DNA from: a virus
Lineage: Duplodnaviria; Heunggongvirae; Uroviricota; Caudoviricetes
Direction: 5' to 3' (one strand)
DNA: 64,000 nucleotides
IMG/VR virus record: IMGVR_UViG_2681813421_000002
Coordinates: 1 to 64,000 of that record
Part shown: positions 1-64,000 of the stretch, in pieces
Layout of the letters: every line of letters starts with the position of its first letter
Position numbering within the stretch: position 1 is the stretch's first letter
Made by a program: the position numbers and the translations under genes
Notes under the pieces: model-generated
Seen by the model: only the letters and a program-made list of their open reading frames with translations
Databases searched by the model: none
Told to the model about the DNA's origin: nothing

Positions 1-3000
1 AGAGCCTGCTCCTGCTGTGGAGTTTTCGGAGTAGAAGGGGATACTTGATCTCCCGGAAGTAGATCAATGATTTCTGTATCGTGATTAACAGTGCGTTTTT
101 GTTGTATGGCTGTTGCGATATCAGCCGCTTGAGAAGCTTTTTTAAATCCAAAAGATTTACCGGTTAAGCCGGATATCTTTTCAGTAAGAGCCTGATCCAT
201 TCCTTTCGCTTTTTCGGAAAGCGAAGATATAGAACCAAACGAAGTAGCCAACGCAAAATCCTTTACCAGGTCCAGACTTGTTCCAGCAAGGCTGGTAGCC
301 GCGCCGCCAAATAAATTACTTGCACCACTGATTCCGCTTTCATTTATTGCGATTAACCGCTCAAGCAAACTCGATGGAGAGCCGGTATTAACATCAGTGT
401 TCTCTGGATTAATCGGTTGTGGTTGGTTACCTGTTTTTTGTGGCTTTTTGACTGCCTGGGCATGTTGTGCAACCTCAATTGGCTGTTGTGTTGCTGTCGG
501 AACGGCATTCAAAACTGGTTGAGCTGGAGATTTTCCATTAGCATATTTTACCTTGCGACCAACACTATATTGCGAATCGCGGGCAATTAGCTGACCACCA
601 TTTTCTTTCTGAATTTTATTAATCCGCGCCAATGTTTCGTCAGAGAATTGTCCCTCCCATAGACCAGTGTTTGTGTTAAATGCTCCAAGTGCGTTCTTAA
701 TGAACTCATTATTAACTGCCGGATTTCCGCCTTCTTTCGTCGCAATTGCACGAACTAATTGCGTCATAACCTCTGGTTTGCTGACATCTATTTTTTCATT
801 AGGCGATACACCAAGATATTTACTGACGTTATCAATATATTGGTTAGTATTGTTCTCATTTGGCGGTGCCCATTTTGAAATGATGCTGGATACCGTCTGT
901 AACTTCTGATATCCCGCTGCGGCACTGGTGCCGTTGTAATAGCTGGAAACCTGGTTTGCCAGTGCCCTGATCCCTTCTTCAGGTGTGTTAAATCGCGCAA
1001 AACGTTGTTCACCTTTTGCATTTGGCGATTCCAGCGTCGCCCCTTCCTGGTTGGCAAAAACAAGATTGCCGAGATTATTATTTCGGTAATTGCGGTTTTT
1101 AGCGTTGCTGCCGCCAATATTCAGATCCGCTGCAATGGTGTTGTTGGCAGGTGAACTAAATTCAGTTGGAGAAGTATACCCGTGCTCACCAACTCCATCC
1201 TCGCCATTACGCCCACCTTGTAATTGTTCACCTAGAGAATGAATCGCATCGACAGTTTTTTTGGTGCCGTCTTCAACAGCTTTTTTTACTTGTTTCGTGT
1301 TTTCGTCAGTGGATAAAAATGTATCCTTAAGGCTACCAAAAACAGATTTGGTGATATCTACCGCGCCGTTAACACCACGAGCAATATCTCCGGTATCAAA
1401 ATTCTGAAGTTTTTCACCTGCTCTTTCAAATCCTAGCGCAGAAATTCCTTTCCCTATCAAGTTCGTTGCGCCCGACACCAAGCCCCCCATATCGAGCACA
1501 TTAGCTGTTGCGTAAGCCGTTTTTTGCTGTTCGGCTACAGCATCATCGTCACTTAATCCAAAGGCTGCCTTTTGCGCATCTGTATCAGTGTAACCATCTA
1601 TAGCGTCATATCCCGCCATAGCCAGCGAACCGATGATAGGGATAGCTCTTGCAGCTGTAGAAGCAGCTGATTTAACACCTATTTTTGCAGCACTTTTGAG
1701 GGCTACGGATTCGGTTTTTTTCTTTGCAACAGTTTCACCTGTTTTAACTGTGGCCTCTTCGGCAACAACACCTGCTGGCTTAACTGCCTTTGCTGTGTTT
1801 TTTGTTTCTTTAGCAATACCCTTAGATGCGTCGCTTGTGGTGCTGATGTCTTTGGCTTTACTAACCTTTGTTTTAACAGTCTTTGCAGCTCCGGCACCAG
1901 CTCCAGCAGCAGCGGTTCCGGCAGCGGCTTTTTCACCAACAGTAAGGGCTTTTTTCCCCAGATTGCGACCTTTCCTTTTCGGTTTGTTCCGTTTATTTTT
2001 ACCAGCCTGATCGCCAATATTGATTTTATTTCTTCTGCTTGCTCGATTTCTCCAGAGATCACTTAAGCCGAACTTATTCCCAGAAGATACTGATTTGCGT
2101 AGCTTAACTACTTCGTCGGAGACATTTTCCAGACCATCAATTATTTTGTTGTCATTGGTCTGAAGAATTTTTGTTTGCTCTTCTACTGCTTGTGCTGATT
2201 TTGTCTCAACAGCATTATTAAATGCTGTTGCAGAGGTTGCTTTTTGAGTATTAACCACCGCCGGATAAGTGATAGCTGGAGATGTCGCTTTCGAAGGTGA
2301 AGCCTCACCTTTCCCCTTTTCTACCCATTCTTTAAGAGATTCTGCTTTACCTGTGATCTCTTTAGTAATGTCGTACATGCCGCGAGCAGCCATCCACAAC
2401 GGACCACCAGCGCCAACACCTGCGGCATCTGTTAAAGACTCTTCACTGGAAGACTGATTGCCATCTACCCCTATAATGGAGCCTAATTTCCGGAGGAAGC
2501 CTTCTTGTAGTTTGGCGTCGGCCTTATGTGCTTTCTGCCATTCTTTTTTTCTGGCTATATCTTCGTTGTTTTTCTGGGATACAAAGCGTCCGTTACTATC
2601 CCGAAGCGGTCCTTTTTGGCTTTGGGGGGATTGTGGTTCAAGAGGAGCAGAATTAGCGGCTAATGGCACAGAACCTTTCAACTTTTGGGCTGACTGGCGT
2701 GATGACGCAAAATGAACGCGCTCTGATGTGTTGGTTGCAACAATGAGACGTTCTTCTCCGTTGTTGACCTGCGTCCTCCCTTTTTTCATCGGAAGGCGTT
2801 TTATATATGGGTTAGCTTGGGTATTCTTGGCATCATCAGAGACATAGGGTTCGCTTGCTATGAGTCTACGGGATAGTCTTTGACTTACTTTACCTTGATT
2901 TTCACCAAGTTGAGTTATAGACCCTCTACCAGAGAGAATGGCGTCTTTGATCTCAGCAAGAGCGTTAAGTTCGTTTGTGCTCGCCCCCTGAATAGCGTCA

Positions 3001-3125
3001 ATTATTGCGATACGGTCTTTATTCTCTTTCAAAATAACCTCTCTTTTGCCAGCGGCGATCAACGTTTCCCGGCTTGAGCTTTGTATTTTTCTTCCAGGGC
3101 TTTTGACATATGGAGTGCTCGCCAT
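1..3125 (-). CDS. Large virion protein, Sit-like tape-measure/injection protein (3' end beyond window edge, >1040 codons)
   Basis: ATG at 3125-3123 on minus strand; frame spot-checked open toward position 1; absent from ORF track, consistent with no stop in window; ORFs 1633-2010(+) and 1703-2062(-) are shadow frames with Ala/Gly/Lys/Pro-rich low complexity; sits at end of tail module. Confidence 0.5.
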   Translation of the reverse strand, partial: MASTPYVKSPGRKIQSSSRETLIAAGKREVILKENKDRIAIIDAIQGASTNELNALAEIKDAILSGRGSITQLGENQGKVSQRLSRRLIASEPYVSDDAKNTQANPYIKRLPMKKGRTQVNNGEERLIVATNTSERVHFASSRQSAQKLKGSVPLAANSAPLEPQSPQSQKGPLRDSNGRFVSQKNNEDIARKKEWQKAHKADAKLQEGFLRKLGSIIGVDGNQSSSEESLTDAAGVGAGGPLWMAARGMYDITKEITGKAESLKEWVEKGKGEASPSKATSPAITYPAVVNTQKATSATAFNNAVETKSAQAVEEQTKILQTNDNKIIDGLENVSDEVVKLRKSVSSGNKFGLSDLWRNRASRRNKINIGDQAGKNKRNKPKRKGRNLGKKALTVGEKAAAGTAAAGAGAGAAKTVKTKVSKAKDISTTSDASKGIAKETKNTAKAVKPAGVVAEEATVKTGETVAKKKTESVALKSAAKIGVKSAASTAARAIPIIGSLAMAGYDAIDGYTDTDAQKAAFGLSDDDAVAEQQKTAYATANVLDMGGLVSGATNLIGKGISALGFERAGEKLQNFDTGDIARGVNGAVDITKSVFGSLKDTFLSTDENTKQVKKAVEDGTKKTVDAIHSLGEQLQGGRNGEDGVGEHGYTSPTEFSSPANNTIAADLNIGGSNAKNRNYRNNNLGNLVFANQEGATLESPNAKGEQRFARFNTPEEGIRALANQVSSYYNGTSAAAGYQKLQTVSSIISKWAPPNENNTNQYIDNVSKYLGVSPNEKIDVSKPEVMTQLVRAIATKEGGNPAVNNEFIKNALGAFNTNTGLWEGQFSDETLARINKIQKENGGQLIARDSQYSVGRKVKYANGKSPAQPVLNAVPTATQQPIEVAQHAQAVKKPQKTGNQPQPINPENTDVNTGSPSSLLERLIAINESGISGASNLFGGAATSLAGTSLDLVKDFALATSFGSISSLSEKAKGMDQALTEKISGLTGKSFGFKKASQAADIATAIQQKRTVNHDTEIIDLLPGDQVSPSTPKTPQQEQA

Positions 3126-3179
3126 TGTGGCAATTGTTCAACGTCACTAACGGGCTGATATCCATACAGAGTCAGGTTG

Positions 3180-4001
3180 TTAATAATGGTTAGCCATCCA
3201 TTCAGATCTAATTGATGGGATAAACTCTCTATTGAGAAAGGGGACGTACAGTGTGGTTGTCACATCTGCACCCTCCTTAGCGTTTTTGCAATGTTGCGGA
3301 GGCAGGATCAGTCGGCTTGAGCCTCTCTCAATAGACATTTTCAGGCCGTGGCGTAGGTCTTTTTGCATAAGCTGTATGCGAGCCACAAGCGGGGTAAATT
3401 CGGTTTCAAGCGCCATGCTTTCAATGATGTCAAAGCGTCGGTTAGCGGCCTGCGTGAAGTCCTCCGGATCGTCTTCAAGCGCCGTGCATAAAGCGAGTTC
3501 AGCAATTCGCATCCGTGCTACGCCAGCACTGTATTCGGGAGTTTTCATATCAGGAAGTGACGCTCGCATTCGTTCAAGGAGTTCCGCGCCTTTCCCGGTT
3601 AATGGTTTAAGTATCCAGTCAGTTGGTACTCCATTTACTGGTACGTTGGTTTTCACGTAAGGAGGTACAGTGAGTATTTCTACTGTTTGGGCCAGGTCGC
3701 TCAGGTTAATATCTGCATGATGCGTATTACCGCAGTGACTGCACTCATAGGAGTAGGTCATTACTGCATCGGGGCGCGAATTAACAAATATCCACCAAAG
3801 AGCAGTTCTGCGGTCCTGAACTGTCCAGTTAGCACTGTCGTTAATTTCACCATCCTGCATAGAGTTAAGGTACTCTGTAGTCGTTGCCTCATCTTCTGCC
3901 GGGTTCAGGTCAGAATATTTCAGCGCATCCTTCACGGTAGGGGCGTGGAACTGAATTTCTGTCTCAGGACGGGAAGGCAATGGGAATTTTGGAATGTTCA
4001 A
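3180..4001 (-). CDS. Hypothetical tail-module protein (CxxC motif)
   Basis: 273-aa ORF co-directional with and immediately upstream of the Sit-like gene; CSHCGNTHH motif; no recognisable family. Confidence 0.5.
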   Translation of the reverse strand: MNIPKFPLPSRPETEIQFHAPTVKDALKYSDLNPAEDEATTTEYLNSMQDGEINDSANWTVQDRRTALWWIFVNSRPDAVMTYSYECSHCGNTHHADINLSDLAQTVEILTVPPYVKTNVPVNGVPTDWILKPLTGKGAELLERMRASLPDMKTPEYSAGVARMRIAELALCTALEDDPEDFTQAANRRFDIIESMALETEFTPLVARIQLMQKDLRHGLKMSIERGSSRLILPPQHCKNAKEGADVTTTLYVPFLNREFIPSIRSEWMANHY

Positions 4002-4247
4002 TTATTCCTCCGAAAAGCAGGTATCTGTTCATTTTCCAGAGGATAGGGAGTGTGTGATTTGCGATGGGGATTGAATGAAGATCTTTGCCGGTCGAGAAGC
4101 GATTATTGAGGGTGATTTTTACACCTTAAGTGACGCTACTCACATATCCACAGAGTATTTTTATAAACCTTTTTCCATTTTTAATCCTTTTTAGATCCTT
4201 TTTAGGCGTCGCTGGAGCCAGTAGTGGCGCGGGCTGTAGAGGAGGCT

Positions 4248-4365
4248 GGTGTAAGATTTGCCCTCAATTAAATACGATCGGTGTAAGATTTGCCCTCAGA
4301 AGGTGTAAGATTTGCCCTCAAAAGGTGTAGTAATTGCCCTCAAAGTGGTGTAAAAATTGCCCTCA
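4248..4365 (+). repeat. Iteron array: 5 direct repeats GGTGTAAGATTTGCCCTCA upstream of repA
   Basis: Repeats at 4248, 4280, 4302, 4324, 4347 with 22-32 bp spacing; DnaA-box-like ATATCCACA at 4144-4152; iteron half-copy at 4111-4125. Confidence 0.8.
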
Positions 4366-4389
4366 CCATTTGAAGGATCACACAGGGTT

Positions 4390-5145
4390 ATGAACAGAGC
4401 GGAATTAACAGCAAAAGCCGTCAGCCTGATTGAGTCAGCGACACCTATTAGTCGTAGTCTGGCACAAGCCAATGAGATCACGGAGGCTGCTTATCACCTG
4501 ACTCGCGACCAAAAGCGACTGTTGTTTATTGTGGTGGGAAGACTTCGCTATGCTTCTAAGGATGGCGTTCTTGGTTCAGGTGCCTGTGAGTTGACGGTCA
4601 ACGAATATGCAGAGATGTATAATTTGCCCTCTGCTGAAGCCAGCAAGGATATTCGTAAGGCCATTTCAGGGCTTAGCGAGAAGAAAGTTACGATATATAA
4701 CCCTGATGAATCGACCGAATCAGAAGACAGTTATGAGTCTTATCCCTGGATGATTAAGGATGCCTATTCACCACGGCGCGGGACTTACATTATTCATCTT
4801 AATCCATATCTCATGCCGTTTTTTACTCTGCTTGATAAGAGATTCACAAGGCTGAATTTTACCGAAGTATCTCGCCTTACAAATCCTTATTCTATGCGGC
4901 TTTATGAGTCCTTATGCCAGTACAGGAAGGATGATGGAAGCGGCTTTGCCATACTTGGCGTCGAATGGATGCGGGAGCGTTATGGGTTACCAAAAAGCTA
5001 TCAGCGGTATGCCGAATTTAAGAGAAGTTTTTTAACGAAGGCTGTAGCAGAGATTGAAAAAAATACAAAAATGAAAATAGTCTTCTCAGAGGTGACGGAA
5101 GGCGGCAAAGTTACCAGGATAAAATTTACCTATCAGCAGTCTTAA
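4390..5145 (+). CDS. repA: Iteron-binding replication initiator RepA (Rep_3 family, pSC101 RepA / F RepE / R6K pi type)
   Basis: Track ORF 4357-5145 starts at TTG inside last iteron; ATG at 4390 (MNRAEL) more likely; motifs SRLTNPYSMRLYE and EFKRSFLTKAVAEIEKNT typical of Rep_3 initiators; flanked by iterons. Confidence 0.8.
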   Translation: MNRAELTAKAVSLIESATPISRSLAQANEITEAAYHLTRDQKRLLFIVVGRLRYASKDGVLGSGACELTVNEYAEMYNLPSAEASKDIRKAISGLSEKKVTIYNPDESTESEDSYESYPWMIKDAYSPRRGTYIIHLNPYLMPFFTLLDKRFTRLNFTEVSRLTNPYSMRLYESLCQYRKDDGSGFAILGVEWMRERYGLPKSYQRYAEFKRSFLTKAVAEIEKNTKMKIVFSEVTEGGKVTRIKFTYQQS

Positions 5146-5146
5146 G

Positions 5147-5440
5147 GGCAATTTTTACACCCCTCTCAAGGTGTAGAATTTGCCCTTAACGATCGGCAAT
5201 TGAGGGTAATTTTTACATCTTAATTGCATGTATCTTGTTATTAGCAAGTTGTGTTTTTATATAACGTATTGATATGTAAGGATTATGTAAAAAACGCCCT
5301 CAACCAATATCGTGCGTATCGTGCATTCTTATTGCGCTTTTTTATTATCATTCACTGTGTTAACTGATTGATATTATTGAAATATGTAAAGAATGCCTTC
5401 ATTGCAGATGGATTGATGATGTAAAAAATGCCCTCAAAAT
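5147..5440. repeat. Downstream iteron-like repeats in both orientations plus AT-rich stretch (origin/incompatibility region)
   Basis: GGGCAATTTTTACACC (inverted iteron) at 5147, direct copy GGTGTAGAATTTGCCCTTA at 5170, further TGTAAAAAATGCCCTCA-like copies at 5285 and 5420; visibly AT-rich 5220-5410. Confidence 0.65.
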
Positions 5441-5526
5441 TGCGCTACCTTCCCTACCCGCTATCGTTGAGGTCGTGGGTGCTGACGGGAAATGAGCAAC
5501 CCTCCAGCACACATAATTAAAGCTAT

Positions 5527-6234
5527 TCAGAATTTGATCACTCCACTCACAGCCCCCTTTAACGCGCTTGTAGCCATGCCAGCGGCACCGTTGACCAAAG
5601 CAGAAACACCTGAGCCTGCGGATGTGTATTTCTGGAAAGTGATTGGATATGACAAGAACTCTGACACCTGGTCTCGTGAGCGGGTGATTTCCCCAAGTTG
5701 AGTGGGGAATACGCGCATTTCCTCTTCCAGTTCTTTACCGCCATCCTGAGTTACCCGGTAGAGCCGGATCTTCATTAGATATTCAGGAGGAAGGTTTATT
5801 GTTCCGTCCGGGTTTGTCACGCGGGAACGACGCTCTTTGAACCAGTTCATGATCTTGCCGTCTTCGGTATCCCTTACGGTCATCGTGACTGGTCCGGCGG
5901 TGACGTAGGTTGGCTTGCTGAACTCTACGCTACCTATCACCTTGTTTTCTGTCTCGATATTTCCGCTGCTGTAGGTGATATCCTTCACGAACATATCGAA
6001 ACCGTTCAGACCGTCCACTTCAACCGTCCACTGCCATCCCTGGGCGTAACGAATACGCATAGCGGCAGCAACAATATTTTTCCCGTAGGCAATATCGCTG
6101 CTGTAGTTCCCACTTACCCCGCCGCCGGATATTGCTTTATCCAGAATGTCGCTAATGAGGTTGCTGGTGAATGATTTTGTGTTAAATGACAGTGCGGTGG
6201 TCAACGTTCTGCCAACGCTGCTGAAAATACTCAC
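5527..6234 (-). CDS. Phage tail/virion protein, unassigned
   Basis: 235-aa ORF in co-directional structural gene block; no recognisable motif. Confidence 0.5.
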   Translation of the reverse strand: MSIFSSVGRTLTTALSFNTKSFTSNLISDILDKAISGGGVSGNYSSDIAYGKNIVAAAMRIRYAQGWQWTVEVDGLNGFDMFVKDITYSSGNIETENKVIGSVEFSKPTYVTAGPVTMTVRDTEDGKIMNWFKERRSRVTNPDGTINLPPEYLMKIRLYRVTQDGGKELEEEMRVFPTQLGEITRSRDQVSEFLSYPITFQKYTSAGSGVSALVNGAAGMATSALKGAVSGVIKF

Positions 6235-6249
6235 TCTGCGCCTCCAGCG

Positions 6250-6810
6250 TTAAAAAATGGTAGCCCCCGGAATAATCGCCCGGTTTGAGGACATTTTTTC
6301 TTCAATCTCCTGAACGCGGGCATATAACGTGGCTTCATCAGGTAGATCTGAGTAGTCAAATTTCCCGTCGATGGACGCTCGACGCTGGCGGGCGACATTT
6401 CTGACATTGATAAGCGCCTCCAGGTATTCTTCCAACATACCAATGATTGCAGGCGGCACTTGCCATTCGTCCAGTTTTCTGTCGCGGAGATTAACCAGAT
6501 ACAGCATCCGAAAAGGCCATCGTTCTGAACCTGTCAGCTCTAATTCAATAAAGCCGGATAGTTCATCCGAATAGACCAAAAGGCCATTGCTGTCGGTGAC
6601 GTGAACAAGGGATAGATAATCTTCCGGCAATGGGATTGCGGTGCCACCAGCTTTTTCGAGTTTTAGTGTCTTCACTACCCCGGCCCTGTCCTGATACGTG
6701 GTCAGCGCTTTAATCAGGAAGGCTTTCAGCGTGTCTTCTTCACGCACAAGCAGTGGGTTAAATCGCGTTTTAACGCTTTCTAATAATTCGGTTGGTGTCA
6801 TCGTAGCCAC
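6250..6810 (-). CDS. Phage tail/virion protein, unassigned
   Basis: 186-aa ORF tightly packed in structural block. Confidence 0.5.
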   Translation of the reverse strand: MATMTPTELLESVKTRFNPLLVREEDTLKAFLIKALTTYQDRAGVVKTLKLEKAGGTAIPLPEDYLSLVHVTDSNGLLVYSDELSGFIELELTGSERWPFRMLYLVNLRDRKLDEWQVPPAIIGMLEEYLEALINVRNVARQRRASIDGKFDYSDLPDEATLYARVQEIEEKMSSNRAIIPGATIF

Positions 6811-6855
6811 AACTCAAATTCAGAGGAAATCCCGTCCGGAAGGACGGGAAAGAGA

Positions 6856-7347
6856 TCACTCTACCCAGTTGTAAACAATACGCAGGGAAGGTTTCACGAC
6901 TGCCGTTACGTCTTCGGAAGAGAAGTCCACGGCGTCGGAATACACTTTGCAGTGAGAGTAGGTACGAATCAGACCTTTGTGGTTGCCGCTGTTGGATTCA
7001 GCCGCTGCCTGGAAGGTGATATCAAGATACTCTTTGCCATAAACCATTTGTTTAACGGCTGCGAGTACATCCCCTTCGATTGTCTCAGAGCAGGTGACCT
7101 GGAACTCACCAGAGTTGCGCAATGGCCCGTGTTGGTTGAACTTCATGCCGCCGGGGGCATAATCCTCCACGTCTTCGCGTGTCATTTCCGGTAACTGAGT
7201 GGTACGAACAAGTACAGACAGGTTTTCGTAACCTTTAATAGTCATCCAGAATTCTGAACCAATAAGTTTTTCGCCTGCTGCCAGGTTTTTATTAAACCGG
7301 GATTTCAGGAAGGCGATATCGGCTTTTGTATTTGCAAAACCGGACAT
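6856..7347 (-). CDS. Phage tail protein, possible tail tube
   Basis: 163-aa ORF downstream of sheath candidate; size fits tube proteins; assignment by position only. Confidence 0.4.
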   Translation of the reverse strand: MSGFANTKADIAFLKSRFNKNLAAGEKLIGSEFWMTIKGYENLSVLVRTTQLPEMTREDVEDYAPGGMKFNQHGPLRNSGEFQVTCSETIEGDVLAAVKQMVYGKEYLDITFQAAAESNSGNHKGLIRTYSHCKVYSDAVDFSSEDVTAVVKPSLRIVYNWVE

Positions 7348-7355
7348 AATTACTC

Positions 7356-7946
7356 CTACACAAAAACAGATGAGATATTGCTACGGTTGATCGATGTATT
7401 ACCGCTGCATTGCAGGGTTACCGTGTTATGAGTGAAATAGCCTTCTGGTGTGCGCGGGGCGTCCAGTTGGTAACTCACGCTTTTGATAACAACGTCGGTA
7501 AGGGCTATGTTCCTACCTATGTTTAACGTTACTGTCTCCGGGCGACGACCGAATGGCGCTACATTGTTCAGTTCCGGCGATTCCATCTTCAGCAATGCTG
7601 TAATGGCTGCGTTCACTTCAAGTTGCGCGTTCGTTGTCGCCATGAAATCAATTACCAGATTAAATTCAGGCGGTTGCTGACCTTCCCAAACAAGCATTGA
7701 GTTGAAGAGGGTTTTTGTTGTTACGCCGGTTGCGGTCTGAAGCGTATCTGCAAGAGAGCCAGCCGCAGCGCTAATACCACCAAGCAAACCTCCTACTGAC
7801 TGGTTTTCAAATGGTGATTGCCACATTGATGATAGTTCTGCGGTAGATCCTTCACCGATATAACCGACGACCATATCCTCTGAAGAGAGGATATAAACCT
7901 TCATTAACGGACTTATTCCGTCAGGCATTATCGCGCCGCAAATCAA
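7356..7946 (-). CDS. Phage tail protein, unassigned (possible tube or chaperone)
   Basis: 196-aa ORF; start ambiguous (internal Met at about 7928 or 7904). Confidence 0.45.
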   Translation of the reverse strand: MICGAIMPDGISPLMKVYILSSEDMVVGYIGEGSTAELSSMWQSPFENQSVGGLLGGISAAAGSLADTLQTATGVTTKTLFNSMLVWEGQQPPEFNLVIDFMATTNAQLEVNAAITALLKMESPELNNVAPFGRRPETVTLNIGRNIALTDVVIKSVSYQLDAPRTPEGYFTHNTVTLQCSGNTSINRSNISSVFV

Positions 7947-7995
7947 ACGCTATTTCTCCCTGGTAGAGGCCACCTTTGCAGGCGGCCTATGTCAC

Positions 7996-8736
7996 TTACA
8001 AACCGCGTTTTTTGCGAATGCGCATTGATTTTTTGCGGTTGATATTCGCTACGGATGTATGTGCTTTGCGGCGTGCTTTTTTCAGCGCCTGTTTTTGCAA
8101 TGACGTCATGCGGCGAGGACGCGGGCGTTTACGGATGATGGTAACCTTGCCATCACGAACCACTTTTTTACGTACCGCTTCCAGCATTGCGCTATCACCA
8201 CCAGCAACGGTGTAAATGGCAATAGCTGTTTCCATCATGTCGGTGTCGCTTTCGGAAAGAGCGTCAAAAACACGTTCGGCAGCTGAGTCATCTTCATCGT
8301 CGATCATTTCGGTTACATCGTCCTGATCAGCGCCAAGCGCAACAGCTGCATCAGCAAGAGCTGCGAGAGCATCGTTATAAGCATCGATTTGTTCATCGGT
8401 GAAATCGGTGCCTTCATCGATATCAGCCAGGCCAGCCATAGTGATTGCTAATGCATCAAATGAGTCAGCCTCCGGATCACCATCTTCAACCCAACCAGCA
8501 AGCATGGACGCTGCCAGGCTGCGCATATCACCTTGTGCACGGGATTCAACCGCTTCCATCATCGCGGTTTCAATGTCGTCTTTGGGCTTTGGTTGAGTGT
8601 CCTTTCCTTTCTGTCCTGCACTTTCCAGCATGGCGTTATCATTATTGTCCTGAGTGGATTTATCACCGCTTTCAAAGCAGCCAGAACCGAAAATCGCACG
8701 CATAAACGGATCAGCAGTATAATTTTTCATATTCAA
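7996..8736 (-). CDS. Acidic virion protein with strongly basic C-terminal tail
   Basis: 246 aa; Asp/Glu-rich body and C-terminal RKRPRPRR...RKKRGL tail; between sheath candidate and smaller tail genes. Confidence 0.5.
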   Translation of the reverse strand: MNMKNYTADPFMRAIFGSGCFESGDKSTQDNNDNAMLESAGQKGKDTQPKPKDDIETAMMEAVESRAQGDMRSLAASMLAGWVEDGDPEADSFDALAITMAGLADIDEGTDFTDEQIDAYNDALAALADAAVALGADQDDVTEMIDDEDDSAAERVFDALSESDTDMMETAIAIYTVAGGDSAMLEAVRKKVVRDGKVTIIRKRPRPRRMTSLQKQALKKARRKAHTSVANINRKKSMRIRKKRGL

Positions 8737-8773
8737 ACCTCTCTCCCCCGCATCATTTAGCGGGGGTTATAAA

Positions 8774-10432
8774 TCAGCGCATCAGAATTGGCTTACCGAC
8801 GATTCGGCGAGCTGTACCGGTCGGACAAACAGACCAGGCCACTTCCCACAGATCGATGTCCTTTTGGACAACCTGAACAACATATGGATCTTCACCCTGG
8901 GACTTGTCACGTGGAGTAACCAGCGCACCGGCTGCAACGTAACGGTCAAGCAATTCAGTCATTGCTTTCATTAGCGCTTCTTTGGTAATGCCATCCGGTT
9001 CGTGCTTAATCGCCTGAGCTACTTCATAGAAATCTCTGGCGATGGCGTTCATCAAGGAAGACACATGCTGGAATCGCAGATAGTTGTTTTTGCTGTAAGT
9101 TGTTAAAGAGTCGTCAATGTAAACGGACCCGTCAGCAGCAACTGAAACTGGATTAATGCGCGCAAGAACGAACGCTTCACGATCAACTGCACCGATATTT
9201 GGAATTCGGGCAATGTTCTGTCGATCAATAATCGCGCGTGATATACCTGCCGGTGCGTAATGCCAACCACCAACATCCGGTACCAGCGCCACTCCTTTTG
9301 CCTTCGCTACGAATGCGTCGCAGCTAATGCCATAGACGACATTCATTCCAGTGAAAGTATCTCGGCAGGAGAGCGGGAAGTAGTAACGGCTTGGTTGATG
9401 TGAGCCGCCAAAACTATGGCTTTTCGCTTCTGAAATAGCGTTTTCAGGTGTCTGGTTGCCCTTCAGGTCATAGAACATGTCTACGCGAACATCTTCAGCC
9501 AGCTTTTTGATTGCGGCTAAGGCGGATGCGTCATAACAACCCAATGACAGCAATGCGGTGTAATTAACCTCTGAAGCTTCGAGAACCTTTAATGCTTCCA
9601 GATAGTCTGCAGCGGCAATTTCGGACAGATTTCCATCAGTACCACCTTCAAAAGCCACATCCTCAAAAATGAGTTGAGCAGCGGATGCTTCTGCATTATC
9701 TGCCAGTACGGCACCAATGCGAGTGGACTGGCTTTCAAGCAGTGTCGGAATCCATGCTGGTTGGCCCATGTCGTTGGTGCCTTCTGGATTGAAAGACACT
9801 TGGTGGCTTTCCAGCACCTCAATGGACCCATCGGTTTTTTTTTCTTTCAGCGTCAGCGTAAAGAGTTCGCTTTCTTCATCATCGCGAGTTAGTGATAACG
9901 TGCGATTTTGAGATGCATCACCATCTTTGATGAAGAATAATGCCTTCTCTCCACCTTTAATCTGGGGCGTCTCTTTGGGTGTGAAGGTCACTGATTGAGT
10001 CGTTGCAGTTGGAGCAACACCAACGCTTAATGTGTCACCTGGATTTGCTGTGGTTTCAGTAGGTTCAACGGAAAGTTCTTTGCTCGCCTTTGCCGCTTTT
10101 GCTTTGCCCACAACGGAAACAGAAATACCCGGCACCTTCATGTCTTTAGCGCAAACTCGAACGACATATCCAGAGCCGCCTTTTACTGCACGCTCCACGT
10201 GGCGATATGGTTCAAATGCCGCGCCCAGGCGAGGGTGAATCGGTGAACCTAATACGCTTTGATAAGTCGTATCGTCAACTTTCAGTACCTTACCCGGTGC
10301 GCCACGACGCGATATTACAAGCCCAGCAAAGACGGATGCGCCACCGCTGGTATTGGTGAGGGTAGCGTCAGCATTTACTGACATTACAGCAACGCCAGCT
10401 GCCTGCCCTACCGAAAAACTAATCTTATTCAT
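8774..10432 (-). CDS. Contractile tail sheath protein candidate
   Basis: 552 aa; C-terminal region has GGWHY...PAG... pattern resembling conserved C-terminal domain of P2 FI-type sheath proteins (recalled, not aligned). Confidence 0.45.
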   Translation of the reverse strand: MNKISFSVGQAAGVAVMSVNADATLTNTSGGASVFAGLVISRRGAPGKVLKVDDTTYQSVLGSPIHPRLGAAFEPYRHVERAVKGGSGYVVRVCAKDMKVPGISVSVVGKAKAAKASKELSVEPTETTANPGDTLSVGVAPTATTQSVTFTPKETPQIKGGEKALFFIKDGDASQNRTLSLTRDDEESELFTLTLKEKKTDGSIEVLESHQVSFNPEGTNDMGQPAWIPTLLESQSTRIGAVLADNAEASAAQLIFEDVAFEGGTDGNLSEIAAADYLEALKVLEASEVNYTALLSLGCYDASALAAIKKLAEDVRVDMFYDLKGNQTPENAISEAKSHSFGGSHQPSRYYFPLSCRDTFTGMNVVYGISCDAFVAKAKGVALVPDVGGWHYAPAGISRAIIDRQNIARIPNIGAVDREAFVLARINPVSVAADGSVYIDDSLTTYSKNNYLRFQHVSSLMNAIARDFYEVAQAIKHEPDGITKEALMKAMTELLDRYVAAGALVTPRDKSQGEDPYVVQVVQKDIDLWEVAWSVCPTGTARRIVGKPILMR

Positions 10433-10499
10433 GCTGGTTCTTATCCTCTAAAGCGAGAGAACGAGGCAAGGCTGCCCACGGTTAATGGGCAGCCTCTGA

Positions 10500-10778
10500 T
10501 CAGGATTCGCTTACCGTGAAGTTATCGCCTACAGTTACTTCTTTCGTAGTTGGTTCAACACTGACGGTGCTTACGCTTTTATGTGCCTCCCTAACAGTGA
10601 CTGTGCACTGTGCGGTTTTATTGCCGTCATTTGTTTTGATTGTCAGCACTGCCTGCCCGGCCTTAAGAGCGGTACATGTAGTGCCATCAACCTGGACAAT
10701 ATCAGGGTGATCTGACTCAACAGTGAAAGATTTGTCTGTTGCGTCAGGTGGCGTGATAGTTACTTGAATGTTTGCCAT
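10500..10778 (-). CDS. Small Ig-like (Big_2-like) domain protein, possible decoration protein
   Basis: 92 aa, beta-rich Thr/Val pattern typical of bacterial Ig-like domains; lies between the two large structural genes. Confidence 0.45.
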   Translation of the reverse strand: MANIQVTITPPDATDKSFTVESDHPDIVQVDGTTCTALKAGQAVLTIKTNDGNKTAQCTVTVREAHKSVSTVSVEPTTKEVTVGDNFTVSES

Positions 10779-10925
10779 TTTTTTCTCCTTAACGCCCCTT
10801 AATCAGGGGCGTGTTTTTGCCTTACTTCTGCTTTGTTTTTTTCTGTGCCTTTGAAGTGTTCGCGGCGATAGTTTCACCTTCATCTACGTCAAGTGACGTT
10901 GGTGATACCGACACGTTCGCCACCA

Positions 10926-12623
10926 TCACTTTTTTTCGTTAACCTTGCCTGTCAGCATGTCGATAGCACCTTCTTTGGCACGAGTCAGACGCAGGCGGGT
11001 GAAGTAGTTTTCACCGTTGCGAGGATGTACTTCGTTGATGGCACTGCCCCAGAGAGTGGTACGGTTAACGAGAGACGGATTGGTTTCGTGAACGTAAGGG
11101 ATTGCTGGGACTGCATCACCAGCAATCAGACCGGCTTTACCGATGCCTTCGCCACGCCCATAGAAGAAGATGTCATCCAGCCCGAAGTCATATCCCTGTG
11201 CCAGGAATTGCTCACAGACAGGTTGCGGCACTTCGTAAATACGAATCGTGCCAAACAGGGTGCCGATGTACTGTACATACGGCGACTGAACGTAACCTGG
11301 TGCGATCTGGAAGTGCTGTGGAGGCAGAGAGCGCAGGAAGTTCGCGGCGTCACTACCAGCAAAGCCGCCACGAATACCCGTTGTCAGGGTACGATTTGCC
11401 ATTTCTTGAGACAGAGCGTTTACTGCGTGACGCAGGAGGCCGACCCAGGACTCATAGTTTTGAGCTTCCGGCAGAGCCACATCAAATTCACGACCATAAA
11501 CGGTATGGAATACCAGGGTGCGCAGACGCATGATGTCGGTTTCATGGGAGATCCAGTTACGCATCGCGGAGAACTGAAGTGCCGCTAATTCAAGGCCGTG
11601 CTCACGGCTTAAATCGGATGCGGACATTACCGTGTGTTCGGAAGCAAGTACGTACTGGGACGGACGAACTTCGTACTTACGCATAGCCTGGTTGATCACC
11701 GGAATCAGGCTTGGATTGCGCTCGATGTTAATTTCGACCTGAACAGCAATTTCAGTACCTACTGGCGGAGCCTGGGTAAATGTAATGTCAATGACACCAG
11801 TGTCATAGGCAACTTTGGCAGTCGCTGAGAAAGTATTACCTTTGCTGTCTTTAGCATTGAAATAAAGGTTGCCATCGCCGTCGTCAACTTTGGACGGTTT
11901 GCGGTTGATCAGCAGTTTGTTATAACCAGCGCGAAGCGGGCAGGATTGTCCCTCAAATTTTTGGATGTTGAACTGGAAGGTTTTGGTGCTGCCATCCCCT
12001 TTAGTGGAAAGGGCATACAGGCGCTTCATTTGAGAATAAACACCAGCTGACTGCATATTCAGTTCGTCACCTTGGTTGAAGGTGCCGAATTTTGTGCCTG
12101 CTACGTTGACCAGTTCATAAATATTTGACTCGTCACGATCACAAGGAACAAAAGTACAGGCATCACTGGTAGCAGCGCCCAGAGAAGCAGGCAGAATTAG
12201 AGCAGCATATTGAGCAACTTTCATTACGCCGTCAGAGCTACGCATTGATTGCGCGACAGACTCAAACATTGCCTTACCCGTGCCTTCATGGGTATCACTG
12301 GCACATTCAGTCATCAGGCGTTCAAGAGCCATGTGTGCGTTCGCCAGGATGTCACTTGCCGGGTAATGACCATGTTGACGTTTATACTCATGCAGAGACA
12401 TAGCCCACCCACCAGTGATCTGACGAGCGACCTCTGGATTTACGCCTTCAAACATAGGCACTTTCTGGATTGCTTTATCCAGGTTTTCCATCATTACTGC
12501 CTGGTCAGCAATCATGTTGCCTGCTGCATCGGTGGTCGGATCGACGGTCATAGCCATGACGCTTGCCGCCCGATTCATAATCTCGCGCTCGCGATCACGA
12601 GCTGGCTGAATGTTTTTATTCAC
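10926..12623 (-). CDS. Major virion structural protein, major capsid protein candidate (P1 gene 23-like position)
   Basis: 565-aa ORF heading the structural block, adjacent to sheath candidate; capsid versus tail not resolved from sequence alone. Confidence 0.4.
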   Translation of the reverse strand: MNKNIQPARDREREIMNRAASVMAMTVDPTTDAAGNMIADQAVMMENLDKAIQKVPMFEGVNPEVARQITGGWAMSLHEYKRQHGHYPASDILANAHMALERLMTECASDTHEGTGKAMFESVAQSMRSSDGVMKVAQYAALILPASLGAATSDACTFVPCDRDESNIYELVNVAGTKFGTFNQGDELNMQSAGVYSQMKRLYALSTKGDGSTKTFQFNIQKFEGQSCPLRAGYNKLLINRKPSKVDDGDGNLYFNAKDSKGNTFSATAKVAYDTGVIDITFTQAPPVGTEIAVQVEINIERNPSLIPVINQAMRKYEVRPSQYVLASEHTVMSASDLSREHGLELAALQFSAMRNWISHETDIMRLRTLVFHTVYGREFDVALPEAQNYESWVGLLRHAVNALSQEMANRTLTTGIRGGFAGSDAANFLRSLPPQHFQIAPGYVQSPYVQYIGTLFGTIRIYEVPQPVCEQFLAQGYDFGLDDIFFYGRGEGIGKAGLIAGDAVPAIPYVHETNPSLVNRTTLWGSAINEVHPRNGENYFTRLRLTRAKEGAIDMLTGKVNEKK

Positions 12624-12753
12624 GGTTAAGCCCTAAATTCGGGCGCGGCGTGAAGGTTCTTTTGACGGGCTAACAATACCTACTTTGTGATTTAGTCAAT
12701 AGGTTTAGTAAAATAAAATATATTAACACGCATGTTGTTATGTGATTTAATTT

Positions 12754-12770
12754 TAGTTTTCTAACACAAA
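12754..12770 (+). promoter_or_regulatory. Operator-like motif TAGTTTTCTAACACAAA upstream of 12782 gene
   Basis: Member of dispersed TCTAACA-core motif family (12 or more copies in window), all intergenic. Confidence 0.5.
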
Positions 12771-12781
12771 TCATTAGAGTT

Positions 12782-13174
12782 ATGGCGTATCGAATCTTTG
12801 TTTCGTATAAAAATGGCGCTAAGAGCCACTCTCTGAACACAACAAGTCGCTTTCTTGTTGAGGCGCAGTTGGCATCAATTCTTGCCGAAAGTGAGATACT
12901 CTCGCTCGCTGAACGGATCGTTATCCAGTTTTCTGGTAGAGATATACTCAATGTCCCCGCTCTCACCCCGGCCTCCGAAGTTATGGAATCAATTAAATGG
13001 CCTGTATGCGGATGTCCTGCCAGGGTTGAAGAACCGGTAACTGCAACGCTCTACATGCCGAAAGCTGTAAGAGATTGGCTTGCTATGGTTGGCAATGGGA
13101 AAGTCAGTGCTGGACTTCGCAAGTTAATTGAAATGGCAGATATTCCTGAGTTAAAAAATGCATGGCGACAATGA
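12782..13174 (+). CDS. Hypothetical protein, operator-controlled
   Basis: 130-aa ORF directly downstream of operator motif; no family recognised. Confidence 0.45.
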   Translation: MAYRIFVSYKNGAKSHSLNTTSRFLVEAQLASILAESEILSLAERIVIQFSGRDILNVPALTPASEVMESIKWPVCGCPARVEEPVTATLYMPKAVRDWLAMVGNGKVSAGLRKLIEMADIPELKNAWRQ

Positions 13175-13190
13175 GTAAACAAGGGACAAA

Positions 13191-13649
13191 ATGAGTCACG
13201 TTAACCCATCAAAAACACAATATCGCTTAATGCTGGCGATCGCGTCAGCTATACCAACCAGCCTGAATCCCCCGGCAGGCTATCCCACTGTTGTTGATGA
13301 TTGTTTTCAGTATTACGGAGAAGACATCCTGAGCCAGTCAAAAGCGCTCAAGCAGTTATGTAAGGCAGGTATTCTTCACTGTATCGGAGATCCGGACGAT
13401 TTTGTTGTTATGCTGGCGGATCGTGACTCTTTTCTACTGTCCTGGAAAGCTGGTGCGCGCGAAGCACGTTTGGGGAATGGTATTGGTTACATAGACTATA
13501 GCGATTGTCCGCTGGCATTTGCTGGTGGATATATGCATTGGCATGAGCGAAATAGGGGCCGTCAGCGTCAGTATCGTTTGAGTGACTTTAACGTCTGTCA
13601 CGGTTTCGAAGAAGCTGACAGCCAGGACATCTGGCTTCAGGAGCCTTGA
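13191..13649 (+). CDS. Hypothetical protein
   Basis: 152-aa ORF, 17 bp after previous gene. Confidence 0.45.
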   Translation: MSHVNPSKTQYRLMLAIASAIPTSLNPPAGYPTVVDDCFQYYGEDILSQSKALKQLCKAGILHCIGDPDDFVVMLADRDSFLLSWKAGAREARLGNGIGYIDYSDCPLAFAGGYMHWHERNRGRQRQYRLSDFNVCHGFEEADSQDIWLQEP

Positions 13650-13969
13650 TCCCCCTTCCCTTCCCAAATCTCCCTGTTTCTTTGGTTATTCAGTGCGTTT
13701 CGTTGGTTGCATTCGTCGATCGTGCTGAATAACTGTTCAGCGTATGTCGGATACTTGTTTAACAGCACTGGCGTGTCTTCTGGCACTAAACAAGGGGAGT
13801 AATCAATCAGATTTGCCTGCGGCCTGCTGGTGGCTTCTACGGTAATTTTCACTGGCACGCTGGTTGATGGCTTTTGCCCGTTCCCGCTGCATCCTGATAA
13901 CGTCATCAGGCACACGCACATCGTTAATCCCAGCACGGCGTAACGCATTTTCAAGGCGAGTGATTTCAT
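13637..13969 (-). CDS. Outer-membrane lipoprotein, o-spanin (Rz1-like) candidate
   Basis: Signal peptide with lipobox LSGC; overlaps 3' part of i-spanin gene in another frame; true start probably internal (about 13948). Confidence 0.45.
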   Translation of the reverse strand: MKSLALKMRYAVLGLTMCVCLMTLSGCSGNGQKPSTSVPVKITVEATSRPQANLIDYSPCLVPEDTPVLLNKYPTYAEQLFSTIDECNQRNALNNQRNREIWEGKGDQGS

Positions 13970-14276
13970 TCTGGCTTTCCTCCCGTTGTTTGATTAGGTT
14001 GGCATTCAGTTCTGCTGTTTTGCGCTGGTACTCCTTTTCCAGTGCTTTAATTCTTTCGTTTTCGGTCAGCATGGCTGAGCGAGCGTTCTCACTTAACTGT
14101 AATGCGGTAGAAAGCGTGTTGTTCGTGCTTTCCAGTTGTGATTTTGAGTCTTCAAGCGATCGGACATACCTGATGTGTTCGATAACTGCCGTCGTTGTTC
14201 GGTAAATTCCAGAAATGGCTAAAAGCGCAATTACAATCAAAATTATCTTTTTCAAAACCATCCTCTTCAGGTTCAT
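13803..14276 (-). CDS. i-spanin (Rz-like) lysis protein candidate
   Basis: N-terminal transmembrane helix followed by long coiled-coil; overlapping lipoprotein partner. Confidence 0.55.
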   Translation of the reverse strand: MNLKRMVLKKIILIVIALLAISGIYRTTTAVIEHIRYVRSLEDSKSQLESTNNTLSTALQLSENARSAMLTENERIKALEKEYQRKTAELNANLIKQREESQNEITRLENALRRAGINDVRVPDDVIRMQRERAKAINQRASENYRRSHQQAAGKSD

Positions 14277-14331
14277 TTTTGGTGTTAAACATGTGCCAAT
14301 TCACATCCTTTTGTGTTCCTAAGTGGTGTTG

Positions 14332-15135
14332 CTATGGTTCCTTTTTGGTGTTCTTTTGGAGCGCATCGATAACGCCTTGTGGCATGATTAAACTGATTGC
14401 CGGACTCATTACTGCATCATCCAGTAGAGAACTAGTTAACGTGATGGCGACAGCGTTCTCTAAACCTTTGGTTGCCTGAGTGGTTGACGTTTTAATGCGA
14501 CCTGTAAGGGCTACGACACTCTCACTTGCTGAGTTAATTTCGGAGAGTAAAACTTCGGCGGCTGTCACTGCTTCCCGTAAAGCATCAATTTCATCCTGAG
14601 TAATGACTGGAGCCTGAGCGCCCCCAGCACCACCCTGTCCACCATTGCTATTACCACCAGCGCTTCCAGCAGCTTCTATTTTTGCGTTAATGGCGTTCAT
14701 GGCGGTTTTCAGAGCATCAAGTTTTAGCGCCGTCAATGCGTCCGTTAGAGATTGCGGAATGGAAACATTCCCCATTCCCTCAACAAGGGCGAAAGCAGGT
14801 ATGGGGGTCAGCTCGTTACCTTTTGCGTAGCATTCCCAGCCAATCTTCATCTGTAACAGCTCTGATGGCTTGGTGTATGGGGAAAGAGAATCAGCCAGTA
14901 ATGAAGACGCTTTGCTGGCCTCATTGAGCTGTTCAGAAAAGCCAAGCAATTGAGTAGTCCAGGCCGAAACAGAATCAGGATAGGTTTTATCGGCGAGAAC
15001 TATTCCCTGTATGGCGCTGGCGAGTGATGAGGCTTTTACAGACGCTGCCCGGCTTATGGTTATAGATTCTGGTGTAGAGATACCGGCATCTGACAGAATT
15101 TTGAAGGCTTTAACTTCACCTATTGAATCAAGCAT
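14332..15135 (-). CDS. Baseplate/tail fibre-associated protein, unassigned
   Basis: Likely start is ATG at 15135-15133 overlapping PAAR stop (TAATG); Gly/Ala/Ser-rich. Confidence 0.45.
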   Translation of the reverse strand: MLDSIGEVKAFKILSDAGISTPESITISRAASVKASSLASAIQGIVLADKTYPDSVSAWTTQLLGFSEQLNEASKASSLLADSLSPYTKPSELLQMKIGWECYAKGNELTPIPAFALVEGMGNVSIPQSLTDALTALKLDALKTAMNAINAKIEAAGSAGGNSNGGQGGAGGAQAPVITQDEIDALREAVTAAEVLLSEINSASESVVALTGRIKTSTTQATKGLENAVAITLTSSLLDDAVMSPAISLIMPQGVIDALQKNTKKEP

Positions 15136-15419
15136 TATGCAACCTGAAAAATATCCTCGCCGTTGGCGATAACAGAACCACAAGAAAGCGGATCGCCTAC
15201 ACAGACAACTCCCTTTCCACCTATCGAAAACCATACTCGCGTCGATACAGCTGCCCCTGGATGTGCACTGTTACCGTCAGTGTGACTGGGAAACATGGCA
15301 CCATCTACAACAATTGGCTTACCGTTAACGGTGAACCAGGGAACAGTTTCAGCTACCAGTCGCGGCGGAAATCCTCCGTGACCAGAACAAAGGGTGTCGC
15401 TGGTGGCTATTGCGCTCAT
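15135..15419 (-). CDS. PAAR-repeat protein (tail spike tip)
   Basis: 94 aa with PAAR-like pattern CSGHGG...VNGKP...GD...CG... Confidence 0.6.
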   Translation of the reverse strand: MSAIATSDTLCSGHGGFPPRLVAETVPWFTVNGKPIVVDGAMFPSHTDGNSAHPGAAVSTRVWFSIGGKGVVCVGDPLSCGSVIANGEDIFQVA

Positions 15420-15489
15420 TCTTCACCTCCGGGTTATCCTCCTATTGTCATCACTTTGTTATTTCATCATTCAAACTGAGAGTTAAATT

Positions 15490-15670
15490 TCGGAATATTT
15501 CTGTATTCTCACTTCATTCTCAAATAAATCTCACTGTCAGACCATAATTCATTGGGTGATTAAGATATTCTCAAAATGAACTCAATAATCACTCTTTTTT
15601 TATCTCTTTTGGTGTGGATTTTTGGGTGCTTCTCTTTTAAAATTGCATTTTGATTCTCAAATGTGTCTCA
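15490..15670 (+). repeat. parC: parC-like centromere: 5 or more TTCTCA repeats upstream of parM
   Basis: TTCTCA/TTCTCT copies at about 15498, 15517, 15568, 15629, 15655 in AT-rich leader. Confidence 0.55.
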
Positions 15671-15686
15671 GAAGTGGAGCAAGAAG

Positions 15687-16643
15687 ATGCGCATTTTTAT
15701 CGATGATGGTTCAACCAATATCAAAATGCTGTGGGAGCACGACGGGGAAACTCGCACTCACATCAGCCCTAACAGCTTTAAGCGCGGATGGTCAGCAACA
15801 TTTGGTGCGGGCAAGCCGTTTAACTATGTCATTGACGACGAAAAGTATTCGTATGATTTGATCTCGCCAGATGTTCTGCCGACGAATAACGTGGAATGGC
15901 AATACAGCCCGCTTAACGTCCTGGCTGTTCACCATGCCCTGCTGACAAGTGGCATTGAGCCGCAGGAAGTAGAAATTGTGGTCACGCTGCCTCTGGCGGA
16001 GTTTTACGACGACGACGCGCAATACAATCTCGATAACATCGAGCGCAAGAAAGCCAGTCTTATGCGCCCCGTCACGCTGAATAAAGGCAATGTGTTCACG
16101 ATTAAGAAAGTTACGGTACGACCGGAGTCTATTCCGGCAGGAATTGGCCTGTGCGACAATCTGAACCCTGCCCATTCTGTTCTTATCGTCGATTTGGGTG
16201 GAACTACCCTTGATGTTTCAATGGTCGCCGGGCAAATGACGGCAGTTTCCCGTGTTTTTGGCGATTCGAATCTTGGTGTATCACTGGTCACCAGGGAAGT
16301 AAGGCAAGCACTTGCAAGGGCCAATACCGAAACGTCAAATTACAATGTCGATCAGCTCATTATTAACCGCCACGATGAAGATTATCTGAACGACAATATC
16401 AATGACCCATCAGCGATTGGTGATGTGAAAAAGGCCATTGCCGCAAGCATTGACCGTCTGCGTACCCGCGTTCTTGATGTGATTGGCGACTTTAAAGGAT
16501 ATACGCATGTCATGGTGATCGGTGGTGGCGCACCGCTGGTGGCAGATGCAATTCGCGAGCAAGTTAATATTCGTGATGACCGTTTCTTCGTGGCGGATGA
16601 CCCGCAACTTGCTCTTGTTCATGGCCTGAAAGCAATCGGTTAA
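15687..16643 (+). CDS. parM: Actin-like plasmid segregation ATPase ParM/StbA
   Basis: Aligns by eye along its length to R1 ParM (RIFIDDGSTNIK, ISPNSFK, NVLAVHHALLTSG, PESIPAG, DLGGTTLD, GDSNLGVSLVT, YTHVMVIGGGA); track start 15663 is non-ATG, ATG at 15687 preferred. Confidence 0.9.
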   Translation: MRIFIDDGSTNIKMLWEHDGETRTHISPNSFKRGWSATFGAGKPFNYVIDDEKYSYDLISPDVLPTNNVEWQYSPLNVLAVHHALLTSGIEPQEVEIVVTLPLAEFYDDDAQYNLDNIERKKASLMRPVTLNKGNVFTIKKVTVRPESIPAGIGLCDNLNPAHSVLIVDLGGTTLDVSMVAGQMTAVSRVFGDSNLGVSLVTREVRQALARANTETSNYNVDQLIINRHDEDYLNDNINDPSAIGDVKKAIAASIDRLRTRVLDVIGDFKGYTHVMVIGGGAPLVADAIREQVNIRDDRFFVADDPQLALVHGLKAIG

Positions 16644-16650
16644 CGAGGTA

Positions 16651-16995
16651 ATGTCCATGTCTCAGGAACGTAAGAAAGTGATGATTTATCTTCGCCCAGA
16701 GGCTTATGCCAATGAAAAGGCGGCGAGCGAGAAGATAAAAAAACATAGCGATATGGCAAGAACCGCATTGTTGGCAGGGCTTGCGCTGGGAGAAGTCGAT
16801 AGCAGGCTTCCAGGATTACTGGCTTCCCTGCTGACCGAAGATAATAATCCGGAGCTGATCCGAAAAATGCTGGCATCCTTCCTGGAACTACCAGCTGCGG
16901 TTGAGGAGCGCCCTGCCTCCATTGAGCCAGTGAAGGAGCAAGTTGTTGCCAAAAGCGCGTCGGCGCGCAATCTGGCTGACTCTCTACCTGATTGA
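16651..16995 (+). CDS. parR: ParR/StbB-like centromere-binding adaptor
   Basis: Small protein immediately downstream of parM; start 16651 or 16657. Confidence 0.6.
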   Translation: MSMSQERKKVMIYLRPEAYANEKAASEKIKKHSDMARTALLAGLALGEVDSRLPGLLASLLTEDNNPELIRKMLASFLELPAAVEERPASIEPVKEQVVAKSASARNLADSLPD

Positions 16996-17013
16996 CAGAA
17001 GATGTGCTGGTTT

Positions 17014-17038
17014 AAGGCTGCAAATTGCAGCCTTTTTT
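17014..17038 (+). terminator. Rho-independent terminator after parR
   Basis: AAGGCTGCA-aatt-TGCAGCCTT hairpin followed by TTTTTT. Confidence 0.7.
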
Positions 17039-17282
17039 ATGCCTTAATGGTGCCTAATTGGTGTTAATCTGGCACCGGTTAGGTGCTGTTATGGTGCAGT
17101 TTTGTATCTGGTTCCAATTTAGGGCTGATTTCGTGTTAAACAGGATGCAACAGAGGGCAAATTTAGAATGATTAGTGTTATACTTTTGCAAAGCATAATG
17201 ACTCCACTATAGAGCCAAAACCGCATCAATAAGACTTCTGTTTGGAGCCAGTTTGATACCAAAATAACACCGAGGAACGGAT

Positions 17283-17924
17283 ATGATTATATTGGTAGTC
17301 AGCCAAAAAGGTGGCTGTGGAAAATCAACCACAAGCGTAAACATCTGTGCGGAGCTTGCCCGCGCAAATAAGGATGTAGTGTTACTAGATGCAGACAAGC
17401 AAGGAACAGCTGCCCGCTGGGCAGCTGACCGTAACACGGCAGAGGTTTCTCCTGTAATTCATTGTGTCCAGAAGTTTGGTAATATTCGAGAAACACTTCT
17501 CGATCTGGATAAGCGTTATGAATTTGTAGTTGTTGATACAGCCGGGCGCGATAGCAAAGAGATGCGTACAGGCATAACCGCTGCAGATATTGTGTTGGTC
17601 CCATTCAGACCATCTCAACCAGATTTAGACACGCTGGCACACTTTGTTGAAGTGTTTGAAGAGGCTTTGGACCTGATGCCTAATCCTAGCATTAAGGCGT
17701 TCGCAGTCTTAACAATGGCCCCATCCAATCCGGTTGTGAATGAAACCAATGAGGCCAAAGAGTACCTGGCTGAATATCCGCAACTGAAGTTGCTGAAAAC
17801 CATCATTCGTGATCGTAAGGTTTACCGCGATTGCATGGCTGAAGGGAAGGGCGTTGTTGAGATGGACAACGGGAAAGCTAAAGGTGAAATCCAGATGTTG
17901 GTTAAGGAGTTATTAAGTGATTAA
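17283..17924 (+). CDS. parA: Small ParA/ParF-type partition ATPase
   Basis: Deviant Walker A KGGCGKST, 213 aa; ParA/MinD-like. Confidence 0.85.
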   Translation: MIILVVSQKGGCGKSTTSVNICAELARANKDVVLLDADKQGTAARWAADRNTAEVSPVIHCVQKFGNIRETLLDLDKRYEFVVVDTAGRDSKEMRTGITAADIVLVPFRPSQPDLDTLAHFVEVFEEALDLMPNPSIKAFAVLTMAPSNPVVNETNEAKEYLAEYPQLKLLKTIIRDRKVYRDCMAEGKGVVEMDNGKAKGEIQMLVKELLSD

Positions 17925-18204
17925 ACCTCGTAAATCGGTAAAAGCCCCCGAAGTAAAAGACCCCGATCTTGAACGCCGAATTGAGGATTTTGCAAGTAAG
18001 GCTGATTTGGTGCCGGGTGAGCAACCAGAAGACAACAAAGTGCTCGATAAGGACGCCCCACGTGATTTTAAATCTATTCGTGTTGGTTTCAATGAATACG
18101 AGTACCAGGTACTTGATGCGTTAAGTAAAAAGCATAATCGCAGCAAATTGAATATGATCCGCCATGCTATCCTCATGTTAGCGGAGTCTGAGGAAGCAAA
18201 ATAA
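17917..18204 (+). CDS. ParG-like small partition protein (RHH candidate)
   Basis: GTG start at 17917 with AAGGAG RBS, overlaps parA stop; 95 aa with basic/acidic N-terminus and C-terminal helical segment; palindrome GCACCAAT...ATTGGTGC at 18212-18262. Confidence 0.5.
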   Translation: MIKPRKSVKAPEVKDPDLERRIEDFASKADLVPGEQPEDNKVLDKDAPRDFKSIRVGFNEYEYQVLDALSKKHNRSKLNMIRHAILMLAESEEAK

Positions 18205-18472
18205 AGTCTTTCAGGGTGGTTTTAGAACTTAAAAAATCTTGAACCAAAGATGCACCAATACACCACTAATTTGGTGCACCTTTACATCCTTTTTGGTCCC
18301 AATTGTGTACCATTTGTCATTAATTTACTTATGCGCAAAAGTGGGCTTCATGAAAAAGCTCATTATTGAAATAACGATAGAAAGCAATTTCTAATCAACT
18401 AGTGGTTGTCAGCCTATTCGGCTTATAAGATCATACGCTGTTATACGTTTTTTACGCTTTGAGGAATCCACA

Positions 18473-20134
18473 ATGAGTGAGGCAGAAGCCCGCCCGACTA
18501 ACTTTATTCGTCAGATCATCGATGAAGATCTGGCAAGTGGTAAGCACACCACAGTACATACCCGTTTCCCGCCGGAACCGAATGGCTATCTGCATATTGG
18601 TCATGCGAAATCTATCTGCCTGAACTTCGGGATCGCCCAGGACTATAAAGGCCAGTGCAACCTGCGTTTCGACGACACTAACCCGGTAAAAGAAGATATC
18701 GAGTACGTCGAGTCGATTAAAAACGACGTTGAATGGTTAGGTTTTCACTGGTCTGGTAACGTCCGTTACTCCTCCGATTATTTTGATCAGCTCCACGCCT
18801 ATGCTGTTGAACTGATCAACAAAGGCCTGGCGTATGTTGACGAACTGACGCCGGAACAGATCCGCGAATACCGCGGCACCCTGACGCAGCCGGGTAAAAA
18901 CAGCCCGTACCGCGATCGCAGCGTTGAAGAGAACCTGGCGCTGTTCGAAAAAATGCGTGCCGGTGGTTTTGAAGAAGGTAAAGCCTGCCTGCGTGCGAAA
19001 ATCGACATGGCGTCGCCGTTTATCGTGATGCGCGATCCGGTGCTGTACCGCATTAAGTTTGCTGAACACCACCAGACTGGCAACAAGTGGTGCATCTACC
19101 CGATGTACGACTTCACCCACTGCATCAGCGATGCGCTGGAAGGTATTACGCACTCTCTGTGTACGCTTGAGTTCCAGGACAACCGTCGCCTGTACGACTG
19201 GGTGCTGGACAACATCACCATTCCTGTTCACCCGCGCCAGTACGAATTCTCGCGCCTGAATCTGGAATACACTGTGATGTCCAAGCGTAAGCTGAACCTG
19301 CTGGTGACCGACAAGCACGTTGAAGGCTGGGATGACCCGCGTATGCCGACCATTTCCGGTCTGCGTCGTCGTGGTTACACTGCGGCTTCTATTCGTGAGT
19401 TCTGCAAACGCATCGGCGTGACCAAGCAGGACAACACCATTGAGATGGCGTCGCTGGAATCCTGCATCCGTGAAGATCTCAACGAAAATGCGCCGCGCGC
19501 AATGGCGGTTATCGATCCGGTGAAACTGGTCATCGAAAACTATCAGGGCGAAGGCGAAATGGTCACCATGCCGAACCATCCAAACAAACCGGAAATGGGT
19601 AGCCGTCAGGTGCCGTTTAGCGGTGAGATTTGGATCGACCGCGCCGATTTCCGAGAAGAAGCTAACAAGCAGTACAAACGTCTGGTGCTGGGTAAAGAAG
19701 TGCGTCTGCGTAATGCTTACGTCATTAAGGCTGAACGCGTGGAGAAAGATGCCGAAGGTAATATCACCACCATCTTCTGTACTTATGACGCCGACACCTT
19801 AAGCAAAGATCCGGCAGATGGTCGTAAAGTGAAAGGCGTTATTCACTGGGTGAGCGCGGCACATGCGCTGCCGGTTGAAATCCGCCTGTACGATCGTCTG
19901 TTCAACGTGCCGAACCCAGGTGCTGCGGATGATTTCCTGTCGGTGATTAACCCGGAATCGCTGGTGATCAAACAAGGCTTTGCTGAACCGTCGCTGAAAG
20001 AAGCGGTAGCGGGTAAAGCATTCCAGTTTGAGCGTGAAGGTTATTTCTGCCTCGACAGCCGCCATTCTACGGCGGAAAAACCGGTATTTAACCGCACCGT
20101 TGGACTGCGTGATACCTGGGCGAAGTTAGGTTAA
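18473..20134 (+). CDS. glnS: Glutaminyl-tRNA synthetase
   Basis: 553-aa product colinear and near-identical to E. coli GlnS as recalled (HIGH motif [19 protein letters not shown]-type VMSKR); upstream 18360-18472 matches recalled native glnS promoter/leader. Confidence 0.95.
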
Positions 20135-20160
20135 TAGGTATTTCGCCACATGAAAAAGTA

Positions 20161-20186
20161 AACGCCGCTACTGCGGCGTTTTTTAC
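20161..20186 (+). terminator. Rho-independent terminator of glnS
   Basis: AACGCCGC-tact-GCGGCGTT hairpin plus TTTTTT; dmt stop abuts on opposite strand. Confidence 0.75.
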
Positions 20187-22477
20187 TTCATTATTGCAAT
20201 TATATCGTTAGCAACTACACGTGTTGACGCCTTGCAGGAAACCGACCGTCTGGCTGCCATATGATGTACTTTAAACCCGTTTCCTTCATATAGTTCACGG
20301 ATGTTTGGTGCACCACTATTTGTAATCACTACCTTAGCGCCGCGCTGGTGGGCTTCCACCAATAGAGATACCAGCCGTTTCTGTTCGTCGAAACGGAAGC
20401 TATTTCCTGAATAACTGGTAAACCCTTCTGTATCCGGCAGCGGTTCATACGGCGGATCGCAAAAAATCACATCTCCTTCACCAGCCGCCTCGATGACGCC
20501 AGCAAAGTCACCTGATACAAAGGACGTGTTTTTGAGTACGTCATCAGCCAAAAATGCCTCCATCTCTGCATGTGGGAAGTAGGGCGCTTTGTATTTGCCA
20601 TACCCCACGTTGAACTCGCCATTTTGGTTGTACCGCGTTACGCCATTAAAACAGTGCCGATTAAGGTACAAAAAGGCGGCAGCATGATGTAGCTGGTCAT
20701 ACTTTCCTCTGTTAAATGCCTCACGCACTTCGAGGTAAGCGTCAGCGTTGTTGTAATTTTGGAAAAAACTATATGACAGCGTGACGAGCGAATGTCCTTC
20801 TCGCTGCAATGTCTGATAGAAGTTAATCAGGTCACCGTTAATATCATTAAGCAGGTTGTGGCGAAATCCTGCATTCGTAAATACAGAACCGCCACCAACG
20901 AACGGTTCTATTAACCGCTTGCCGTGTGGTAGATGCTCAAGCACTGTAGGCAACTCTGAGAATTTACCGCCTACCCATTTGAAGATCGGACGCTCATATT
21001 CATCCGGAGTCCGGAGTTTTCTTGTGTAGGTAATGGTATTTATTGTTTTTGGCTGTTTAGCTTCCACAGTCGCAAGAATGCGACACCCAATCCATTGCAT
21101 AACAGGAACTGCCATGCTGTTGCCAATCGCTTTGTAACGCGGCCCGTCAGCAGCGAGCATCGCGGCCTCTTCTTCGCTTAAATCTGGATAGTGATTGCGA
21201 AGGTATGCCAGTTCATCTGAGGAAATTGTTTTACGCTTTTCCGTAGGGATCAACGTATGCCCATCAGGAAAACCTTGCAGCCTTTCACATTCGACAGGGG
21301 TAAGACGGCGGACAGCTACTTCTGCGTTTCTTACTTCATAGCAAACGGCTGTTGGATTTTGAGCCATTAGAGATGGTGAAGTATTCTTAGTTGCAGCATG
21401 TTGTGTACCGCTCATACGCTCAGGAAAAGCTAATGTAACAAGATGCTCATGGCTTTCTTGCTCACGCGCCCGCAATGTACCATGCCCCTCTGACCAAAAA
21501 CCTGCTCCTGTGCTGCTAAAAACGGCAAGGTCAGTGGCATCTTTAAAGTCTCTTGCCTTTACTGTCGATGCGGTTTCATCGTCAATATATTCCCCAAATG
21601 CCGCCATCCTGAAAGCGTTTACGGCTTTCGTCGATTTCATACCGGGGGGCATGTCAGCGTGTAGGCATGGATTTAGGCTTTCGCCACTGATTGCAGCGCC
21701 ATTTGCAATAATGGCGGAAGCGATTTCCTTCTTTTTTCGGCTCGGCGCAATATTCCGGCGCACGCCTTCGAACTCAAAAAGTATCGTTGCGGGATCGAGG
21801 TCTGTTCGAGCACTTGCGACAACAAACACGCGTCGGCGTCGTTGCGCCACTCCGAAGTATTGGGCATCAAGGATTCTCCAGGCCACTTTTCGCTGCGGTC
21901 CATAAATACAACCACACTGCGGCCACTTTGGAGCATGGCAACTGGTTTTGACATCCCACCGCCAGAACGCGTTACTTTTTCGCGATTCAGGTCGAGCACC
22001 TGGTTCGAATGGCGCATCTTCTCCAGCCAATCCGGCAAGGAAACATCCGAAGGCGTTATCTGCCGATGACAAGACTCCTGGGACATTTTCCCAGACGATA
22101 ACGGCTGGTTTGAGAAATGACTCAGCCCGTTTGTCGTCAATTGCATTTGCAAGCTCCACATACTTTAAAGTTAGCGCGCCACGCTCATCATCAAGCCCAC
22201 CACGTAATCCAGCGATACTGAATGCCTGACAAGGTGTTCCCCCGACGAGCACATCAGGGGATTCGATTTCCCCAGCCAGGACTTTTTTGGCAAGTTTTGT
22301 CATATCGCCAAGGTTGGCGACATGGGGCCAGCGGTGCGCAAGAACGGCAGATGGAAAAGGCTCGATTTCAGCAAACCACGCCGGACGCATACCCAACGGT
22401 TCCCAGGCAATGCTCGCTGCTTCAATTCCACTGCAAACTGAACCATATCTAAGGTTAACGTTCTGCTTCACCACCAA
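20183..22477 (-). CDS. dmt: Bifunctional DNA methyltransferase: N-terminal C5-cytosine MTase fused to C-terminal Dam-like N6-adenine MTase
   Basis: N-terminal motifs SGIE/FxGxG-like, PCQ ([11 protein letters not shown]), ENV (ENVPG), [16 protein letters not shown]; C-terminal FVGGGS and DPPY; 764 aa. Confidence 0.85.
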
Positions 22478-23360
22478 CGGCCTCCACTAGCGAAGTGAAC
22501 ATCGCGGATAATTCAGCAGTAAACAGGATAAAGTCAGCGTCAAATCGTTGCGCAACATCCTCTCGATCAATATCGTCGTTCTGGTCGTACAATTCGTCGC
22601 TGAACGACAAAGCCTTGATACTCATATCGTCATTCAGTCTGAAAAATGCACGGTCTTGCCAGTTAACCGCAACTGTGGTTGCAACCTTACCAGCTTCTAT
22701 ATGACTCATGATCTCGTCGGATAGCAGGTCCACTTTTTTGCAGCGGACCGCGCCGCCATCATCAAGCAATGCTTTTAAGGTCGCTTCCTCACCGGCACGG
22801 AAACCGTTCGGGAAGCCATTTTTAATCCAGCCAGTGATGGTCAGTTCTAATGGGTCTTTCGGAGAGAAGGGGACAACGGGCAAGCTGCCAAGCGATTTCC
22901 GTAACAAAGCCAGCTGATCCTCTGCTTTTTTAGCACTGCTGGCCTCGACAAAAACCAGATGATTGCTTCGGTCTATCAGGATTTTAGCTACTGATTTTCT
23001 CGTGAAAGCGCGAGGAAGAAGAGAGTGAAGCACTTCATCCTTCAGCGAATCTTTTTCGGTCTTCTTCAGCTTTCTGTCTTGCTCTTCTTCAAGTTTCAGG
23101 ATTTTTTTCTGTAACTCTTCTTTGAGTACTTGAGAAGGTAGGATTTTTTCCTCTCGTTTATGCTGCATCAGAAGAAAACCCTGGTATTCATGGGTGAGGT
23201 TGTCGCCAAGAACGGGGGTCCAACCAGCTTTAGCCATATCCTGAGAACCGCATGGGGTAAACACAAACTTGCTAAGGGCTGCATTTACTTCTGCAGTATC
23301 CCAGCTAACTTCGCGTGAAAGACGATAGATGAAGATATTTTTGAAAGCGACTGATCTCAT
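22455..23360 (-). CDS. rdgC: Recombination-associated protein RdgC homologue (P1 hrdC-like)
   Basis: Colinear with E. coli RdgC as recalled ([69 protein letters not shown]). Confidence 0.9.
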
Positions 23361-23371
23361 GTCTCACCATA

Positions 23372-23406
23372 TGTGTTAGAAAATACATATTAATTATCTA
23401 ACACAA
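23372..23406. promoter_or_regulatory. Palindromic operator pair TGTGTTAGA-N17-TCTAACACA upstream of rdgC-dmt
   Basis: Two inverted copies of the TCTAACA core in the 60-bp leader of rdgC. Confidence 0.5.
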
Positions 23407-23419
23407 ATGGGTGCATTTT

Positions 23420-24073
23420 CTATCCTTTCTTGAAATCGAAGTTGCTAGCAGTGGCCTGAAAGGTTCCTCCTGCCTTGAAAGCTATGTCTCCGTTAGCGGT
23501 GACAGCAATATTTTCCCCTTTAACATTGATGTTGTTGGCTGATTTGACGTTAACACTCCCTCCTGCATTCACGATTACATCAGCCGGACCAATGATATAT
23601 ATCTGCCCGGACTCATTCATGCCAATCCTTGAGCCTGCAGCCGTATTGGCAATTTCATAGCCGCCACCAGCAGTTCGTACTTCAAGAATATTGTTGCGGT
23701 GAATAACGAAGTCTTTCGTTGCTGAGATTTGGGGGCGGGGAGGCGCTCCATCTACTTCCGGCGGCGTCCAGCCGTTGCCTTTGCCAGATGCTTCTGGTGC
23801 AACGTTTGGAATTCCTCCCGGTGCATCCTGAGCGGCACCAACTATCATTGGGCGTCTGGTGTCTATTCGACCGTTAACATCTAAATAAGGAAACTCTACC
23901 CAGACCAGGTCACCTTTGACTGTGGGTACAAAAGCGTTTCCGATGGGTAACAGGTATTCCGCCCAGGGTAGATCGTCATCAGGAACGCCATTCCAGTCAG
24001 GTAAAACACGGACTTGAGCACGCATAAGCCCTGCCGGGTGCACAGTTCCAACAATTTGCGCTCTACGCTTCAT
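23420..24073 (-). CDS. Baseplate central spike protein (gpV/gp5-like OB-fold plus beta-helix)
   Basis: N-terminal OB-fold-like IVGTVHP...RVLPDW...GDLVWVEF and C-terminal beta-helix-like repeats VNVKSANNINVKGENIAVTANGDIAFKAGG. Confidence 0.6.
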   Translation of the reverse strand: MKRRAQIVGTVHPAGLMRAQVRVLPDWNGVPDDDLPWAEYLLPIGNAFVPTVKGDLVWVEFPYLDVNGRIDTRRPMIVGAAQDAPGGIPNVAPEASGKGNGWTPPEVDGAPPRPQISATKDFVIHRNNILEVRTAGGGYEIANTAAGSRIGMNESGQIYIIGPADVIVNAGGSVNVKSANNINVKGENIAVTANGDIAFKAGGTFQATASNFDFKKG

Positions 24074-25050
24074 TTGTTCGGCACTCCCAATATCATTCGT
24101 GTTGTGTAGCCTACGCGGTCTTCAAAGTGCGCAACATTTTTTACTATCAGCTTACGGGGCATTGATTCATCAATGCGGTTTTCCTGGTCATAGCGGTATA
24201 CGATAATCTCTATCACCATCCCCGGTTTTATATCAGGATTGCCTGCGACTTCTATATCCATTTTGGGGACGAGAGACAGCTGCATATTGCGAAGAGTTTC
24301 CATATCAGAGTCGGATATATAACGCACTGGGAGTGAGCTATCGCCATATTCGACGTAGCCATCGGTCATGGAATACCCAACAAAACGATATTGATTCTTT
24401 GCTGTTGTCGCATGTTCCTGTTGGAGTAGGCGCATTTTGGACAAAGTGTATTCTGCTTTAGGGTTATTCCCCTCGTAGGTAAATGATGGCGTTTGCTTCA
24501 TCAGATCAGCCAGGGTGTAAAAGTTAAATTCCCCCCGGCATACCCAACATAATGCACCTTTGTCTCGCGCTATCTCCGAAAGCATTTTTGACGGTTTGTC
24601 ACCGGCATTCAGATGATATGTAACTGCGCGTTTTAGCACGCTGCTGGTAATTTTAAGCTTGCCGGAATATGCCTTGAATATAGCGTCTGGTGTTTTGTTG
24701 GTATGTAAATTTGTGCGCGGGGAGGGGATCTTAAACCTGCGCACGTCTTCACTGACAGCAATAACGGTAACAACATCACCAGCCAGCATTGCAGACGTAA
24801 CAAAGAAATCTGTTTTAAAAGTGCCTGCATTACCGTTTGGATCGCCCATTTCAGCCACCAGCGATGCACCGTATTTGGCTTTCCAGTCATCAATTACGGT
24901 GCCGGTAGCGTCATGAATTTCCAGTTTTAGCAAAGGGGCTTTGAGGCTGGTTTTTTCTACATATACTGCGGTAAAAATCCAGTCTCGTGGCACTTTGTTA
25001 TCGTTAATGAGCACTGACTGTAGAAAATATTGTTGTAACTCCTGGGCCAC
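24070..25050 (-). CDS. Baseplate protein, unassigned
   Basis: 326-aa ORF overlapping spike gene start by 4 nt; co-directional baseplate block. Confidence 0.45.
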   Translation of the reverse strand: MAQELQQYFLQSVLINDNKVPRDWIFTAVYVEKTSLKAPLLKLEIHDATGTVIDDWKAKYGASLVAEMGDPNGNAGTFKTDFFVTSAMLAGDVVTVIAVSEDVRRFKIPSPRTNLHTNKTPDAIFKAYSGKLKITSSVLKRAVTYHLNAGDKPSKMLSEIARDKGALCWVCRGEFNFYTLADLMKQTPSFTYEGNNPKAEYTLSKMRLLQQEHATTAKNQYRFVGYSMTDGYVEYGDSSLPVRYISDSDMETLRNMQLSLVPKMDIEVAGNPDIKPGMVIEIIVYRYDQENRIDESMPRKLIVKNVAHFEDRVGYTTRMILGVPNK

Positions 25051-25053
25051 TTA

Positions 25054-25821
25054 TCACCCCATAGATATCGAGGTTTCGGTAATAATACGTTTTGCGTCCA
25101 ACTCCCATGCTGTGATCACGTCTGTAATCACACTTATCGGCGCTTGTGTGGCATAAATACGCTCTTCTCCAATTGGTGCTGAAACATCCGTAAAGCCGAC
25201 TTCTTTGGCATCCTGTATCGAGCAAATCAGCGGGACCGGGACACGAACAAGGTGAGTGGTTGCTTCAAATTGTGTACCTGTCATCAGGCGAAGCCGTGCG
25301 CCCAGCGAATTACACATCAGACTCATGGTCGCTTTATCAGTTGCCATTAACGTAACGTCATACGTCAGAATGGCCTGGGTGTATTCCAGTTCTGCTAAAG
25401 GCATTCCGGTATCTGGTTCGCAAAAACTGGCTACTTTTTTGCGGTCAATCTGCTGATCATCGTTGATATAATTGATATCCATAGTGCGTGAGATATTGAC
25501 CAGGGGGAGAGCATCCCGGTTAATGTTCTGGTTTTCAGGTTTTCTCCCTTGCCCGGCATTTGCGCGACGAACTGCTTTAAGAAACTCGATCGCATTGTCG
25601 AAACGGGCCATATAGACACGCTCTGCTGGTGGACGATTCAGGAATGACGCAAAGCGTTTTTCTTCCGGCGCGGGGGCCACCAGTAAGATATCAGAAAAAA
25701 TGTTGCTGATTAGCGTCGCAAACGCGTTATCCACGTTTTCAAAGCCCGTGGTCTGGAATTTTCCTGTGCGTAAGGTTTGCCATTCACCGGTTCGCGCCAG
25801 GAGGGTTTTATTTGAAGTCAT
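25054..25821 (-). CDS. Baseplate/tail protein, unassigned
   Basis: 255-aa ORF in same block. Confidence 0.45.
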   Translation of the reverse strand: MTSNKTLLARTGEWQTLRTGKFQTTGFENVDNAFATLISNIFSDILLVAPAPEEKRFASFLNRPPAERVYMARFDNAIEFLKAVRRANAGQGRKPENQNINRDALPLVNISRTMDINYINDDQQIDRKKVASFCEPDTGMPLAELEYTQAILTYDVTLMATDKATMSLMCNSLGARLRLMTGTQFEATTHLVRVPVPLICSIQDAKEVGFTDVSAPIGEERIYATQAPISVITDVITAWELDAKRIITETSISMG

Positions 25822-26621
25822 TCGATCACTCCGTTTTGAGTCGTATCAAAATTTCTGGCAGGTATGCAGTAGTAAAGCGAACCAACATGCTGTGTGCCGT
25901 AGCTAAAAATACGGTGCACGTACCACCAGCGGCGGGCTACGCCGTTTACCATCTCTTCATTCCATTCAAGAATTGAGCCGACGGGGACGTTATTTGCTGC
26001 AATACGCAGAATCAGAACATCATCGGTTAAGCCATCCTGCTCACCGTCTGCGTCAATCGCATGGAAAGAGTCACGCCCGTCAGGGTTATCCAGCACATAA
26101 ACGATTTCAGGTTCCTGGTAAGTCAGTTCGCGTTGGTTGTTATCCAGTTCAGTGAATGACTCTTCTCCTGTTTCGTCGCTGACTACCCCATATGTGCCAA
26201 CATCTGGTCGATATAAGAGAGCCTGAAACGCGTCTGGGCTGGATTCAATAATCAGCATCCAGTCTGCGCGGATTTGGTCGTTAAAGGCTTTATGCCCGTT
26301 ATAGCGTGCTTTTAACTGTGGAGTCGGTTCTCTCCCAGCCAGGGAAGATGGAAGTATGGCTATATCTGATTCGCCAGCATCCGAAGTAAGGCCACCGTTG
26401 CTATCAGCAAAATTATCATGGCTATCAGCTTTGGCGGCGGGTTGCTCTTCCAGAATGCTGAATGAATCCGAACCGGTATTGCCATGTTCCGGCGCGCCTC
26501 CTGCATTCGCTTCAATCGGTGCTGGCGTTTCTCTCTGCGTGCTGTCATGTTCTGACTCCTTACTTGCCAGGTTTGCATCGTCAGCAAACCATTCGTCAAA
26601 ACGGCCCATAAGCATCCTCAA
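25818..26621 (-). CDS. Acidic tail/baseplate protein, unassigned
   Basis: 267 aa, Asp/Glu-rich N-terminal half; first gene of minus-strand block. Confidence 0.45.
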   Translation of the reverse strand: MRMLMGRFDEWFADDANLASKESEHDSTQRETPAPIEANAGGAPEHGNTGSDSFSILEEQPAAKADSHDNFADSNGGLTSDAGESDIAILPSSLAGREPTPQLKARYNGHKAFNDQIRADWMLIIESSPDAFQALLYRPDVGTYGVVSDETGEESFTELDNNQRELTYQEPEIVYVLDNPDGRDSFHAIDADGEQDGLTDDVLILRIAANNVPVGSILEWNEEMVNGVARRWWYVHRIFSYGTQHVGSLYYCIPARNFDTTQNGVIE

Positions 26622-26771
26622 AGGTCGATCTGTCAGGTATCGAAAGGAAGATTTTCGGGAGATTGTGATTTTGGATGAAGGAGGGGGAATTCATAAAATG
26701 CACTTGCGCACAGTGCAACAGTGCGCTATAGTTATGGCATTCGGTAATCATCACGGAGGATCAAATGACTA

Positions 26772-27074
26772 ATGACCAAAAAAATTAACATAAAGGATTT
26801 CAGGGATGCGTGGCTTGATGATTTTTTTGAATTTTCAACACCACATAGAAAGATACCTCCTGATATTCATATGACATTGTCACGGAAGTTGGACATTATC
26901 AATGCCGCAACTACCTGTAAGGATTTAAGATCACCACCAGGTAATCGGTATGAGGAACTGTCAGGGAAGCTAAATGGCTATTCATCAGTAAGGGTGAATA
27001 AGCAATATAGGTTAATTTTTAAGTGGGTTAACGGAAAGGCCGAGGACTTGTATCTCGACCCTCACAAATACTAA
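26772..27074 (+). CDS. higB: HigB-type toxin (plasmid killer protein family, RelE/ParE superfamily)
   Basis: C-terminal KDLRSPPGNRYEELSGKLNGYSSVRVNKQYRLIFKWVNG...DYH-like pattern characteristic of HigB killer proteins. Confidence 0.8.
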   Translation: MTKKINIKDFRDAWLDDFFEFSTPHRKIPPDIHMTLSRKLDIINAATTCKDLRSPPGNRYEELSGKLNGYSSVRVNKQYRLIFKWVNGKAEDLYLDPHKY

Positions 27075-27144
27075 AACAGATACCCGGTTACGGACCGGGT
27101 TCTGACCAGAGTCCACTTAATACGCACGCTAGTAAGGGCAAAAA

Positions 27145-27483
27145 ATGAAACAGGCAACCAGAAAACCGACGACCGTAGGTGATATCCTGCTGTACGAATA
27201 CCTGGAGCCGTTAGAGCTGAAGATCAACGAGTTAGCAGAAATACTTCATGTTCATCGTAACACCGTAAGTGCTCTTGTTAATAATAATCGTAAGCTAACG
27301 ATGGATATGGCATATCGCCTGGCAAAAGCATTCGATACTTCTGTAGATTTTTGGATTAATCTCCAGACCGCAGTAGACCTGTGGGAAGTCGAAAATGACA
27401 TGCGCGTTCAGGAAGAGTTAAGTCGTATCAATACTGCTGAAAAATTTATTTCTCAGCGGAACCTGAATAAAAAAGCAGCCTGA
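27145..27483 (+). CDS. higA: HigA antitoxin (XRE-family HTH)
   Basis: HTH LKINELAEILHVHRNTVSALVNN immediately downstream of higB; antidote-family architecture. Confidence 0.8.
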   Translation: MKQATRKPTTVGDILLYEYLEPLELKINELAEILHVHRNTVSALVNNNRKLTMDMAYRLAKAFDTSVDFWINLQTAVDLWEVENDMRVQEELSRINTAEKFISQRNLNKKAA

Positions 27484-27502
27484 TATAGTAAAACACATAC
27501 AA

Positions 27503-27529
27503 AAAGCCCACTTAACAAGTGGGCTTTCC
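27503..27529 (+). terminator. Hairpin after higA (candidate terminator)
   Basis: AAGCCCAC-ttaacaa-GTGGGCTT stem-loop followed by T-rich tract. Confidence 0.45.
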
Positions 27530-27899
27530 TTTGGAATTAATGAACATTAAAACTATCCGTACAGAACAAGATTATGAGGCCGCACTGCGTGCGGTAGAAC
27601 CGATGTTCGATAACGAACCGGAAACGAACACCCCGGAAGGTAATTTCTTGGAGGTTATGTGTCTTCTCATTGAGGAGTACGAGAAAAAACATTACCCAAT
27701 TGAGCCGCCATCACCTATTGAAGCCATTAAATCCCGTATGGAATAGCAAGGGTTGACCGTGAAGGATCTGGAACCGGCGATTGGTAAGTCAAATCGTGTT
27801 TACGAAGTGCTAAATGGGACACGAAATTTAACGTTACCTATGATTCGTCGTTTACATTCCCAGTTTGGCATTCCTCTTGAAAGCCTAGTTGGTGTTTAA
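27519..27899 (+). pseudogene. Orphan HigA/YgjM-type antitoxin interrupted by in-frame TAG at 27744-27746
   Basis: ORF 27519-27746 and the in-frame continuation 27747-27899 together resemble E. coli HigA(YgjM): N-terminal NIKTIRTEQDYEAAL domain and C-terminal HTH GLTVKDLEPAIGKSNRVYEVLNGTRNLTLPMIRRL; no partner toxin adjacent; start overlaps upstream terminator hairpin. Confidence 0.55.
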
Positions 27900-27959
27900 G
27901 TTTGGCAGTCTGGAGGGCCGATTTTACATAAAATCAAGGTTTAAATATTTGGTGATTAT

Positions 27960-28700
27960 ATGAGCACTGATTCATCAATAGAAAAGGAAAATGAAAAATC
28001 ATCCGCCCAAAATCTGATAGAAGATGCTGTAAAAGATAAGTTGTTTAATAAGGTTTTTGCCTACATTTTTATTTCATTTTTAATTTCTAACTGGCGAGAT
28101 ATATTTATATTGTTGAAGTCAAAAGATGATGTTATGTATACATTATCTATGGTGTTTGTTGGGGAAAAGATTCCATTATTTGGGAATGTTTTTGTACCCT
28201 CATTCGTAGCTCATTTTGTCTTGCCTTTTATTTATGGTGTTGTGGCTTCAATATTAGCCCCAATGTTAACTTTACTAATTTCTATGGTGACTGGCACAAT
28301 ATACGCTAAATTGAGAGAGATAGATAAAATTGAAGACAAAAAAGAACAAGTAAGAAAAATTAACAGAGACATTAATGATCTTACTAAGAAACGGAAAGAC
28401 GTTGAAGAGCGTCTTGAAAAAGAAAAAGAAGAACATGAATCATTAAAAAGAAAGGTAGAAGAAGTTAGGGAACAGATTGAATGTGTGGATAGCGATATCC
28501 GTCATGTTATTAAATTATATAGAGAGAAAGGTGAGAGCTTAAATTCGTTGGATGATTTTTATGAATTTTTTACTGCCGTGAAAAACTCATCTTTTCGTTC
28601 GGGTGATACAAATGACAGGGAGACACTTGAGGAGATTCTCTCAAAGCTTTCTGATTCACTTGAAAAAATTAAATGCGATGCTAATAAAAAGGTGGGATAA
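27960..28700 (+). CDS. Membrane protein with C-terminal coiled-coil, AT-rich accessory gene
   Basis: 246 aa; 2-3 hydrophobic helices (residues about 30-110) then Lys/Glu-rich heptad region; gene visibly more AT-rich than surroundings. Confidence 0.55.
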   Translation: MSTDSSIEKENEKSSAQNLIEDAVKDKLFNKVFAYIFISFLISNWRDIFILLKSKDDVMYTLSMVFVGEKIPLFGNVFVPSFVAHFVLPFIYGVVASILAPMLTLLISMVTGTIYAKLREIDKIEDKKEQVRKINRDINDLTKKRKDVEERLEKEKEEHESLKRKVEEVREQIECVDSDIRHVIKLYREKGESLNSLDDFYEFFTAVKNSSFRSGDTNDRETLEEILSKLSDSLEKIKCDANKKVG

Positions 28701-28711
28701 ACCCACCTTTG

Positions 28712-29902
28712 TTAATTTTTTATGTACTCCATGAACATTTTTTCAGCTTGTGCTGGTGGTGTTCCAGCCATGACAAGCGCATCAATGAACGCCTGCTTCT
28801 TCAGTGCGAACTGATCGGCAAGGCGTTGCTGAAGTTCCTTATTTTTCTGTTTCTCACGTTGCAAGGCCGCTTCTTTTGCAGCCGCCCGTTTTTTCTGTGC
28901 GTCTGACAACTTTCTGGCCCTGGTCAATTGGTCACGTAGCTTGTCGATATTGCCGTTGTCCTTTGCCAGTTTTGTACTTAAAGCTGCCTGGCGCTTCTGA
29001 TAGAGCCTCCATTCGCGTTTGGCGGCTTCAACGTTTGTTTTACTGCTTCGATTGCGATTAAACTCCTTCTCGTCTTCTTTTGAGAAGTGTTTGGTTGTAC
29101 GGCGGCGATCGTCACCAAATGCAATTTGCGTTGCAGCCTTTTGTAGCGCACGAGCAATACTCATTTGCCAACTGGCGGACTGTAACCGCGTCATTGAGTG
29201 GATCACGTGTTTACAGGCGACGCCTTGCAGCTTCGGGTTGCGAACTTTTGGATAGGCGTATTCTTTTGGCGGGGCCAGGGCAAAGTTACCCGCAGTAGCG
29301 ATGTAACGATACCAGTATTGATGACGACCACAGTCACAATCGAAAGACACTCGCCCGGCGCACAGTGATTTAGTGATTTTGAGAGCTGATTTATCGTCTT
29401 CTGCGATGTCATCGACCATCTGATCCCATTCTTCAAAGCGTATCCGGACGATATGGTGCTGGTGGACGGATATATCCGATGCTTCTACGCGGATATTAAT
29501 CACGTTGTGGCGAAGAGATACGGGGGTAGCTCTTTTGATACCAGATCCGTCATCCACGGCGTTATTTGCACGCTTAATATCGATTGCCTGGCTGGATGCC
29601 ACCAGCTGGGCGTATGTGATGCCAGCCGTCTTGCTGTCATATTTTTCGCGTGTTTTACTCCGTAGCTTTTCGAAACCTTTCAGGTCGTCTCGCGTGAAGA
29701 ACGTGCCGCCTTTTTTCTTCCCTAACTTGAGAATATCTTCGGCGGATTTGTTCCTCAGTCCACCTGGCGTCAGCGTCCGGTGAGCTTGTCGGCGCTTACG
29801 GGTTTGTTCTTTCCTGATAATCTCGAATATACGCGTGAAGTCCTTAGAGGACAGACCGTCAGTGATATAGCGCCCGTCCTGGTTTTTCAGGAAATCAGGC
29901 AT
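28712..29902 (-). CDS. SWIM-type zinc-finger protein with basic coiled-coil tail
   Basis: CDCGRHQYW...CKHVIH resembles SWIM CxCxnCxH finger; C-terminal 120 aa Lys/Arg/Gln-rich coiled coil. Confidence 0.5.
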   Translation of the reverse strand: MPDFLKNQDGRYITDGLSSKDFTRIFEIIRKEQTRKRRQAHRTLTPGGLRNKSAEDILKLGKKKGGTFFTRDDLKGFEKLRSKTREKYDSKTAGITYAQLVASSQAIDIKRANNAVDDGSGIKRATPVSLRHNVINIRVEASDISVHQHHIVRIRFEEWDQMVDDIAEDDKSALKITKSLCAGRVSFDCDCGRHQYWYRYIATAGNFALAPPKEYAYPKVRNPKLQGVACKHVIHSMTRLQSASWQMSIARALQKAATQIAFGDDRRRTTKHFSKEDEKEFNRNRSSKTNVEAAKREWRLYQKRQAALSTKLAKDNGNIDKLRDQLTRARKLSDAQKKRAAAKEAALQREKQKNKELQQRLADQFALKKQAFIDALVMAGTPPAQAEKMFMEYIKN

Positions 29903-30224
29903 TTTCTATCTCCGGTTCCGCGCTTGCGTAATCACGGATCTTGTTCCTCAGCCATGCCACATCAGGAAGAGTTAACGTGGTCCCTGCGGGCATTTCTTCC
30001 ATTTCTGACTCATGGCCCACCAGCACCCGGAATACCCAGCGCAAATCTGCATTGCCATACGCCCTGTAGGCTGCAAGGTCTGAACGATATACTTCATCAA
30101 TCTTTATCGTGTACTGGAAATTATCAGAGTGATACTCCGATACCCGCTTAATCATTTCCTGGTGAAACAGCGCACGAAAAATATCGTCTTCAATGTACCT
30201 ATCGTCGAGTCTGCTATAGCCCAT
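29895..30224 (-). CDS. Hypothetical protein, operon partner of SWIM protein
   Basis: 109-aa ORF whose stop overlaps SWIM gene start by 8 nt. Confidence 0.45.
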   Translation of the reverse strand: MGYSRLDDRYIEDDIFRALFHQEMIKRVSEYHSDNFQYTIKIDEVYRSDLAAYRAYGNADLRWVFRVLVGHESEMEEMPAGTTLTLPDVAWLRNKIRDYASAEPEIENA

Positions 30225-30417
30225 AACAAAGCCTCTCAGTCATAACCTGGTGGAAACTGTATGCAGGGTGTGAAATGCGAGAAACAGACAGGCCACCAGT
30301 TCAGGGGGATGTGGTTCATAAATCCCCTCACTGGTGACAAGTGACTTTCATTAATCTTTATGCGGGGGCCAGCTTCATTTGCTGGCATTAGATTAAAAAT
30401 TAAACGGAGTGAATGAC

Positions 30418-30552
30418 ATGGATGTTATCTTCGAATTATTAATGCTAATTGATCTGTTTATGAACGCTTCATTGACCACGCAAATACTGGCGTCAATATT
30501 TTTGTTACTCTTCTACCTGGTATTGAGGGAGTTAACAAAGCTACTAATGTGA
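30418..30552 (+). CDS. Small hydrophobic protein (44 aa), candidate membrane toxin
   Basis: ATG at 30418 with GGAG RBS 8 nt upstream; product MDVIFELLMLIDLFMNASLTTQILASIFLLLFYLVLRELTKLLM is a single predicted TM helix; below ORF-track cutoff. Confidence 0.3.
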   Translation: MDVIFELLMLIDLFMNASLTTQILASIFLLLFYLVLRELTKLLM

Positions 30553-31206
30553 TCAAAGTATCACGGTATCTTCATCAACTTCTTTCCCAGCCAGTGACTT
30601 TGGCTGGGAGGTGCCTGCTTTAACTTTTTCATGCCCAATAATGGACAGGAACGAAGCGAGTATGCCTGTTTTTTGCTCTTTCTCGACTGTACCGATCATC
30701 TGCTCTACGTAATCCGCACTGGCAACGTTGTGGTATACGGTCGCGTAGCAACACAGGACCATCAGAATATGTTCCGGCCTGATATCCTGCCAGTTCACCC
30801 GGTAGACTTCTTCTCCGTTACCGTTGTATTCGGTGTCAACGATGGAGTCAGGGATTTCGAAAGCACCTTTGTTATTTTGCGGCAGGGATAATAGCTTCTG
30901 GAGTTTTAACTCTCTGTATCTTTCCATCCCGACGATGATTGCTGCTCTGCCATCGGCATGACGGGTCTTGAGAGTCACCTGGCTTGCTCCGGTGCCAGCG
31001 GAGATCGTTGGCGTTATTTCGTCTACCAGTACCTTAAATTTGCTTTTCCGCAGGGCTGCTATAGCTGGAGGAATTTTTTGCTTTTGCTCCAATGCTGACG
31101 CGGGAAGGGGTTTTACTTCGTTAATAATGAGAGCACCGTCTTTCAGTATTGCAGTGAGCATTTGAGGCTTGCTGGTGGTCAGGCTGAATATTGCGATCTT
31201 TTCCAT
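30553..31206 (-). CDS. Hypothetical protein
   Basis: Track ORF starts at GTG 31248; ATG at 31206 with GGAGGA RBS preferred; 217 aa; stop abuts the stop of the small hydrophobic ORF (convergent). Confidence 0.5.
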   Translation of the reverse strand: MEKIAIFSLTTSKPQMLTAILKDGALIINEVKPLPASALEQKQKIPPAIAALRKSKFKVLVDEITPTISAGTGASQVTLKTRHADGRAAIIVGMERYRELKLQKLLSLPQNNKGAFEIPDSIVDTEYNGNGEEVYRVNWQDIRPEHILMVLCCYATVYHNVASADYVEQMIGTVEKEQKTGILASFLSIIGHEKVKAGTSQPKSLAGKEVDEDTVIL

Positions 31207-31474
31207 TGTCCTTCCTCCACGGATGACGGATACAAAAAAAGGCCGCACATGGCGGCCTGCTTTGGCGTTATGACTCCCTACCGCGCTTCGGCTGAAAGTT
31301 AATCGTCAAAAGAACCTTCAACGGGAGCCGTTAGCGCGATGGATTATGTGCAGTTTGTGATTTCCAAAATAGTGTCAACCACTTTTTGTGGATTTTATTT
31401 TTTGACCGAAATTTGGCCTAAATCATGTTGATGTAGTTGATTGTTTTTGTAACATAAAACTTCATTTTGTTTAC

Positions 31475-32098
31475 ATGAAGGACGGTGTAGTGAAGTTAAG
31501 GGTTTTAGGGACCGCGCTCGCGGCTATGTTGGGATGCGTATCTGTTAATACAGCCAATGCAACTGCGTTACCTGCACAATTCAGGGCAGGGCAGCAGGTT
31601 ATGAATAACGCTGGTGGGGATCATTCACAAGCGGCAATTATGGACTTTTGCAAGAGAGAGGGCATTCCATTACGGCCTGTTGGAACTCAGTTTATTGGTA
31701 AAACTGACTTTTGCGTTTTTGCATATACAGCATATCTGACGGACAAAGCTATAACAAAAACAGGTTATTCAACCAAAGATACTCTTTCCAGATTAAGTCA
31801 GGGATGGCAGCAATTCGAAGTGTATCGCCAGCAAGGATTAGGTGAGTTATTACAACCACTTTTTATGCTTGCGTTGGTGCCCGAGGGGCAGCAATTTTTG
31901 GTTAAAAAGGGAATGCTTCGCCAAAGTGATATTGCCGGGTTCGATAGCATGATGGCTTATGAGCGCAAACTAACCGAGCAGCGAAATAAAAAACCATCTG
32001 CTTCATGTGTGCAAAGTAAAACAGCAGAATACAGTGCAGTAGCCGGGCCTTTAGCCAAACAAATGGCAGAGCAATGGTGTAAAAAATACGGGCAATAA
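31475..32098 (+). CDS. Secreted/periplasmic protein, unknown function
   Basis: N-terminal signal peptide LGTALAAMLGCVSVNTANA; 207 aa. Confidence 0.5.
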   Translation: MKDGVVKLRVLGTALAAMLGCVSVNTANATALPAQFRAGQQVMNNAGGDHSQAAIMDFCKREGIPLRPVGTQFIGKTDFCVFAYTAYLTDKAITKTGYSTKDTLSRLSQGWQQFEVYRQQGLGELLQPLFMLALVPEGQQFLVKKGMLRQSDIAGFDSMMAYERKLTEQRNKKPSASCVQSKTAEYSAVAGPLAKQMAEQWCKKYGQ

Positions 32099-32118
32099 GT
32101 TACGCAGCGGAGGCAGAA

Positions 32119-32511
32119 TTGAAAAGATTGGCTATTGCTTTACTGGCGTCTTTCCCTTTGATCGCGAGCGCCGGAAATTTACAAGTTAAGTGCGGTCGGT
32201 TTGATATAAAAATCTATCCAGATGCCATATTTCTGAATGGGAATAAGGTTGATAACGCACACCGAAAAACTGAATCTGACGTAATGAGCTATGTGTTCCA
32301 GGAGTATGCGGAGATGGGGGGAACTTACACGCTGTACTCGCTGGATGTTCCTTCTCGCGGTGATATGACATTATCCCATCAATGGCAGAACGCCGATGGC
32401 GAAGCTCTGCGCGAGGTTAAAACAGAAAAATGTGGCACTTTCCATTCTTTTAAAGGGAAAGCGCCAAATGTTAAATCTGTGCTTGAAAAACAGCGCGCAG
32501 GTGAGCTTTAA
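32119..32511 (+). CDS. Secreted/periplasmic protein, unknown function
   Basis: TTG start with GGAGG RBS; signal peptide MKRLAIALLASFPLIASA; 130 aa. Confidence 0.5.
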   Translation: MKRLAIALLASFPLIASAGNLQVKCGRFDIKIYPDAIFLNGNKVDNAHRKTESDVMSYVFQEYAEMGGTYTLYSLDVPSRGDMTLSHQWQNADGEALREVKTEKCGTFHSFKGKAPNVKSVLEKQRAGEL

Positions 32512-32819
32512 ACACCTTTAACCACGGAGATGCCGTTTCCTGCACGATAGCGGCGGGGAACGGAATTCTCCATCAGGTCACGAATTACTCCCGCCTCATG
32601 TAGTTCCTCTGTTTCCCAGTATCTGTTTGTCACCAGATCGAGGCTGGCTATGACCTTGTGCCGGTCATTCGGCATAGCCAATTTTTCTGCTATAACCATC
32701 AGTGAAAACTCTTCATCCAGTAGGATTTGATACCAGACTTTTGACAGTTCCAACTCTCTAATGAGGGTGAAGCGCCGCTCAAGTGTGGCGGCAGAATAAG
32801 TGAAATCTATTTTTTTCAT
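32508..32819 (-). CDS. Hypothetical protein downstream of antirepressor
   Basis: 103-aa ORF; GC hairpin CCCCGGCG/CGCCGGGG at 32850-32868 separates it from the Rha gene. Confidence 0.4.
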   Translation of the reverse strand: MKKIDFTYSAATLERRFTLIRELELSKVWYQILLDEEFSLMVIAEKLAMPNDRHKVIASLDLVTNRYWETEELHEAGVIRDLMENSVPRRYRAGNGISVVKGV

Positions 32820-32878
32820 CGTGCGGATAATCCGATTATTTGGCAGTTAAATCCCCGGCGTCGCCGGGGATGCAGCAT

Positions 32879-33820
32879 TTAACTAACAATCCAGTCCATA
32901 GCAATAACATCCTCTGGAGCTAAATCAATAGCATGGATTTTCCCGTCACGGATGGTGCGCCAGTGCTTTCGTGATCCACCTTCGGGCCACACCCATATAC
33001 CTTCAGGCCAGGAAGAACGACGACACACTGTTGCGTATCCAGTCCTGATCTTCTCTCTGACGGTATGTAGTGACAGATTATCCTTTGGGCTTTCAGGCAC
33101 AGGATGGTGGATTGCCTGAAACATCCCCATCTTTGGATGATACCAGCGTTTATTGCGTGGTTCTGCCTCCGACATCACCTGCTTAAAGGCTTTCCGGAAG
33201 GGGGCCAGGGCCACAATGGAGCGTCGCGCAAGCAAACCATCTGGAGTTAAAAACTCATGCGTATCGGTGGGAATCCGGAAAGCGTTAACCAGGTTGCGAC
33301 ATTTGGCTTCAGTCAGGCCACATTTCGCCGCCAGCTGGCGGTAGCCAATGTAGCCTTCCGGAATATTGCCTTTCTTTATTTGCTCGAGTGTTTCAGCGAC
33401 CATCGATACTTGTGCTGATACCTCGGCTACCTGGGCATTTACGGCGTTGATCCGGCGTTCATGCTCAAGATGCATTTGCGCCATTTCAGCCAGGATTTCG
33501 GCTTTTGATTTTAACTGTACCCGGGCATTCTCCAGTTCGCGCCAGCGGTCCACCAGCCGGGCGGTGAATTCCGGAGAGAGCTGCGCGACGACAATGATGC
33601 TGTCTCGTTTTCCTTGTTCGCCTTCAAATATGTAAGCCTTGGAAAATCGACGAGGGCCAACTGATTGTTTATTTTCAATTTCCACAGATTGTGGAAATTG
33701 GATCACACTCTTTTTAGCCAGTGTTTCGATAGTTCTCTTCACACTATCTTGGCGACTTCCTACCAGTTCCGCGATCTCAATGCTGGTCATTGTCGCTTTT
33801 TGAGAGATGGACAGATTCAT
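32879..33820 (-). CDS. Rha-family phage regulatory protein / antirepressor candidate
   Basis: N-terminal MTSIEIAELVGSRQDSVKRTIETL matches Rha/pRha family pattern; translationally coupled to upstream small ORF; position analogous to P1 ant. Confidence 0.65.
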   Translation of the reverse strand: MNLSISQKATMTSIEIAELVGSRQDSVKRTIETLAKKSVIQFPQSVEIENKQSVGPRRFSKAYIFEGEQGKRDSIIVVAQLSPEFTARLVDRWRELENARVQLKSKAEILAEMAQMHLEHERRINAVNAQVAEVSAQVSMVAETLEQIKKGNIPEGYIGYRQLAAKCGLTEAKCRNLVNAFRIPTDTHEFLTPDGLLARRSIVALAPFRKAFKQVMSEAEPRNKRWYHPKMGMFQAIHHPVPESPKDNLSLHTVREKIRTGYATVCRRSSWPEGIWVWPEGGSRKHWRTIRDGKIHAIDLAPEDVIAMDWIVS

Positions 33821-34035
33821 CAGTGCACCTCCACGCAGTTCATTGGCAGATTCCAGTAATTGAGGATCTCCATCGCATCAAGAGTGAAGCGTGCGGCAAA
33901 AATGCAGGGTTCTTCAGGAAGGTATGAACGAGCTTCTGCTTCGGTTGCAGCCATGACGCAGATATACAGGTGTTTTTGGCAGGAATAGAAACGCCAGATA
34001 AATTCAGAATGAGTTGGGGTAGGGATAGTAGCCAT
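33820..34035 (-). CDS. Small protein coupled to antirepressor (Icd-like position)
   Basis: 71 aa; AAGGAGG RBS; stop overlaps Rha start (ATGA); P1 icd overlaps ant similarly. Confidence 0.45.
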   Translation of the reverse strand: MATIPTPTHSEFIWRFYSCQKHLYICVMAATEAEARSYLPEEPCIFAARFTLDAMEILNYWNLPMNCVEVH

Positions 34036-34039
34036 ATTG

Positions 34040-34327
34040 GCAGCCTCCTTTTGCTAATTTAAGGAGCTACCGCGTGAGGTTCCAATCTCAATGGCGGTAG
34101 CACTGACTGGGTTGGAACTACCGGCGCAAAAGGGAACCGGCCTGCCTTTCGGCAGCCCAGCCAGCACTACCATTGATCTCTGAGCTAAACGCTACGTATG
34201 GCTGTGCGATGGCATGACACAAGAAAAGACGCTTTCGGCGTCTGTGTCGCCTTTTGCATTATCCGGGGTTCCAATCCCGGCACCCGTTTTTCTAAGGTGC
34301 CGTAGAAATATACCCCACGATAATGCC
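34040..34327 (-). other. ORF-free structured region between two small immI-like ORFs
   Basis: Multiple mutually complementary GC-rich segments (AGCTACCGCG/CGCGGTAGC pairs etc.); no plausible ORF. Confidence 0.3.
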
Positions 34328-34495
34328 AGGGCGCAACAGTCAGTATTTTATGCTTTGGCGGATTTCTTCCGGGCTTGCTTGCAGGCGTAGGCCATTGCTT
34401 TAGCTTTCACTTCATCCAGCTTCCCGGTAATCACTTCTTTTCCGAGAGTGACAAACCAGTCATAGCAACCGCCAGTAATGTTCTTGATTTGAAAG
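34328..34495 (-). CDS. Small protein (55 aa)
   Basis: ATG at 34495 with GGGGGAG RBS; product MTVRYLNFQIKNITGGCYDWFVTLGKEVITGKLDEVKAKAMAYACKQARKKSAKA; below track cutoff. Confidence 0.4.
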
Positions 34496-34835
34496 TTGAG
34501 GTAGCGAACAGTCATTTTGACTCCCCCAGCGCGAATAAAGAATGCAGATTATCGCGTGAGTGGTGGACGACGAGTGATGGGAAAAGACTGTAGTTGTTCA
34601 TAGTGTAGTGACTCCTTGCTTTCGGAGCCGCCATCGACTGTTCCACGGTCTGGTGGCGGCGCAATAAAGGCTGGAACACCGTGAGTCAACGGGGGCTTTT
34701 CAGCCACCTATATTGCACCGCCATAGGTATGGCGGGGGCAATAATACGAAAAACTAAACAGTTTGTCTCAAAAAGTTGACCGGTGTGCCAATCGGTAGTG
34801 AATGTACATCGGAGAAATTTACAATTCAACTTAAA
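34496..34835 (-). ncRNA. Long structured 5' leader, candidate c4-like antisense regulatory RNA
   Basis: About 330 nt between operator motif and small ORF, several hairpins (GCCATACCTATGGCGG, GCCGCCACC...GGTGGCGGC); analogous to P1 immI where c4 RNA precedes icd-ant. Confidence 0.25.
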
Positions 34836-34837
34836 AT

Positions 34838-34851
34838 GTTAGAAAACTAAT
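34838..34851 (-). promoter_or_regulatory. Operator-like motif (TTAGTTTTCTAACA on minus strand)
   Basis: TCTAACA core, heads the immI-like transcription unit. Confidence 0.5.
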
Positions 34852-35425
34852 TTATTAATTCAATCGCCATCTGATACAACGCCATTTCATCGGCATTGTG
34901 CCGTATGAAATCTGCTTTTCCGCCTATTTTTCCATCAGCATGAACAGGGACCAGCCAGGGATATTGTTCTCGGACCTCGGCTGGCGCTGCGTACTGGTGG
35001 TGCCATTTACACAAAGGGAGGACATATTTATGTGCGTTCTCTGCCGTTCTCCCGAAGATATGGTGCAGGGATACCACTGGGCTATGTTGCCCGTGAATAT
35101 GGCAGGCAATGCAGGGGAGAGTACCGATAGCGGTCTGTATCCGGCGTTCATCGGCTGTGAGTGATCTGCCCTTCAGGCCGCGTGACGTGCGTGTTTTTTT
35201 GGGCGGAGCGGATACAGCTTTATCTTTTCTCCGCTGTTCATATTGCTTTGCTTTTTCAATTTTCTTTTGCCGATATTCAGGCGATGCGGCTTTTTCTCTC
35301 GCTCGCTGCTGCTGGCGTTGAGCTTGTTGAAGGCGCTTTGCCCTTTGTTCCTCTCGCCAGGCTGGGTCAGCCAATTTTTGCATGGCTTTTTGTCTCTGTT
35401 TCTCCCAATAGCTCTGTTTCTGCAT
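34847..35425 (-). CDS. Ref-like HNH endonuclease (P1 ref-like)
   Basis: Highly basic low-complexity N-terminal half plus C-terminal Cys/His cluster CIACHIHGQH...HHIFG...CKWHH typical of HNH; operator motifs on both flanks (P1 ref is C1-controlled). Confidence 0.5.
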   Translation of the reverse strand: MQKQSYWEKQRQKAMQKLADPAWREEQRAKRLQQAQRQQQRAREKAASPEYRQKKIEKAKQYEQRRKDKAVSAPPKKTRTSRGLKGRSLTADERRIQTAIGTLPCIACHIHGQHSPVVSLHHIFGRTAENAHKYVLPLCKWHHQYAAPAEVREQYPWLVPVHADGKIGGKADFIRHNADEMALYQMAIELIN

Positions 35426-35489
35426 GATGGCTGCCTCTTACTTTTCAGCTATTTTTCTATGATTGATCAAAACAGTTAGATATTCAAAA

Positions 35490-35509
35490 TTGATTTTCTA
35501 ACACAAAAC
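35490..35509 (+). promoter_or_regulatory. Operator-like motif TTGATTTTCTAACACAAAAC
   Basis: TCTAACA core in divergent intergenic region between the Ref-like gene and plus-strand operon. Confidence 0.5.
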
Positions 35510-35697
35510 ATTAATATCATTCCTGATAACTGTTTGGAGGACATGATGCTTATAGCTTTAAGTGCGATCCACCAGCCATCTGTGAATGAGATTGGCCTGT
35601 TCTATGTGTTGTTTTTCGGGGCGTTGGCGCTACTTGAACTTGGTATTGAGCTTTTCGCAGTGCTTATGTTTTGCGTCACGATTTTGGGGAAATTTTG

Positions 35698-36309
35698 ATG
35701 GTGAAACGTGTTTTGAAAATTTACATCGCGGGGCCGATGACTGGTTATCCAGATTACAACCGTGCGGCGTTTAATGCGAAAGCGAGCGAGCTGATGGCTG
35801 AAGGGCATATCGTTCTGAATCCAGCGGTGTTACCTGGTGGCCTTTGCCAGAGTGAATACATGGATATTTGCCTGGCAATGGTGCGTTCTGCTGATGCGAT
35901 TTATTTGCTCAATCGATGGGAAGAATCGGTTGGTGCTCGTGCAGAGCACGCGCTGGCTGAAAAGCTGGGGCTGACTGTAATTTATGAGTCACCAACCAAC
36001 ATTGAATGCCAGGTTGCTCCGCATATTTACCGGGAACTGGTCAATGCACTGCGTGATATCGCTGCTGTATATCACGGCACAGAACAGCTTCGTGAGCGTT
36101 TAGCCCATACCATTTCCTATTACCTTTCTTTATCTCATGAGCACAAGCTCCGCCAGAAGGTAATGATCAAATTTATCATGAGGTTATCGAAATCCCTGGC
36201 AAACGCCGATCCAAAGAATCCATTACCGAAAGAGGCAATGAATTACCTGAAGTCCTGCAACGTTGTTTCTGAAGATGGCGTTCTTTTGGTTAGAAGGAGT
36301 TCTGCGTGA
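35698..36309 (+). CDS. DUF4406-like (nucleoside 2-deoxyribosyltransferase-like) protein with extra C-terminal domain
   Basis: KIYIAGPMTGYPDYNRAAF...GHIVLNPA resembles DUF4406 signature; C-terminal 40 aa homologous to C-terminal region of the 43840-45246 product. Confidence 0.5.
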   Translation: MVKRVLKIYIAGPMTGYPDYNRAAFNAKASELMAEGHIVLNPAVLPGGLCQSEYMDICLAMVRSADAIYLLNRWEESVGARAEHALAEKLGLTVIYESPTNIECQVAPHIYRELVNALRDIAAVYHGTEQLRERLAHTISYYLSLSHEHKLRQKVMIKFIMRLSKSLANADPKNPLPKEAMNYLKSCNVVSEDGVLLVRRSSA

Positions 36310-36623
36310 GCTGGCGGGGATGGGGAAGGGCAGAAATCATGATACTCCGCCAGTGCGCCGGAACTATGACGGTCGAGAGTATTGGGAAGCTGATCGGTCG
36401 TACCGGTGATGCCGTCAGGACTAAAGCGCGGGAGTTGGGGATCAGCATGATTCTGAAAGGAGACTTTCATCCGTCAGTCAAATACCGGCAGAGCGATATA
36501 GAACTGGCACGGCAGCTTCATCAGTGTGGTGTTCCCCGCCGTGAGATCGCGGAAAAACTCGAAATGCCCCTGGGCATGATTAATCAGTACGTTTATTTCG
36601 AAAGGAGAGTGTATGAAGTCTGA
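36306..36623 (+). CDS. Hypothetical protein with HTH-like segments
   Basis: 105-aa ORF overlapping neighbours by 4 and 11 nt. Confidence 0.4.
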   Translation: MSWRGWGRAEIMILRQCAGTMTVESIGKLIGRTGDAVRTKARELGISMILKGDFHPSVKYRQSDIELARQLHQCGVPRREIAEKLEMPLGMINQYVYFERRVYEV

Positions 36624-37116
36624 AGGTTTAACGCCCGCACAACTGGCAGAGCGTAACGCTGAGTATGTAACGGAAATTTCCCGACTTGAGAAAGCGTGTG
36701 CTGCGCTGGCGGCGGAGAATGCACTTGCTCGTAAAGCAGTTCAGGCATTCTGCGATGTTGTTGGCGACAACACCGAGGTTATCTGCGAGGTGGCAGGGAG
36801 AGATGGCGTTCTGGTTATTTTGGAGGCCATGAAGGCAACAGGAAATATGCCAGTCACCGATGCTTTCCTGGCTGAAATTCGTGCGGAGGCTCGCAACGAG
36901 GGGATTAACTATACCGCAAGCCGTCTTGCTGCTGCTTTCAACCACGGATTTATCAATAAGTCTTTACGTGAAGTTTTCGACGTTACGCGCATGATTCTGT
37001 CAGCGAAAGAAGAGTTGGCTAATGAACCGCACCCGATTGATGGCCTGTCCGGTGAATATGCGGAGAAATCCCTTGAAGAATGGGCGGAACAGATTCGCAA
37101 AGGAGCTGACAAGTGA
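36613..37116 (+). CDS. Ead/Ea22-like family protein (paralogue 1)
   Basis: Shares about 180-nt module (ALAAENALARKAVQAFCDVVGDNTEVI...AMKATGNM) with 41396-42034 gene. Confidence 0.6.
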   Translation: MKSEGLTPAQLAERNAEYVTEISRLEKACAALAAENALARKAVQAFCDVVGDNTEVICEVAGRDGVLVILEAMKATGNMPVTDAFLAEIRAEARNEGINYTASRLAAAFNHGFINKSLREVFDVTRMILSAKEELANEPHPIDGLSGEYAEKSLEEWAEQIRKGADK

Positions 37117-37523
37117 AGAGGATGATTTTTGTGGCGGCATTGCTGACCATTACCCAACAGGCGCAGGCTTCAGCAGTTATTGTGGCATCTACCGCCGCGA
37201 CCACGGCTGCTGTAGCTGCTGCGAACTCTGCGAATATCGCAAACCAACAGTCACAGCGTGCTGCCAATGCATCAGCTAGTGTTCACCCAATCGCCATTAA
37301 GACCGGCAAGAAAAATATAGGTTTCATAACATGCGGCAAACGTTCTGACGAGGCTGTAGGTTCACTTGGATGTACGGTATATGGGGATAGTGAGAGTAGA
37401 GAAATTCCATGGAAAACGTGGCCCGGATACGTTCTCGGCTCGAAGCTTCCTGCCAGCTATGAAGTAAACGCCGTATCGTTTGATCACTATAACGGTGTGG
37501 CAACTGTCTATTTTGCATATTGA
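37113..37523 (+). CDS. Secreted protein, unknown
   Basis: Signal peptide MKRMIFVAALLTITQQAQA followed by Ala-rich region. Confidence 0.45.
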   Translation: MKRMIFVAALLTITQQAQASAVIVASTAATTAAVAAANSANIANQQSQRAANASASVHPIAIKTGKKNIGFITCGKRSDEAVGSLGCTVYGDSESREIPWKTWPGYVLGSKLPASYEVNAVSFDHYNGVATVYFAY

Positions 37524-38284
37524 GGCTCCGCATGAAATTCTCCAAATTTTCTGAGTTGGTGAATCGTATTTTGTCCAATAACCACAGCCATCGTCGCGAT
37601 ATGGATGTAACGATCGTTGTTCATTCGCCTGGCAGCATTGGTTCAACACCCTCAGTTGAGGTTCAGTCAATTCACGCTGGTTTTGATTGGGATTCCGGGA
37701 AAGTGCTGATTTTCCCAGCACAGCCACTGACCACGCTAACACCAGAACAGATTACTGATATTACTGATAGTGTGCGCAAAGGTCAGTCCTGGCACGCATA
37801 TCAGGAATACAAGAAGCATAAAGAGCAGTTGGAAAAATTATCGATTGAACTTGATGCCGCAAAACAGCGCATTGCAGAGCTGGAGGGTAATCGCGCGGCG
37901 CTGGCGGCGGAGAATGCAGGGCTGAATAAATTTATCGCACAGAGTTGCTACGTGTTTGATGGCGAGCAGGATGAAATATCTGATGCGTATATCTGCGCAA
38001 CAGATGGAGGGATGCCGCAAACACCAGCCACCGATGCTTTTCTGGCTGAAGTGAAGACTGAAGCACGCAAGGAGGGCGCTTACTTTGTGGCGAACAGAAT
38101 GCTGGCTGCCTGGGAAGCTGGTTTTATTGATGATACTGCGAAGAACGCCGCGGATATTGCCCGGATGATTCTTACCTCTACTGAGTTTATGGCTAATGCG
38201 CCGGAAGGCGATTTTGACCGCTCATTCTCTGATGGCGTTCTCGAAGATATCGCCGCCCAGCTTGGAAAAGGAGGCAAACAGTGA
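37520..38284 (+). CDS. Ead/Ea22-like family protein (paralogue 2)
   Basis: Coiled-coil plus shared segments ALAAENAGLNKFIAQ and TDAFLAEVKTEARKEG; identical C-terminal coupling junction ...AAQLGKGGKQ. Confidence 0.6.
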   Translation: MRLRMKFSKFSELVNRILSNNHSHRRDMDVTIVVHSPGSIGSTPSVEVQSIHAGFDWDSGKVLIFPAQPLTTLTPEQITDITDSVRKGQSWHAYQEYKKHKEQLEKLSIELDAAKQRIAELEGNRAALAAENAGLNKFIAQSCYVFDGEQDEISDAYICATDGGMPQTPATDAFLAEVKTEARKEGAYFVANRMLAAWEAGFIDDTAKNAADIARMILTSTEFMANAPEGDFDRSFSDGVLEDIAAQLGKGGKQ

Positions 38285-38529
38285 GCAATTCAGCACGACT
38301 ACAGCTTGGTTTTTCACCGCTATCAAAAACAATCGTGTTGGCAAAAATGCGTGACTTAGGGGATGGAACAAAACGTCGTGTCGGCAATGATCGCGGTCGC
38401 GATGTAACCAACGAGGCCGCACAACTCGTTTGGCATCTAGTCATGGCTGAAGGCGGTGAAATTAATTGGGAGCTGGATGATGGTTCTCGCATGGTATTAA
38501 AGGCAGAAAAGCAGGAGCCACCACAGTGA
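38281..38529 (+). CDS. Hypothetical small protein
   Basis: GTG start coupled by AAGGAGG junction. Confidence 0.4.
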   Translation: MSNSARLQLGFSPLSKTIVLAKMRDLGDGTKRRVGNDRGRDVTNEAAQLVWHLVMAEGGEINWELDDGSRMVLKAEKQEPPQ

Positions 38530-38819
38530 ATATCGACACCACGATAACGATTGATACGGCCCTAAATACCGGTCTGGCACTTCTCGGTTGGCTTTACATC
38601 ATGTCCAGTACATGGCGATGGCTGGGTTCCATTTTCCTGAAACAGTGGAAAAAACGGCGCAAACAGGAATTACGCCAGAAGGCATTAGAAGCGTTCTATG
38701 ACGCATTTGAACTTAGCCGCATTGAACCAGGCACAACAGCCAGGATAGCGACAAAAGGCGACCTGATGATAGTGATGTTCCGACAGGAGAAAGCAAATGG
38801 CAGCAAAGCGAATGACTAA
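38526..38819 (+). CDS. Small membrane protein
   Basis: 97 aa with hydrophobic N-terminal helix; C-terminal segment recurs as a short ORF at 41127-41210. Confidence 0.4.
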   Translation: MNIDTTITIDTALNTGLALLGWLYIMSSTWRWLGSIFLKQWKKRRKQELRQKALEAFYDAFELSRIEPGTTARIATKGDLMIVMFRQEKANGSKAND

Positions 38820-39021
38820 TCGCGAACTTGTTGATGCCGCGATTGAACTTGCTGGCGATTTTTATTCCATGATGGGGTACACGCATCGCCCAGGCTTCAA
38901 ATATTGGGAGTCTCCGCACCCGCAAGAGCAACGGGTATTTCAAATGGCCTGTCGCGCTTTTGAAGTTATTCGCGGTTCTGATGTGATGGACGCGGTTGCT
39001 GATTTGGAGGATGAAGAGTGA
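38797..39021 (+). CDS. Hypothetical small protein
   Basis: 74-aa ORF in tight operon. Confidence 0.4.
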   Translation: MAAKRMTNRELVDAAIELAGDFYSMMGYTHRPGFKYWESPHPQEQRVFQMACRAFEVIRGSDVMDAVADLEDEE

Positions 39022-39329
39022 ACACAATTAAAGAAATGCCGGTAGAACGTGATGAATATGGCTGCTGGACACATCCGGAGTATGAAAAGTTTTGCGCAGG
39101 TCGTGAATATATATCCACTGAGGAATTTGACGCCTGGATGAAGGAAAATAATCTTCAGTGGACTATTCGCAGTATGGATGAAGATGATTTTGGTCTGGAC
39201 GCAGCTGGTCCCGATATTGCCGCCTGGGAACCGGAGCGACCAGAGGGTGAAGGCTGGTTTGTTGGCTCTATTCATGACACTGAAGATGGTCCAGTTTGTA
39301 TCTGGCTGCGGGAGAAGGTTGCCGCATGA
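39018..39329 (+). CDS. Hypothetical protein
   Basis: 103-aa ORF; stop overlaps ppp start. Confidence 0.4.
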
Positions 39330-40018
39330 TCCAGGCTATGCATGAAATGAATTTATATAGCCGTATTGATGGTTCTGGCTACAGAAACATATGGGTTGTT
39401 GGTGATCTGCATGGTTGCTACACCAGACTGATGTCCGAACTCCATCGTGTGGATTTTGACCCGACGCAGGATTTACTGATATCGGTTGGCGACCTTATCG
39501 ATCGCGGTACTGAAAATGTCGAATGTCTGGAACTATTGCAGATGCCCTGGTTCAGGGCAGTAATGGGGAACCATGAGCGGTTGATGCTTGATGCGTTAAG
39601 TCCTGATGGCAACGTGAATAACTGGCTAATGAATGGCGGACAATGGTTCTTCATGCTGGACACTGATCAGGAAATATTAGCCAAGGCGCTGGTGGAGCTG
39701 GTAAAGCGTCTGCCATATATCATTGAGTTGAACACCGGGCATGAAACTATCGTTATAGCCCATGCCGACTATCCAGGTGGAGAGTACCAGTTCGGTAAGG
39801 ATGTGTCGCTTTTTGATGTTGTCTGGTCGCGCAGTCGCGTCGGTGATTCGATAGATGGCATTGGTGGAGAAATCACAGGCGCAGATCGCTTTATCTTTGG
39901 GCACACACCGGTACGAAGACCAAAAGCATACTGGAATCAGCACTACATAGACACGGGCGCGGTTTTTTGCGGAAATCTGACGCTAATGCAGGTGAAGGGA
40001 GGGCAGCTTAAAGTCTGA
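39326..40018 (+). CDS. ppp: Ser/Thr protein phosphatase (lambda PPase / P1 Ppp / PrpA-like)
   Basis: Metallophosphatase motifs GDLHGC, GDLIDRG, GNHE; ATG 39326 with RBS. Confidence 0.85.
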
Positions 40019-40060
40019 TCAAATCATTTACGCACTCAAAATCACATTAGAACATTGATT

Positions 40061-40080
40061 TTAGTTTTCTAACATATTAT
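40061..40080 (+). promoter_or_regulatory. Operator-like motif TTAGTTTTCTAACATATTAT
   Basis: Near-identical 18-mer also at 61634 and 62892. Confidence 0.55.
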
Positions 40081-40116
40081 TTTACCGATCGGAACAAAAC
40101 AGAGTCGGTATGCATT

Positions 40117-41112
40117 ATGAGTGCAATAATCACCCCATATGTCGTAAATGAAACTGGTGTGGCTGTCTTTCCTGTAGATAAGCCCACCAGCAATTACATC
40201 GGCGCAGGACGCCGTTTTCTTATATCCCCATTGCCGCGTGAACAGGCTGAAAACACCCCTGATGGTGTCGTTGACCTGAATTATTCACTGGTTGCCAACC
40301 AGTCACTGGCACCCTTTTTTCAAAGTGAGCGCGTATTTAACGCGTTAGGTGGTGAGGATTCTCTCGTTCACTGGGTTAGCACCAACATTCACGATTGCCA
40401 GGCGCATGATAAGCGCGATTGCAGCCACCAGCTAACCACCCATTTCTATAACGGTTCTGCCGTTCGCCTGTGCTGGAAGCATGATGCGGAATACATGATG
40501 AAGGGATACGGCAAGCTGGAAGACCAACTGTCACTGAATCGCGCCAACTGGATTATGAACTGGGCTGCCAGCGAGTTAAAACTTCCGCCAGATCGCGATC
40601 TGAGCATGGTTGAACTCACCTTTTGGGCCATTCGCCGGAATCTTAAAGACGAACTGCCTGATGAAGCTGGTCGCATTGCATTTTGTCAGCCAAAAACTGA
40701 AATCCCTACCGGTACGCTGAAAGAATCAGATATCACTTGGGAGCACAGTACCCGCGAGCTGGTGGACATAACCGCAGAGCAGATCGTCAACCTGTCTGTA
40801 GATGAGGATTCCGGCCTGCTTTATATGCGCCGACCAAAAGCGGTCCTCGGTAAAAGCCCGGCTTATCTCCGGTTTGTGGTTTCTCGTCCGTGCATCGGAT
40901 GCGGTGGCAAAGTTAACCACCCGTTCATGTACCGCGCCCGCTCGTTAAACGAACACGACCGCTGGGCTGTTCCTCTTTGCGATGACTGCGCCAGAAGCGC
41001 AGAAAACGATGTCCGGGCATGGGAAAAAGCACATGGCATACGCCTTTACGTAGCCGCTAACCAGCTTTTTGACTTCGCCATCGAGCGCGGAGTAATCACG
41101 TTTAATAACTGA
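40117..41112 (+). CDS. Hypothetical protein with Cys cluster (putative Zn-binding)
   Basis: 331 aa; RPCIGCGG...C..C motif near C-terminus; operator-controlled. Confidence 0.45.
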   Translation: MSAIITPYVVNETGVAVFPVDKPTSNYIGAGRRFLISPLPREQAENTPDGVVDLNYSLVANQSLAPFFQSERVFNALGGEDSLVHWVSTNIHDCQAHDKRDCSHQLTTHFYNGSAVRLCWKHDAEYMMKGYGKLEDQLSLNRANWIMNWAASELKLPPDRDLSMVELTFWAIRRNLKDELPDEAGRIAFCQPKTEIPTGTLKESDITWEHSTRELVDITAEQIVNLSVDEDSGLLYMRRPKAVLGKSPAYLRFVVSRPCIGCGGKVNHPFMYRARSLNEHDRWAVPLCDDCARSAENDVRAWEKAHGIRLYVAANQLFDFAIERGVITFNN

Positions 41113-41208
41113 TTGGGATAAAGGCATGAGCATGGAGCCAGGCAGCACCATCCGCATTACTACAAAGGGAGGCCTGATAATCATGATGTATCGGAAGGAG
41201 GAAGCCAA

Positions 41209-41403
41209 ATGAATAAAGCCTCACCAGCAGAGTTAAGAGCAAGTCTAGAGATGGCGCATAGCCTTGCTCAAATTGGAGTCAGGTTTGTACCAATTCCAGT
41301 TGAAACAGATGAAGAATTTCAAATGTTAGCGGCATCAGCAGCACAAAAGCTGGAAATCATGGCGAATAAAGCAGAGAAAGCGGAAGGAGCAGATAGTGAG
41401 TGA
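41209..41403 (+). CDS. Hypothetical small protein
   Basis: 64-aa ORF with AGGAGG RBS. Confidence 0.4.
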   Translation: MNKASPAELRASLEMAHSLAQIGVRFVPIPVETDEEFQMLAASAAQKLEIMANKAEKAEGADSE

Positions 41404-42034
41404 AACTAACTATCAGGAGTTGCGCGAGGCAGCGGAGCAGGCAACGCAAGATGAATGGGTAGCATATATTTTGCCGGGTCATAACGGCATTTATCCTGCG
41501 CGCACGTCTGAGGGTAGGCATTGCGGATACTTTATTGACTGGCCTGGCGTCTGTCAGGGGCGGGAGAGCATCAGCATCAGAACCTACGCAGTGAATTGCA
41601 ATGACGCATGGCTAAACACCGAAGGTGATGACATCTCCGGCTCATACGTTAAGTACAAAGACCATCAGGAAGTGGTTGCCGCTCTTGAGGCCAAGTGCGC
41701 GGCGCTGGCAGTGGAGAATGAGCTGGCTCGTAAGGCAGTTCAGGCATTCTGCGATGTTGTTGGCGACAACACTGAGGTTATCGCTGAGGTGGTTGGGCGA
41801 GATGGCGTTCTGGTTATTTTGAAGGCCATGAAGGCAACAGGAAATATGTCAGCCACCGACGCTTTCCTGTCTGAAGTACGGGCGCAGGGTGTGGAGATGT
41901 TTGCACAGTGGTGTAGAGGTGAGCGCGATTTTACTCTCATTGATGAGGATGTTGCTGATGCAGCGGCTTATGAAGAATGCGTAAAAAGAGCTGAATATTT
42001 CGCCGCCCAGCTTCGCAAAGGAGGCAAACAGTGA
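41396..42034 (+). CDS. Ead/Ea22-like family protein (paralogue 3)
   Basis: N-terminal YQELREAAEQAT and shared 180-nt module with 36613-37116. Confidence 0.6.
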   Translation: MSETNYQELREAAEQATQDEWVAYILPGHNGIYPARTSEGRHCGYFIDWPGVCQGRESISIRTYAVNCNDAWLNTEGDDISGSYVKYKDHQEVVAALEAKCAALAVENELARKAVQAFCDVVGDNTEVIAEVVGRDGVLVILKAMKATGNMSATDAFLSEVRAQGVEMFAQWCRGERDFTLIDEDVADAAAYEECVKRAEYFAAQLRKGGKQ

Positions 42035-42792
42035 GCAAGATTGACTATCAGGCACTGCGTGAGGCGGCAGAGAAGGCTACGAAAGGTAAGTGGGCTGTTG
42101 AATTCGACGATGAGATTTACTCCACTGACGGCATAAACCATGAGCAAATAGCTATGGTGTTCAGTGAAAACGAATCTCGTGATGCTGAATTCATCGCCGC
42201 AGCCAATCCGGCTACCGTCTTGGCGCTTCTGGATGAACGGGAAAGAAACCAGCAATACATAAAACGCCGCGATCAGGAGAACGAGGATATTGCGCTAACG
42301 GTAGGGAAGCTGAGAGTTGAGCTTGAGGAAGTAAAACAACACGCTGAAGAATTATCCGAAACCAAGGCTGTTCGTAACCAATGGCGGCCAGATATTTGCC
42401 CAATAACCGGACGTGCATTTTTCATGTGGATTGAGCATCCAACATTGGGAAATGTGCCGACATATGGTGGCCCATTAGATAGTTACACCATTCCAACAAA
42501 GGACGGTGACGGTGAGTTTTCATGTGAGCGTTACGATCATGATTTTGGCGGTTGGGTAGAAAGCGAATGTCTTGGGTTATATCTGATTGATGATAGAGAA
42601 CAATGCAGGGTCTACGAACTGGAGGAACGCGTTAAGGAACTGGATGCTCGGGAAATATCGCTCCCGGAACGTAGCAGCATGCTTCATCGAACAGATTTTC
42701 ACGATGATTACCAAACGGTAATGGCATACAAAGTTTCTGAAGTCATCGCTGCAATCCGCGCCGCAGGCATTCGCATCAAAGGAGGTGAGTAA
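42031..42792 (+). CDS. Ead/Ea22-like family protein (paralogue 4)
   Basis: N-terminal YQALREAAEKAT; same GTGAGCAA coupling junction as at 38281. Confidence 0.55.
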   Translation: MSKIDYQALREAAEKATKGKWAVEFDDEIYSTDGINHEQIAMVFSENESRDAEFIAAANPATVLALLDERERNQQYIKRRDQENEDIALTVGKLRVELEEVKQHAEELSETKAVRNQWRPDICPITGRAFFMWIEHPTLGNVPTYGGPLDSYTIPTKDGDGEFSCERYDHDFGGWVESECLGLYLIDDREQCRVYELEERVKELDAREISLPERSSMLHRTDFHDDYQTVMAYKVSEVIAAIRAAGIRIKGGE

Positions 42793-42968
42793 TGCGTGTG
42801 GCATGTATCGGCTTGTTACCGTACCCGACTCGTTTTTGGGCTTCTGCGCTAATTGCAAAGCCGTATGTCCTGATGGCTGACAACATCATCCCGGCACCAA
42901 AGCGCCGCCATACCGGTATTGCAGCGGCACGACGAGCAGCAAAGAGACGCAGGAGAGCAAAGCGATGA
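42792..42968 (+). CDS. Small basic protein (58 aa)
   Basis: Below track cutoff; Arg/Lys-rich C-terminus. Confidence 0.3.
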   Translation: MRVACIGLLPYPTRFWASALIAKPYVLMADNIIPAPKRRHTGIAAARRAAKRRRRAKR

Positions 42969-43141
42969 AAAACCGTAAGGCAAAACGACTTTTTTTACAG
43001 CGACCTGTGCGTGTGGTGGAGCTGGTTATTAGCAACCATAAGATAGCGGTACTCCATCCATTTGGTCAGGTGGCTTTTGCCGCAAAGCGTAAGCCTACTG
43101 CGTCACAGAACAGGCGGAAGAAAGGGAACGCTGTAAGATGA
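42965..43141 (+). CDS. Small basic protein, MKNRKAK paralogue A
   Basis: Shares first 7 codons and about 20 nt with next ORF (tandem duplication). Confidence 0.3.
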   Translation: MKNRKAKRLFLQRPVRVVELVISNHKIAVLHPFGQVAFAAKRKPTASQNRRKKGNAVR

Positions 43142-43326
43142 AAAACCGTAAAGCAAAGATTCTGTTAGTTCGTAGAAACGCTCCTGGCGTCTGGCAGTGG
43201 GTGAGACTCAGCAACCGACGGATGGGGTTGATGAAATATTACGGGATGATGGATTGTGGTTTTTGCAAAAAGCCCAGCGCGGCGCAAAACCGCTGGAAAA
43301 ACCACTTGCGCACTAAAGGAGAGTGA
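43138..43326 (+). CDS. Small basic protein, MKNRKAK paralogue B
   Basis: 62 aa; Cys pair CGFC. Confidence 0.35.
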   Translation: MKNRKAKILLVRRNAPGVWQWVRLSNRRMGLMKYYGMMDCGFCKKPSAAQNRWKNHLRTKGE

Positions 43327-43327
43327 T

Positions 43328-43843
43328 ATGGCGTTAACACACCGCGAACTCTGTCAGATTGCGTATAAGTTCCTTAAGCGCAACGGGTTCAAGGTTTGTT
43401 TTCATGACCGCTTTATAGCTGTAACCAGTACCGGAGAACAGCCAGATGCTATGGGATTCAGAAATTCAGCATCATGCCTGATAGAGGCGAAGTGTTCTCG
43501 TGCTGACTTGTTGGCAGATAGAAAAAAGCGTTTTCGTAAAAATCCATCTCTTGGAATGGGCGACTGGCGATTCTTTATTAGTGAGCCGGGAATTATTTCA
43601 GTTGAGGATTTACCACCTGGCTGGGGATTACTTCACGTTGTTAACGGAAGAGTACGGAAAGTACATGGGTGGCCCAAGGGTAATTGCTGTTGGGGTAATC
43701 CTGACGATAAGCCATTTACTGGAAATAAGCAGGTTGAATGCGATTACATGTTATCTGCATTAAGGCGCATGGAGTTGAGAGGGCACCTTAATGAAATATA
43801 TGACGGTGTAATTGTTAATAAGAAAGAAGGAAACGCAGCATGA
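43328..43843 (+). CDS. Hypothetical protein with PD-(D/E)xK-like motif
   Basis: ATG at 43328 (MALTHREL); PDAMGF...IEAKCS resembles restriction-endonuclease-like core; weak. Confidence 0.4.
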   Translation: MALTHRELCQIAYKFLKRNGFKVCFHDRFIAVTSTGEQPDAMGFRNSASCLIEAKCSRADLLADRKKRFRKNPSLGMGDWRFFISEPGIISVEDLPPGWGLLHVVNGRVRKVHGWPKGNCCWGNPDDKPFTGNKQVECDYMLSALRRMELRGHLNEIYDGVIVNKKEGNAA

Positions 43844-45246
43844 TCACTATTACCAAAGAACGCCTGCTGACAATCCAGCAGTGGCGCGAAACATACGGAC
43901 CTGGTAGCAACGTTGTACTGCCAGCAGAAGAAGCGGAAGAACTGGCACGAATTGCTCTGGCATCGCTGGAAGCAAAACCAGTTGCTTATATTTTCAAACA
44001 TCCGGCCGGGAAATTATTCTGGGCTTTAACGGATGAAAGCAATAAAGAGCAAGCGGACGTTATTCCTGTTTATGCTGCCGCGCCTGCGTCGGTTGTGCCG
44101 GATAATGCATCAGAGCCTCTTGCTTATGCTTACAAAGAGCTTACGCCTGAGATTATGCGCAACCATTTAGCTGTATTCGAGCGATATGGAATAGCCCCAA
44201 ACGATAGCTCTACCACAATTCAGGCACTGCGAATCGCGCTGGATGGTATAGAGCGGAGCGACGCCATGCTTCAGTCCGGAAACTTTCGGGAAAACAAGAA
44301 TTCGTCAACCAATAATTTTCGGGAAATCGCGGAAACGTCAACCAACTATCCGGTAATTCCTAGTGAGCTGTTGTCCGCAATCCTGAAGGTTGCCAAGATT
44401 CGTGCCGATTTCGATGATTTTGACGGTGACAGGCGAGGTATCGATGATTGTCTGGATGAGGCTGAGCAAGAGCTTATCGTTACCATTAACAAATATGCCA
44501 GTCAGTTGGCAGCAGAACCGATAGCGACTAATGACGTTCGAGAGCAAACAGCCGTTCCGCCAGTTCCGGTAATGCAGGCTGATGTCGCGCAGGCAATTGA
44601 AAAACTCAAACGGAAATTAGTGGAATGCAATCGCTATAACTACTGTGCAGATGCAGTTAAAGGCGTAGAGGATGCCTGCCGTGCTGTTAGCTATAGCCAA
44701 GCCGACAATCAGCCAGCATCTGGCAACCAGGCTGCCGAATCCAATCGCGGTAATGAGTGGACCGGCAATCCTGATATTGATAACGCCATCATCATGCTCG
44801 ATCGCATAGATACGCTGGAAAGTTGCGATGATGACCGTATTGAGGCTGTTAAGGCTGTTTTGCGTAGACTGGCTGGCAACTATCCGGATATTCCGGATAG
44901 TTCGGTGCCAGCGCCAGGAAAGGGCGTCACCGGTGAACGTATCCGCATTAAGCCGCATGTTTATCGCGAACTGGTTAACCGTCTCCACGATACAGCGATC
45001 AAGTGTGCTGGCACCCAGCAATTACGAGAAAGAATTAGCCGTGTTTTGGGCGACGTTATTACACCAGATCATCATAAACAAGCCGAGAAAAGTGACCTGG
45101 AAAGGTGTCACCTTGAGGCGGCATTAAACATTAAGCCGGGGCATACGCTTGGCATTATTGATGCACTATTGGTTCATAAGATGGCCAGGGCTTTATTGCC
45201 GCTGGTGGCTGAAAAGCATGAGGTGGACCATGCCAACGAAAGCTGA
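43840..45246 (+). CDS. Hypothetical protein (468 aa)
   Basis: C-terminal HVYRELVNRLHDTAIKCAGTQQLRERI segment homologous to 35698-36309 product. Confidence 0.5.
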   Translation: MITITKERLLTIQQWRETYGPGSNVVLPAEEAEELARIALASLEAKPVAYIFKHPAGKLFWALTDESNKEQADVIPVYAAAPASVVPDNASEPLAYAYKELTPEIMRNHLAVFERYGIAPNDSSTTIQALRIALDGIERSDAMLQSGNFRENKNSSTNNFREIAETSTNYPVIPSELLSAILKVAKIRADFDDFDGDRRGIDDCLDEAEQELIVTINKYASQLAAEPIATNDVREQTAVPPVPVMQADVAQAIEKLKRKLVECNRYNYCADAVKGVEDACRAVSYSQADNQPASGNQAAESNRGNEWTGNPDIDNAIIMLDRIDTLESCDDDRIEAVKAVLRRLAGNYPDIPDSSVPAPGKGVTGERIRIKPHVYRELVNRLHDTAIKCAGTQQLRERISRVLGDVITPDHHKQAEKSDLERCHLEAALNIKPGHTLGIIDALLVHKMARALLPLVAEKHEVDHANES

Positions 45247-45514
45247 ATTACAGGTGCGCGTAGATGAGCTTGAAAAAGAGAACGCGAGCCTCAAAAAAAT
45301 GCTGTCGCGGGCGGAAAGGGAATTATCAGGCAAATTATTGCCTGAAGAACTGCCACCAGCAGATATACCTGATCGAGTGTCCTGGTGGATGAAGTATTTC
45401 CGTGCACCGTGGGAGGCGTTTTGGTGCTACGACCATCGCAGATGGTGTGATGAACTTGATAGCAATTTTCCCTACTTTGCGGAAGGGAACACCTGCCCTC
45501 AATGCAGGGGATAG
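45230..45514 (+). CDS. Hypothetical coiled-coil/Cys-containing small protein
   Basis: ATG 45230 (MPTKAELQVRVDELEKENASLKK). Confidence 0.4.
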   Translation: MPTKAELQVRVDELEKENASLKKMLSRAERELSGKLLPEELPPADIPDRVSWWMKYFRAPWEAFWCYDHRRWCDELDSNFPYFAEGNTCPQCRG

Positions 45515-45869
45515 CATTTGACGAAATCGATCACCCTATCCTGAACTTCAGAAAGAAGGTCTTTTTCACGCGCCAGGACGTCAGGATATTGACGTTCTGG
45601 CCTTACCAGATGCCGGAGCAGAATGGCCTCAGAAAACACTTTTACGCTGTGCTTTATCCCCTCTGTTTCACTTTTCAGCGTCAAAATAAAGCGCAATTGC
45701 TTATTAGCCTGATTCGGATTCAATACACGAATTTGCAGTTCGTCTATGCTGTTCCGCAATGGGATTGATGCCACCACACTGGTGCAGTCTCTGATTGTCT
45801 GAATTGAACGGCTAACATTGAGAACGTTATTGTGCATGTGCCTGATCCACTAACTCCTGGAGGTTTCTT

Positions 45870-46121
45870 GTGTCAGATCGAAATATAGCAGCTAAAAGCC
45901 AGGAAGAGCGAGACAAGGTGAACGTAGACCTTGCCGCCAGCGGCGTTGCTTACAAAGAACGGCTGAATATACCTGTGATTGCAGAGCAGGTGGCCCGTGA
46001 GCAACCGGAAAACCTGCGCGCCTATTTCATGGAACGGCTACGGCACTACCGGCAGTTAAGCCTCCAGTTGCCAAAAGGGAGCGATCCGGTGTATCAGAAC
46101 GAGGATGCACCAAAAAAATAA
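45870..46121 (+). CDS. hot: Hot, homologue of DNA polymerase III theta subunit (HolE)
   Basis: [43 protein letters not shown] aligns with E. coli HolE as recalled; GTG start with GGAGG RBS. Confidence 0.8.
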
Positions 46122-46208
46122 CGGCAAGATGGGGGAGAAATGTGATTAGCCCCCAGCGTGGCGCGCCTACAAACCCCGCTTTCACAAACTATGCCTTTTC
46201 AATGTATA

Positions 46209-46224
46209 CTGTATGAATAAACAG
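46209..46224 (+). promoter_or_regulatory. LexA box CTGTATGAATAAACAG upstream of humD
   Basis: Canonical CTGT-N8-ACAG SOS operator 21 bp before humD start. Confidence 0.75.
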
Positions 46225-46244
46225 CATTATTGAGGTAAAACGCT

Positions 46245-46634
46245 ATGGGCTTCCCTTCTCCTGCGGCGGATTATGTTGAAAGCCGAATTTCTCTTGATCA
46301 GCAGATAATTAGACATCCTTCAGCGACCTACTTCATGCGGGCAGCTGATAGCCATCACCGTGAGGGAATATTGCAGGGAGCTTTGCTGGTGGTTGATTCC
46401 TCGCTTACTCCGGTTGATGGTTCTCTGCTTGTGTGCGCTATGGAGGGTGAATATTGCATAAAGAGATACAGGAAGTATCCGCGCCAGCACCTGGAGGACT
46501 TAAGCACCGGGAAGAAAGAGGCGTTACCAGTAGATGACGATGGATACACGGGCAGTAATGCTGTTTTTGGTGTGATCACTCATGTCATCAATGATGCCCG
46601 AAGTGGGGAATTTGATGATTGTCCGGTTATTTAA
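46245..46634 (+). CDS. humD: HumD, UmuD-like S24 peptidase-domain protein
   Basis: LexA/UmuD C-terminal-domain-like sequence; P1 humD position next to phd-doc. Confidence 0.7.
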   Translation: MGFPSPAADYVESRISLDQQIIRHPSATYFMRAADSHHREGILQGALLVVDSSLTPVDGSLLVCAMEGEYCIKRYRKYPRQHLEDLSTGKKEALPVDDDGYTGSNAVFGVITHVINDARSGEFDDCPVI

Positions 46635-46706
46635 GCTGCAAAGTGCTGGTGCTTTATGCCTGTGAAGTTTATAATTGTGTACACATAACGAGTACACGAG
46701 GTGTTT

Positions 46707-46928
46707 ATGCAATCCATTAACTTCCGTACCGCGCGTGGCAACCTTTCTGAAGTGCTCAACAATGTTGAAGCCGGGGAAGAGGTTGAAATCACCCGCAGAG
46801 GCCGTGAGCCAGCAGTAATTGTCAGCAAGGCTACTTTTGAAGCCTACAAAAAAGCGGCGCTGGATGCCGAATTTGCATCCCTGTTTGACACCCTGGACTC
46901 CACCAACAAGGAACTGGTTAACCGATAA
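46707..46928 (+). CDS. phd: Phd antitoxin
   Basis: Product from ATG 46707 matches P1 Phd as recalled ([39 protein letters not shown]...). Confidence 0.95.
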
Positions 46929-47308
46929 TGAGGCATATATCACCGGAAGAACTTATTGCGCTTCATGATGCGAATATAAGCCGCTACGGCGGCCTGCCGG
47001 GAATGTCAGATCCGGGCAGGGCAGAGGCCATTATCGGGAGAGTTCAGGCCAGAGTTGCCTACGAAGAGATCACCGACCTTTTCGAAGTCTCCGCCACCTA
47101 CCTGGTGGCTACGGCGAGAGGGCATATATTCAATGATGCCAATAAGCGTACCGCGCTAAACAGTGCGCTGCTATTTCTACGCCGTAACGGTATACAGGTA
47201 TATGATGATCCCGTGCTGGTGGAGCTTGCAGTGGGGGCTGCAACTGGTGAAATCCCCGTATCTTCAGTAGCGAAAAAACTACGTGAACTATATGGTTCCA
47301 ATATTTGA
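46928..47308 (+). CDS. doc: Doc toxin (Fic-fold kinase)
   Basis: Matches P1 Doc as recalled, including Fic motif HIFNDANKR; start overlaps phd stop (TAATG). Confidence 0.95.
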
Positions 47309-47343
47309 AAAGAAGCCCGCTCAACCAGGCGGGCTTCTTACTA

Positions 47344-48438
47344 TCACTCAATGATTTTTTCTGCTGTCAGCCAGCTAATTTCTTGCCTGTCTTTCGGCGG
47401 TTTTAGCATGTGGGCGTATTCAGCGACATTCTCCCACGGAATTGTTTTTGCCCACTCAACGATAGCATTGTGATCTGCAGTGAAGAGTGGAATGGTGTGC
47501 GATTTCAACCATTCTAATGTCGTGACGCCATGTTTTTTGGCGTGGTGCTGCGCATGATGCCGGGCTATCACTCGTAATGGTATTGTCCATTCACTACCAT
47601 CAGGCATCGAAAAGCGCATTGTCTTCGGCATATCTGATTCAAGAACAGCCTCCCTAATACCAGGGAACTCACCAAGAATCATACGACGATAGTCATCACT
47701 ATTTCGCCCGCCATACCTTTCGGCAAAATGATCAAGATATTCTTGGGTAATAAATGGTGAATCCTCCGCACTCAGCTTAATGGCTTTATATACACCACTC
47801 GGATTATCTTCAGCTAAAGCACGTCCATGATGTGAATCATAAAAAAAGCCTATTTCCTCTGGTGACGGAATTGAAGTGAGCAATATGCGTGAATCACCAC
47901 TAGTCATGCTTGCCCACACAATGCTGTATGCCCGATCGCTGATATGTGCGGAATCCACAATAATGAATAAAAGATGGTCGGCGTAGTGACCTGCAATGCT
48001 ATCTTCATAGTTAAGGCGGAAGTTACAAAAGCACATTCCCCAAAATTCATTGAACATCAGACCGCTATCACCGACCTTAAAATACTCAATGATAAAAGGT
48101 TGTTTTTTCAGCAATGCCTCCCAACATTGCCACACATATGCAACAATTCCTCTTTTGCAAACATTTGATTTTGGATAAACAATTACTGTCCGGGAATCAG
48201 GATACATAATCGTATAAAGGGTACTAATAACAGCAAGCACTTGCGGTCGTCCGATCCCATACGGAGTGGTGACAGTAGCTTTTGCATTATTGGGCTGTAT
48301 AGCTTCAACAATTTGTTGTTGCTGGTGGCTTAAATCAATATCAAACAATTCTTTTGCTGCCAGTACCCAATTGTCTTTATATTTCTCCACCAGCGACAGC
48401 CAGCGCGGATCTTTATAAATATTGCTCTTAGTCGCCAT
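47344..48438 (-). CDS. Terminase large-subunit (PacB) ATPase-domain paralogue with degenerate Walker motifs, no nuclease domain
   Basis: About 40 percent identical by eye to PacB N-terminal 270 aa (SHQQQQI, FYDSHH, DNP, SPF, EYGGR); Walker A GHGTGKS replaced by PYGIGRP; Walker B LILDEAS replaced by IIVDSAH; C-terminal 110 aa unrelated; ATG 48438 with AAGGAAG RBS. Confidence 0.6.
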   Translation of the reverse strand: MATKSNIYKDPRWLSLVEKYKDNWVLAAKELFDIDLSHQQQQIVEAIQPNNAKATVTTPYGIGRPQVLAVISTLYTIMYPDSRTVIVYPKSNVCKRGIVAYVWQCWEALLKKQPFIIEYFKVGDSGLMFNEFWGMCFCNFRLNYEDSIAGHYADHLLFIIVDSAHISDRAYSIVWASMTSGDSRILLTSIPSPEEIGFFYDSHHGRALAEDNPSGVYKAIKLSAEDSPFITQEYLDHFAERYGGRNSDDYRRMILGEFPGIREAVLESDMPKTMRFSMPDGSEWTIPLRVIARHHAQHHAKKHGVTTLEWLKSHTIPLFTADHNAIVEWAKTIPWENVAEYAHMLKPPKDRQEISWLTAEKIIE

Positions 48439-49195
48439 CTGCCACTTCCTTAACTTCTTCTTTGGCCTGTTCTGCAATCGCCGCACGGCATTTCGCCCTG
48501 GCTGTAGCGATTGCTTCAGCTCGCACATCGTCTGGAATCGTTGACGTGATATACATATCCAGTTCTTCGGCACGGAATACTGTTTGGTCCAGATATTCGC
48601 GTAGCATCCAGGTAAATTCGAAATCACACGCGATAATCTCTGCGCCACCTTCTGCACCATTTGGGAAATGAATAAATGCCTGTTTAGCCAAACCGATAAC
48701 ACGACATGCGGTTGCCAAAACAGCGACAACCAGGTTTACATTTTCACACGCTACGGGCTGGTTAACGCCGGAGATTACTCCATTTAACTGTCGGTTATAT
48801 GGAAGGTAGTTTGAGATGCGTTCTACGCGCCATGTGCCAGTCAGGCTGCCATTTTTAAATATAATTGGTGTAACGGATAGCCCAAGCTCGCGTATAAGTC
48901 GTTGCGCTATAGCAGGATCATTAAACAGGTCTAATGCTACACATTCGAAAGACTGCGCAAGGGCAAACAGTTCTTCCAGAGAGTAGTCTTTGCCCCTGGC
49001 GGTGATGTAACGACGAACGCCGCTGTCTGCATCACTCCATATAGCTACGCCATGCTCTTCATTCAGCTCTTCATTAAAGCCGAGATACGTCATGATAGTG
49101 CGTTCAATCGTGTCAAACGGCAGTGACATGTCGGCGTTAACAGCCACCAGCAGGCCATTACGCAAGCGGTATTGAATTGTTTTAGTGCTTTCCAT
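48428..49195 (-). CDS. Hypothetical protein
   Basis: 255-aa ORF in operator-controlled operon. Confidence 0.45.
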   Translation of the reverse strand: MESTKTIQYRLRNGLLVAVNADMSLPFDTIERTIMTYLGFNEELNEEHGVAIWSDADSGVRRYITARGKDYSLEELFALAQSFECVALDLFNDPAIAQRLIRELGLSVTPIIFKNGSLTGTWRVERISNYLPYNRQLNGVISGVNQPVACENVNLVVAVLATACRVIGLAKQAFIHFPNGAEGGAEIIACDFEFTWMLREYLDQTVFRAEELDMYITSTIPDDVRAEAIATARAKCRAAIAEQAKEEVKEVADGD

Positions 49196-49201
49196 GTCAA
49201 A

Positions 49202-49642
49202 TCACTCCACAACAAACCAGTCACAGGCCAGCAGGTCGCCAACTGAAGGCACCCACGGAACAACTACACCTTGTGCATTTTTTAAGGCGAAATAAGCACC
49301 ATACGGAACGAGGTCGCCGGGGAAATATCCCTTAATGGCTTCCATTCGTGCCGGGTACTGTCCTTCAGGAACCAGCCAGCAGAATTGGTTTTCGCCGTTC
49401 CACCCGCGTCGAGCAACTTTCTTGCCTTCCTTCAGCCACATCAGCGCGTCTGAAAAGTCGGCTGCTTCAAGGTCGATTTCTTCTTGCTGGGTGGTGATGC
49501 CACCAGCAGAAATAGTTACGCTCCCGGTAAGATTAATCATCACGCCGTTGTCATCCGTAATGATGACCGTGGTTCCATTTTTTTTGTGAGCTTTGTATTT
49601 GGGACGGAACTTAAAAAGCTCTTTCGTTGCCATGTTATTCAT
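49202..49642 (-). CDS. DUF2829-like protein (Tad2-like anti-Thoeris sponge family candidate) with N-terminal extension
   Basis: C-terminal 90 aa FSDALMWLKEGKKVARRGWNG...GDLLACDWFVV matches recalled DUF2829 signature. Confidence 0.45.
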   Translation of the reverse strand: MNNMATKELFKFRPKYKAHKKNGTTVIITDDNGVMINLTGSVTISAGGITTQQEEIDLEAADFSDALMWLKEGKKVARRGWNGENQFCWLVPEGQYPARMEAIKGYFPGDLVPYGAYFALKNAQGVVVPWVPSVGDLLACDWFVVE

Positions 49643-49656
49643 AGTCTTTTCTCTGC

Positions 49657-50151
49657 TTATAACTTTTCGTACTGAAGCGGTGAACGCTTAATTTCAAAGT
49701 GGCCTTCCGATGTGCTACCAAAGCCACCAGCACCACGCTCCGTTTCGTTGAGTTCCTCAACCTCGACTAGTGAGACTTGTTCAACACGCTCAAAAATTCC
49801 TTGCATGACAGCCATTCCAGGCTTGAGACAAACGCCTTCCCCGCCGGGATCAGTAATCAGTTTTGCCATGATTTCGCCGCGATAATCGGAGTCGATAATT
49901 CCTACGCAGTTAGCCAGGCGAGTATGTTTTTTGCAGCCCAATCCTGATCGCGGATAGAGTTTCAGACACCAGCCGGGCGGGATCTCCATAGCCAGTCCGG
50001 TATACACCCACCAGCTTGAGGAAATTGCACCATTGCTATCGACGCATGGTTTTATTTCAACAGCCTCAAAATCCATCGCCGCCGATCCGGAGGTGGCATA
50101 AGCTGGAAGTTTTGCTGCCGGATGTAGGCGTTTCACTTTTACGTAAATCAT
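49657..50151 (-). CDS. dut: dUTP diphosphatase
   Basis: Trimeric dUTPase motifs (GLGCKKH..., GIIDSDYRGE, GERGAGGFGSTS). Confidence 0.8.
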   Translation of the reverse strand: MIYVKVKRLHPAAKLPAYATSGSAAMDFEAVEIKPCVDSNGAISSSWWVYTGLAMEIPPGWCLKLYPRSGLGCKKHTRLANCVGIIDSDYRGEIMAKLITDPGGEGVCLKPGMAVMQGIFERVEQVSLVEVEELNETERGAGGFGSTSEGHFEIKRSPLQYEKL

Positions 50152-50624
50152 TGTTTTTTAGCTCTCTGCGTGAAGGTGTAAACCCGACGTTTGATATGTG
50201 GAACGGTAGGAACAGGAAGACAGGAACTTTCAATAACTCCTTGCTCATCCAGCGATCGCACCGCCCGCAAGAACTGCGACGTGTCGCCGCCAAACTGGCG
50301 GGCATAGGTGCTGCCGTTATGAAGTATTTGAGCTATTACCCGAGTTTTTGTCTGGCTGTCACGATATGCGAATAGCCGCACGGCCTCTTCTGGCGCAATC
50401 GCTAACTGATAGCCTTTCCCGGCACGGTGTCGAATGAATCCATGCGCCAGTAGGTTTTTGAGTTCGTTACGAGTGCGAACAGATCCGTAACCCAGGAAGT
50501 GTGGATTGATAACGACTGGCTTAAACCATTCCGTAGGTGCTTTAGCTAATAGAGCTAACAGCTTCCCGGATAATTCTGGATAGGAAGACGGGTAACAATT
50601 CAGAGATGGGTAATAAGTTTTCAC
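50148..50624 (-). CDS. Hypothetical protein
   Basis: 158-aa ORF, overlaps dut start by 4 nt. Confidence 0.45.
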   Translation of the reverse strand: MKTYYPSLNCYPSSYPELSGKLLALLAKAPTEWFKPVVINPHFLGYGSVRTRNELKNLLAHGFIRHRAGKGYQLAIAPEEAVRLFAYRDSQTKTRVIAQILHNGSTYARQFGGDTSQFLRAVRSLDEQGVIESSCLPVPTVPHIKRRVYTFTQRAKKQ

Positions 50625-50965
50625 CGACGCCCCCTTGCAGGATATCGACCTGCATTAGTATCCGGTGCAATAAAGCCGGTAGTGGGGCGAGTGAAAGCGA
50701 GATTAATCTTCTCGACCATAGTGCGATAATTTTCCTGATAGTGGGCCAGGAGTTTTTCGGCGGCAATGATGGTTACTTTCCGGACGTAGCTTTCTGCTTC
50801 CTCCAGATTTCGCCAGTTTTTTTCGAGGGTAAACACAGGGACGGCCTCAAGCCCGGTCATGATGCCGAACACAACGACAGCATGACTGTTCTTAACACCA
50901 GCGGCGAAGGTTACGGTGTAACCATCCACCTTGAAGCGTCTTGATTCCGTGATTTGACTCTGCAA
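50621..50965 (-). CDS. Hypothetical protein, first gene of operon
   Basis: 114-aa ORF directly downstream of operator motif at 51023. Confidence 0.45.
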   Translation of the reverse strand: MQSQITESRRFKVDGYTVTFAAGVKNSHAVVVFGIMTGLEAVPVFTLEKNWRNLEEAESYVRKVTIIAAEKLLAHYQENYRTMVEKINLAFTRPTTGFIAPDTNAGRYPARGRR

Positions 50966-51022
50966 AGCACCCTCCTAAATAGGCGAGGGTACTTTACAGC
51001 AAAGATGTTAATCTAAAAAGAT

Positions 51023-51038
51023 GTGTTAGAAATTTAAT
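51023..51038 (-). promoter_or_regulatory. Operator-like motif (AAATTTCTAACACA on minus strand)
   Basis: TCTAACA core between cre 3' end and operon 50965-47344. Confidence 0.5.
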
Positions 51039-52067
51039 TTATAAATCCATCAGGCGGCTATTAGCCCCCACAGACACGCCGCCACGGCGCAGATACCGCA
51101 TAAGTGTTTCCGGTTTCTTCCAGGTTCCTTCCTGCATAATCTCCACCATAGAGACCTGCTTTTCAGCCATATCGATAGCGGCCCCGACGCGTGCACTATG
51201 CCCGGTCCACGTCCGGTATCTTCCTTTGTTTGGCGTAGCATCTCCTTTATTCAGCAACACCCAGGCGTCGCTGAATATTTTCTCCATTGCAGGTGCAGTA
51301 AGGGGCGTTATCGTGATCCTGGCCTTATTGCTACGGTGTATCGGCGGGAACAGCACTGCGTCAGGATGTTCGCGAAGCCCGGAAACATCCAGCCAGTCAT
51401 TCAGCACAGCGGTAGTGCGACGGGAAAGCACCTTATCAAGCCCGGCGGCGGTCGTTATTGTCTTCGTGTGTGAAATATGTAGCGTGACAGTGTCACCTGT
51501 TTGGTCCAGATCTCCTACACGAATACGCGAGATTTCCGACATACGCATCAGCGTATTGTATGCAACAAAGAGAAAAGCCCGGTTGCGCAGGTCCACCAGC
51601 CGTTCAGACCTGGACAACAGGACGTCGAGCAGTTTCAGATCGTCCCACCGCAGCGGTATAGCCTGGCCTGTTCGTTCGCCTTTTTCAGTTGCCGCTTCGC
51701 GCCGGATGCGCCGCATAGCCAGAGAAACACTTTTATCATCCGAAAGTGGTGGAAGGCCACAATGCGAAAGCAGCATGTTCAGCATGGCGTAGTGCTTATC
51801 AATGGTGGTCGAAGCCAGATCGGCATCATGCAGCTGAAGAAAATACTCGCGGGCCATTTCTGGTGAGATCGGAAACCAGGCAAGCTGGCGAGCGTGACAC
51901 CAGCGCGCCCAGGAATGAAACACCAAACGGAGGTCGCGCAGAGTATTCGGCGCATAAGCTCCCTGGTCATTCATGAACCGCATAAAGTTTTCTGCGGCTT
52001 CCTGGTACTCTTTGCCAATGTTGCGCAGAAAACCACCGGAACTGCCAGAGATAATTAATTCACCCAT
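51039..52067 (-). CDS. cre: Cre-like tyrosine site-specific recombinase
   Basis: 342 aa colinear with P1 Cre as recalled (VSLAMRRIRRE, IRNRAFLFVAYNTLMRMSEISRIRVGD, GHSARVGAAIDMA, catalytic Tyr region LMRYLRR). Confidence 0.9.
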   Translation of the reverse strand: MGELIISGSSGGFLRNIGKEYQEAAENFMRFMNDQGAYAPNTLRDLRLVFHSWARWCHARQLAWFPISPEMAREYFLQLHDADLASTTIDKHYAMLNMLLSHCGLPPLSDDKSVSLAMRRIRREAATEKGERTGQAIPLRWDDLKLLDVLLSRSERLVDLRNRAFLFVAYNTLMRMSEISRIRVGDLDQTGDTVTLHISHTKTITTAAGLDKVLSRRTTAVLNDWLDVSGLREHPDAVLFPPIHRSNKARITITPLTAPAMEKIFSDAWVLLNKGDATPNKGRYRTWTGHSARVGAAIDMAEKQVSMVEIMQEGTWKKPETLMRYLRRGGVSVGANSRLMDL

Positions 52068-52218
52068 GAAACTATTTGACCTCTATATACAGATGACGCT
52101 ACGCGAAAAATATAAAAATGACAGGGTAGCTATAAGTTAATTTTCAAAATACAAGCCTTTGATTCGAGGCACGTATTTTCAGTGATGTCAACACTGTTCA
52201 TCTACACATGATTATAGC

Positions 52219-52252
52219 CTAACTTTAAATAATGCCAATTATTTAAAGTTAT
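52219..52252. other. lox-like recombination site CTAACTTTAAATA-ATGCCAAT-TATTTAAAGTTAT (13-8-13)
   Basis: 12/13 inverted-repeat arms flanking 8-bp asymmetric spacer, about 150 bp upstream of cre start; outer arms share AACTT with loxP. Confidence 0.7.
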
Positions 52253-52433
52253 AAAATGCCGATTTTTTTTAATCCATCATAGATTGATGATGACCAGTAA
52301 CACGTTGCCTTCATGGTCTTTAATTTGCGAAGTGTGGTTTCTACGGTTGGTTTTCTAAAATTGATGACAAAAAATCACAGTTCGATCCTTTACTCACCCT
52401 GTTATTCGACATAAATTTGTCATAGTAATTTTA

Positions 52434-52450
52434 TGTTAGAAAACTAAATC
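52434..52450 (-). promoter_or_regulatory. Operator-like motif (TTTAGTTTTCTAACATAA on minus strand)
   Basis: TCTAACA core immediately upstream of 52462 gene. Confidence 0.5.
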
Positions 52451-52461
52451 GAGTAGGAATA

Positions 52462-53499
52462 ATGAGTAAGAAGTCGATCGAGAAAGAGTACAAACGGTTC
52501 CTGCAAACCGCTGAACGGTGGAAAGAGCTGGTGGTCGCAAACTCTGTTTTCCATGATACCAGTTATGCTGGCGAGGAATTCCGCCATGTTGCATTAACGC
52601 ATGACCAAAACATATTAGAAGAAGCTGAAAAATGTCTTGCTGAATGGAAAGCCTTCGTTGACATGTGCCGCGATGCCGACGGCAAAGCGTCGAACATTGT
52701 TGAGTCTGTATATTCTCCGATCCCATTCATCATTGAGGACACCAATCAAAGCACGCATGTCGTTGTGCAAAGCGCTACAACAACACGTACATTTACACGT
52801 GAACAATTGCTAAAAAAATACGACAAAATCATAAAGAAAAGCCTGAAAAATAGGGTTTTTTCTCAAATCGTAGGTGCTCTTGAAGAAGAACAGCGCTTCT
52901 TTGAAGCTGAGCCTGAAGGCGAGATCTACCGGGCGCGTAAAGAGGCATATACAGATGTTGTGCTGACAACAAACATCGAAGGCAGCAATGCCCTTTCTCG
53001 CTTTAGAGTTGGCGCACATGGCGCATTGGTTTTCGCAAGACTACCGAAGACAACGATCCCCGTTGTCAATAATGTTGGTGAACGCCGGAGCATTACAATT
53101 TATTCTGGCGTCGAATCGGTACCATGCAGCCTTCTCGGCGATTTTAACTTATATCGTGTTCGTGACCTGGAAAAACACCAGCCAAGCTACGTTGCGAAGT
53201 CGTACATCTTAAGGAACATCGATATTCGCAATGAAAGCCTTAAGCAGAAATCCGCTAAGATGCTGGAGGATGCCGATCCGGCTATTCGCCATATCATTGA
53301 ACGTAAGATACGTACATCACGTGAAGCAATGGCAAGGTTGGATAAAATGGATCTGGAATTGTTAGACGTAATGATGGCCTCTGGAGACGACCTGACCGGC
53401 ATTAAACTGAATGAAGCTCGTAAAAAATACGGCAAAGCAATCGAAGAACGTTACGGATACACATTCCCCCAAACGCAGTACGCCGCGAAGCTCTGGTAA
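52462..53499 (+). CDS. Hypothetical protein at the P1 c1 position (candidate immunity/regulatory protein)
   Basis: 345-aa ORF between lox-cre and pacB, convergent with pacB, operator motif in leader; no recognised similarity to P1 C1. Confidence 0.45.
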   Translation: MSKKSIEKEYKRFLQTAERWKELVVANSVFHDTSYAGEEFRHVALTHDQNILEEAEKCLAEWKAFVDMCRDADGKASNIVESVYSPIPFIIEDTNQSTHVVVQSATTTRTFTREQLLKKYDKIIKKSLKNRVFSQIVGALEEEQRFFEAEPEGEIYRARKEAYTDVVLTTNIEGSNALSRFRVGAHGALVFARLPKTTIPVVNNVGERRSITIYSGVESVPCSLLGDFNLYRVRDLEKHQPSYVAKSYILRNIDIRNESLKQKSAKMLEDADPAIRHIIERKIRTSREAMARLDKMDLELLDVMMASGDDLTGIKLNEARKKYGKAIEERYGYTFPQTQYAAKLW

Positions 53500-53527
53500 T
53501 CACAACCGGCCCCGCATCGCGGGGCTT

Positions 53528-55036
53528 TTATATATCCAGATCCGGCATTTCGATATCCGCCAGAACCTGATCTCGGAAAGTTGCCATTTCGGCACCAATA
53601 TCTTCATTAGCAGGCACATAGTCCACCAGCATAGTGAAGCAGTAGGTATCCCATCGGTCAGGCGATTTGATGTTTAGCTTTTGCCGCATGTGCTCTTTGC
53701 GCATCATCGCCATTTTCCCTTCCTCATTCAGTAAAAAGGGGATTTTTGACGCTTGCTCTGCCGTTTTAGGGTCACTGTCTATCCGCATACGCCCTGACTT
53801 TATGGCATCACGCGCCATAATATTTGCGTAGGCACGCTGATTAACAAATCGCTCCCTGTCTTTGTTCGCAAACATGGGTTTTCCCCACCGAATACGTACC
53901 GGGTTCGCACCACGACGTACCAACTGCGCACACGTATCAGAACCAAAACCATCGGCATCAACCGCGATTGTTATATTCGGGTATTTTTCCGGCGTACATT
54001 CGTTATATATAAAGTCAGCAAAGGCCAATGGGTCCATAGTGCCAGGCATCTCCATTACCTTAAAGTTAACAACGCGCCGCTTATCCCTGTGACCAGATAC
54101 CTTGCAGATGTTGAGGACCGACTTATCTCGCCCATTACCAACGTCAGCCGTTGCCACCCATCCCCAGTTTTTCTCCAACAACACCTTGCGGCGAGCAGCG
54201 CGATCGCATTCATCACGACCAAGCAAATAGCCGTTAATTTCTCGTGGGAACTGACCAAGCACCTTGACCATATACTCAATAGAATCGCGCCCACCATATT
54301 CCAGAAGCTTCTGCCTGATGAATTGTGGTGTGACGAACGGTGATTCTTCCGAGTTAAGAACAATTGCTGTCCAGATCCCTTTCGGGTTGTCTGGGGTTTT
54401 TGCTTGAGAATGGTGCGAATCGTAGAAATAACCACTTGGCCTTGTTGGCTGGGATAGCATCAACATCCGGTTATCTTCTTCAGTAAGAGCACCGGTCATT
54501 ACGCCGATCGCCTTATCAGATATACCAGATGCTTCATCCAGAATTAGAAGCAAATGTGCCGCATGTTCCCCCGCCAGCGCTTCTTCGTTGCCGAGTCGAT
54601 AACCTTTGCAGAGAACTTCCCAAATCCCCTTACGGGAGCGCTCATAAAACATGGTGTCAGAGAGGACAAAATAGGTCTGCAACCACCCATGACGCTTAAC
54701 TGCATTCGCCCAATACTGTTTAACGTATTTGAATACGCCTGTTTTTACCTGGCCTATCTTGTTAGCAACAATGATGACACGGGCATCGGGGAACAGGATC
54801 ATAAAAATCAACAGCAACATCGCGGTAAGGGACGACTTCCCAGTTCCGTGTCCGGACGTGACGGTCGTCCTACTCCCCGTTTCCTGCACGGACTGAATGA
54901 TCTGCTGCTGCTGGTGGGAGGGGAACATCCCAAAAATATCGACAACAGCCTGGGTAAAGTTGTAGCGGTATTTGATTACCATATCGCGCCAGCGTGGATC
55001 GCTGGTGACGCATTTAATCTTGCGCCCTCCAGCCAT
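53528..55036 (-). CDS. pacB: Terminase large subunit PacB
   Basis: Walker A SGHGTGKSS, Walker B LLLILDEASGI, C-terminal nuclease-domain length; directly downstream of pacA. Confidence 0.85.
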   Translation of the reverse strand: MAGGRKIKCVTSDPRWRDMVIKYRYNFTQAVVDIFGMFPSHQQQQIIQSVQETGSRTTVTSGHGTGKSSLTAMLLLIFMILFPDARVIIVANKIGQVKTGVFKYVKQYWANAVKRHGWLQTYFVLSDTMFYERSRKGIWEVLCKGYRLGNEEALAGEHAAHLLLILDEASGISDKAIGVMTGALTEEDNRMLMLSQPTRPSGYFYDSHHSQAKTPDNPKGIWTAIVLNSEESPFVTPQFIRQKLLEYGGRDSIEYMVKVLGQFPREINGYLLGRDECDRAARRKVLLEKNWGWVATADVGNGRDKSVLNICKVSGHRDKRRVVNFKVMEMPGTMDPLAFADFIYNECTPEKYPNITIAVDADGFGSDTCAQLVRRGANPVRIRWGKPMFANKDRERFVNQRAYANIMARDAIKSGRMRIDSDPKTAEQASKIPFLLNEEGKMAMMRKEHMRQKLNIKSPDRWDTYCFTMLVDYVPANEDIGAEMATFRDQVLADIEMPDLDI

Positions 55037-56400
55037 TAATCATCCTCCGGCGGTTCTATCGCGATATCTTCATCTCCGGCGTCATACCCTGCATCAGATG
55101 CATCATAATCACCGTAAATTTCAGCCGTTGCCGAAGGGTCAATATCCAGCTCTTCGTCGTTGGCCTCGAATTCTCCAGCTTTACGCTCGCCATTGCGGTC
55201 GTAATCTCCGCACCCCAATTCTTCAACAATGGTTGCCACATCCGCCCGGCGCTCTGCCAGCCATTGCGGATGGTTAGCCTGAAGCGTCGCAAACTCCCTT
55301 GCCTCTTTGTCCAGCTGTTCATCATCAACATCATTGACGTCAGAAACAGGTGGTTCGAGAAGAGTGATAGCTTTCGCCGCGCGCGCCGCGAGGATAGCCG
55401 GGACGCTGACCCCCTGGCGCTCGATGTATTCAGCAACACCGATATCATCCAGTTCCTCGCGCTCACGCATACGTATAGCGGCGGCGATAACTCTGGCTGC
55501 GCGTGCGTCAGCGCCAATGCGATATTCAATCTCTTTGCCACGCTGTTCGGCCTGTAGGCGTGCTAATTCGAGTTTTTCTCTGGCCTCAGCCTCTTTGAAT
55601 GCTTGCTGGCGAGCGCTCTGACGAAGCTTTTCATCCCCCTGTCGCAGCTTTTGTTCGGACTGATATATAGCTGCCAACCTACTGATAAAATCATTCATGT
55701 AGTAGGCAGCGTCACTGATTAGACCGAGAAGGCGCTGCCCAGGGTGCATTCCTTCTGGCTCTTTATCGCCCAAGGCGTCTATTTCCGCCTGTAGACGTTC
55801 GGCCTCCTGATCAACAATGCTTTGATACTGAAGTGCGCGCTCTTGCGCCATTTGAATTGCTAACCGCAGGTGTTCTTCTGCGCCGTTCTTCATCATATCG
55901 CGAGCCACATTCGTAGTGGGCAATGTGGCACGCTGCACAGCACCGCCAGGGATCATTGCTGAAGATCCCTCAATTTTTGGGGCGCTTTTATCTTCTTCGG
56001 GGATCATTTTCGCCATTTTTTCGCGCAATGATCTCCTGACAGATTCTTTTATCTCATTGTTATTATTTGCATTATTTTCATGATCCGAAGTTTTCTTTCT
56101 CGGCATACTTCGGAAAGAACCTGCGCCCTGCGAATTGTCAATTTCTGTAAATTTTGTTTTTTCTGCACCCTCTTCCAGCTTTTTTGTTGCTCTTCCCGCC
56201 CGTTTTTTTTCAGGTGATTTGGTGCTTTTTTTTGTTGTCTTTACCTGCGACCGCACCTCATTTTTTTTCATATTGAGATGCTTTCTGGCTGTATTGAAGC
56301 TAAGGCCATGCTCCTCACAGTATTCCTTTACAGTGATCCCTTTTTCTTCACGCAACGCTATAAAGCGGGCGCGGTGCTCCTCCCAATTAACCAGACTCAT
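55036..56400 (-). CDS. pacA: Terminase small/pac-recognition subunit PacA
   Basis: N-terminal HTH (ITVKEYCEEHGLSFNTARKHL), acidic C-terminus; contains GATC cluster. Confidence 0.75.
   Translation of the reverse strand: MSLVNWEEHRARFIALREEKGITVKEYCEEHGLSFNTARKHLNMKKNEVRSQVKTTKKSTKSPEKKRAGRATKKLEEGAEKTKFTEIDNSQGAGSFRSMPRKKTSDHENNANNNNEIKESVRRSLREKMAKMIPEEDKSAPKIEGSSAMIPGGAVQRATLPTTNVARDMMKNGAEEHLRLAIQMAQERALQYQSIVDQEAERLQAEIDALGDKEPEGMHPGQRLLGLISDAAYYMNDFISRLAAIYQSEQKLRQGDEKLRQSARQQAFKEAEAREKLELARLQAEQRGKEIEYRIGADARAARVIAAAIRMREREELDDIGVAEYIERQGVSVPAILAARAAKAITLLEPPVSDVNDVDDEQLDKEAREFATLQANHPQWLAERRADVATIVEELGCGDYDRNGERKAGEFEANDEELDIDPSATAEIYGDYDASDAGYDAGDEDIAIEPPEDD
55945..56090 (-). other. 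Candidate pac site: 5 GATC within 135 bp inside pacA
   Basis: GATC at 55951, 55964, 56002, 56030, 56082; P1 pac is a Dam-site cluster within pacA. Confidence 0.4.
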
Positions 56401-56789
56401 AAAGCAACACCACGCTTTTTAACGGCGGCATTCCACAGCTTATTCGCCATGTCCACCAGCTCTCGTTGCTCTTTTCGCGCCTGTTCGACTGATTTCCTGC
56501 TACAGTTTTTAACCAGTAAGCTACCGTATTCAGGCGTGCGCCCGCGCACCTTGAACTGATATCCGTTCAGGCCATGCAACCAGTATTTCCGTGGGTAAAC
56601 ACGATCATCAAGCTCACAAATAGCTCGGCTTGACCGCACAAAATGCCGAATGATGTTGGTTACACTTACGCGTGAAACATGAAGGTGAGGATATTTTTCT
56701 TTAGCTAGAGTGGTGATTTCGGTGACTGTCAGATAGCAGTCAGCCCTAATCATGATATCCGCAATTTCTGCGCTGCTGATATGCTCCAT
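56397..56789 (-). CDS. lpa: Late promoter activator Lpa-like protein
   Basis: 130-aa ORF immediately upstream of pacA with operator motif in its leader; assignment by position. Confidence 0.5.
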   Translation of the reverse strand: MEHISSAEIADIMIRADCYLTVTEITTLAKEKYPHLHVSRVSVTNIIRHFVRSSRAICELDDRVYPRKYWLHGLNGYQFKVRGRTPEYGSLLVKNCSRKSVEQARKEQRELVDMANKLWNAAVKKRGVAL

Positions 56790-56868
56790 TAATCCCCCAG
56801 GCAGGAAATGACCGAGGGGATGATAATGAGAATGTTATTTCTGTATAGACTGGCAAAAAGTTGGTTAT

Positions 56869-56898
56869 ATTAGAAAATTAATTCCATTCATCTAACAC
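56869..56898. promoter_or_regulatory. Operator-like motifs (ATTAGAAAAT and TCTAACAC) upstream of lpa
   Basis: Two partially inverted TCTAACA-type cores in 100-bp leader. Confidence 0.45.
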
Positions 56899-57290
56899 TA
56901 CCAGCGAGATAAGCGAACGACGTGTTTTACCTTAGCGATCCACTTACCACGTGAGTTATTAATTACGGCCTGCGCCACCTTTAAGCTGACTTCAAAATCA
57001 GCCTTACGACCATCAGAATCCACCAGCGTTGCACCGTCTATTTCCGGCAGGCTTAAATAATCCTGTTCTACCTCTAATGGCATTGACGGCTCTCTGAATG
57101 GTGTCAATTGCCGAGCTTTCCAGATAAAGCGAACTCTCAATCCCCTATAAGCCATTACCATGTAGCCTGTTATCGTGCTCTTATGGCCTGCATCAGTACG
57201 CGCAGCATTACACGATACAATCTTACAGGTGACGATATTCCACTCCACATTGGATACTTCGTGAATGCTTAATTTTGTGGTCTCGTACAT
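56898..57290 (-). CDS. Hypothetical protein
   Basis: 130-aa ORF. Confidence 0.45.
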   Translation of the reverse strand: MYETTKLSIHEVSNVEWNIVTCKIVSCNAARTDAGHKSTITGYMVMAYRGLRVRFIWKARQLTPFREPSMPLEVEQDYLSLPEIDGATLVDSDGRKADFEVSLKVAQAVINNSRGKWIAKVKHVVRLSRW

Positions 57291-57865
57291 CAGAATGCCT
57301 CCCAGTCAGTCGCGATAATATCCACGCCAGTGGCGAACCAGTCTGTCTGTGCCTGTAAGTCTCCATTCATCATTACCAGCCGAGGCATAACCATCACATC
57401 GCACCCTTCCACAATATCGAATGCTTCTTCCGGCAGGAATTCGACGAGCTTTTCTTTGCTGCCTATACTGCCACGGAACATCGACATATAGCTCCCTTTA
57501 GGCCATGATGCCCGGCGGGCGTCAAGCCCCTTCATCATCCAGAACACGGCGGCAGAAAAATTGATGTTCTTTTTGGCGATGAAAACATTATTGGCTTCTG
57601 TTTGCTTCAGAAACTTAATTAGCCTTGCCATCGACTCTGATAACGCTACGTATGGCTCATGATTGGCTGCGGACACGCTCACACCATGTAATCCAACACT
57701 GACTACCGTCATATCGCCGCTTTGAGCGGTTTCAATGTTGACACCTTTGCGAACTAACGAGGCATAAAGTTCCTCTCGCTTTTGTGTCCAGCGTTCCCGC
57801 TGACCGATGAAGTCACTCAATATGAGATCTGCTTCTGCATACGCGTTATCGTTCGCCGTTAACAT
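57290..57865 (-). CDS. Hypothetical protein
   Basis: 191-aa ORF; stop overlaps next start. Confidence 0.45.
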   Translation of the reverse strand: MLTANDNAYAEADLILSDFIGQRERWTQKREELYASLVRKGVNIETAQSGDMTVVSVGLHGVSVSAANHEPYVALSESMARLIKFLKQTEANNVFIAKKNINFSAAVFWMMKGLDARRASWPKGSYMSMFRGSIGSKEKLVEFLPEEAFDIVEGCDVMVMPRLVMMNGDLQAQTDWFATGVDIIATDWEAF

Positions 57866-58318
57866 AACGTCTCCTTTTTACACGCGCGACCATCCCTCGG
57901 TTAAACCGATAGAGATGTCGAAACTTCGTATTAATTAAGGGTTACAGCCTGAGCGGCTATATGATGAATTGAAAGGAGTTGTGGCGGTGGTGCCTCCACC
58001 TGCCAGGTTAGCCACTCCTGGCGACGTCACTTATCAGAACGTAGTGAATGAAAATGGCTTCGTCACGAGCGCATAGCCGCAATTACCACAACGGAAACGG
58101 CGCTCACGCTAATTAAACGCCTTTTCCTGTTGTGCGCCGTACTCTTCCGGCTGTCACACCGAATCGCCAGGATGGTGAGTCCTCGGTCCGACGATATGAA
58201 CGGGGCTTGCACATTCCGGCTACCTGGTTTGTTGCCTGAGCTAGGGGAAAAGGTAACCCCTTTAACGTCACCAGACCGCTAACGACGCATGTGCCAGACG
58301 CCGTGTTACAACCAAATA

Positions 58319-58394
58319 TGGTGGCCCCTACCGGACTTGAACCGGTGACCGTGCGATTATGAGTCGCCAGCTCTAACCACTGAGCTAAAGGGCC
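58319..58394 (-). tRNA. tRNA with CAU anticodon, tRNA-Ile2 (lysidine)-like
   Basis: Cloverleaf with encoded CCA; resembles E. coli ileX as recalled. Confidence 0.85.
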
Positions 58395-58421
58395 GGATTA
58401 CTGCCAATTTTGCTTACGCTT

Positions 58422-59249
58422 TTATTTCACCGGAACAAACGGAACAGCGGCATTACTGGTCATATACTGCGGTAATGTACCGTTCCATTTGTTGATCGCT
58501 TCCAACTCCATAACACCGGGGTTCTGGCGCAGAGCTTCACCACGTAAACGAATGGCATCAGCTTCGGCCTGGGCTTTTGTGCGAATAGCATCAGCCTGTC
58601 CGGCAGCTTCCGCGCGCAGCATGTTGGCCTCTGCTTCACGTTGTTTGACCTCTTGCTCGCGTTGCAGGGTTTTTTGGTTTGCCGTAACTTTGGCGTTAAT
58701 ACTGTCAATAACTGTTGGCGGATATTCTGGCTTACCTACATAAGAGAGGCTCATCACCTGAATGCCGATTGGCGTCATTTCTTCCTGAATGTCTTTAAGG
58801 GCTGCATCAAGCAATTCAGATTTGCCACCGTCGATAAATTTGTCGGTGGTCATTTTGCTGGCTAACCGGTTCAGAGCATCTGCAACCTTCTGGCGTAGAT
58901 CGGTATCAGTAATATCATCTACACCTTTGCGATAGGTCTGAAATACCGTTGTGACTTTTGCTGGATCAACCTTGTAGGCTACGCCGATGTGGTAACCAAT
59001 GGTTGTTCCGTCGCTCATCTGGAAGCTGAACGGCTCATCGTATGTCTTCATTTGCTTAAAGGTCGGGAAGATATAAACTTCAGTATTCAAGCCTGTCCAG
59101 TAGCGACCAACACCAACTACTTCACCGATACCTTTATCATCCCCCAGCTTATTTACTTTGATCCCTACGTTACCTGGCTCTACCCGATCGCATCCGGTCA
59201 GACATAAAGAACCCAAAATAATCGCTGCACTAATCAACGTTTTTTTCAT
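58422..59249 (-). CDS. SPFH/band-7 (prohibitin-like) domain lipoprotein
   Basis: Lipoprotein signal peptide with lipobox LTGC; SPFH-like core followed by Ala/Glu/Gln-rich coiled-coil tail. Confidence 0.6.
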   Translation of the reverse strand: MKKTLISAAIILGSLCLTGCDRVEPGNVGIKVNKLGDDKGIGEVVGVGRYWTGLNTEVYIFPTFKQMKTYDEPFSFQMSDGTTIGYHIGVAYKVDPAKVTTVFQTYRKGVDDITDTDLRQKVADALNRLASKMTTDKFIDGGKSELLDAALKDIQEEMTPIGIQVMSLSYVGKPEYPPTVIDSINAKVTANQKTLQREQEVKQREAEANMLRAEAAGQADAIRTKAQAEADAIRLRGEALRQNPGVMELEAINKWNGTLPQYMTSNAAVPFVPVK

Positions 59250-59466
59250 TAATTAATTTCCTGGTTTTTTCACGAAAAAAGACTACTGCGAAAGCCGGGT
59301 AAATGAGCGCGAGAAGGACTCCCAACAATACAAGTATTGTGCTGTTAGATGAGATCATATTTGGCAAAAGCCAAACATACAGAACCAGTGACACAATCAA
59401 ACAGAGGACGGCATAAATATATAACCGCACCCATAGCGTTCGACATTTGTTCGGATTGTTCTGCAT
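59230..59466 (-). CDS. Small two-TM membrane protein, operon partner of SPFH lipoprotein
   Basis: 78 aa, two hydrophobic helices; overlaps SPFH start by 20 nt; GGAG RBS. Confidence 0.5.
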   Translation of the reverse strand: MQNNPNKCRTLWVRLYIYAVLCLIVSLVLYVWLLPNMISSNSTILVLLGVLLALIYPAFAVVFFREKTRKLINEKNVD

Positions 59467-59728
59467 CCTCTCACTCCATTATTTAACGAATAAAAAAGCT
59501 GCGGTGCCGGGTACCTCCCGGTGTCCTTTGGCTGGTTATCCACCGTGGACGGGGAAACAAGGAGAAATGAATGGACTGATATAACCATTTCCCCGCGTGC
59601 GCTTAGCCGCATTCACCGCAATGGTAAGAGCACTTGGCTGGCTGGGCGGCGATGACGCCTGTACGCATTTGGTGATCCGGTTCTGCTTCCGGCATTCGCT
59701 TAATTAGCCAAATACTCTTAACGTTGCA

Positions 59729-59815
59729 CTGGCGGAGAGTAATGGAATCGAACCATCATCGCTTGCGCAATGGGACGGTTTTCAAGACCGCTTGAGCACC
59801 ATGCTCCCTACTCTC
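59729..59815 (-). tRNA. tRNA-Ser (anticodon UGA)
   Basis: 87 nt, long variable arm, anticodon loop CUUGAAA, encoded CCA. Confidence 0.85.
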
Positions 59816-60188
59816 CCGTTATTGTGGCGACCGGTGCTGATCTCCGGCTTGCGGTTATTTCAGACTCTCACGGGCGTTTAATTGCCCCGCCGAACAGCTC
59901 TTTTCCGCAATAGCTGCAATGTCTTTCGCGCATCAGCCTGCGCATTCACCACAATGTTGAGAACACTGGTTGTCACGCTGCAACGCAACATTTATTCATA
60001 GATTGGGATATGACCCCGTTACGCCAGTGTTCTCAACGTTGTAGTGCCGGTTACGGTTCCGGCCAGGCCTCTTCCTCAACGGGGTGTTCTCCATACGGAC
60101 TACCGTTTATTGGTCGTTCCTGCGGTTTATGTTGTGAAGCCAGATGCTTATCTTCTGGTTGCTTCAAAGAGCTGCACTTCATCACAAC

Positions 60189-60262
60189 GGTAAGGGTACT
60201 TCGTAGGGATTCGAACCCTCTGCCAAGCACGGCGATCTCCGACGTCGCAAAATACCCTTACC
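60189..60262 (-). other. tRNA-like fragment (T-arm GGTTCGAATCC with 7-bp terminal pairing, no canonical D/anticodon arms)
   Basis: GGTAAGG...GAGGGTTCGAATCCCT...CCTTACC; fails cloverleaf, no CCA. Confidence 0.35.
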
Positions 60263-60270
60263 TGTTGTGT

Positions 60271-60347
60271 TGGTGCCGGTTAACGGACTCGAACCGCTGA
60301 CATCCTGCTTACAAGGCAGGCGCTCTACCAACTGAGCTAAACCGGCA
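60271..60347 (-). tRNA. tRNA-Thr (anticodon UGU)
   Basis: Cloverleaf with anticodon loop CUUGUAA and encoded CCA. Confidence 0.8.
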
Positions 60348-60348
60348 T

Positions 60349-60425
60349 TGGCGATGGTGGGTGGATTCGAACCACCGACCGACAGCTTAGAAGGCTGCTG
60401 CTCTATCCTACTGAGCTACACCATC
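60349..60425 (-). tRNA. tRNA-Arg (anticodon UCU, reads AGA)
   Basis: Anticodon loop CUUCUAA, T-loop GGTTCGAATCC, encoded CCA; 1 nt from tRNA-Thr. Confidence 0.85.
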
Positions 60426-60429
60426 ACTT

Positions 60430-61630
60430 GCCGGGTACGTCTCCGGCGAGGGCTTCCACCTCCGTATGCTTTTCGGCGCACCGCGCCCTGGCTGCAATTC
60501 GGTAACAGGGGATGCACAACCCTGGCTTCCAGCGTGATTAGCGCCTTCAGCATGACGGGATATACCCGTAGTAGGATGTTATCCCAGAAAGCCATTAATC
60601 AATGGCTGTTACGCGGGAGGGACGTAACAGGTAAGGGCGCTGACCAGAAAGACCTGACCCTTCTCATTCATCTGGTTAATCACACCAGCACCCTTGCCTG
60701 TTATGCCTCCCCGTTCCCTAATACACAGACGGGGACACTCTGCGGTCGATTTTTTGACGGGGGACGACTCATACCCCGTGGCGTCAGGCTTCTTAGGCCG
60801 CTACCATCATCAGATCATCGTTTGCATTTACTTTAATGGTCGGGTTCTAAACCGCCGCAAAGTCGCTAACCATGACGAAAACCCTAAAAAAGCCCACCCG
60901 AAGATGGGCAAATACGCTACATCTCACACAAGAAAGAAGCCGACTGCCTGAGCTGGATTCACTTTCAAATGCCCGCTGAAAGGGATCACAAGTCGGCTTC
61001 TTTCTTGATGCGGCACTCTCTCCGCCCGTCACCGCTCTGTCTCGGTTGTCGCGTTTGCCACGCCAGCCGTAACGAGGTTTAAAGTCTTTGCACGTTTCCA
61101 TCACTCGACTGCCGTCTGTGGCTGTTCGTTGCAGCGGGGGTGCCTCCCCCTGGGGATATCCCCGGCCTTACCCCATTCTTTCAAGACACAATGCAAGGCC
61201 ACATCCGCATAGGTGCATTACTGCAACATTAAGGAGACTCAGGGCAAAAGGTAACCGCCACAAAAATCCCTATGCCTCCTTAATGTTGAAGACGTGCATT
61301 GATGATTAGATGCAGCATGTACCGTTACTCTCTGCCGGACCATCATCAATGAACACCTTAAAAAGACCTTCCGTGGCTCAACATGTATTGTCGTTTACTC
61401 CGCAAAGTGCTCTCTCTGAAACCACTTTCCGCACTAAACCTGCTGAACTTTGGCCTGCACGGTGCCAAAGCGTGCTCTTGCGTTACTACACTTTTCTAAC
61501 ACTTTAATTTGTTAAATGCTGGTGGGCAAACAATAACCAATAAGTGACTATCAAGCCCAGCAAGCGAAACGTGGGTACCGCCCACCAGCAAGGAAAATTC
61601 TATGTTAAGTTACCTTCACAATCAATACAT
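60430..61630. other. About 1.2-kb ORF-free, GC-rich structured region (candidate large ncRNA or regulatory locus)
   Basis: No convincing ORF on either strand; 17-bp perfect inverted repeat CAAGAAAGAAGCCGACT...AGTCGGCTTCTTTCTTG at 60931-61009; many shorter hairpins. Confidence 0.3.
61493..61512 (+). promoter_or_regulatory. Operator-like motif CACTTTTCTAACACTTTAAT
   Basis: TCTAACA core. Confidence 0.45.
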
Positions 61631-61633
61631 TCG

Positions 61634-61656
61634 AATTGTGAATTTAGTTTTCTAAC
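61634..61656 (+). promoter_or_regulatory. Operator-like motif TTTAGTTTTCTAACATATTATTT
   Basis: Near-identical to sites at 40061 and 62892; at 3' end of 61660-62868 gene. Confidence 0.5.
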
Positions 61657-61659
61657 ATA

Positions 61660-62868
61660 TTATTTCCCGTAAAGATCTTCTACACCCCCATTCTTCTTAT
61701 CCCATTCGTTCGCCCATACCCGGCAAGCGTCAATGATTTCCTGACGACGATCTCCTTGCATGAACGGAATGCTTTCATGGAAACAGCTTGGAATGCAGGC
61801 CACACTGAATACAGTATCAAACTCCGTCTGCTTGATTGCCTCCAGCGTCTCCGGACGCATTTTTAATTCATCGATTGGCGCATCCTTAGAGTCCATAATC
61901 CGGCGATATAAGCGCGGAAAATCCGTCTCCAGGTACGCCATAATTTTATCTGCGAGACATTCGTCTATGTCGGTATTCCAGTCCTTTTCGAAGCCCGGCA
62001 GGCGATAGTAAAGCGGCGTTCCCCATACCGATGGGATCACATCCATCGTTAACAGGCGATTAGTTCTGATTTGTTGATGGTAATTAGCCGTCAGCAGTGC
62101 TTCGCCACGCTGCCCAGTTTCCGCAACCAGGCCGTGCGGATACTCATGGATGTAGGCAATGGCATCCCTTCCATCATACATAAGTGGAAATGTCTCTGGT
62201 CTTTGTCCCATGCCACAAGCACGGTTCAGATCGTGACCAAGCTGTGAGCACTCTCGCTTTAATGTTTCGATAATGCTCTGCGCTGTAGCCAACTTTTTAC
62301 GCAGTGTGACGCCTTCGCCTTGATAATCAATGCATTGCTGATTGAGCTTGGTTAAACGCTCTTTTAGTTCCCGGCGCTCTCTTTTCAGCGTGCGGTTATC
62401 CTTCTCCGCAACATCCAGCCGCTTTGTCAGGCTTGGCGGATAGTCTTTTTTGTAACGGTTCAAATCGGCTTCGGCAGATTTACGCAGTGTATTTGCCTGT
62501 TCAAGACGCGCTTCCAGATTGCCGATCTCATTACGCATATTCGCGGCAAATTGATTAACTGCATCACCCAGGCTTTCAACTGTCGCTGATACGCCTGTGA
62601 CTTGTGAAAAACGGATCAAGCCATCATTAACGGCTTGTTGGTATTCCTCAAACTGATCCACCAGCTTATTGTAATCAACTGCCCCATCATCAAGCAGCTT
62701 GTTGATTTCCGCCACCAGGTTATCTGTAGTGGCAATGACACTCTCGTGCAGTCGCTTTGACAGGTCATCACCCGGATTCCGTTTCTGTATAAGAGCGATT
62801 TGTGTGCGCAGCGTTTCAATTGCTGTCGAGATAATTTCCAGATTAGAAGTATCAGTGTGTTGACTCAT
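61660..62868 (-). CDS. Hypothetical coiled-coil protein, operator-flanked (early function candidate)
   Basis: 402 aa; N-terminal 200 aa heptad-rich, C-terminal globular part with Cys/His residues; operator motifs at both ends. Confidence 0.5.
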   Translation of the reverse strand: MSQHTDTSNLEIISTAIETLRTQIALIQKRNPGDDLSKRLHESVIATTDNLVAEINKLLDDGAVDYNKLVDQFEEYQQAVNDGLIRFSQVTGVSATVESLGDAVNQFAANMRNEIGNLEARLEQANTLRKSAEADLNRYKKDYPPSLTKRLDVAEKDNRTLKRERRELKERLTKLNQQCIDYQGEGVTLRKKLATAQSIIETLKRECSQLGHDLNRACGMGQRPETFPLMYDGRDAIAYIHEYPHGLVAETGQRGEALLTANYHQQIRTNRLLTMDVIPSVWGTPLYYRLPGFEKDWNTDIDECLADKIMAYLETDFPRLYRRIMDSKDAPIDELKMRPETLEAIKQTEFDTVFSVACIPSCFHESIPFMQGDRRQEIIDACRVWANEWDKKNGGVEDLYGK

Positions 62869-62891
62869 TGCTGTTCCCGTTACCTTGTTAA

Positions 62892-62913
62892 ATTAGTTTT
62901 CTAACATATTTTA
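62892..62913 (+). promoter_or_regulatory. Operator-like motif ATTAGTTTTCTAACATATTTTA
   Basis: In 5' leader of the 61660-62868 gene. Confidence 0.55.
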
Positions 62914-62947
62914 TTAGTTTGATGACGGTATCGGAAGATGCAATAAA

Positions 62948-62977
62948 CAAAAAACCCGCTAATTGGCGGGTTTTTAT
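62948..62977. terminator. Bidirectional Rho-independent terminator
   Basis: A-run, ACCCGC-taattg-GCGGGT hairpin, T-run. Confidence 0.7.
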
Positions 62978-62981
62978 GCAA

Positions 62982-63296
62982 TTACTGTGTTGCAGCCTGA
63001 TAAATAAGATACGCGATAAATACAGGTACGATGGCCCATTGCAGCAATGAAAGTAGCCTCATTACTGTTATTGGGGTAACTCCATCCACGTATTGTTTCT
63101 CTGACATTTTCCCTAACCAACTAACCGACAACAGTGCCGAGTTTTCACCCAATTCCAGCTCTCTGAGAGCTTCACGGATTAACGGCGCTGTCACAGCCTT
63201 AACCGGTGTGCTCAACGTGATACTCCGCGTCCTCCCCGCATCGTCAGCGAACGCCAGACTCACATAATATTTTTTGCTCAATGTACAAACTCCCAA
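62982..63296 (-). CDS. Small protein with C-terminal TM helix
   Basis: 104 aa ending in hydrophobic VPVFIAYLIYQAATQ; followed by terminator. Confidence 0.45.
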   Translation of the reverse strand: MGVCTLSKKYYVSLAFADDAGRTRSITLSTPVKAVTAPLIREALRELELGENSALLSVSWLGKMSEKQYVDGVTPITVMRLLSLLQWAIVPVFIAYLIYQAATQ

Positions 63297-63478
63297 TCAT
63301 CAGCGCTTGCACTTTCCGGGGTTATGTGAACCTTATCGCCAGTAACAATATTGCGAGCTTCAAAACTTCCATTGATACGTTTCGAGATCTCAATACATAG
63401 AGCCTGCTGCCATGAGCGACGACGAGCGATAGCATTAGTTCCTGCAGGGATAAGTTCTGCCACGTTAAGTAAACGCAA
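63278..63478 (-). CDS. Hypothetical small protein
   Basis: 66-aa ORF overlapping downstream gene by 19 nt. Confidence 0.35.
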   Translation of the reverse strand: MRLLNVAELIPAGTNAIARRRSWQQALCIEISKRINGSFEARNIVTGDKVHITPESASADDWEFVH

Positions 63479-63492
63479 AACGATTTCTCCGT

Positions 63493-63987
63493 TTAATCAA
63501 GACAAACATACTCCGTGATAGCTTTTATGGCTTCAGCGGCACTGCGCGCCTCAAAGCAGTAGTAACCGGCTTCAGTGAGGCGAGTCATCCAGACGAGTTG
63601 TTCGGGAGTCAGGCGATTTCTCCCATGTTTCATCTCAATGCGCATTCCGTGGTATCCCCCACAAGCAAGGTCTATAGAAAGATCGGGGTATCCCTTCTTT
63701 TGGCCCTCTGCCACCATTTTTATTGCCGTCCTTATGCCTCGCAGGCCACCGTTTGGAGTGGCGTGAGTATGCTCATACACATAACGCATATTGCGATACA
63801 ACCAGTCCAGGACGCGAACCTGCTCGTAATGCTCATGGTTCCTTTTGATTAGATCTGGGTTTTTCTCCAGTTCTCTAAGAGCTGCGGCATGTGGGGATGT
63901 TTCAGAATATTCACTGCGACGCCTTCTCTTTTGCGCTATTTTTCTAACACACTCATTGATAGTAAATATGCGAAATAATAACAACAA
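63493..63987 (-). CDS. VRR-NUC domain nuclease-like protein
   Basis: GYPDLSIDL...GMRIEMKHGRNRLTPEQLVWM resembles VRR-NUC PD-(D/E)xK core; true start probably internal, downstream of operator at 63937. Confidence 0.5.
   Translation of the reverse strand: MLLLFRIFTINECVRKIAQKRRRRSEYSETSPHAAALRELEKNPDLIKRNHEHYEQVRVLDWLYRNMRYVYEHTHATPNGGLRGIRTAIKMVAEGQKKGYPDLSIDLACGGYHGMRIEMKHGRNRLTPEQLVWMTRLTEAGYYCFEARSAAEAIKAITEYVCLD
63937..63954 (+). promoter_or_regulatory. Operator-like motif TATTTTTCTAACACACTC
   Basis: TCTAACA core near 5' end of VRR-NUC ORF. Confidence 0.4.
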
Positions 63988-64000
63988 CGTTAGATTTGTA

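Follow-up and report, generated by a model that had tools for sequence, protein, structure and literature searches.

A sequence motif dispersed through a viral stretch of 64,000 nucleotides (the window, meaning the whole of the DNA analysed) is very probably the set of operators recognised by the D6-type C1 protein, master lysogeny repressor of the phage D6-like, P1-related plasmid prophage to which the window belongs. We put the probability of this reading, which rests on comparative sequence analysis, at about 85%. The kind of system is an expected one, with a binding sequence that was found in none of the records and papers covered.

A repeated, asymmetric motif in non-coding DNA

The initial annotation of the window had proposed, from sequence alone, a recurring motif TTTTCTAACA in operon leaders, and this repeat proved to be real. 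The exact core TTTCTAACA occurs 11 times on the two strands of the window against 0.64 expected, and none of 100 dinucleotide shuffles contained 11 or more exact copies. The 16-mer given in that annotation yielded 14 matches with up to three mismatches (1.03 expected), and a 19-nt position weight matrix trained on 12 sites (consensus AAATTAGTTTTCTAACAYA) yielded 13 matches of at least 15 bits, compared with 0.25 in shuffled sequence; as the shuffle statistics from the matrix are circular for its own training sites, the 9-mer count was taken as the independent statistic. In total, 13 strong and 4 weak sites lie in the 64 kb, and the information profile of the matrix along the site is asymmetric.

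Most details of the earlier description survived, with corrections. Every coordinate was recovered except 61634, where the actual site is 61641-61659 with its 16-mer at 61644. A near-identical 18-mer had been reported in three copies; such sharing exists, but what is identical is the 16-mer TTAGTTTTCTAACATA, present in four copies (40061, 52432 on the minus strand, 61644 and 62893), and the copies at 40058 and 61641 have 22 identical bases in common. The statement that every copy is intergenic holds for 12 of the 13 strong sites, counting stop-codon overlaps of 2-7 nt, in DNA of which at least 85% codes for protein or RNA, and fails for 63933-63951, which lies within the annotated 5' end of pmgM. 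The pair noted at 23372/23398 is divergent, with 22 bp from core to core and an offset of 15 nt between the 19-mers, as is a second pair at 56869/56891, and weak partners at 35472 and 40043 form two more pairs of this geometry. Some sites point towards the regulated gene and others away from it, which fits an operator rather than a promoter element. The suggested co-occurrence with sigma-70 elements was also seen: of the 13 operator locations, 11 have an overlap with a sigma-70-like site, versus 4.8 for random non-coding intervals, in a test that uses weakly predicted promoters (8-9 of 12 positions matched) and is partly circular because the motif itself supplies some of the hexamers.

Candidate operators and the units they head

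The genes that the annotation had placed beside the motif (rdgC-dmt, a Ref-like gene, an immI-like locus, lpa and the operon adjacent to the cre homologue) were correctly assigned. At the repressor gene itself, a candidate proximal c1 operator (52432..52450, minus strand, 27.5 bits) ends 11 nt before the c1 ATG, and the predicted c1 promoter has its -35 TTGTCA at 52417-22 and its -10 region within this site. Its sequence TGTTAGAAAA is invariant in relatives whose C1 is 100 to 44% identical, with diverged flanks. A distal half-site (52347..52362, plus strand), found as a three-mismatch match, is convergent with the proximal site at a distance of about 80 bp, and its TTTTCTAA at 52351-52358 is invariant in nine of nine aligned relatives. 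As two conserved sites flank the c1 promoter, C1 would be expected to restrict its own synthesis.

Four putative operators are paired. The one upstream of lpa-pacA-pacB (56866..56899), a positional analogue of P1 Olpa/Op94, combines a strong site with a TCTAATA core (56866-84, minus, 21.4 bits) and a weak partner (56881-99, plus, 10.5 bits), both conserved in relatives; among the PHROGs, lpa of the window matches 'Lpa-like activator'. Upstream of hrdC(rdgC)-dmt (23372..23405), the analogue of P1 Odmt/Op68, both halves are strong (23372-90, minus, 23.3 bits; 23387-405, plus, 26.1 bits) and keep the fixed offset exactly. The divergent control region between ref and the orf88-to-ppp operon (35472..35505), the analogue of P1 Oref, has a strong site (35487-505, plus, 26.9 bits) and a weak one (35472-90, minus, 7.1 bits) at the fixed offset, overlapped by promoter-like hexamers that face either way. 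In the pair that precedes the pdcB-to-pmgU operon (40043..40076), the strong site (40058-76, plus) is accompanied by a weak partner (40043-61, minus) whose D6 counterpart scores 15.2 bits; the 16-mer occupies the spacer of a predicted TTGATT-17-TATTTT promoter, and homology to P1-like phages ends in ppp, short of this region.

Further candidate operators are single. One at the 3' end of dre (51022..51040, minus, 26.6 bits) heads orf117-orf116-dut-orf114-isaA and keeps T(T/A)TCTAACA down to 44% C1 identity. Another, overlapping the ref stop codon (34835..34853, minus, 27.7 bits), heads the immI-like unit isrK, C4 RNA, icd and antirepressor in the manner of P1 Oc4/Op51; Rfam places C4 at 34090-34177 and isrK at 34222-34300, both on the minus strand. 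The site 14 nt upstream of orf52-orf53 (12750..12768, plus, 29.7 bits; 54201-19 in D6) has no evident P1 counterpart, and both genes match PHROGs of unknown function. Immediately 3' of pmgS, the site at 61641..61659 (plus, 29.6 bits) heads a leftward unit with tRNA-Arg/Thr/Ser/Met on the minus strand and is the positional analogue of P1 Oban/Op72; a second, weaker site at the head of this non-coding and tRNA unit (61485..61503, plus) scores 18.4 bits, a weak 9.8 bits in leave-one-out, and 21.3 bits at its D6 equivalent. Window positions 59928-60912 match P1 69844-68855 at 92.9%, and the homology ends before the tRNA-unit operators. The site 7 nt upstream of pmgS (62890..62908, plus, 29.9 bits), the analogue of P1 OpmgR/Op86, conserves ATGTTAGAAAA down to 70% C1 identity, and the relative L007 (C1 51% identical) has a TTTTCTAATAC site in its pmgS leader at a shifted position. 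The pmgM site (63933..63951, plus, 19.5 bits; a weak 11.0 bits in leave-one-out) is the analogue of P1 O26/Oppp and lies within the first ~20 codons of the annotated gene at the head of the pmgM-orf11-pmgR unit, with no alternative in-frame start downstream of it in pmgM.

The presumed binder is a remote homologue of P1 C1

The presumed motif binder is encoded by c1 (52462..53499, plus strand, 345 aa), whose product has 100% amino acid identity to D6 C1. Precomputed Pfam assignments place PF27008 (Phage_P7_repressor_C1) on the C1 cluster representative and on all D6-type and P1-type homologues, and hhalign matched D6-type C1 with the P1-type C1 profile at 97.2% (E 3.9e-11, 19% identity). By these comparisons the C1 proteins of D6 and P1 are remotely homologous; they are 19-21% identical, and that of D6 is 62 aa longer. 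The gene order dre, c1, pacB, pacA, lpa has the same synteny in P1, again with a recombinase first, and the rox-c1 gap is just 225 bp. Searches by tblastn with the P1 corepressor Lxc and the 69-aa ORF of its antirepressor Coi gave no match with E below 0.08 to D6 or to the window, a difference from P1; Lxc likewise went undetected in an earlier report (PMC6799933). PHROGs labels the C1 repressor family 'unknown function'.

Site type follows the C1 clade

The whole D6 genome contains 15 D6-type sites of at least 19 bits in addition to weaker partners and no P1-type site (maximum 12.7 bits). The P1 genome in turn has P1-type sites only, 20 of them scoring 17 bits or more, and its D6-type maximum is 13.7 bits, so that the two site types exclude each other. 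Beyond the window, D6 has a further site upstream of repL and a second icd-antirepressor locus. All 33 loci with a D6-type C1 (44-100% identity) carry two to nine D6-type sites and 32 of them carry no P1-type site, and the two loci with P1-type C1 variants (53-58% identity) each have four P1-type sites and no D6-type site. At 34 of the 35 related loci the site type is thus that of the C1 clade, a covariation confounded with whole-element phylogeny; the exception is a D6/P1 hybrid (L017) in which the head of the tRNA unit has been replaced by the bivalent Oban of P1. Elements whose C1 is 44-51% identical have the same sites at the same positions, and nothing but the core stays invariant in their otherwise diverged c1, lpa, orf117 and pmgS leaders. 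As the core is unchanged while C1 diverges to 44% identity, there is no fine-scale covariation of protein and site within the clade.

These last observations leave some room for the reading that a different lineage-specific or host DNA-binding protein, such as an antirepressor-associated regulator, a HigA-type antitoxin or a nucleoid protein, binds the motif and that C1 acts elsewhere, as the link between C1 and the sites is one of co-occurrence. We consider this unlikely. The sites stand where the C1 operators of P1 have been mapped, the c1 promoter included, and P1 and D6 have no homologous regulator other than C1 in that role; HigA genes are absent within ±10 kb in L007 and its fellow relative L008, both of which still have the sites, and no known host-factor consensus was recognised in the motif. 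The identity of the repressor with D6 C1, the P1 operator positions and the clade-following sites all point instead to C1, as the initial annotation had supposed, although binding itself is our inference.

Less probable still is that the motif is a promoter element and no repressor site, either a D6 Lpa-dependent late promoter (a -22 box and a -10) or a strong sigma-70 -10/-35 module. Its consensus has 13 of 19 identities with the P1 late promoter LPs in a gapless hand alignment, TAACAT could serve as a -10 hexamer, and promoter-like sequences are overlapped by sites; however, the D6 matrix gives the P1 LPs site only 10.1 bits, and the P1 late-promoter matrix gives the D6-type sites -4 to 12 bits. 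It is early and regulatory units (c1, lpa, repL, immI, ref, dmt), not structural operons, that have the sites at their heads, the orientation of the sites to the downstream gene is mixed (c1, pmgS, pmgM, tRNA unit), and late operons are marked by a separate motif, AAATCACA-N-ACT, oriented toward capsid, tail, mat, portal and lysis genes. Identity with a P1-type Lpa-dependent late promoter was rejected on account of the low matrix scores, the early units and the two orientations.

Least probable of all is that the copies are passive repeats left at module boundaries by recombination of mosaic phage-plasmids: the 22 bases common to the 40058 and 61641 copies, the breaks of P1-like homology near some sites and the module exchange evident in the hybrid would suit it, but the pair geometry is fixed, sites keep their positions at 44-51% C1 identity, and distant relatives retain only a ~10-bp core between completely diverged flanks, which argues for selection on a binding site and not shared descent of a repeat.

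Comparison with P1/P7 and lambdoid immunity

The C1 system of P1 comprises 22 dispersed operators with the asymmetric 17-bp consensus ATTGCTCTAATAAATTT (PMC8546580). The D6-type system resembles that of P1/P7 in having a repressor that shares its Pfam family and its genomic location (immC), a similar number of operators (~20-22 in P1/P7) that are dispersed, asymmetric and mostly single with few paired, and the same classes of controlled unit (c1, lpa, repL, c4-icd-ant, ref, dmt, the tRNA/ban head and pmg genes). D6-type sites match the positions of operators that the P1 annotation gives as experimentally defined, namely Oc1/Op99, Olpa, Odmt, Oref, Oc4, Oban, OpmgR and O26/Oppp, and the D6 site outside the window matches OrepL. 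The resemblance to the P1 operator sequence that had been called loose is confined to a TCTAA core, the rest being different. The P1 consensus was rejected for the D6 sites, as the P1 matrix scores at most 12.7 bits anywhere in D6 or the window compared with 17-28 at true P1 sites; these scores and the restriction to TCTAA indicate a different specificity outside the P1/P7 immunity group, and the 19-21% identity of the C1 proteins likewise argues that the specificity is distinct and the site no mere variant of the P1 operator. The two sites of a D6-type pair diverge at an offset of 15 nt, and those of the P1 Oban pair converge and overlap; D6 antirepressors are of the KilA/Roi type and, unlike P1, D6 has two immI-like loci.

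The immunity-group logic is that of lambda, 434, P22 and HK022, in which repressor and operators at homologous positions are replaced together. Lambdoid phages, however, have few, palindromic operators clustered in one immunity region that can be swapped as a cassette, and the D6 type has about 20 asymmetric sites scattered over 90 kb, so that a change of immunity needs replacement genome-wide, with the hybrid L017 showing the mismatch that results.

Proposed mode of control and its significance

We propose that C1 would bind each asymmetric ~17-19 bp site (consensus AAATTAGTTTTCTAACAYA, invariant core TTTCTAACA) as a single molecule, that the four divergent paired sites would each take two, and that C1 on these sites would silence early and lytic units by occluding or blocking their sigma-70 promoters. 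The units silenced in this way would be lpa-pacAB (late-gene activator and terminase), C4-icd-antirepressor, ref, orf88-to-ppp, pdcB-to-pmgU, hrdC-dmt, orf117-dut-isaA, the tRNA operon, pmgS, pmgM-pmgR and orf52-53, and in D6, beyond the window, repL and the second icd-antirepressor locus. C1 would also limit its own synthesis by autoregulation, and derepression through an antirepressor would release Lpa and lytic replication.

The consensus and site map would define the lysogen-silent genes, among them orf52-53 and the pdcB, dut-isaA and tRNA operons, and the D6-type operator set would define an immunity group distinct from P1/P7. Regions common with P1 at 93-96% identity end before the operator-bearing leaders; since ~20 scattered operators must fit one repressor, the system illustrates how heteroimmune lineages can swap genes at this identity and retain their own control regions, L017 being an example of mismatch. 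A plasmid search with a 14-kb query from the window returned 95 records covering at least 80% of it; D6-like phage-plasmids are frequent in E. coli, Salmonella and Klebsiella, and the consensus permits automatic annotation and immunity typing of them.

A possible structural relationship of C1 to Tus

Tus has a fold of two alpha/beta domains linked by DNA-gripping beta strands and, to our knowledge, has long been regarded as an orphan fold. For both C1 types Tus was the best structural match in the PDB, at TM-scores of only 0.2-0.4 from predicted structures whose confidence is moderate to low (pLDDT 79 and 64). Sequence membership of the Tus family PF05472 was rejected: C1 had no Pfam match to it, PDB profile searches with C1 were empty at E up to 10, and hhalign of C1 against a shallow Tus alignment gave 0.2% and 0.1%, no detectable sequence relationship. 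As in the D6-type operators, the asymmetric ~21-bp Ter sites of E. coli are non-palindromic, and the D6 operator in reverse complement reads TATGTTAGAAAACTAA, which resembles TerB TATGTTGTAACTAA (PMC4499146) in a post hoc alignment that requires a 2-bp gap, a partial resemblance of TATGTT-AGAA-AACTAA to TATGTT-GT-AACTAA. The role of Tus-Ter is fork arrest, and that of C1, at about 20 sites, would be transcription control. It is a tentative suggestion from these models, held at somewhat under even odds, that P1-, P7- and D6-type C1 are Tus-fold, single-chain, clamp-like binders of asymmetric sites structurally related to Tus. Such a fold would account for the lack of palindromy in C1 operators and for their mostly single occurrence, would make the C1 repressors the first relatives of Tus, would connect a family of phage repressors with a replication terminator, and would raise the question of a polar block of polymerases or forks by C1-operator complexes; the likeness of the D6 operator to Ter would then reflect conserved contacts.

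A dispersed asymmetric motif in the window

Escherichia phage D6, a plasmid prophage related to P1, and numerous E. coli plasmids match the window at 96-97% identity; on the D6 map the window spans ~41.5-91.2 kb and 1-11.4 kb. Neither D6 GenBank record carries an operator annotation. The initial annotation had described a repeated TCTAACA-core motif, and this repeat is real: the exact 9-mer TTTCTAACA is present in 11 copies across the 64 kb, whereas shuffles that preserve dinucleotide composition predict 0.64 copies and none of 100 of them reached 11. The 16-mer originally put forward, with up to three mismatches allowed, gives 14 matches in the window where 1.03 are expected. Alignment of 12 copies yielded an asymmetric profile in which T-CTAACA is invariant and the preceding T-run nearly so, flanked by a semi-conserved TTA(G/A) farther 5' and YA on the 3' side. 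The resulting consensus is AAATTAGTTTTCTAACAYA, with a useful length of ~17-19 nt.

Scanning with a 19-nt matrix identified 13 window sites of at least 18 bits, compared with a mean best score of 13.3 bits over 200 shuffles; because scoring a matrix on the sites it was trained on is circular, the 9-mer count serves as the independent statistic. These strong sites lie at 12750, 35487, 40058, 61485, 61641, 62890 and 63933 on the plus strand, at 34835, 51022, 52432 and 56866 on the minus strand, and as a pair at hrdC, 23372 (minus) and 23387 (plus). A copy previously placed at 61634 is in fact at 61641-61659. The description of every copy as intergenic largely holds, with 12 of the 13 sites non-coding or overlapping a stop codon by 2-7 nt in a window that is at least 85% coding, but fails at 63933-51, which is within the first ~20 codons of annotated pmgM; no alternative pmgM start was found downstream of it. 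Four sites have a divergent partner on the opposite strand at a constant 15-nt offset, 22 bp core to core. The two members of the hrdC pair score 23.3 and 26.1 bits, and partners are weak at lpa (10.5 bits), ref/orf88 (7.1) and pdcB (4.2, or 15.2 in D6), against a background in which ~0.02% of positions reach at least 5 bits.

Correspondence with annotated P1 operators

The C1 operators listed in the annotated P1 genome served as the comparison set. The candidate operators of c1 (52432-50 and 52347-62) correspond to the P1 Op99 sites, that of lpa-pacAB (56866-99) to Olpa, that of hrdC-dmt (23372-405) to Odmt, and that of the divergent ref and orf88-to-ppp units (35472-505) to Oref. The site at 34835-53, preceding isrK, the C4 antisense RNA, icd and the antirepressor, is the counterpart of Oc4; those at 61485 and 61641, of the leftward tRNA-Arg/Thr/Ser/Met unit, are the counterparts of Oban; and those at 62890 and 63933, of pmgS and pmgM-pmgR, match OpmgR and O26/Oppp. 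No P1 counterpart was assigned to 40058 (pdcB-to-pmgU) or 51022 (orf117-dut-isaA, adjoining dre), and 12750 (orf52-53) has none. Complete D6 has two further strong sites, one preceding repL and one preceding a second icd-antirepressor locus. This second locus, at D6 19986-20917, lies outside the window and has its own operator at D6 21260.

Rfam detected the C4 RNA (76.7 bits) and isrK downstream of 34835-53, and the antirepressor at this locus matches PHROG families. The C4 antisense and isrK-like RNAs (34090-34300, minus strand) both belong to an immI-like locus and lie upstream of icd and the KilA/Roi-type antirepressor. Whereas the head of the tRNA unit is specific to D6, its body shares 92.9% identity with the leader and tRNA region of the P1 ban operon. 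Between operators 61485/61641 and tRNA-Arg are ~1.1 kb without a credible open reading frame (60430-61480), of which the portion left of 60912 also occurs in the leader of the P1 ban operon (dicF-like region); the sole Rfam match to this stretch was a sub-threshold permuted tmRNA (60793-60898, 22.8 bits against a threshold of 47).

The D6-type C1 protein

The C1 encoded at 52462-53499 has the same amino acids as D6 C1, which is ~21% identical to P1 C1 by tblastn. Searches of the D6 C1 sequence against the PDB and a Pfam copy without a model for C1 gave no match. In precomputed annotation, PF27008 (Phage_P7_repressor_C1) is present on all D6-type and P1-type homologues; profile-profile comparison of the two types gave 97.2% probability (E 3.9e-11, 230 columns, 19% identity); and the order recombinase - c1 - pacB - pacA - lpa is retained even where C1 is 44-51% identical. 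Together, these results establish D6 C1 as a remote homologue of P1 C1. Neither the corepressor Lxc nor the antirepressor Coi of P1 has a detectable homologue, and Lxc was likewise undetected in earlier work (PMC6799933). As the PHROGs entry for D6-type C1 (phrog_1678) reads "unknown function" and the Pfam copy contains no model for it, automatic annotation would miss the D6-type master repressor. Scanning one genome per species yielded no C1 relatives, and those compared came from IMG/VR and Logan.

Covariation of C1 and site type

Each genome contains only its own site type: at a 19-bit threshold D6 has 15 D6-type sites, its best P1-type score being 12.7 bits, and at a 17-bit threshold P1 has 20 P1-type sites, its best D6-type score being 13.7 bits. 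A P1-type operator scan of the window likewise found none concealed there. All 33 fetched loci with a D6-type C1 (44-100% identity) have 2-9 D6-type sites, and 32 of them lack any P1-type site, while both loci with a diverged P1-type C1 (53-58% identity) have four P1-type sites each and zero D6-type. The exception, L017 (IMGVR_UViG_2711768071_000002, C1 100% identical), is a D6-type element containing P1 67058-69600 at 99.4% identity, a segment that brings the bivalent P1 Oban before the tRNA operon (L017 18431-18458); L017 is either a naturally occurring mismatch of operator and repressor or an assembly chimera. Stretches common to both lineages at 93-96% identity stop before the operator-bearing leaders. 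The covariation of C1 and sites between clades is confounded with phylogeny, so another lineage-specific protein could, with low probability, be the binder of the motif.

Conservation of the site core

In an alignment of the c1 leader from nine elements, whose C1 proteins are 100 to 44% identical, the only invariant blocks were a distal TTTTCTAA and a proximal TGTTAGAAAA, the latter ending 11 nt ahead of the c1 ATG. The same invariant-core pattern was found upstream of lpa (both pair halves), orf117 and pmgS, with a 5' half that varies by lineage, such as TCTATTTTTCTAACA in L007, a related locus with a 51% identical C1. Passive repeats do not explain the copies, as they fail to account for a conserved 10-bp core amid diverged flanks. 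The correspondence with P1 operator positions, the mutual exclusivity of D6-type and P1-type sites and this footprinting of the core support the C1-like operator regulon proposed in the initial annotation, and we put the probability that the motif sites are C1 operators at about 0.85.

Two other leader elements were observed. The lpa leader contains a conserved 7-bp hairpin (56794-56819, minus strand) whose 3' arm is the lpa Shine-Dalgarno; relatives whose C1 is as little as 44% identical retain it, with one compensatory pair and several G-U changes. Its consensus energy is -11.55 kcal/mol, and it may control lpa translation. In the orf117 leader, TGTAAAGTAC at 50978-50987 (minus strand), ~35 nt downstream of operator 51022-40, is conserved in nearly all relatives and probably serves as the -10 of the promoter for orf117-dut-isaA.

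Promoter context and a predicted regulatory model

Sigma-70-like sequences matching at least 8 of 12 positions overlap 11 of the 13 operator locations, against 4.8 ± 1.7 for random non-coding intervals; this test is weak and partly circular, and the promoter matches themselves are weak (8-9 of 12). Sites fill the spacer or cover the -10 of promoters predicted at pdcB (TTGATT-17-TATTTT), orf88 (TTGATT-16-TAATAT) and c1 (TTGTCA-17-AAAACT); a stricter promoter scan found none at c1. Relative to the genes that follow, both site orientations are found.

The reading of the motif as a late promoter was rejected, since a P1 late-promoter matrix scores its sites poorly and a separate motif faces the late operons. 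This second motif, AAATCACA-N-ACT with a -10-like hexamer after it, is likewise dispersed and intergenic; it occurs at 4054, 12687, 12742, 26665 and 31357 in the window (GTGATTT on the plus strand, read on the minus strand) and at 19215, 25235, 27741 and 38129 in D6. It points toward the capsid, tail, mat, portal, ddr, tail fibre and lysis operons, and probably represents the Lpa-dependent late promoter in its D6 form, the P1 -22 box being AAGTGACTT. The P1 late-promoter matrix had only one good match, at window 30339-30357.

According to older biochemical literature, P1 C1 binds as a monomer. By analogy with P1, one molecule of D6 C1 would occupy each single site and two each paired site, where the bound protein would block access to early promoters; acting at the two c1 sites, it would also throttle its own promoter. 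Antirepressor from the C4-controlled loci would lift repression. In P1, the targets of C1 include repL and lpa, and its 22 operators are dispersed and share an asymmetric 17-bp consensus (PMC8546580). The evidence supports a P1-style regulon in D6 with likewise dispersed operators, but with a different specificity and paired-site geometry and with no detectable Lxc or Coi. This operator set was absent from the database records and full-text literature searched, a scope outside which the two primary D6 papers fell.

Predicted structural resemblance to Tus

An AlphaFold2 model of the window C1 (pLDDT 78.8, pTM 0.46, nine-sequence alignment) was searched with Foldseek, and four Tus chains were the sole significant PDB matches (E 6.7e-7 to 2.2e-5, probability 1.00, 273-306 aligned columns), the next match having E 0.047. 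Three Tus chains also ranked top (E 2.7e-3 to 1.9e-2) for an independent, poorer model of a P1-type C1 (pLDDT 64.1). TM-scores are low (0.2-0.4) and confidence in the models is moderate to low; we hypothesize from these predicted folds that C1 may be structurally Tus-like. PDB profile searches and hhalign detected no C1-Tus sequence similarity, a test with little power because the Tus alignment is shallow (81-100% identity), and a full-text literature search found no Tus-C1 link. Tus binds an asymmetric Ter site, TerB being AATAAGTATGTTGTAACTAAAGT (PMC4499146). In a post hoc comparison, the D6 operator reverse complement TATGTTAGAAAACTAA and TerB share TATGTT and AACTAA, only with a 2-bp gap.

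Chi sites

Chi sites (GCTGGTGG) are very strongly over-represented at window 42462-63496, with 19 in 21 kb against 0.55 expected, and in all related loci, which have 14-22 each. Chi over-representation has been reported for P1.

Follow-up and report, generated by a model that had tools for sequence, protein, structure and literature searches.

A glutaminyl-tRNA synthetase gene of host type in D6-like phage-plasmids: a probable old, single acquisition patched by recombination with the host copy

The stretch of viral DNA analysed here (64,000 nucleotides; hereafter the window) belongs to a D6-type phage-plasmid, a D6-like member of the P1 family, and carries a complete glnS gene that is in all probability an old, single acquisition, held under constraint and patched by recombination with the host copy, and not a recent capture. 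The comparisons reported below establish what this plasmid gene is, where it begins and ends, that it was acquired once, that its alleles are mosaic and that it is under selective constraint. The presence of glnS in D6-like phage-plasmids is an already known, published feature of the family. It was described in 2018-2019 (Gilcrease & Casjens 2018; Bustamante et al. 2019, PMC6799933), and plasmid-borne glnS was surveyed in 2021, when a protein tree was read as "five transfers to plasmid" (Wein et al., PMC8297927). With glnS already annotated and published for the D6 family, the window does not represent a new kind of system.

The glnS locus of a D6-type phage-plasmid

Over positions 18000-20400 the window is 97.9% identical in nucleotide sequence to phage D6 (2.4 kb compared), and both share the order StbA-StbB-ParA-orf61-GlnS-dmt within a wider common arrangement of P1-like tail and capsid genes, StbA/StbB, ParA, orf61, GlnS, dmt, hrdC/rdgC and baseplate genes. 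The element also has a C4 antisense RNA of the P1-type immunity region and four tRNA genes, none of which is a tRNA-Gln gene; an Rfam scan of the glnS locus matched no RNA family. The features of the locus, in window coordinates, are:

17283-17924, plus strand: small ParA-type partition ATPase, left neighbour (Pfam AAA_31/CbiA/MipZ/ParA; PHROG 164, ParA-like; D6 orf60)
17917-18204, plus strand: 95-aa open reading frame, candidate ParG-like ribbon-helix-helix centromere-binding protein (D6 orf61)
18205-18379, no strand: plasmid intergenic DNA, not host-derived (dissimilar to chromosomal glnS loci)
18380-18472, plus strand: promoter and leader captured with glnS (consensus scan, homology with the promoter on chromosomes)
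18473-20134, plus strand: glnS, glutaminyl-tRNA synthetase, 553 aa and stop (open reading frame, TIGR00440, Pfam and PDB 1O0B matches)
18559-18841, plus strand: plasmid-lineage-specific tract, coding positions 87-369 (site of all 12 fixed differences between plasmid alleles and the chromosomal glnS of E. coli)
18873-20126, plus strand: mosaic region exchanged with chromosomal alleles, coding positions ~401-1654 (shared polymorphisms, max-chi-square, bootstraps)
20127-20159, plus strand: plasmid-specific last codons (AKLG*, not AKVGE*) and 3' spacer (comparison with E. coli)
20160-20186, no strand: intrinsic terminator, AAACGCCGC-TACT-GCGGCGTTT and T-run (terminator scan, homology)
20183-22477, minus strand: dmt, fused C5-cytosine/N6-adenine (Dam-class) DNA methyltransferase, convergent right neighbour (Pfam DNA_methylase and MethyltransfD12)

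Plasmid or phage genes flank glnS on both sides, with ParM/StbA, StbB, the small ParA and the 95-aa reading frame on the left and the convergent 764-aa C5/N6 methyltransferase on the right, so that the earlier note was correct in describing a glnS of host type that is embedded, together with a promoter and a terminator of its own, among phage-plasmid genes and not in a chromosomal flank. The same locus and neighbours recur in phage D6, where glnS is orf62 (MF356679; 97.6% nucleotide and 99.1% amino acid identity to the window), and in the D6-like plasmid prophage pYU39_89 (97.7% nucleotide identity). The methyltransferase corresponds to D6 orf63/64, annotated as "similar to P1 dmt", and is a single fused reading frame in the window as against two in the D6 annotation. 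The ParA neighbour (213 aa, ParA/MinD-type matches) is a small Walker-type protein without an N-terminal DNA-binding domain. Pfam and NCBIfam searches with the 95-aa reading frame gave no match, and its residues 53-94 show weak similarity to an Arc-like repressor (phrog_3431, E=1.8e-4); TTGGTGC-type repeats lie on both sides of the two-gene operon, and the name ParG is plausible for this predicted protein.

The glnS product scores 1067 bits against the NCBIfam equivalog profile TIGR00440 (cutoff 425.8), covering positions 1-524 of 524, and matches Pfam tRNA-synt_1c, _C and _C2, that is, the catalytic Rossmann domain and two anticodon-binding barrels. Both the HIGH (LHIGHAKS) and MSK (VMSKR) motifs are intact. 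As the earlier note had stated, the protein is nearly that of E. coli: it agrees with the crystallised GlnRS (PDB 1O0B) at 549 of 553 aligned residues (~99.3%), the differences being I112V, S478N, D510E and V552L, together with a missing terminal Glu554. Protein identity is at least 99% in 100 of ~105 plasmid glnS copies. The block encodes an intact host-type GlnRS that, given its near-identity to a characterised enzyme, should charge tRNA-Gln; as the element has no tRNA-Gln of its own, the substrate must be the host's.

Resistant synthetase paralogues are known on mobile elements, the mupirocin-resistant IleRS being one example, and the plasmid gene could by analogy supply a GlnRS insensitive to some toxin, inhibitor or defence system aimed at the host enzyme. 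Against this, the window protein departs from that of K-12 by only three conservative substitutions and the last residues, differences that vary between plasmid alleles, and the sole fixed substitution, I112V, introduces a valine that is common among enterobacteria. We regard a resistant variant as exceedingly improbable.

Extent and boundaries of the captured block

The host-derived block extends from about 18380 to 20186 and comprises a glnS core promoter conserved in enterobacteria, the coding sequence and the terminator. To its left, the intergenic DNA contains short repeats of the TTGGTGC/GCACCAA type (18246-18316), the type that also occupies the empty site of relatives without glnS, followed by a further ~60 nt (18317-18379). 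Compared with 87 chromosomal glnS loci, positions 18205-18379 showed no likeness, and short-word BLAST of 18290-18396 and of the 3' spacer against these loci returned no match. Identity between the window and the plasmid pEF-4 is ~70% in 18205-18379 and 95-98% within the glnS block, with a step at ~18380. The left junction proposed previously (18205-18360) has to be moved to ~18380, the DNA before that point being plasmid DNA. With 96-97% identity of the block to Escherichia chromosomes and flanks without chromosomal match, the block has the foreign origin expected of a phage "moron", an autonomous cargo transcription unit.

Immediately upstream of the gene, ~90 nt align with the chromosomal glnS promoter and leader, with ~9 differences from K-12 in the 88-nt leader. 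The predicted elements are a -35 box TTGTCA (18406-18411), a -10 box GATCAT (18429-18434), within which a Dam site GATC falls (18429-18432), and a Shine-Dalgarno sequence GAGGAA (18461-18466); a AACTAnnGGTTGTCA...TATAAGATCAT...TTTGAGGAATCCAC block is kept 5' of glnS in 13 enterobacterial genomes. A consensus scan of 17800-20500 found a single sigma-70-like site on the plus strand, which is this promoter. The promoter and terminator of its own that a moron should have are hence present as predicted sequences, the former homologous to the characterised chromosomal glnS promoter. E. coli K-12 glnS (b0680), whose promoter is Dam-sensitive, shares the core promoter, -10 GATC and Shine-Dalgarno sequence with the window and is 96.0% identical over the aligned block and 96.5% over the coding sequence. 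The loci differ in their surroundings: in K-12 the nagE terminator lies upstream, the protein ends in AKVGE* and a REP-like sequence follows, whereas the plasmid block lacks the nagE terminator that precedes the glnS promoter on chromosomes, ends in AKLG* and is closed by a classic hairpin. In E. coli, glnS is derepressed by deletion of dam or by mutation of the Dam sites in its promoter, according to Plumbridge & Soll 1987 (cited in PMC11741368) and to RNA-seq, with a rise of 1.08 log2 units (PMC11741368).

The 3' end is equally distinctive. The final 15 coding nucleotides differ from E. coli at five positions, and the plasmid-type 3' end occurs on 75 plasmids and on no chromosome among 5,426 complete E. 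coli genomes (5,428 chromosomal copies). A metagenome scan with a plasmid-specific 21-mer across the 3' junction gave ten matches, all ten in a D6-like context and none of them a chromosomal donor. Chromosomal integration of the element through glnS homology was considered and rejected, the plasmid-type 3' end being found on no chromosome. The terminator, a 9-bp GC-rich hairpin with a T-run, was recognized by the scan on either strand and shares its tail with the stop codon of dmt (20183-20185). By homology it corresponds to the hairpin that follows glnS in Citrobacter, Salmonella, Enterobacter, Kluyvera, Klebsiella, Trabulsiella and Atlantibacter, whereas E. coli K-12 and E. ruysiae have a REP-like sequence in place of this classic enterobacterial element. 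The terminator can accordingly be called native, as it had been, in the sense of the classic enterobacterial glnS hairpin but not in that of E. coli K-12. Empty-site plasmids have a terminator of their own, AAAGCCCC-nnnn-GGGGCTTTT, at the position of the glnS terminator.

A chimeric assembly, in which chromosomal glnS reads were joined to a plasmid contig, is a general risk with 1.7 kb shared with the chromosome at 96-97% identity. However, the same junctions are found in D6 (MF356679), in ~100 complete, independently assembled PLSDB plasmids from E. coli, Salmonella and Shigella, in 75 complete E. coli genomes and in 10 metagenome contigs, and the block differs from chromosomal sequence at both ends. 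We give misassembly, which the earlier note had wished to see excluded, practically no credence.

Age, donor and mosaic structure of the plasmid gene

A recent capture of the resident host glnS, as suggested in the earlier note, or several independent ones, would be in keeping with the ~99.3% protein identity to E. coli GlnRS, with the interspersion of plasmid and chromosomal alleles in coding positions 401-1650 and with the classification of glnS as a recent chromosome-to-plasmid transfer in PMC8297927. The DNA tells otherwise. Identity of the block to the 5,428 E. coli chromosomal copies is only 96.3-97.3%, so that the gene is divergent at the DNA level rather than host-identical, which is what the earlier note had itself named as evidence against its proposal. 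The 5' 476 nt (18385-18860) are at most ~95.4% identical to each chromosome among the matches listed, and all 12 fixed differences common to the plasmid copies, defined from nine D6-type plasmid alleles against seven E. coli chromosomes, fall in the 5' tract. The 3' end is common to all plasmid copies and found on no chromosome, and the plasmid-type terminator is missing from E. coli chromosomes. Furthermore, pEF-4, a divergent D6-like plasmid of E. fergusonii whose backbone is 70-90% identical to the window around the locus, rises in identity at the same left edge, joins its terminator to the same dmt end and has the plasmid state at six of the 12 diagnostic sites. The scatter of plasmid alleles in gene trees is accounted for by conversion tracts between plasmid-type ends, and recent capture, single or repeated, is thus highly improbable.

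An empty site, as expected in relatives of an element that has gained a moron, is present in two plasmids, E. marmotae pRHBSTW-00605_3 and that of S. dysenteriae 93-119, in which parG, 135 nt and dmt follow one another without glnS. The old, single acquisition very probably began when a D6-like ancestor copied glnS once from an Escherichia-like chromosome that still bore the ancestral enterobacterial terminator. The gene was inserted between the ParA/ParG-like operon and dmt, where glnS-less relatives have short repeats and a terminator, and the block now forms a self-contained transcription unit and stable cargo of D6-like P1-family phage-plasmids. The 12 diagnostic sites and the terminator suggest a donor outside E. 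coli and E. ruysiae; the scan of species genomes behind this placement gave at least 80 loci, with E. ruysiae as the only Escherichia other than E. coli among the matches listed.

The mosaic structure of the gene was analysed in a small sample of 10 plasmid and eight chromosomal alleles. The mosaic region (18873-20126) contains 28 polymorphisms shared between plasmid and chromosome, and the observed max-chi-square value for breakpoints was reached in none of 2000 permutations. Plasmid alleles were monophyletic in 93 of 100 bootstraps for coding positions 1-400, as against 0 of 100 for positions ~401-1650. The alleles of window and D6 also differ from each other in this respect: in its 3' third the D6 allele has a common E. 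coli chromosomal type, matching 2,254 E. coli records at 99% or more, whereas the window allele has one seldom seen on chromosomes (19 records). Homologous recombination with the host chromosome, in the form of gene conversion, has repeatedly overwritten the middle and 3' parts of plasmid glnS, with both ends staying plasmid-lineage, and it is because of such mosaic alleles that the published gene tree read glnS as "five recent transfers".

Chromosomal glnS diversity is three to four times higher in the 3' two-thirds of the gene than in the 5' third. The direction of exchange seen here is chromosome to plasmid alone. Tentatively, the plasmid gene may be in two-way allelic exchange with the chromosome, with D6-like elements shuttling glnS among Escherichia and Shigella and carriers coming to rely on the copy; we consider this conceivable, with the balance tilting against it. 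If true, it would help to account for the higher 3' chromosomal diversity, and also for gene trees that misleadingly suggest several recent transfers.

Several records were set aside in these comparisons. An apparently divergent GlnRS (41% amino acid identity) at the same locus in Salmonella pSa1423-90k was rejected as an artefact, since indels pervade that record and its alignment to the window has 159 gaps over 4.7 kb, and the glnS of K. pneumoniae pKLP00155_2 is not a plasmid capture but part of a chromosomal nagA-nagB-nagE-glnS-chiP-fur block. The apparently damaged plasmid copies of FWSEC0003 and NCYU-25-82 were left out, since their scattered single-base gaps and the sparse annotation of NCYU-25-82 make sequencing errors the most likely cause.

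Selective constraint and possible roles of a second copy

The dN/dS ratio between plasmid glnS and chromosomal alleles is 0.015-0.04. In the converted part of the gene, low dN/dS could be carried over from chromosomal tracts. In the unconverted coding positions 1-399, the window and pEF-4 differ by 17 synonymous and no nonsynonymous changes, and the 5' tract differs from E. coli with a synonymous to nonsynonymous ratio of 15:1. These substitution patterns indicate that purifying selection works on the plasmid copy itself. Frequent conversion in coding positions 401-1650 means that chromosomal tracts could repair damage, and a neutral hitchhiker might in principle have its frame kept open solely by repeated conversion from the selected chromosomal copy. 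The 17:0 and 15:1 ratios are, however, found in a 5' tract that contains no chromosome-derived tracts in the sampled alleles, the promoter and terminator have been kept too, and Salmonella-borne copies are equally intact though their host glnS is only ~85% identical. A neutral hitchhiker is therefore improbable.

With transcription from its own promoter in lysogens, plasmid glnS would supply a second dose of an essential enzyme, and expression would probably rise when replication outpaces Dam methylation of the element. The payoff might be a buffered GlnRS supply, or a host dependence that favours plasmid retention as with cysS of pBT1. Experiments by Wein et al. (PMC8297927) found that plasmids can lose fitness by carrying an essential gene that is redundant.

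Dependence of this kind, in which the plasmid copy would act as an addiction module by being the main source of GlnRS, for example through down-regulation of the chromosomal copy, so that loss is costly, has an experimental precedent in pBT1 of Salmonella Typhimurium ST313 D23580 (Canals et al. 2019). This ~85-90 kb plasmid likewise carries a full-length synthetase gene redundant with the chromosome, and its cysS is the required copy, chromosomal cysS being down-regulated (PMC6333337, PMC6785131). The pBT1 gene is a xenologue with 79% nucleotide and 89% amino acid identity to the host gene, whereas D6-type glnS is 96-97% identical to its host counterpart in nucleotide sequence, recombines with it and resides on a phage-plasmid. 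Dependence has already been proposed for D6-like glnS (PMC6799933) and would agree with long retention under strong constraint. A further parallel is p.S175-1.4 of Citrobacter cronae (NZ_CP060445), an unrelated IncI-type conjugative plasmid (MOBP/MPF_I) bearing cysS and glnS beside a higB toxin gene. Its glnS is an independent capture, also from -35 box to terminator, of a Citrobacter-like gene that has lost the -10 GATC and shows ~89% identity to its counterparts on Citrobacter chromosomes, as against 86.6% to the window. On the other side, chromosomal glnS was matched in 5,425 of 5,426 E. coli genomes (5,428 chromosomal places), and the loss or damage of the chromosomal copy that would mark an essential plasmid in the strict sense was not seen in the two carriers checked, 98228 and CUVET16-559, in both of which chromosomal glnS is intact. 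The element moreover has other stability systems, and D6-like lineages without glnS persist. In our analysis, dependence is a rather unlikely explanation.

Comparably unlikely, and weakly disfavoured by the evidence, is a supplement to translation capacity for phage growth, acting together with the tRNAs of the element. The four tRNA genes would suit this role. During lytic replication the gene dose would rise, probably along with the activity of the promoter on DNA that is undermethylated, and synthetases including GlnRS homologues are found in very large phage genomes. But the element is without tRNA-Gln, its proteins show no enrichment in glutamine (3.7% over 53 long open reading frames) and, the encoded GlnRS being practically the host enzyme, the plasmid copy adds quantity only. 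The GlnRS homologues of very large phages (uncultured genomes of 630-640 kb) are 50-54% identical in amino acid sequence and belong to large sets of translation genes, in contrast to the lone, nearly host-identical synthetase gene of this 90-kb temperate phage-plasmid.

The reading of an old single capture followed by gene conversion, in place of the recent or multiple transfers of the earlier note and the 2021 survey, comes with a captured unit and an empty site delimited to the nucleotide and with selection seen on the plasmid copy itself. D6-like glnS is in this respect a clean natural case of the question why mobile elements keep redundant essential host genes that experiments suggest are costly.

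The glnS gene and its element

The earlier note's observation of a complete, host-like glnS among plasmid and phage genes was confirmed by a 553-aa ORF scoring 1067 bits against the NCBIfam glnS equivalog (cutoff 426) and by its neighbours (listed below), although the interpretation placed on it proved correct only in part.

Features of the window
15663-16995, left of glnS: ParM/StbA and StbB
17283-17924, left of glnS: ParA, 213 aa
17917-18204, left of glnS: 95-aa ORF with a weak Arc-like match
18205-18379: plasmid intergenic DNA with TTGGTGC/GCACCAA-type repeats
TTGTCA(18406)-17-GATCAT(18434), + strand: sigma-70-like promoter, the only + strand site found in 17800-20500
18473..20134, + strand: glnS CDS, 553-aa glutaminyl-tRNA synthetase
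20160-20186: terminator hairpin AAACGCCGC-TACT-GCGGCGTTTTTT, reading as a terminator on both strands
20183-22477, - strand: dmt, fused C5-cytosine/N6-adenine methyltransferase, 764 aa, right of glnS and convergent with it
34090-34300, - strand: adjoining C4 antisense RNA (P1-type immunity) and isrK-like RNA (Rfam)
58319-60425, - strand: four called tRNA genes, Met(CAT), Ser(TGA), Thr(TGT) and Arg(TCT)

The product contains the GlnRS/GluRS catalytic domain, both anticodon-binding domains and intact HIGH and MSK motifs. In an alignment with the crystal structure of E. coli GlnRS (1O0B), 549 of 553 residues agree; I112V, S478N, D510E and V552L are the exceptions, and the terminal Glu554 is absent (C-terminus AKLG*, against AKVGE* in E. 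coli).

Window positions 18000-20400 are 97.9% identical to Escherichia phage D6 (MF356679), with which the gene order StbA-StbB-ParA?-orf61-GlnS-dmt-hrdC is shared and in which the counterpart, orf62, is annotated as 'glutaminyl-tRNA synthetase, similar to E. coli GlnS'. At a coverage threshold of 80%, searches with the 2.4-kb region identify 98 PLSDB plasmids (E. coli, Salmonella, Shigella) and 70 complete E. coli genomes out of 5,426; among the matches listed, all 30 top records are of plasmid size (74-129 kb). The finding of glnS on a D6-like element is a rediscovery, because the literature already covers it: the gene has been termed a moron, its first description credited to Gilcrease & Casjens 2018, with a fitness or plasmid-maintenance role proposed by analogy with cysS of the Salmonella plasmid pBT1 (PMC6799933), and a 2021 study listed the glnS copies of five Escherichia plasmids under 'five transfers to plasmid', labelling them 'recent transfer' (PMC8297927).

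Two different partition systems adjoin at 15663-18204, one actin-type (ParM/StbA with StbB) and one comprising a small Walker-type ParA and the 95-aa ORF. Short TTGGTGC/GCACCAA-type repeats flank the parA/parG-like operon (17040-17140 and 18246-18316) and may serve as centromeres or operators for this ParA/parG-like system. Across 111 plasmids, par alleles beside glnS are 75-99% identical to the window, whereas glnS of D6-type plasmids is at least 97.6% identical. The methyltransferase gene dmt, a single fused ORF in the window, is split into orf63 and orf64 in the D6 annotation, and the adenine methylase is flagged as incomplete or a pseudogene in many RefSeq plasmid records. No tRNA-Gln occurs among the element's tRNA genes; the published list for the D6 relative pYU39_89 is Asn, Thr, Ser and Met, the window's fourth being called differently, as Arg(TCT).

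Boundaries of the captured unit and the empty site

Homology to E. coli K-12 is confined to approximately 18385-20130 (96.0% identity). Comparison of the left edge across 13 enterobacterial glnS loci revealed that the conserved upstream block AACTAnnGGTTGTCA...TATAAGATCAT...TTTGAGGAATCCAC-ATG is retained from about 18395, with a Dam site inside the -10 hexamer, and that the nagE terminator preceding this block on chromosomes is absent; the intergenic DNA at 18205-18379 has no chromosomal match. At the right edge, the window and E. coli disagree at 5 of the 15 nt that make up the final five codons, and the 25 nt beyond them gave no match. Next comes the hairpin, with a T-tail that runs into the dmt stop codon (20183-20185); this terminator is the one that ends glnS in Citrobacter, Salmonella, Enterobacter, Kluyvera, Klebsiella, Trabulsiella and Atlantibacter. 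E. coli K-12 and E. ruysiae carry other sequence in its place, which we take to be REP-like. A native promoter and terminator, as initially described, are both present, but the terminator is not that of E. coli K-12. Taken together, the left-edge, right-edge and intergenic comparisons indicate a captured unit of promoter, gene and terminator at about 18380-20186.

The backbone of pEF-4, a divergent D6-like plasmid of E. fergusonii, is 50-94% identical to the window around the locus (70-91% in the immediate flanks), and its glnS block 91-98% identical, with identity stepping up at about 18380. The same dmt end adjoins the terminator in both, and both promoters carry the plasmid-specific variants CTAGTGG and ACAATG. 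An empty site without glnS is present in E. marmotae pRHBSTW-00605_3 and S. dysenteriae 93-119, both of them D6-like plasmids: between the parG-like stop and the dmt stop lie ~135 nt of TTGGT(A/G)C-type repeats and then a terminator, AAAGCCCC-nnnn-GGGGCTTTT. The glnS unit thus occupies the position of the ancestral intergenic terminator, and the sequence comparisons point to a single capture by the D6-like lineage. In the glnS-less relatives L101 and L112 (4423-4557 in each), five or six repeats occupy the whole parG-dmt spacer.

An IncI-type conjugative plasmid of Citrobacter cronae (NZ_CP060445.1; locus L083, record 3331-7155) carries cysS and glnS beside a higB toxin gene. Here too the glnS block spans the -35 box to the terminator; it is Citrobacter-like (~89% nt), and the -10 GATC that the window keeps is lost. 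This plasmid, unrelated to the window, represents an independent capture of synthetase genes. Two further candidates were rejected. The 316-kb K. pneumoniae 'plasmid' NZ_OP378648.1 (L084) carries a chromosomal nagA-nagB-nagE-glnS-chiP-chiQ-fur-fldA block and represents a mislabelled piece of chromosome or a chromid-like replicon. The '41% identical GlnRS' of Salmonella pSa1423-90k (NZ_MK356557.1, L100) is spurious, owing to the small indels in which the record is rich (159 gaps over a 4.7-kb alignment to the window); this D6-like plasmid has an ordinary glnS.

Age, donor and mosaic alleles

The suggestion of a recent capture, with a gene host-identical at the DNA level, did not hold. The chromosomal copies listed, which sample the 5,428 evenly, are 96.3-97.3% identical over 18397-20126; over the 5' 476 nt, the chromosomes listed are at 93.9-95.4%, whereas plasmids reach 100%. 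The 81-nt 3' end was found in 75 plasmids and on no chromosome, and all 10 metagenome contigs matched by a 21-nt probe of the 3' junction have D6-like flanks.

Nine D6-type plasmid alleles were aligned with those of pEF-4, E. ruysiae and seven E. coli chromosomes over CDS 1-1650. Fixed differences between plasmids and chromosomes number 12, all within CDS 87-369 and none downstream, and 27 of 28 shared polymorphisms fall from CDS 444 onward. In its 5' part the D6 allele agrees with that of the window, and its last 550 nt are 3-4 nt from the O157 and K-12 chromosomes and 23 nt from the window allele (maximum chi-square test, observed value reached in 0 of 2000 permutations). In neighbour-joining trees, D6-type plasmid alleles are monophyletic in 93/100 bootstraps for CDS 1-400 and in 0/100 for CDS 401-1650, where D6 and pYU39 cluster with the K-12, CUVET16 and O157 chromosomes (93/100). 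E. coli records with at least 99% identity to the 3' third number 2,254 for the D6 allele and only 19 for the window allele (best listed chromosome, 98.2%). Such chromosomal tracts between plasmid-type ends are the signature of gene conversion, and this mosaic accounts for the 'five transfers' of the published protein tree (PMC8297927).

At several of the 12 diagnostic sites (87, 234, 334, which corresponds to Val112, 348 and 369), plasmids show the state that is common among outgroups. These sites, together with the retained terminator, suggest that the donor branched outside the sampled E. coli and E. ruysiae chromosomes; distances over CDS 1-400 among E. coli, E. ruysiae, pEF-4 and the plasmid lineage are all similar (4-6.5%). 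Between E. coli strains (chromosomal loci L001, L086-L091), glnS is 0.5-1.0% divergent in CDS 1-400 and 2-3.9% in CDS 401-1644, and the upstream gene varies (nagE, IS200 transposase or a DeoR-family regulator). This high 3' diversity might derive partly from exchange with plasmid alleles.

Selective constraint and possible function

Plasmid and chromosomal alleles compare at a dN/dS of 0.015-0.04, and 100 of ~105 plasmid copies encode proteins at least 99% identical. In the unconverted tract (CDS 1-399), the window differs from pEF-4 by 17 synonymous and no nonsynonymous changes, which, if capture was single, arose on plasmids; against K-12 the ratio is 15:1. The plasmid copy is thus itself under purifying selection and very likely active. 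The constraint in the unconverted tract disfavours a neutral passenger repaired by conversion.

The element carries an intact host-type enzyme gene with native promoter block and terminator, and carriers retain chromosomal glnS. Expression in the lysogen would provide a second glnS dose. A passage in PMC11741368, citing Plumbridge & Soll 1987, describes the E. coli glnS promoter as derepressed by dam deletion or Dam-site mutation; the plasmid gene keeps the -10 GATC and adjoins the element's own Dam-class methylase gene, and its expression would be expected to go up on undermethylated, fast-replicating DNA. The host may come to depend on the plasmid copy, as with cysS of pBT1. A general GlnRS supply effect in phage growth is also possible, although the element's proteins are not Gln-rich (3.7%), and a resistant-variant GlnRS is very unlikely given the near-identity to the host enzyme.

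To the known presence of glnS, this analysis adds a single, old capture, exact boundaries with an empty site, an ancestral terminator, and a gene-conversion mosaic that misleads gene trees, refinements that may serve workers on phage-plasmids or plasmid-borne essential genes.

Follow-up and report, generated by a model that had tools for sequence, protein, structure and literature searches.

The toxin-antitoxin locus

Two neighbouring sets of toxin-antitoxin (TA) genes are found at the locus considered here, which lies in a 64,000-nucleotide (64 kb) stretch of viral DNA that will be referred to as the window. The first set is a higBA cassette of ~890 bp on the plus strand (26646..27535, with approximate boundaries), composed of a promoter region, higB, higA and a hairpin. 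The higB gene (26772..27074, plus strand) is intact and codes for a 100-aa toxin of the RelE/ParE superfamily, which matches PF05015 (HigB-like_toxin) over the complete profile (1-91 of 91, E 4.4e-35) and is identical to WP_000162415.1 of plasmid pGF60-C. It is followed by higA (27145..27483, plus strand), also intact, whose 112-aa antitoxin is identical to WP_000806445.1, carries an N-terminal HTH (HTH_3 at residues 16-70) and reaches 102.5 bits against TIGR02607 (antidote_HigA, E 7.9e-30), for which the cutoff is 47.7. With full-length matches to both families, a toxin-first order and two uninterrupted ORFs, the module is a HigBA of the PF05015/TIGR02607 kind (Rts1 or Proteus vulgaris type), which is represented in phage D6 by orf70/orf71. 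Proteins identical to these two occur in many D6-like plasmids, and previous work recognised the type as a means of post-segregational killing in D6-like prophages (PMC6799933). A GC-rich hairpin (27501..27529, unstranded) closes the cassette on its 3′ side; it has a 13-bp stem and an RNA fold of -15.7 kcal/mol (z = -3.9 against shuffles), and looks like a terminator.

The second set consists of a single gene, an orphan antitoxin of YgjM/HigA type that we call higA2 (27540..27899, plus strand). Its ATG, at 27540, is located ~10 nt from the hairpin, and its frame is interrupted at codon 69 by an in-frame amber codon (TAG, 27744..27746, plus strand). This arrangement, i.e., an intact higB-higA pair, a hairpin and then a second antitoxin gene split by a TAG, is as the first-pass annotation had described it. 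That annotation also gave the downstream part as 51 codons long; it does stay in frame, but it contains 50 sense codons before the TAA at 27897-27899, and the count of 51 is only reached when the stop is included.

If a Gln is placed at the TAG, the resulting 119-aa product matches the solved structures of E. coli K-12 HigA/YgjM (5IFG_B and 5YCL_A; E 6e-9, residues 6-112) and is 95% identical to WP_021551809.1 of plasmid pTB423. The Pfam HTH_3 domain of this product is C-terminal (residues 63-115) and, therefore, the stop sits at the entrance of the DNA-binding domain. Thus, higA2 shows the homology to characterised HigA proteins, with an N-terminal domain followed by a C-terminal Xre HTH, that is expected of a HigA antitoxin, but it lacks the uninterrupted ORF of ~119 aa that its homologues have, and no cognate HigB lies directly upstream in the same operon, whereas sibling plasmids carry the toxin at this very site. 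The copy in pGF60-C has been annotated by PGAP/RefSeq as a “type II toxin-antitoxin system HigA family antitoxin”, in the form of a pseudogene with an “internal stop”. NCBIfam assigns no family to the orphan or to HigB2, the toxin found in those siblings (see below).

A variable cargo slot in a D6-like phage-plasmid

The segment has ~97% identity with Escherichia phage D6 and with ~109 D6-like plasmids, which are non-mobilizable, have sizes of 75-97 kb and come from E. coli, Salmonella and Shigella. Additionally, the flanking genes annotated in D6 are homologues of the P1 tail and baseplate genes 5, 6, 24, 7, 25 and 26. Taken together, the identity to D6 and the P1-homologue flanks show that the window is a D6-like (P1-family) phage-plasmid, in which the TA genes occupy a variable cargo slot between the homologues of genes 7 and 25. 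A close sibling is pGF60-C (NZ_CP172188.1), from chicken meat in Switzerland. A stretch of 111 nt around the TAG is 100% identical in both. Over 5.3 kb they differ by 28 mismatches, and further downstream their content is not the same; the window is, thus, a sibling of pGF60-C and a distinct record.

Other cargo is found nearby. Downstream of higA2, on the plus strand, there is a gene coding for a 246-aa protein (window 27960-28700; phrog_8191, function unassigned) that has transmembrane segments at its N-terminus as well as a long coiled coil, and for which searches of PADLOC and Pfam returned weak coiled-coil matches only. Its alleles are strongly divergent, with 89.6% nucleotide identity to that of pGF4-B and ~70% partial identity to D6 orf73. 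This gene was considered as the toxin partner of the orphan and rejected, as neither its presence nor its absence depends on that of the antitoxin, and complete higB2-higA2 modules are also found in front of it. For the same reasons, it is treated here as separate cargo, and it looks like an independent occupant of this tail-gene hotspot, which may be a gene for exclusion or of the abortive-infection type. In pGF60-C, a further pair formed by a RelE/ParE-type toxin and a HigA-family antitoxin is found 3′ of the gene-26 homologue (L004:5628-6111), at a position equivalent to ~30317-30800 of the window, where the content of the latter is different. This difference makes the place after the gene-26 homologue a second variable TA slot.

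The amber codon and its distribution

Outside the haplotype of the window, codon 69 of higA2 is CAG. This is the case in 18/18 full-length alleles without the amber codon, in all of which the gene is one uninterrupted ORF of 119 aa; CAG alleles are found in D6 (orf72), CP031917, pF719-4, p98192, pTB423, pGF4-B, FDAARGOS_1059 and pLH50-c-C, as well as in 11 IMG/VR and metagenome loci. In a wider sample, formed by 119 homologues that are cluster representatives of a family with 4,526 matches at E <= 1e-10, the equivalent position is Gln in 118, and E. coli K-12 HigA likewise has Gln there. These three observations, i.e., the CAG of all other alleles, the nearly invariant Gln of the homologues and the Gln of K-12, indicate that the TAG is a derived C-to-T transition. 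The TAG is not conserved among homologues, and these, being single 119-aa ORFs, do not correspond to two naturally separate genes, an alternative that the first-pass annotation had named.

As the TAG is one base away from CAG, it could be suspected to be a sequencing or assembly error of this record. By contrast, the TAG was read in 10/10 independent loci, assembled by different projects (Logan, NCBI and ENA) from unrelated samples; pGF60-C and two ENA contigs have it as well. Downstream of the gene, three contexts are seen in these loci, in which the 246-aa gene is present, the 246-aa gene is missing or an IS is found, and the loci also have two different 3′ ends. An error is refuted by the independent assemblies, and its probability may be regarded as negligible. 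The exact 68-aa product is found in 42 blocks of the assembly collection, with at least 24 contigs read, and a cluster look-up recovers it in 28 contigs, including those of KGT11642.1 and KGT21831.1. One of the carriers of the amber allele (L013:3613-4821) has an IS transposase gene (DDE_Tnp_1) just 3′ of the orphan, and its gene calls differ there from the intact 246-aa gene.

A 119-aa protein with Gln (P0125) gave the impression that this very haplotype had an intact ancestor with CAG. It was discarded, as the DNA of both contigs from which it comes reads TAG and the entry is, consequently, a gene-caller artefact. These 119-aa entries with Gln-69 belong to two short ENA contigs (L032:268-627 and L033:145-504), where the gene caller evidently used a TAG-to-Gln code, and they constitute a trap when “intact” alleles are sought by protein look-up. 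The amber haplotype has never been seen with CAG and is known only with the stop.

It might also be thought that the full 119-aa protein is still made, because of amber suppression, programmed read-through or a phage code that translates TAG as Gln; the first of these had been one of the three initial readings of the gene. Suppressors of the supE type insert Gln, which is precisely the residue lost at codon 69, and the TAG-C context, said to be a weak terminator, is that of the orphan stop. The use of TAG as Q by the gene caller on the two short contigs would point in the same direction, but these entries are the calling artefacts described above. Furthermore, TAG terminates 4 of the 50 long ORFs of the window, and the substitutions that accompany it in its lineage, missense changes included, resemble those of a neutrally evolving sequence (see below), while the other alleles keep CAG at this codon. 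The tRNA genes of the window do not help either: the cluster found on its minus strand (58319-60425) comprises Met-cat, Ser-tga, Thr-tgt and Arg-tct, none of which has a CUA anticodon or would read UAG. A D6-like plasmid with four tRNA genes has been described (PMC6799933). We consider that the production of the full-length protein by any of these routes is highly improbable.

Origin of the orphan gene

The first-pass annotation had proposed, as another of its readings, that higA2 is a recent pseudogene left by a lost TA pair, and had noted that no cognate toxin is adjacent. Both statements stand. A tblastn search of the whole 64 kb window finds no YgjN-type toxin (best E 0.49), and the partner that has apparently been lost, is a HigB toxin of the PF09907 family that siblings of the pTB423 type still have at this site. 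In pTB423 (NZ_CP034790.1), the slot contains a complete two-gene module, formed by the toxin WP_021551810.1 (HigB2, YgjN-type, 100 aa; PF09907 HigB_toxin, E 3e-34) and, 4 nt later, the 119-aa antitoxin WP_021551809.1. A search of 5,426 complete E. coli genomes gave complete higB2 modules on 19 plasmids and no higB2 on the chromosomes, and in PLSDB such modules are found on 24 plasmids. The same antitoxin protein is also found without its toxin, after a PF05015/TIGR02607 pair, in pF719-4 and others, and one nucleotide haplotype occurs both with and without the toxin (L026 as compared with L027/L028). Regarding GF60, the host of the sibling pGF60-C, megablast matches to the toxin were obtained on 19 plasmids only, none of them from GF60, in a search that a toxin of less than ~85% identity would escape.

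The junctions are visible in a three-way alignment. The homology of the window, or of pF719-4, to pTB423 ends after ...CAGGTATCGA (~26645) and restarts a few bases 5′ of the antitoxin ATG at 27540. This gap suggests that the toxin gene and its promoter were exchanged for the self-contained ~890 bp higBA cassette. The PF05015 toxin of that cassette and the toxin that higA2 would have lost are unrelated in sequence; the first module represents the incoming cassette rather than the partner of the orphan.

The exchange would also have removed the expression signals of the old module. The pTB423 module has a promoter (-35 TTTACA, -10 TATACT) with two TCCCA-N3-TGGGA palindromes (L005:968-1012). No copy of these operator-like palindromes is found anywhere in the window, and no promoter-like site was found on the plus strand between the hairpin and the orphan ATG. 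Additionally, the GGAG that precedes the antitoxin ATG in pTB423 is replaced in the window by TGGAA, a poorer Shine-Dalgarno sequence. That the toxin was lost rather than gained is suggested by the pairing of toxin and antitoxin across the family and by the missing promoter and expression signals of the orphan.

The higB2-higA2 module also occurs at another place. In pLH50-c-C (L031:2016-3740), a pair 86% identical to that of pTB423 is flanked by the c1 repressor region and by a site-specific integrase, and a gene of the TnpB family is also found in the vicinity. These two locations show that the module moves from one site to another.

Signs of decay in the orphan gene

The substitutions found in the TAG haplotype are those expected of a gene under little constraint. 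When compared with seven other alleles, it has 8 private substitutions, of which 6 are nonsynonymous (P5T, M29T, D35N, F37L, F65S and Q69*) and 2 synonymous, while the other alleles show 11 nonsynonymous to 54 synonymous changes (Fisher p = 0.0015, in a test that rests on just those 8 substitutions). The corresponding dN/dS is ~0.85 on the TAG branch and ~0.06 among the other alleles, the former being indistinguishable from neutrality (binomial p = 0.69). Furthermore, four of the residues affected (P5, D35, F37 and F65) are shared by 109-118 of the 119 homologues (92-99%). Part of the TAG haplotype could, in any case, be a recombination import from an unsampled allele.

The amber codon is not the only lesion found in this gene. 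In 71 PLSDB plasmids, the orphan is truncated at its 3′ side, its second half being replaced by unrelated sequence after ~codon 59; the 66-aa product of this form is found on at least 1000 contigs and has its own PHROG (phrog_10398). The truncation is an independent destruction of the orphan by another route. Full-length orphans are found in only ~12 PLSDB plasmids. On the other hand, intact orphans are common, the D6-type protein being present on 899 contigs and, therefore, the orphan is not lost quickly. Its persistence could be due to some residual function or merely to clonal spread. Among intact alleles, singletons amount to 3 nonsynonymous and 1 synonymous in the orphan context and to 0 and 3, respectively, in close alleles with a cognate context. 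Although suggestive of relaxed constraint among intact orphans, these numbers are too small for such a claim.

Comparison with known systems

As in E. coli K-12 HigB/HigA (YgjN/YgjM) and Salmonella SehA/SehB, the orphan combines an N-terminal toxin-binding and dimerisation domain with a C-terminal HTH, and its homologue in sibling plasmids follows a PF09907 HigB in the toxin-first order of both systems. The sibling promoter, with its two palindromes around TTTACA and TATACT, also resembles the operator layout reported for SehAB. By contrast, the window has neither the toxin nor this promoter and its operators, and codon 69 interrupts its antitoxin ORF. As the match to K-12 HigA is a distant one (E 6e-9), neutralisation of the chromosomal K-12 HigB by the orphan seems unlikely.

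A relationship with the PD-lambda-2 anti-phage defence system is also apparent. The sibling toxin matches the PADLOC profile PD-Lambda-2_A (E 1e-41), and an intact antitoxin allele matches positions 1-119 of the 402 of PD-Lambda-2_B (E 6.7e-43). In PD-lambda-2, however, the B component joins a HigA-like domain to a C-terminal peptidase, and a third component, C, is required (Vassallo et al. 2022, PMC9519451). The 119-aa protein has no peptidase part and the A homologue is absent from the window; as judged from these profiles, the orphan is related to PD-lambda-2 but is no member of it. The plain two-gene HigBA of D6-like plasmids (L005:1045-1710) is a close relative of the TA core of PD-lambda-2.

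A further comparison is that with orphan antitoxins proposed to work as anti-addiction modules (PMC7354431), such as the chromosomal CcdA of Erwinia chrysanthemi, which acts against the CcdB of the F plasmid. Like them, higA2 is a lone gene, here on a mobile element, and its cognate toxin is carried by competitors of the same host range, namely the 19 E. coli and 24 PLSDB plasmids with higB2. It may be argued that the 68-aa amber fragment, like the 66-aa one, is a functional mini-antitoxin that protects against the HigB2 of incompatible pTB423-type phage-plasmids, an activity for which DNA binding would be unneeded. The N-terminal domain of HigA is responsible, in E. coli and Shigella, for homodimerisation and toxin binding, while DNA is bound by the C-terminal domain (PMC7160566), and both fragments retain approximately the first 60 residues; the 68-aa one is still recognised by the PD-Lambda-2_B profile (E 1.7e-20). 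The HigB2-bearing siblings do share niches with plasmids of this kind, as Swiss chicken meat was the source of both pGF4-B and pGF60-C. Nevertheless, no promoter-like site was found for such a fragment, its Shine-Dalgarno sequence is poor and the hairpin lies ~10 nt upstream. Additionally, the five missense changes of the amber haplotype all fall in the N-terminal domain itself, four of them at near-invariant residues, which argues against conserved toxin binding, and the amber allele is rare (28 contigs, as compared with at least 1000 for other forms). A mini-antitoxin is, consequently, an unlikely explanation of the amber allele.

This idea could be taken one step further by assuming that HigA2 is kept as a weapon between incompatible siblings, neutralising the HigB2 left behind by a displaced pTB423-type plasmid, with the 68-aa and 66-aa fragments being enough for this purpose and the loss of the HTH representing a streamlining of the protein. 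We find this version quite improbable. An anti-addiction role, which was the third reading of the first-pass annotation, is conceivable for intact orphan alleles. The case for it is weak in the amber allele, given the missing promoter-like site, the loss of the native operators, the hairpin in front of the gene and the lack of the HTH domain in its product. An anti-addiction antitoxin would be intact, expressed and under purifying selection, while the gene of the window is interrupted by a stop, the search for a promoter-like site between the hairpin and its ATG found none, and the ratio of nonsynonymous to synonymous changes is 6:2, as opposed to 11:54 in the other alleles. Given the interrupted ORF, the expression signals that were not found and the relaxed constraint, the gene fits better in the class of degraded remnants.

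A proposed history and its meaning

The gene anatomy, the cassette junctions, the distribution of alleles and the substitution pattern observed at this locus are best explained, with a probability that we would put at around 0.85, by a real but ordinary pseudogene, i.e., a leftover antitoxin whose own toxin gene was swapped for another TA pair and that later suffered a CAG-to-TAG nonsense mutation. According to this model, the ancestral cargo of the slot would have been a canonical module of two genes, the first for a YgjN-type HigB toxin (PF09907) and the second, 4 nt downstream, for a YgjM-type HigA antitoxin of 119 aa, whose N-terminal domain serves toxin binding and dimerisation and whose C-terminal part is an Xre HTH. 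Recombination would then have exchanged the toxin gene, the promoter and the palindromic operators for an unrelated and self-contained higBA cassette, bringing with it the PF05015 toxin, the TIGR02607 antitoxin and the hairpin. The old antitoxin gene would have been orphaned in this way, without toxin, promoter-like site or operator. Since nothing would be left for it to neutralise or regulate, the orphan would have come under relaxed selection and started to decay, most relatives having ended up without its 3′ half. In the lineage of the window, decay would have taken the form of five missense changes and the C-to-T transition that turned Gln-69 (CAG) into an amber codon. The orphan is, thus, probably neither expressed nor functional; it could still be transcribed by read-through of the hairpin.

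On its own, the orphan matters little, as it is a case of routine gene decay; the feature is ordinary, and the sibling copy is already a RefSeq pseudogene. Its value, a modest one, is that of a clean and dated example of how an orphan antitoxin may originate by replacement of the toxin and the promoter at a phage-plasmid cargo hotspot, with the replaced segment bounded on one side by the antitoxin gene. In D6-like elements, orphans in intact, truncated and amber form co-circulate with the intact pair and, therefore, this family is a convenient natural system in which to ask whether orphan antitoxins ever act as anti-addiction factors.
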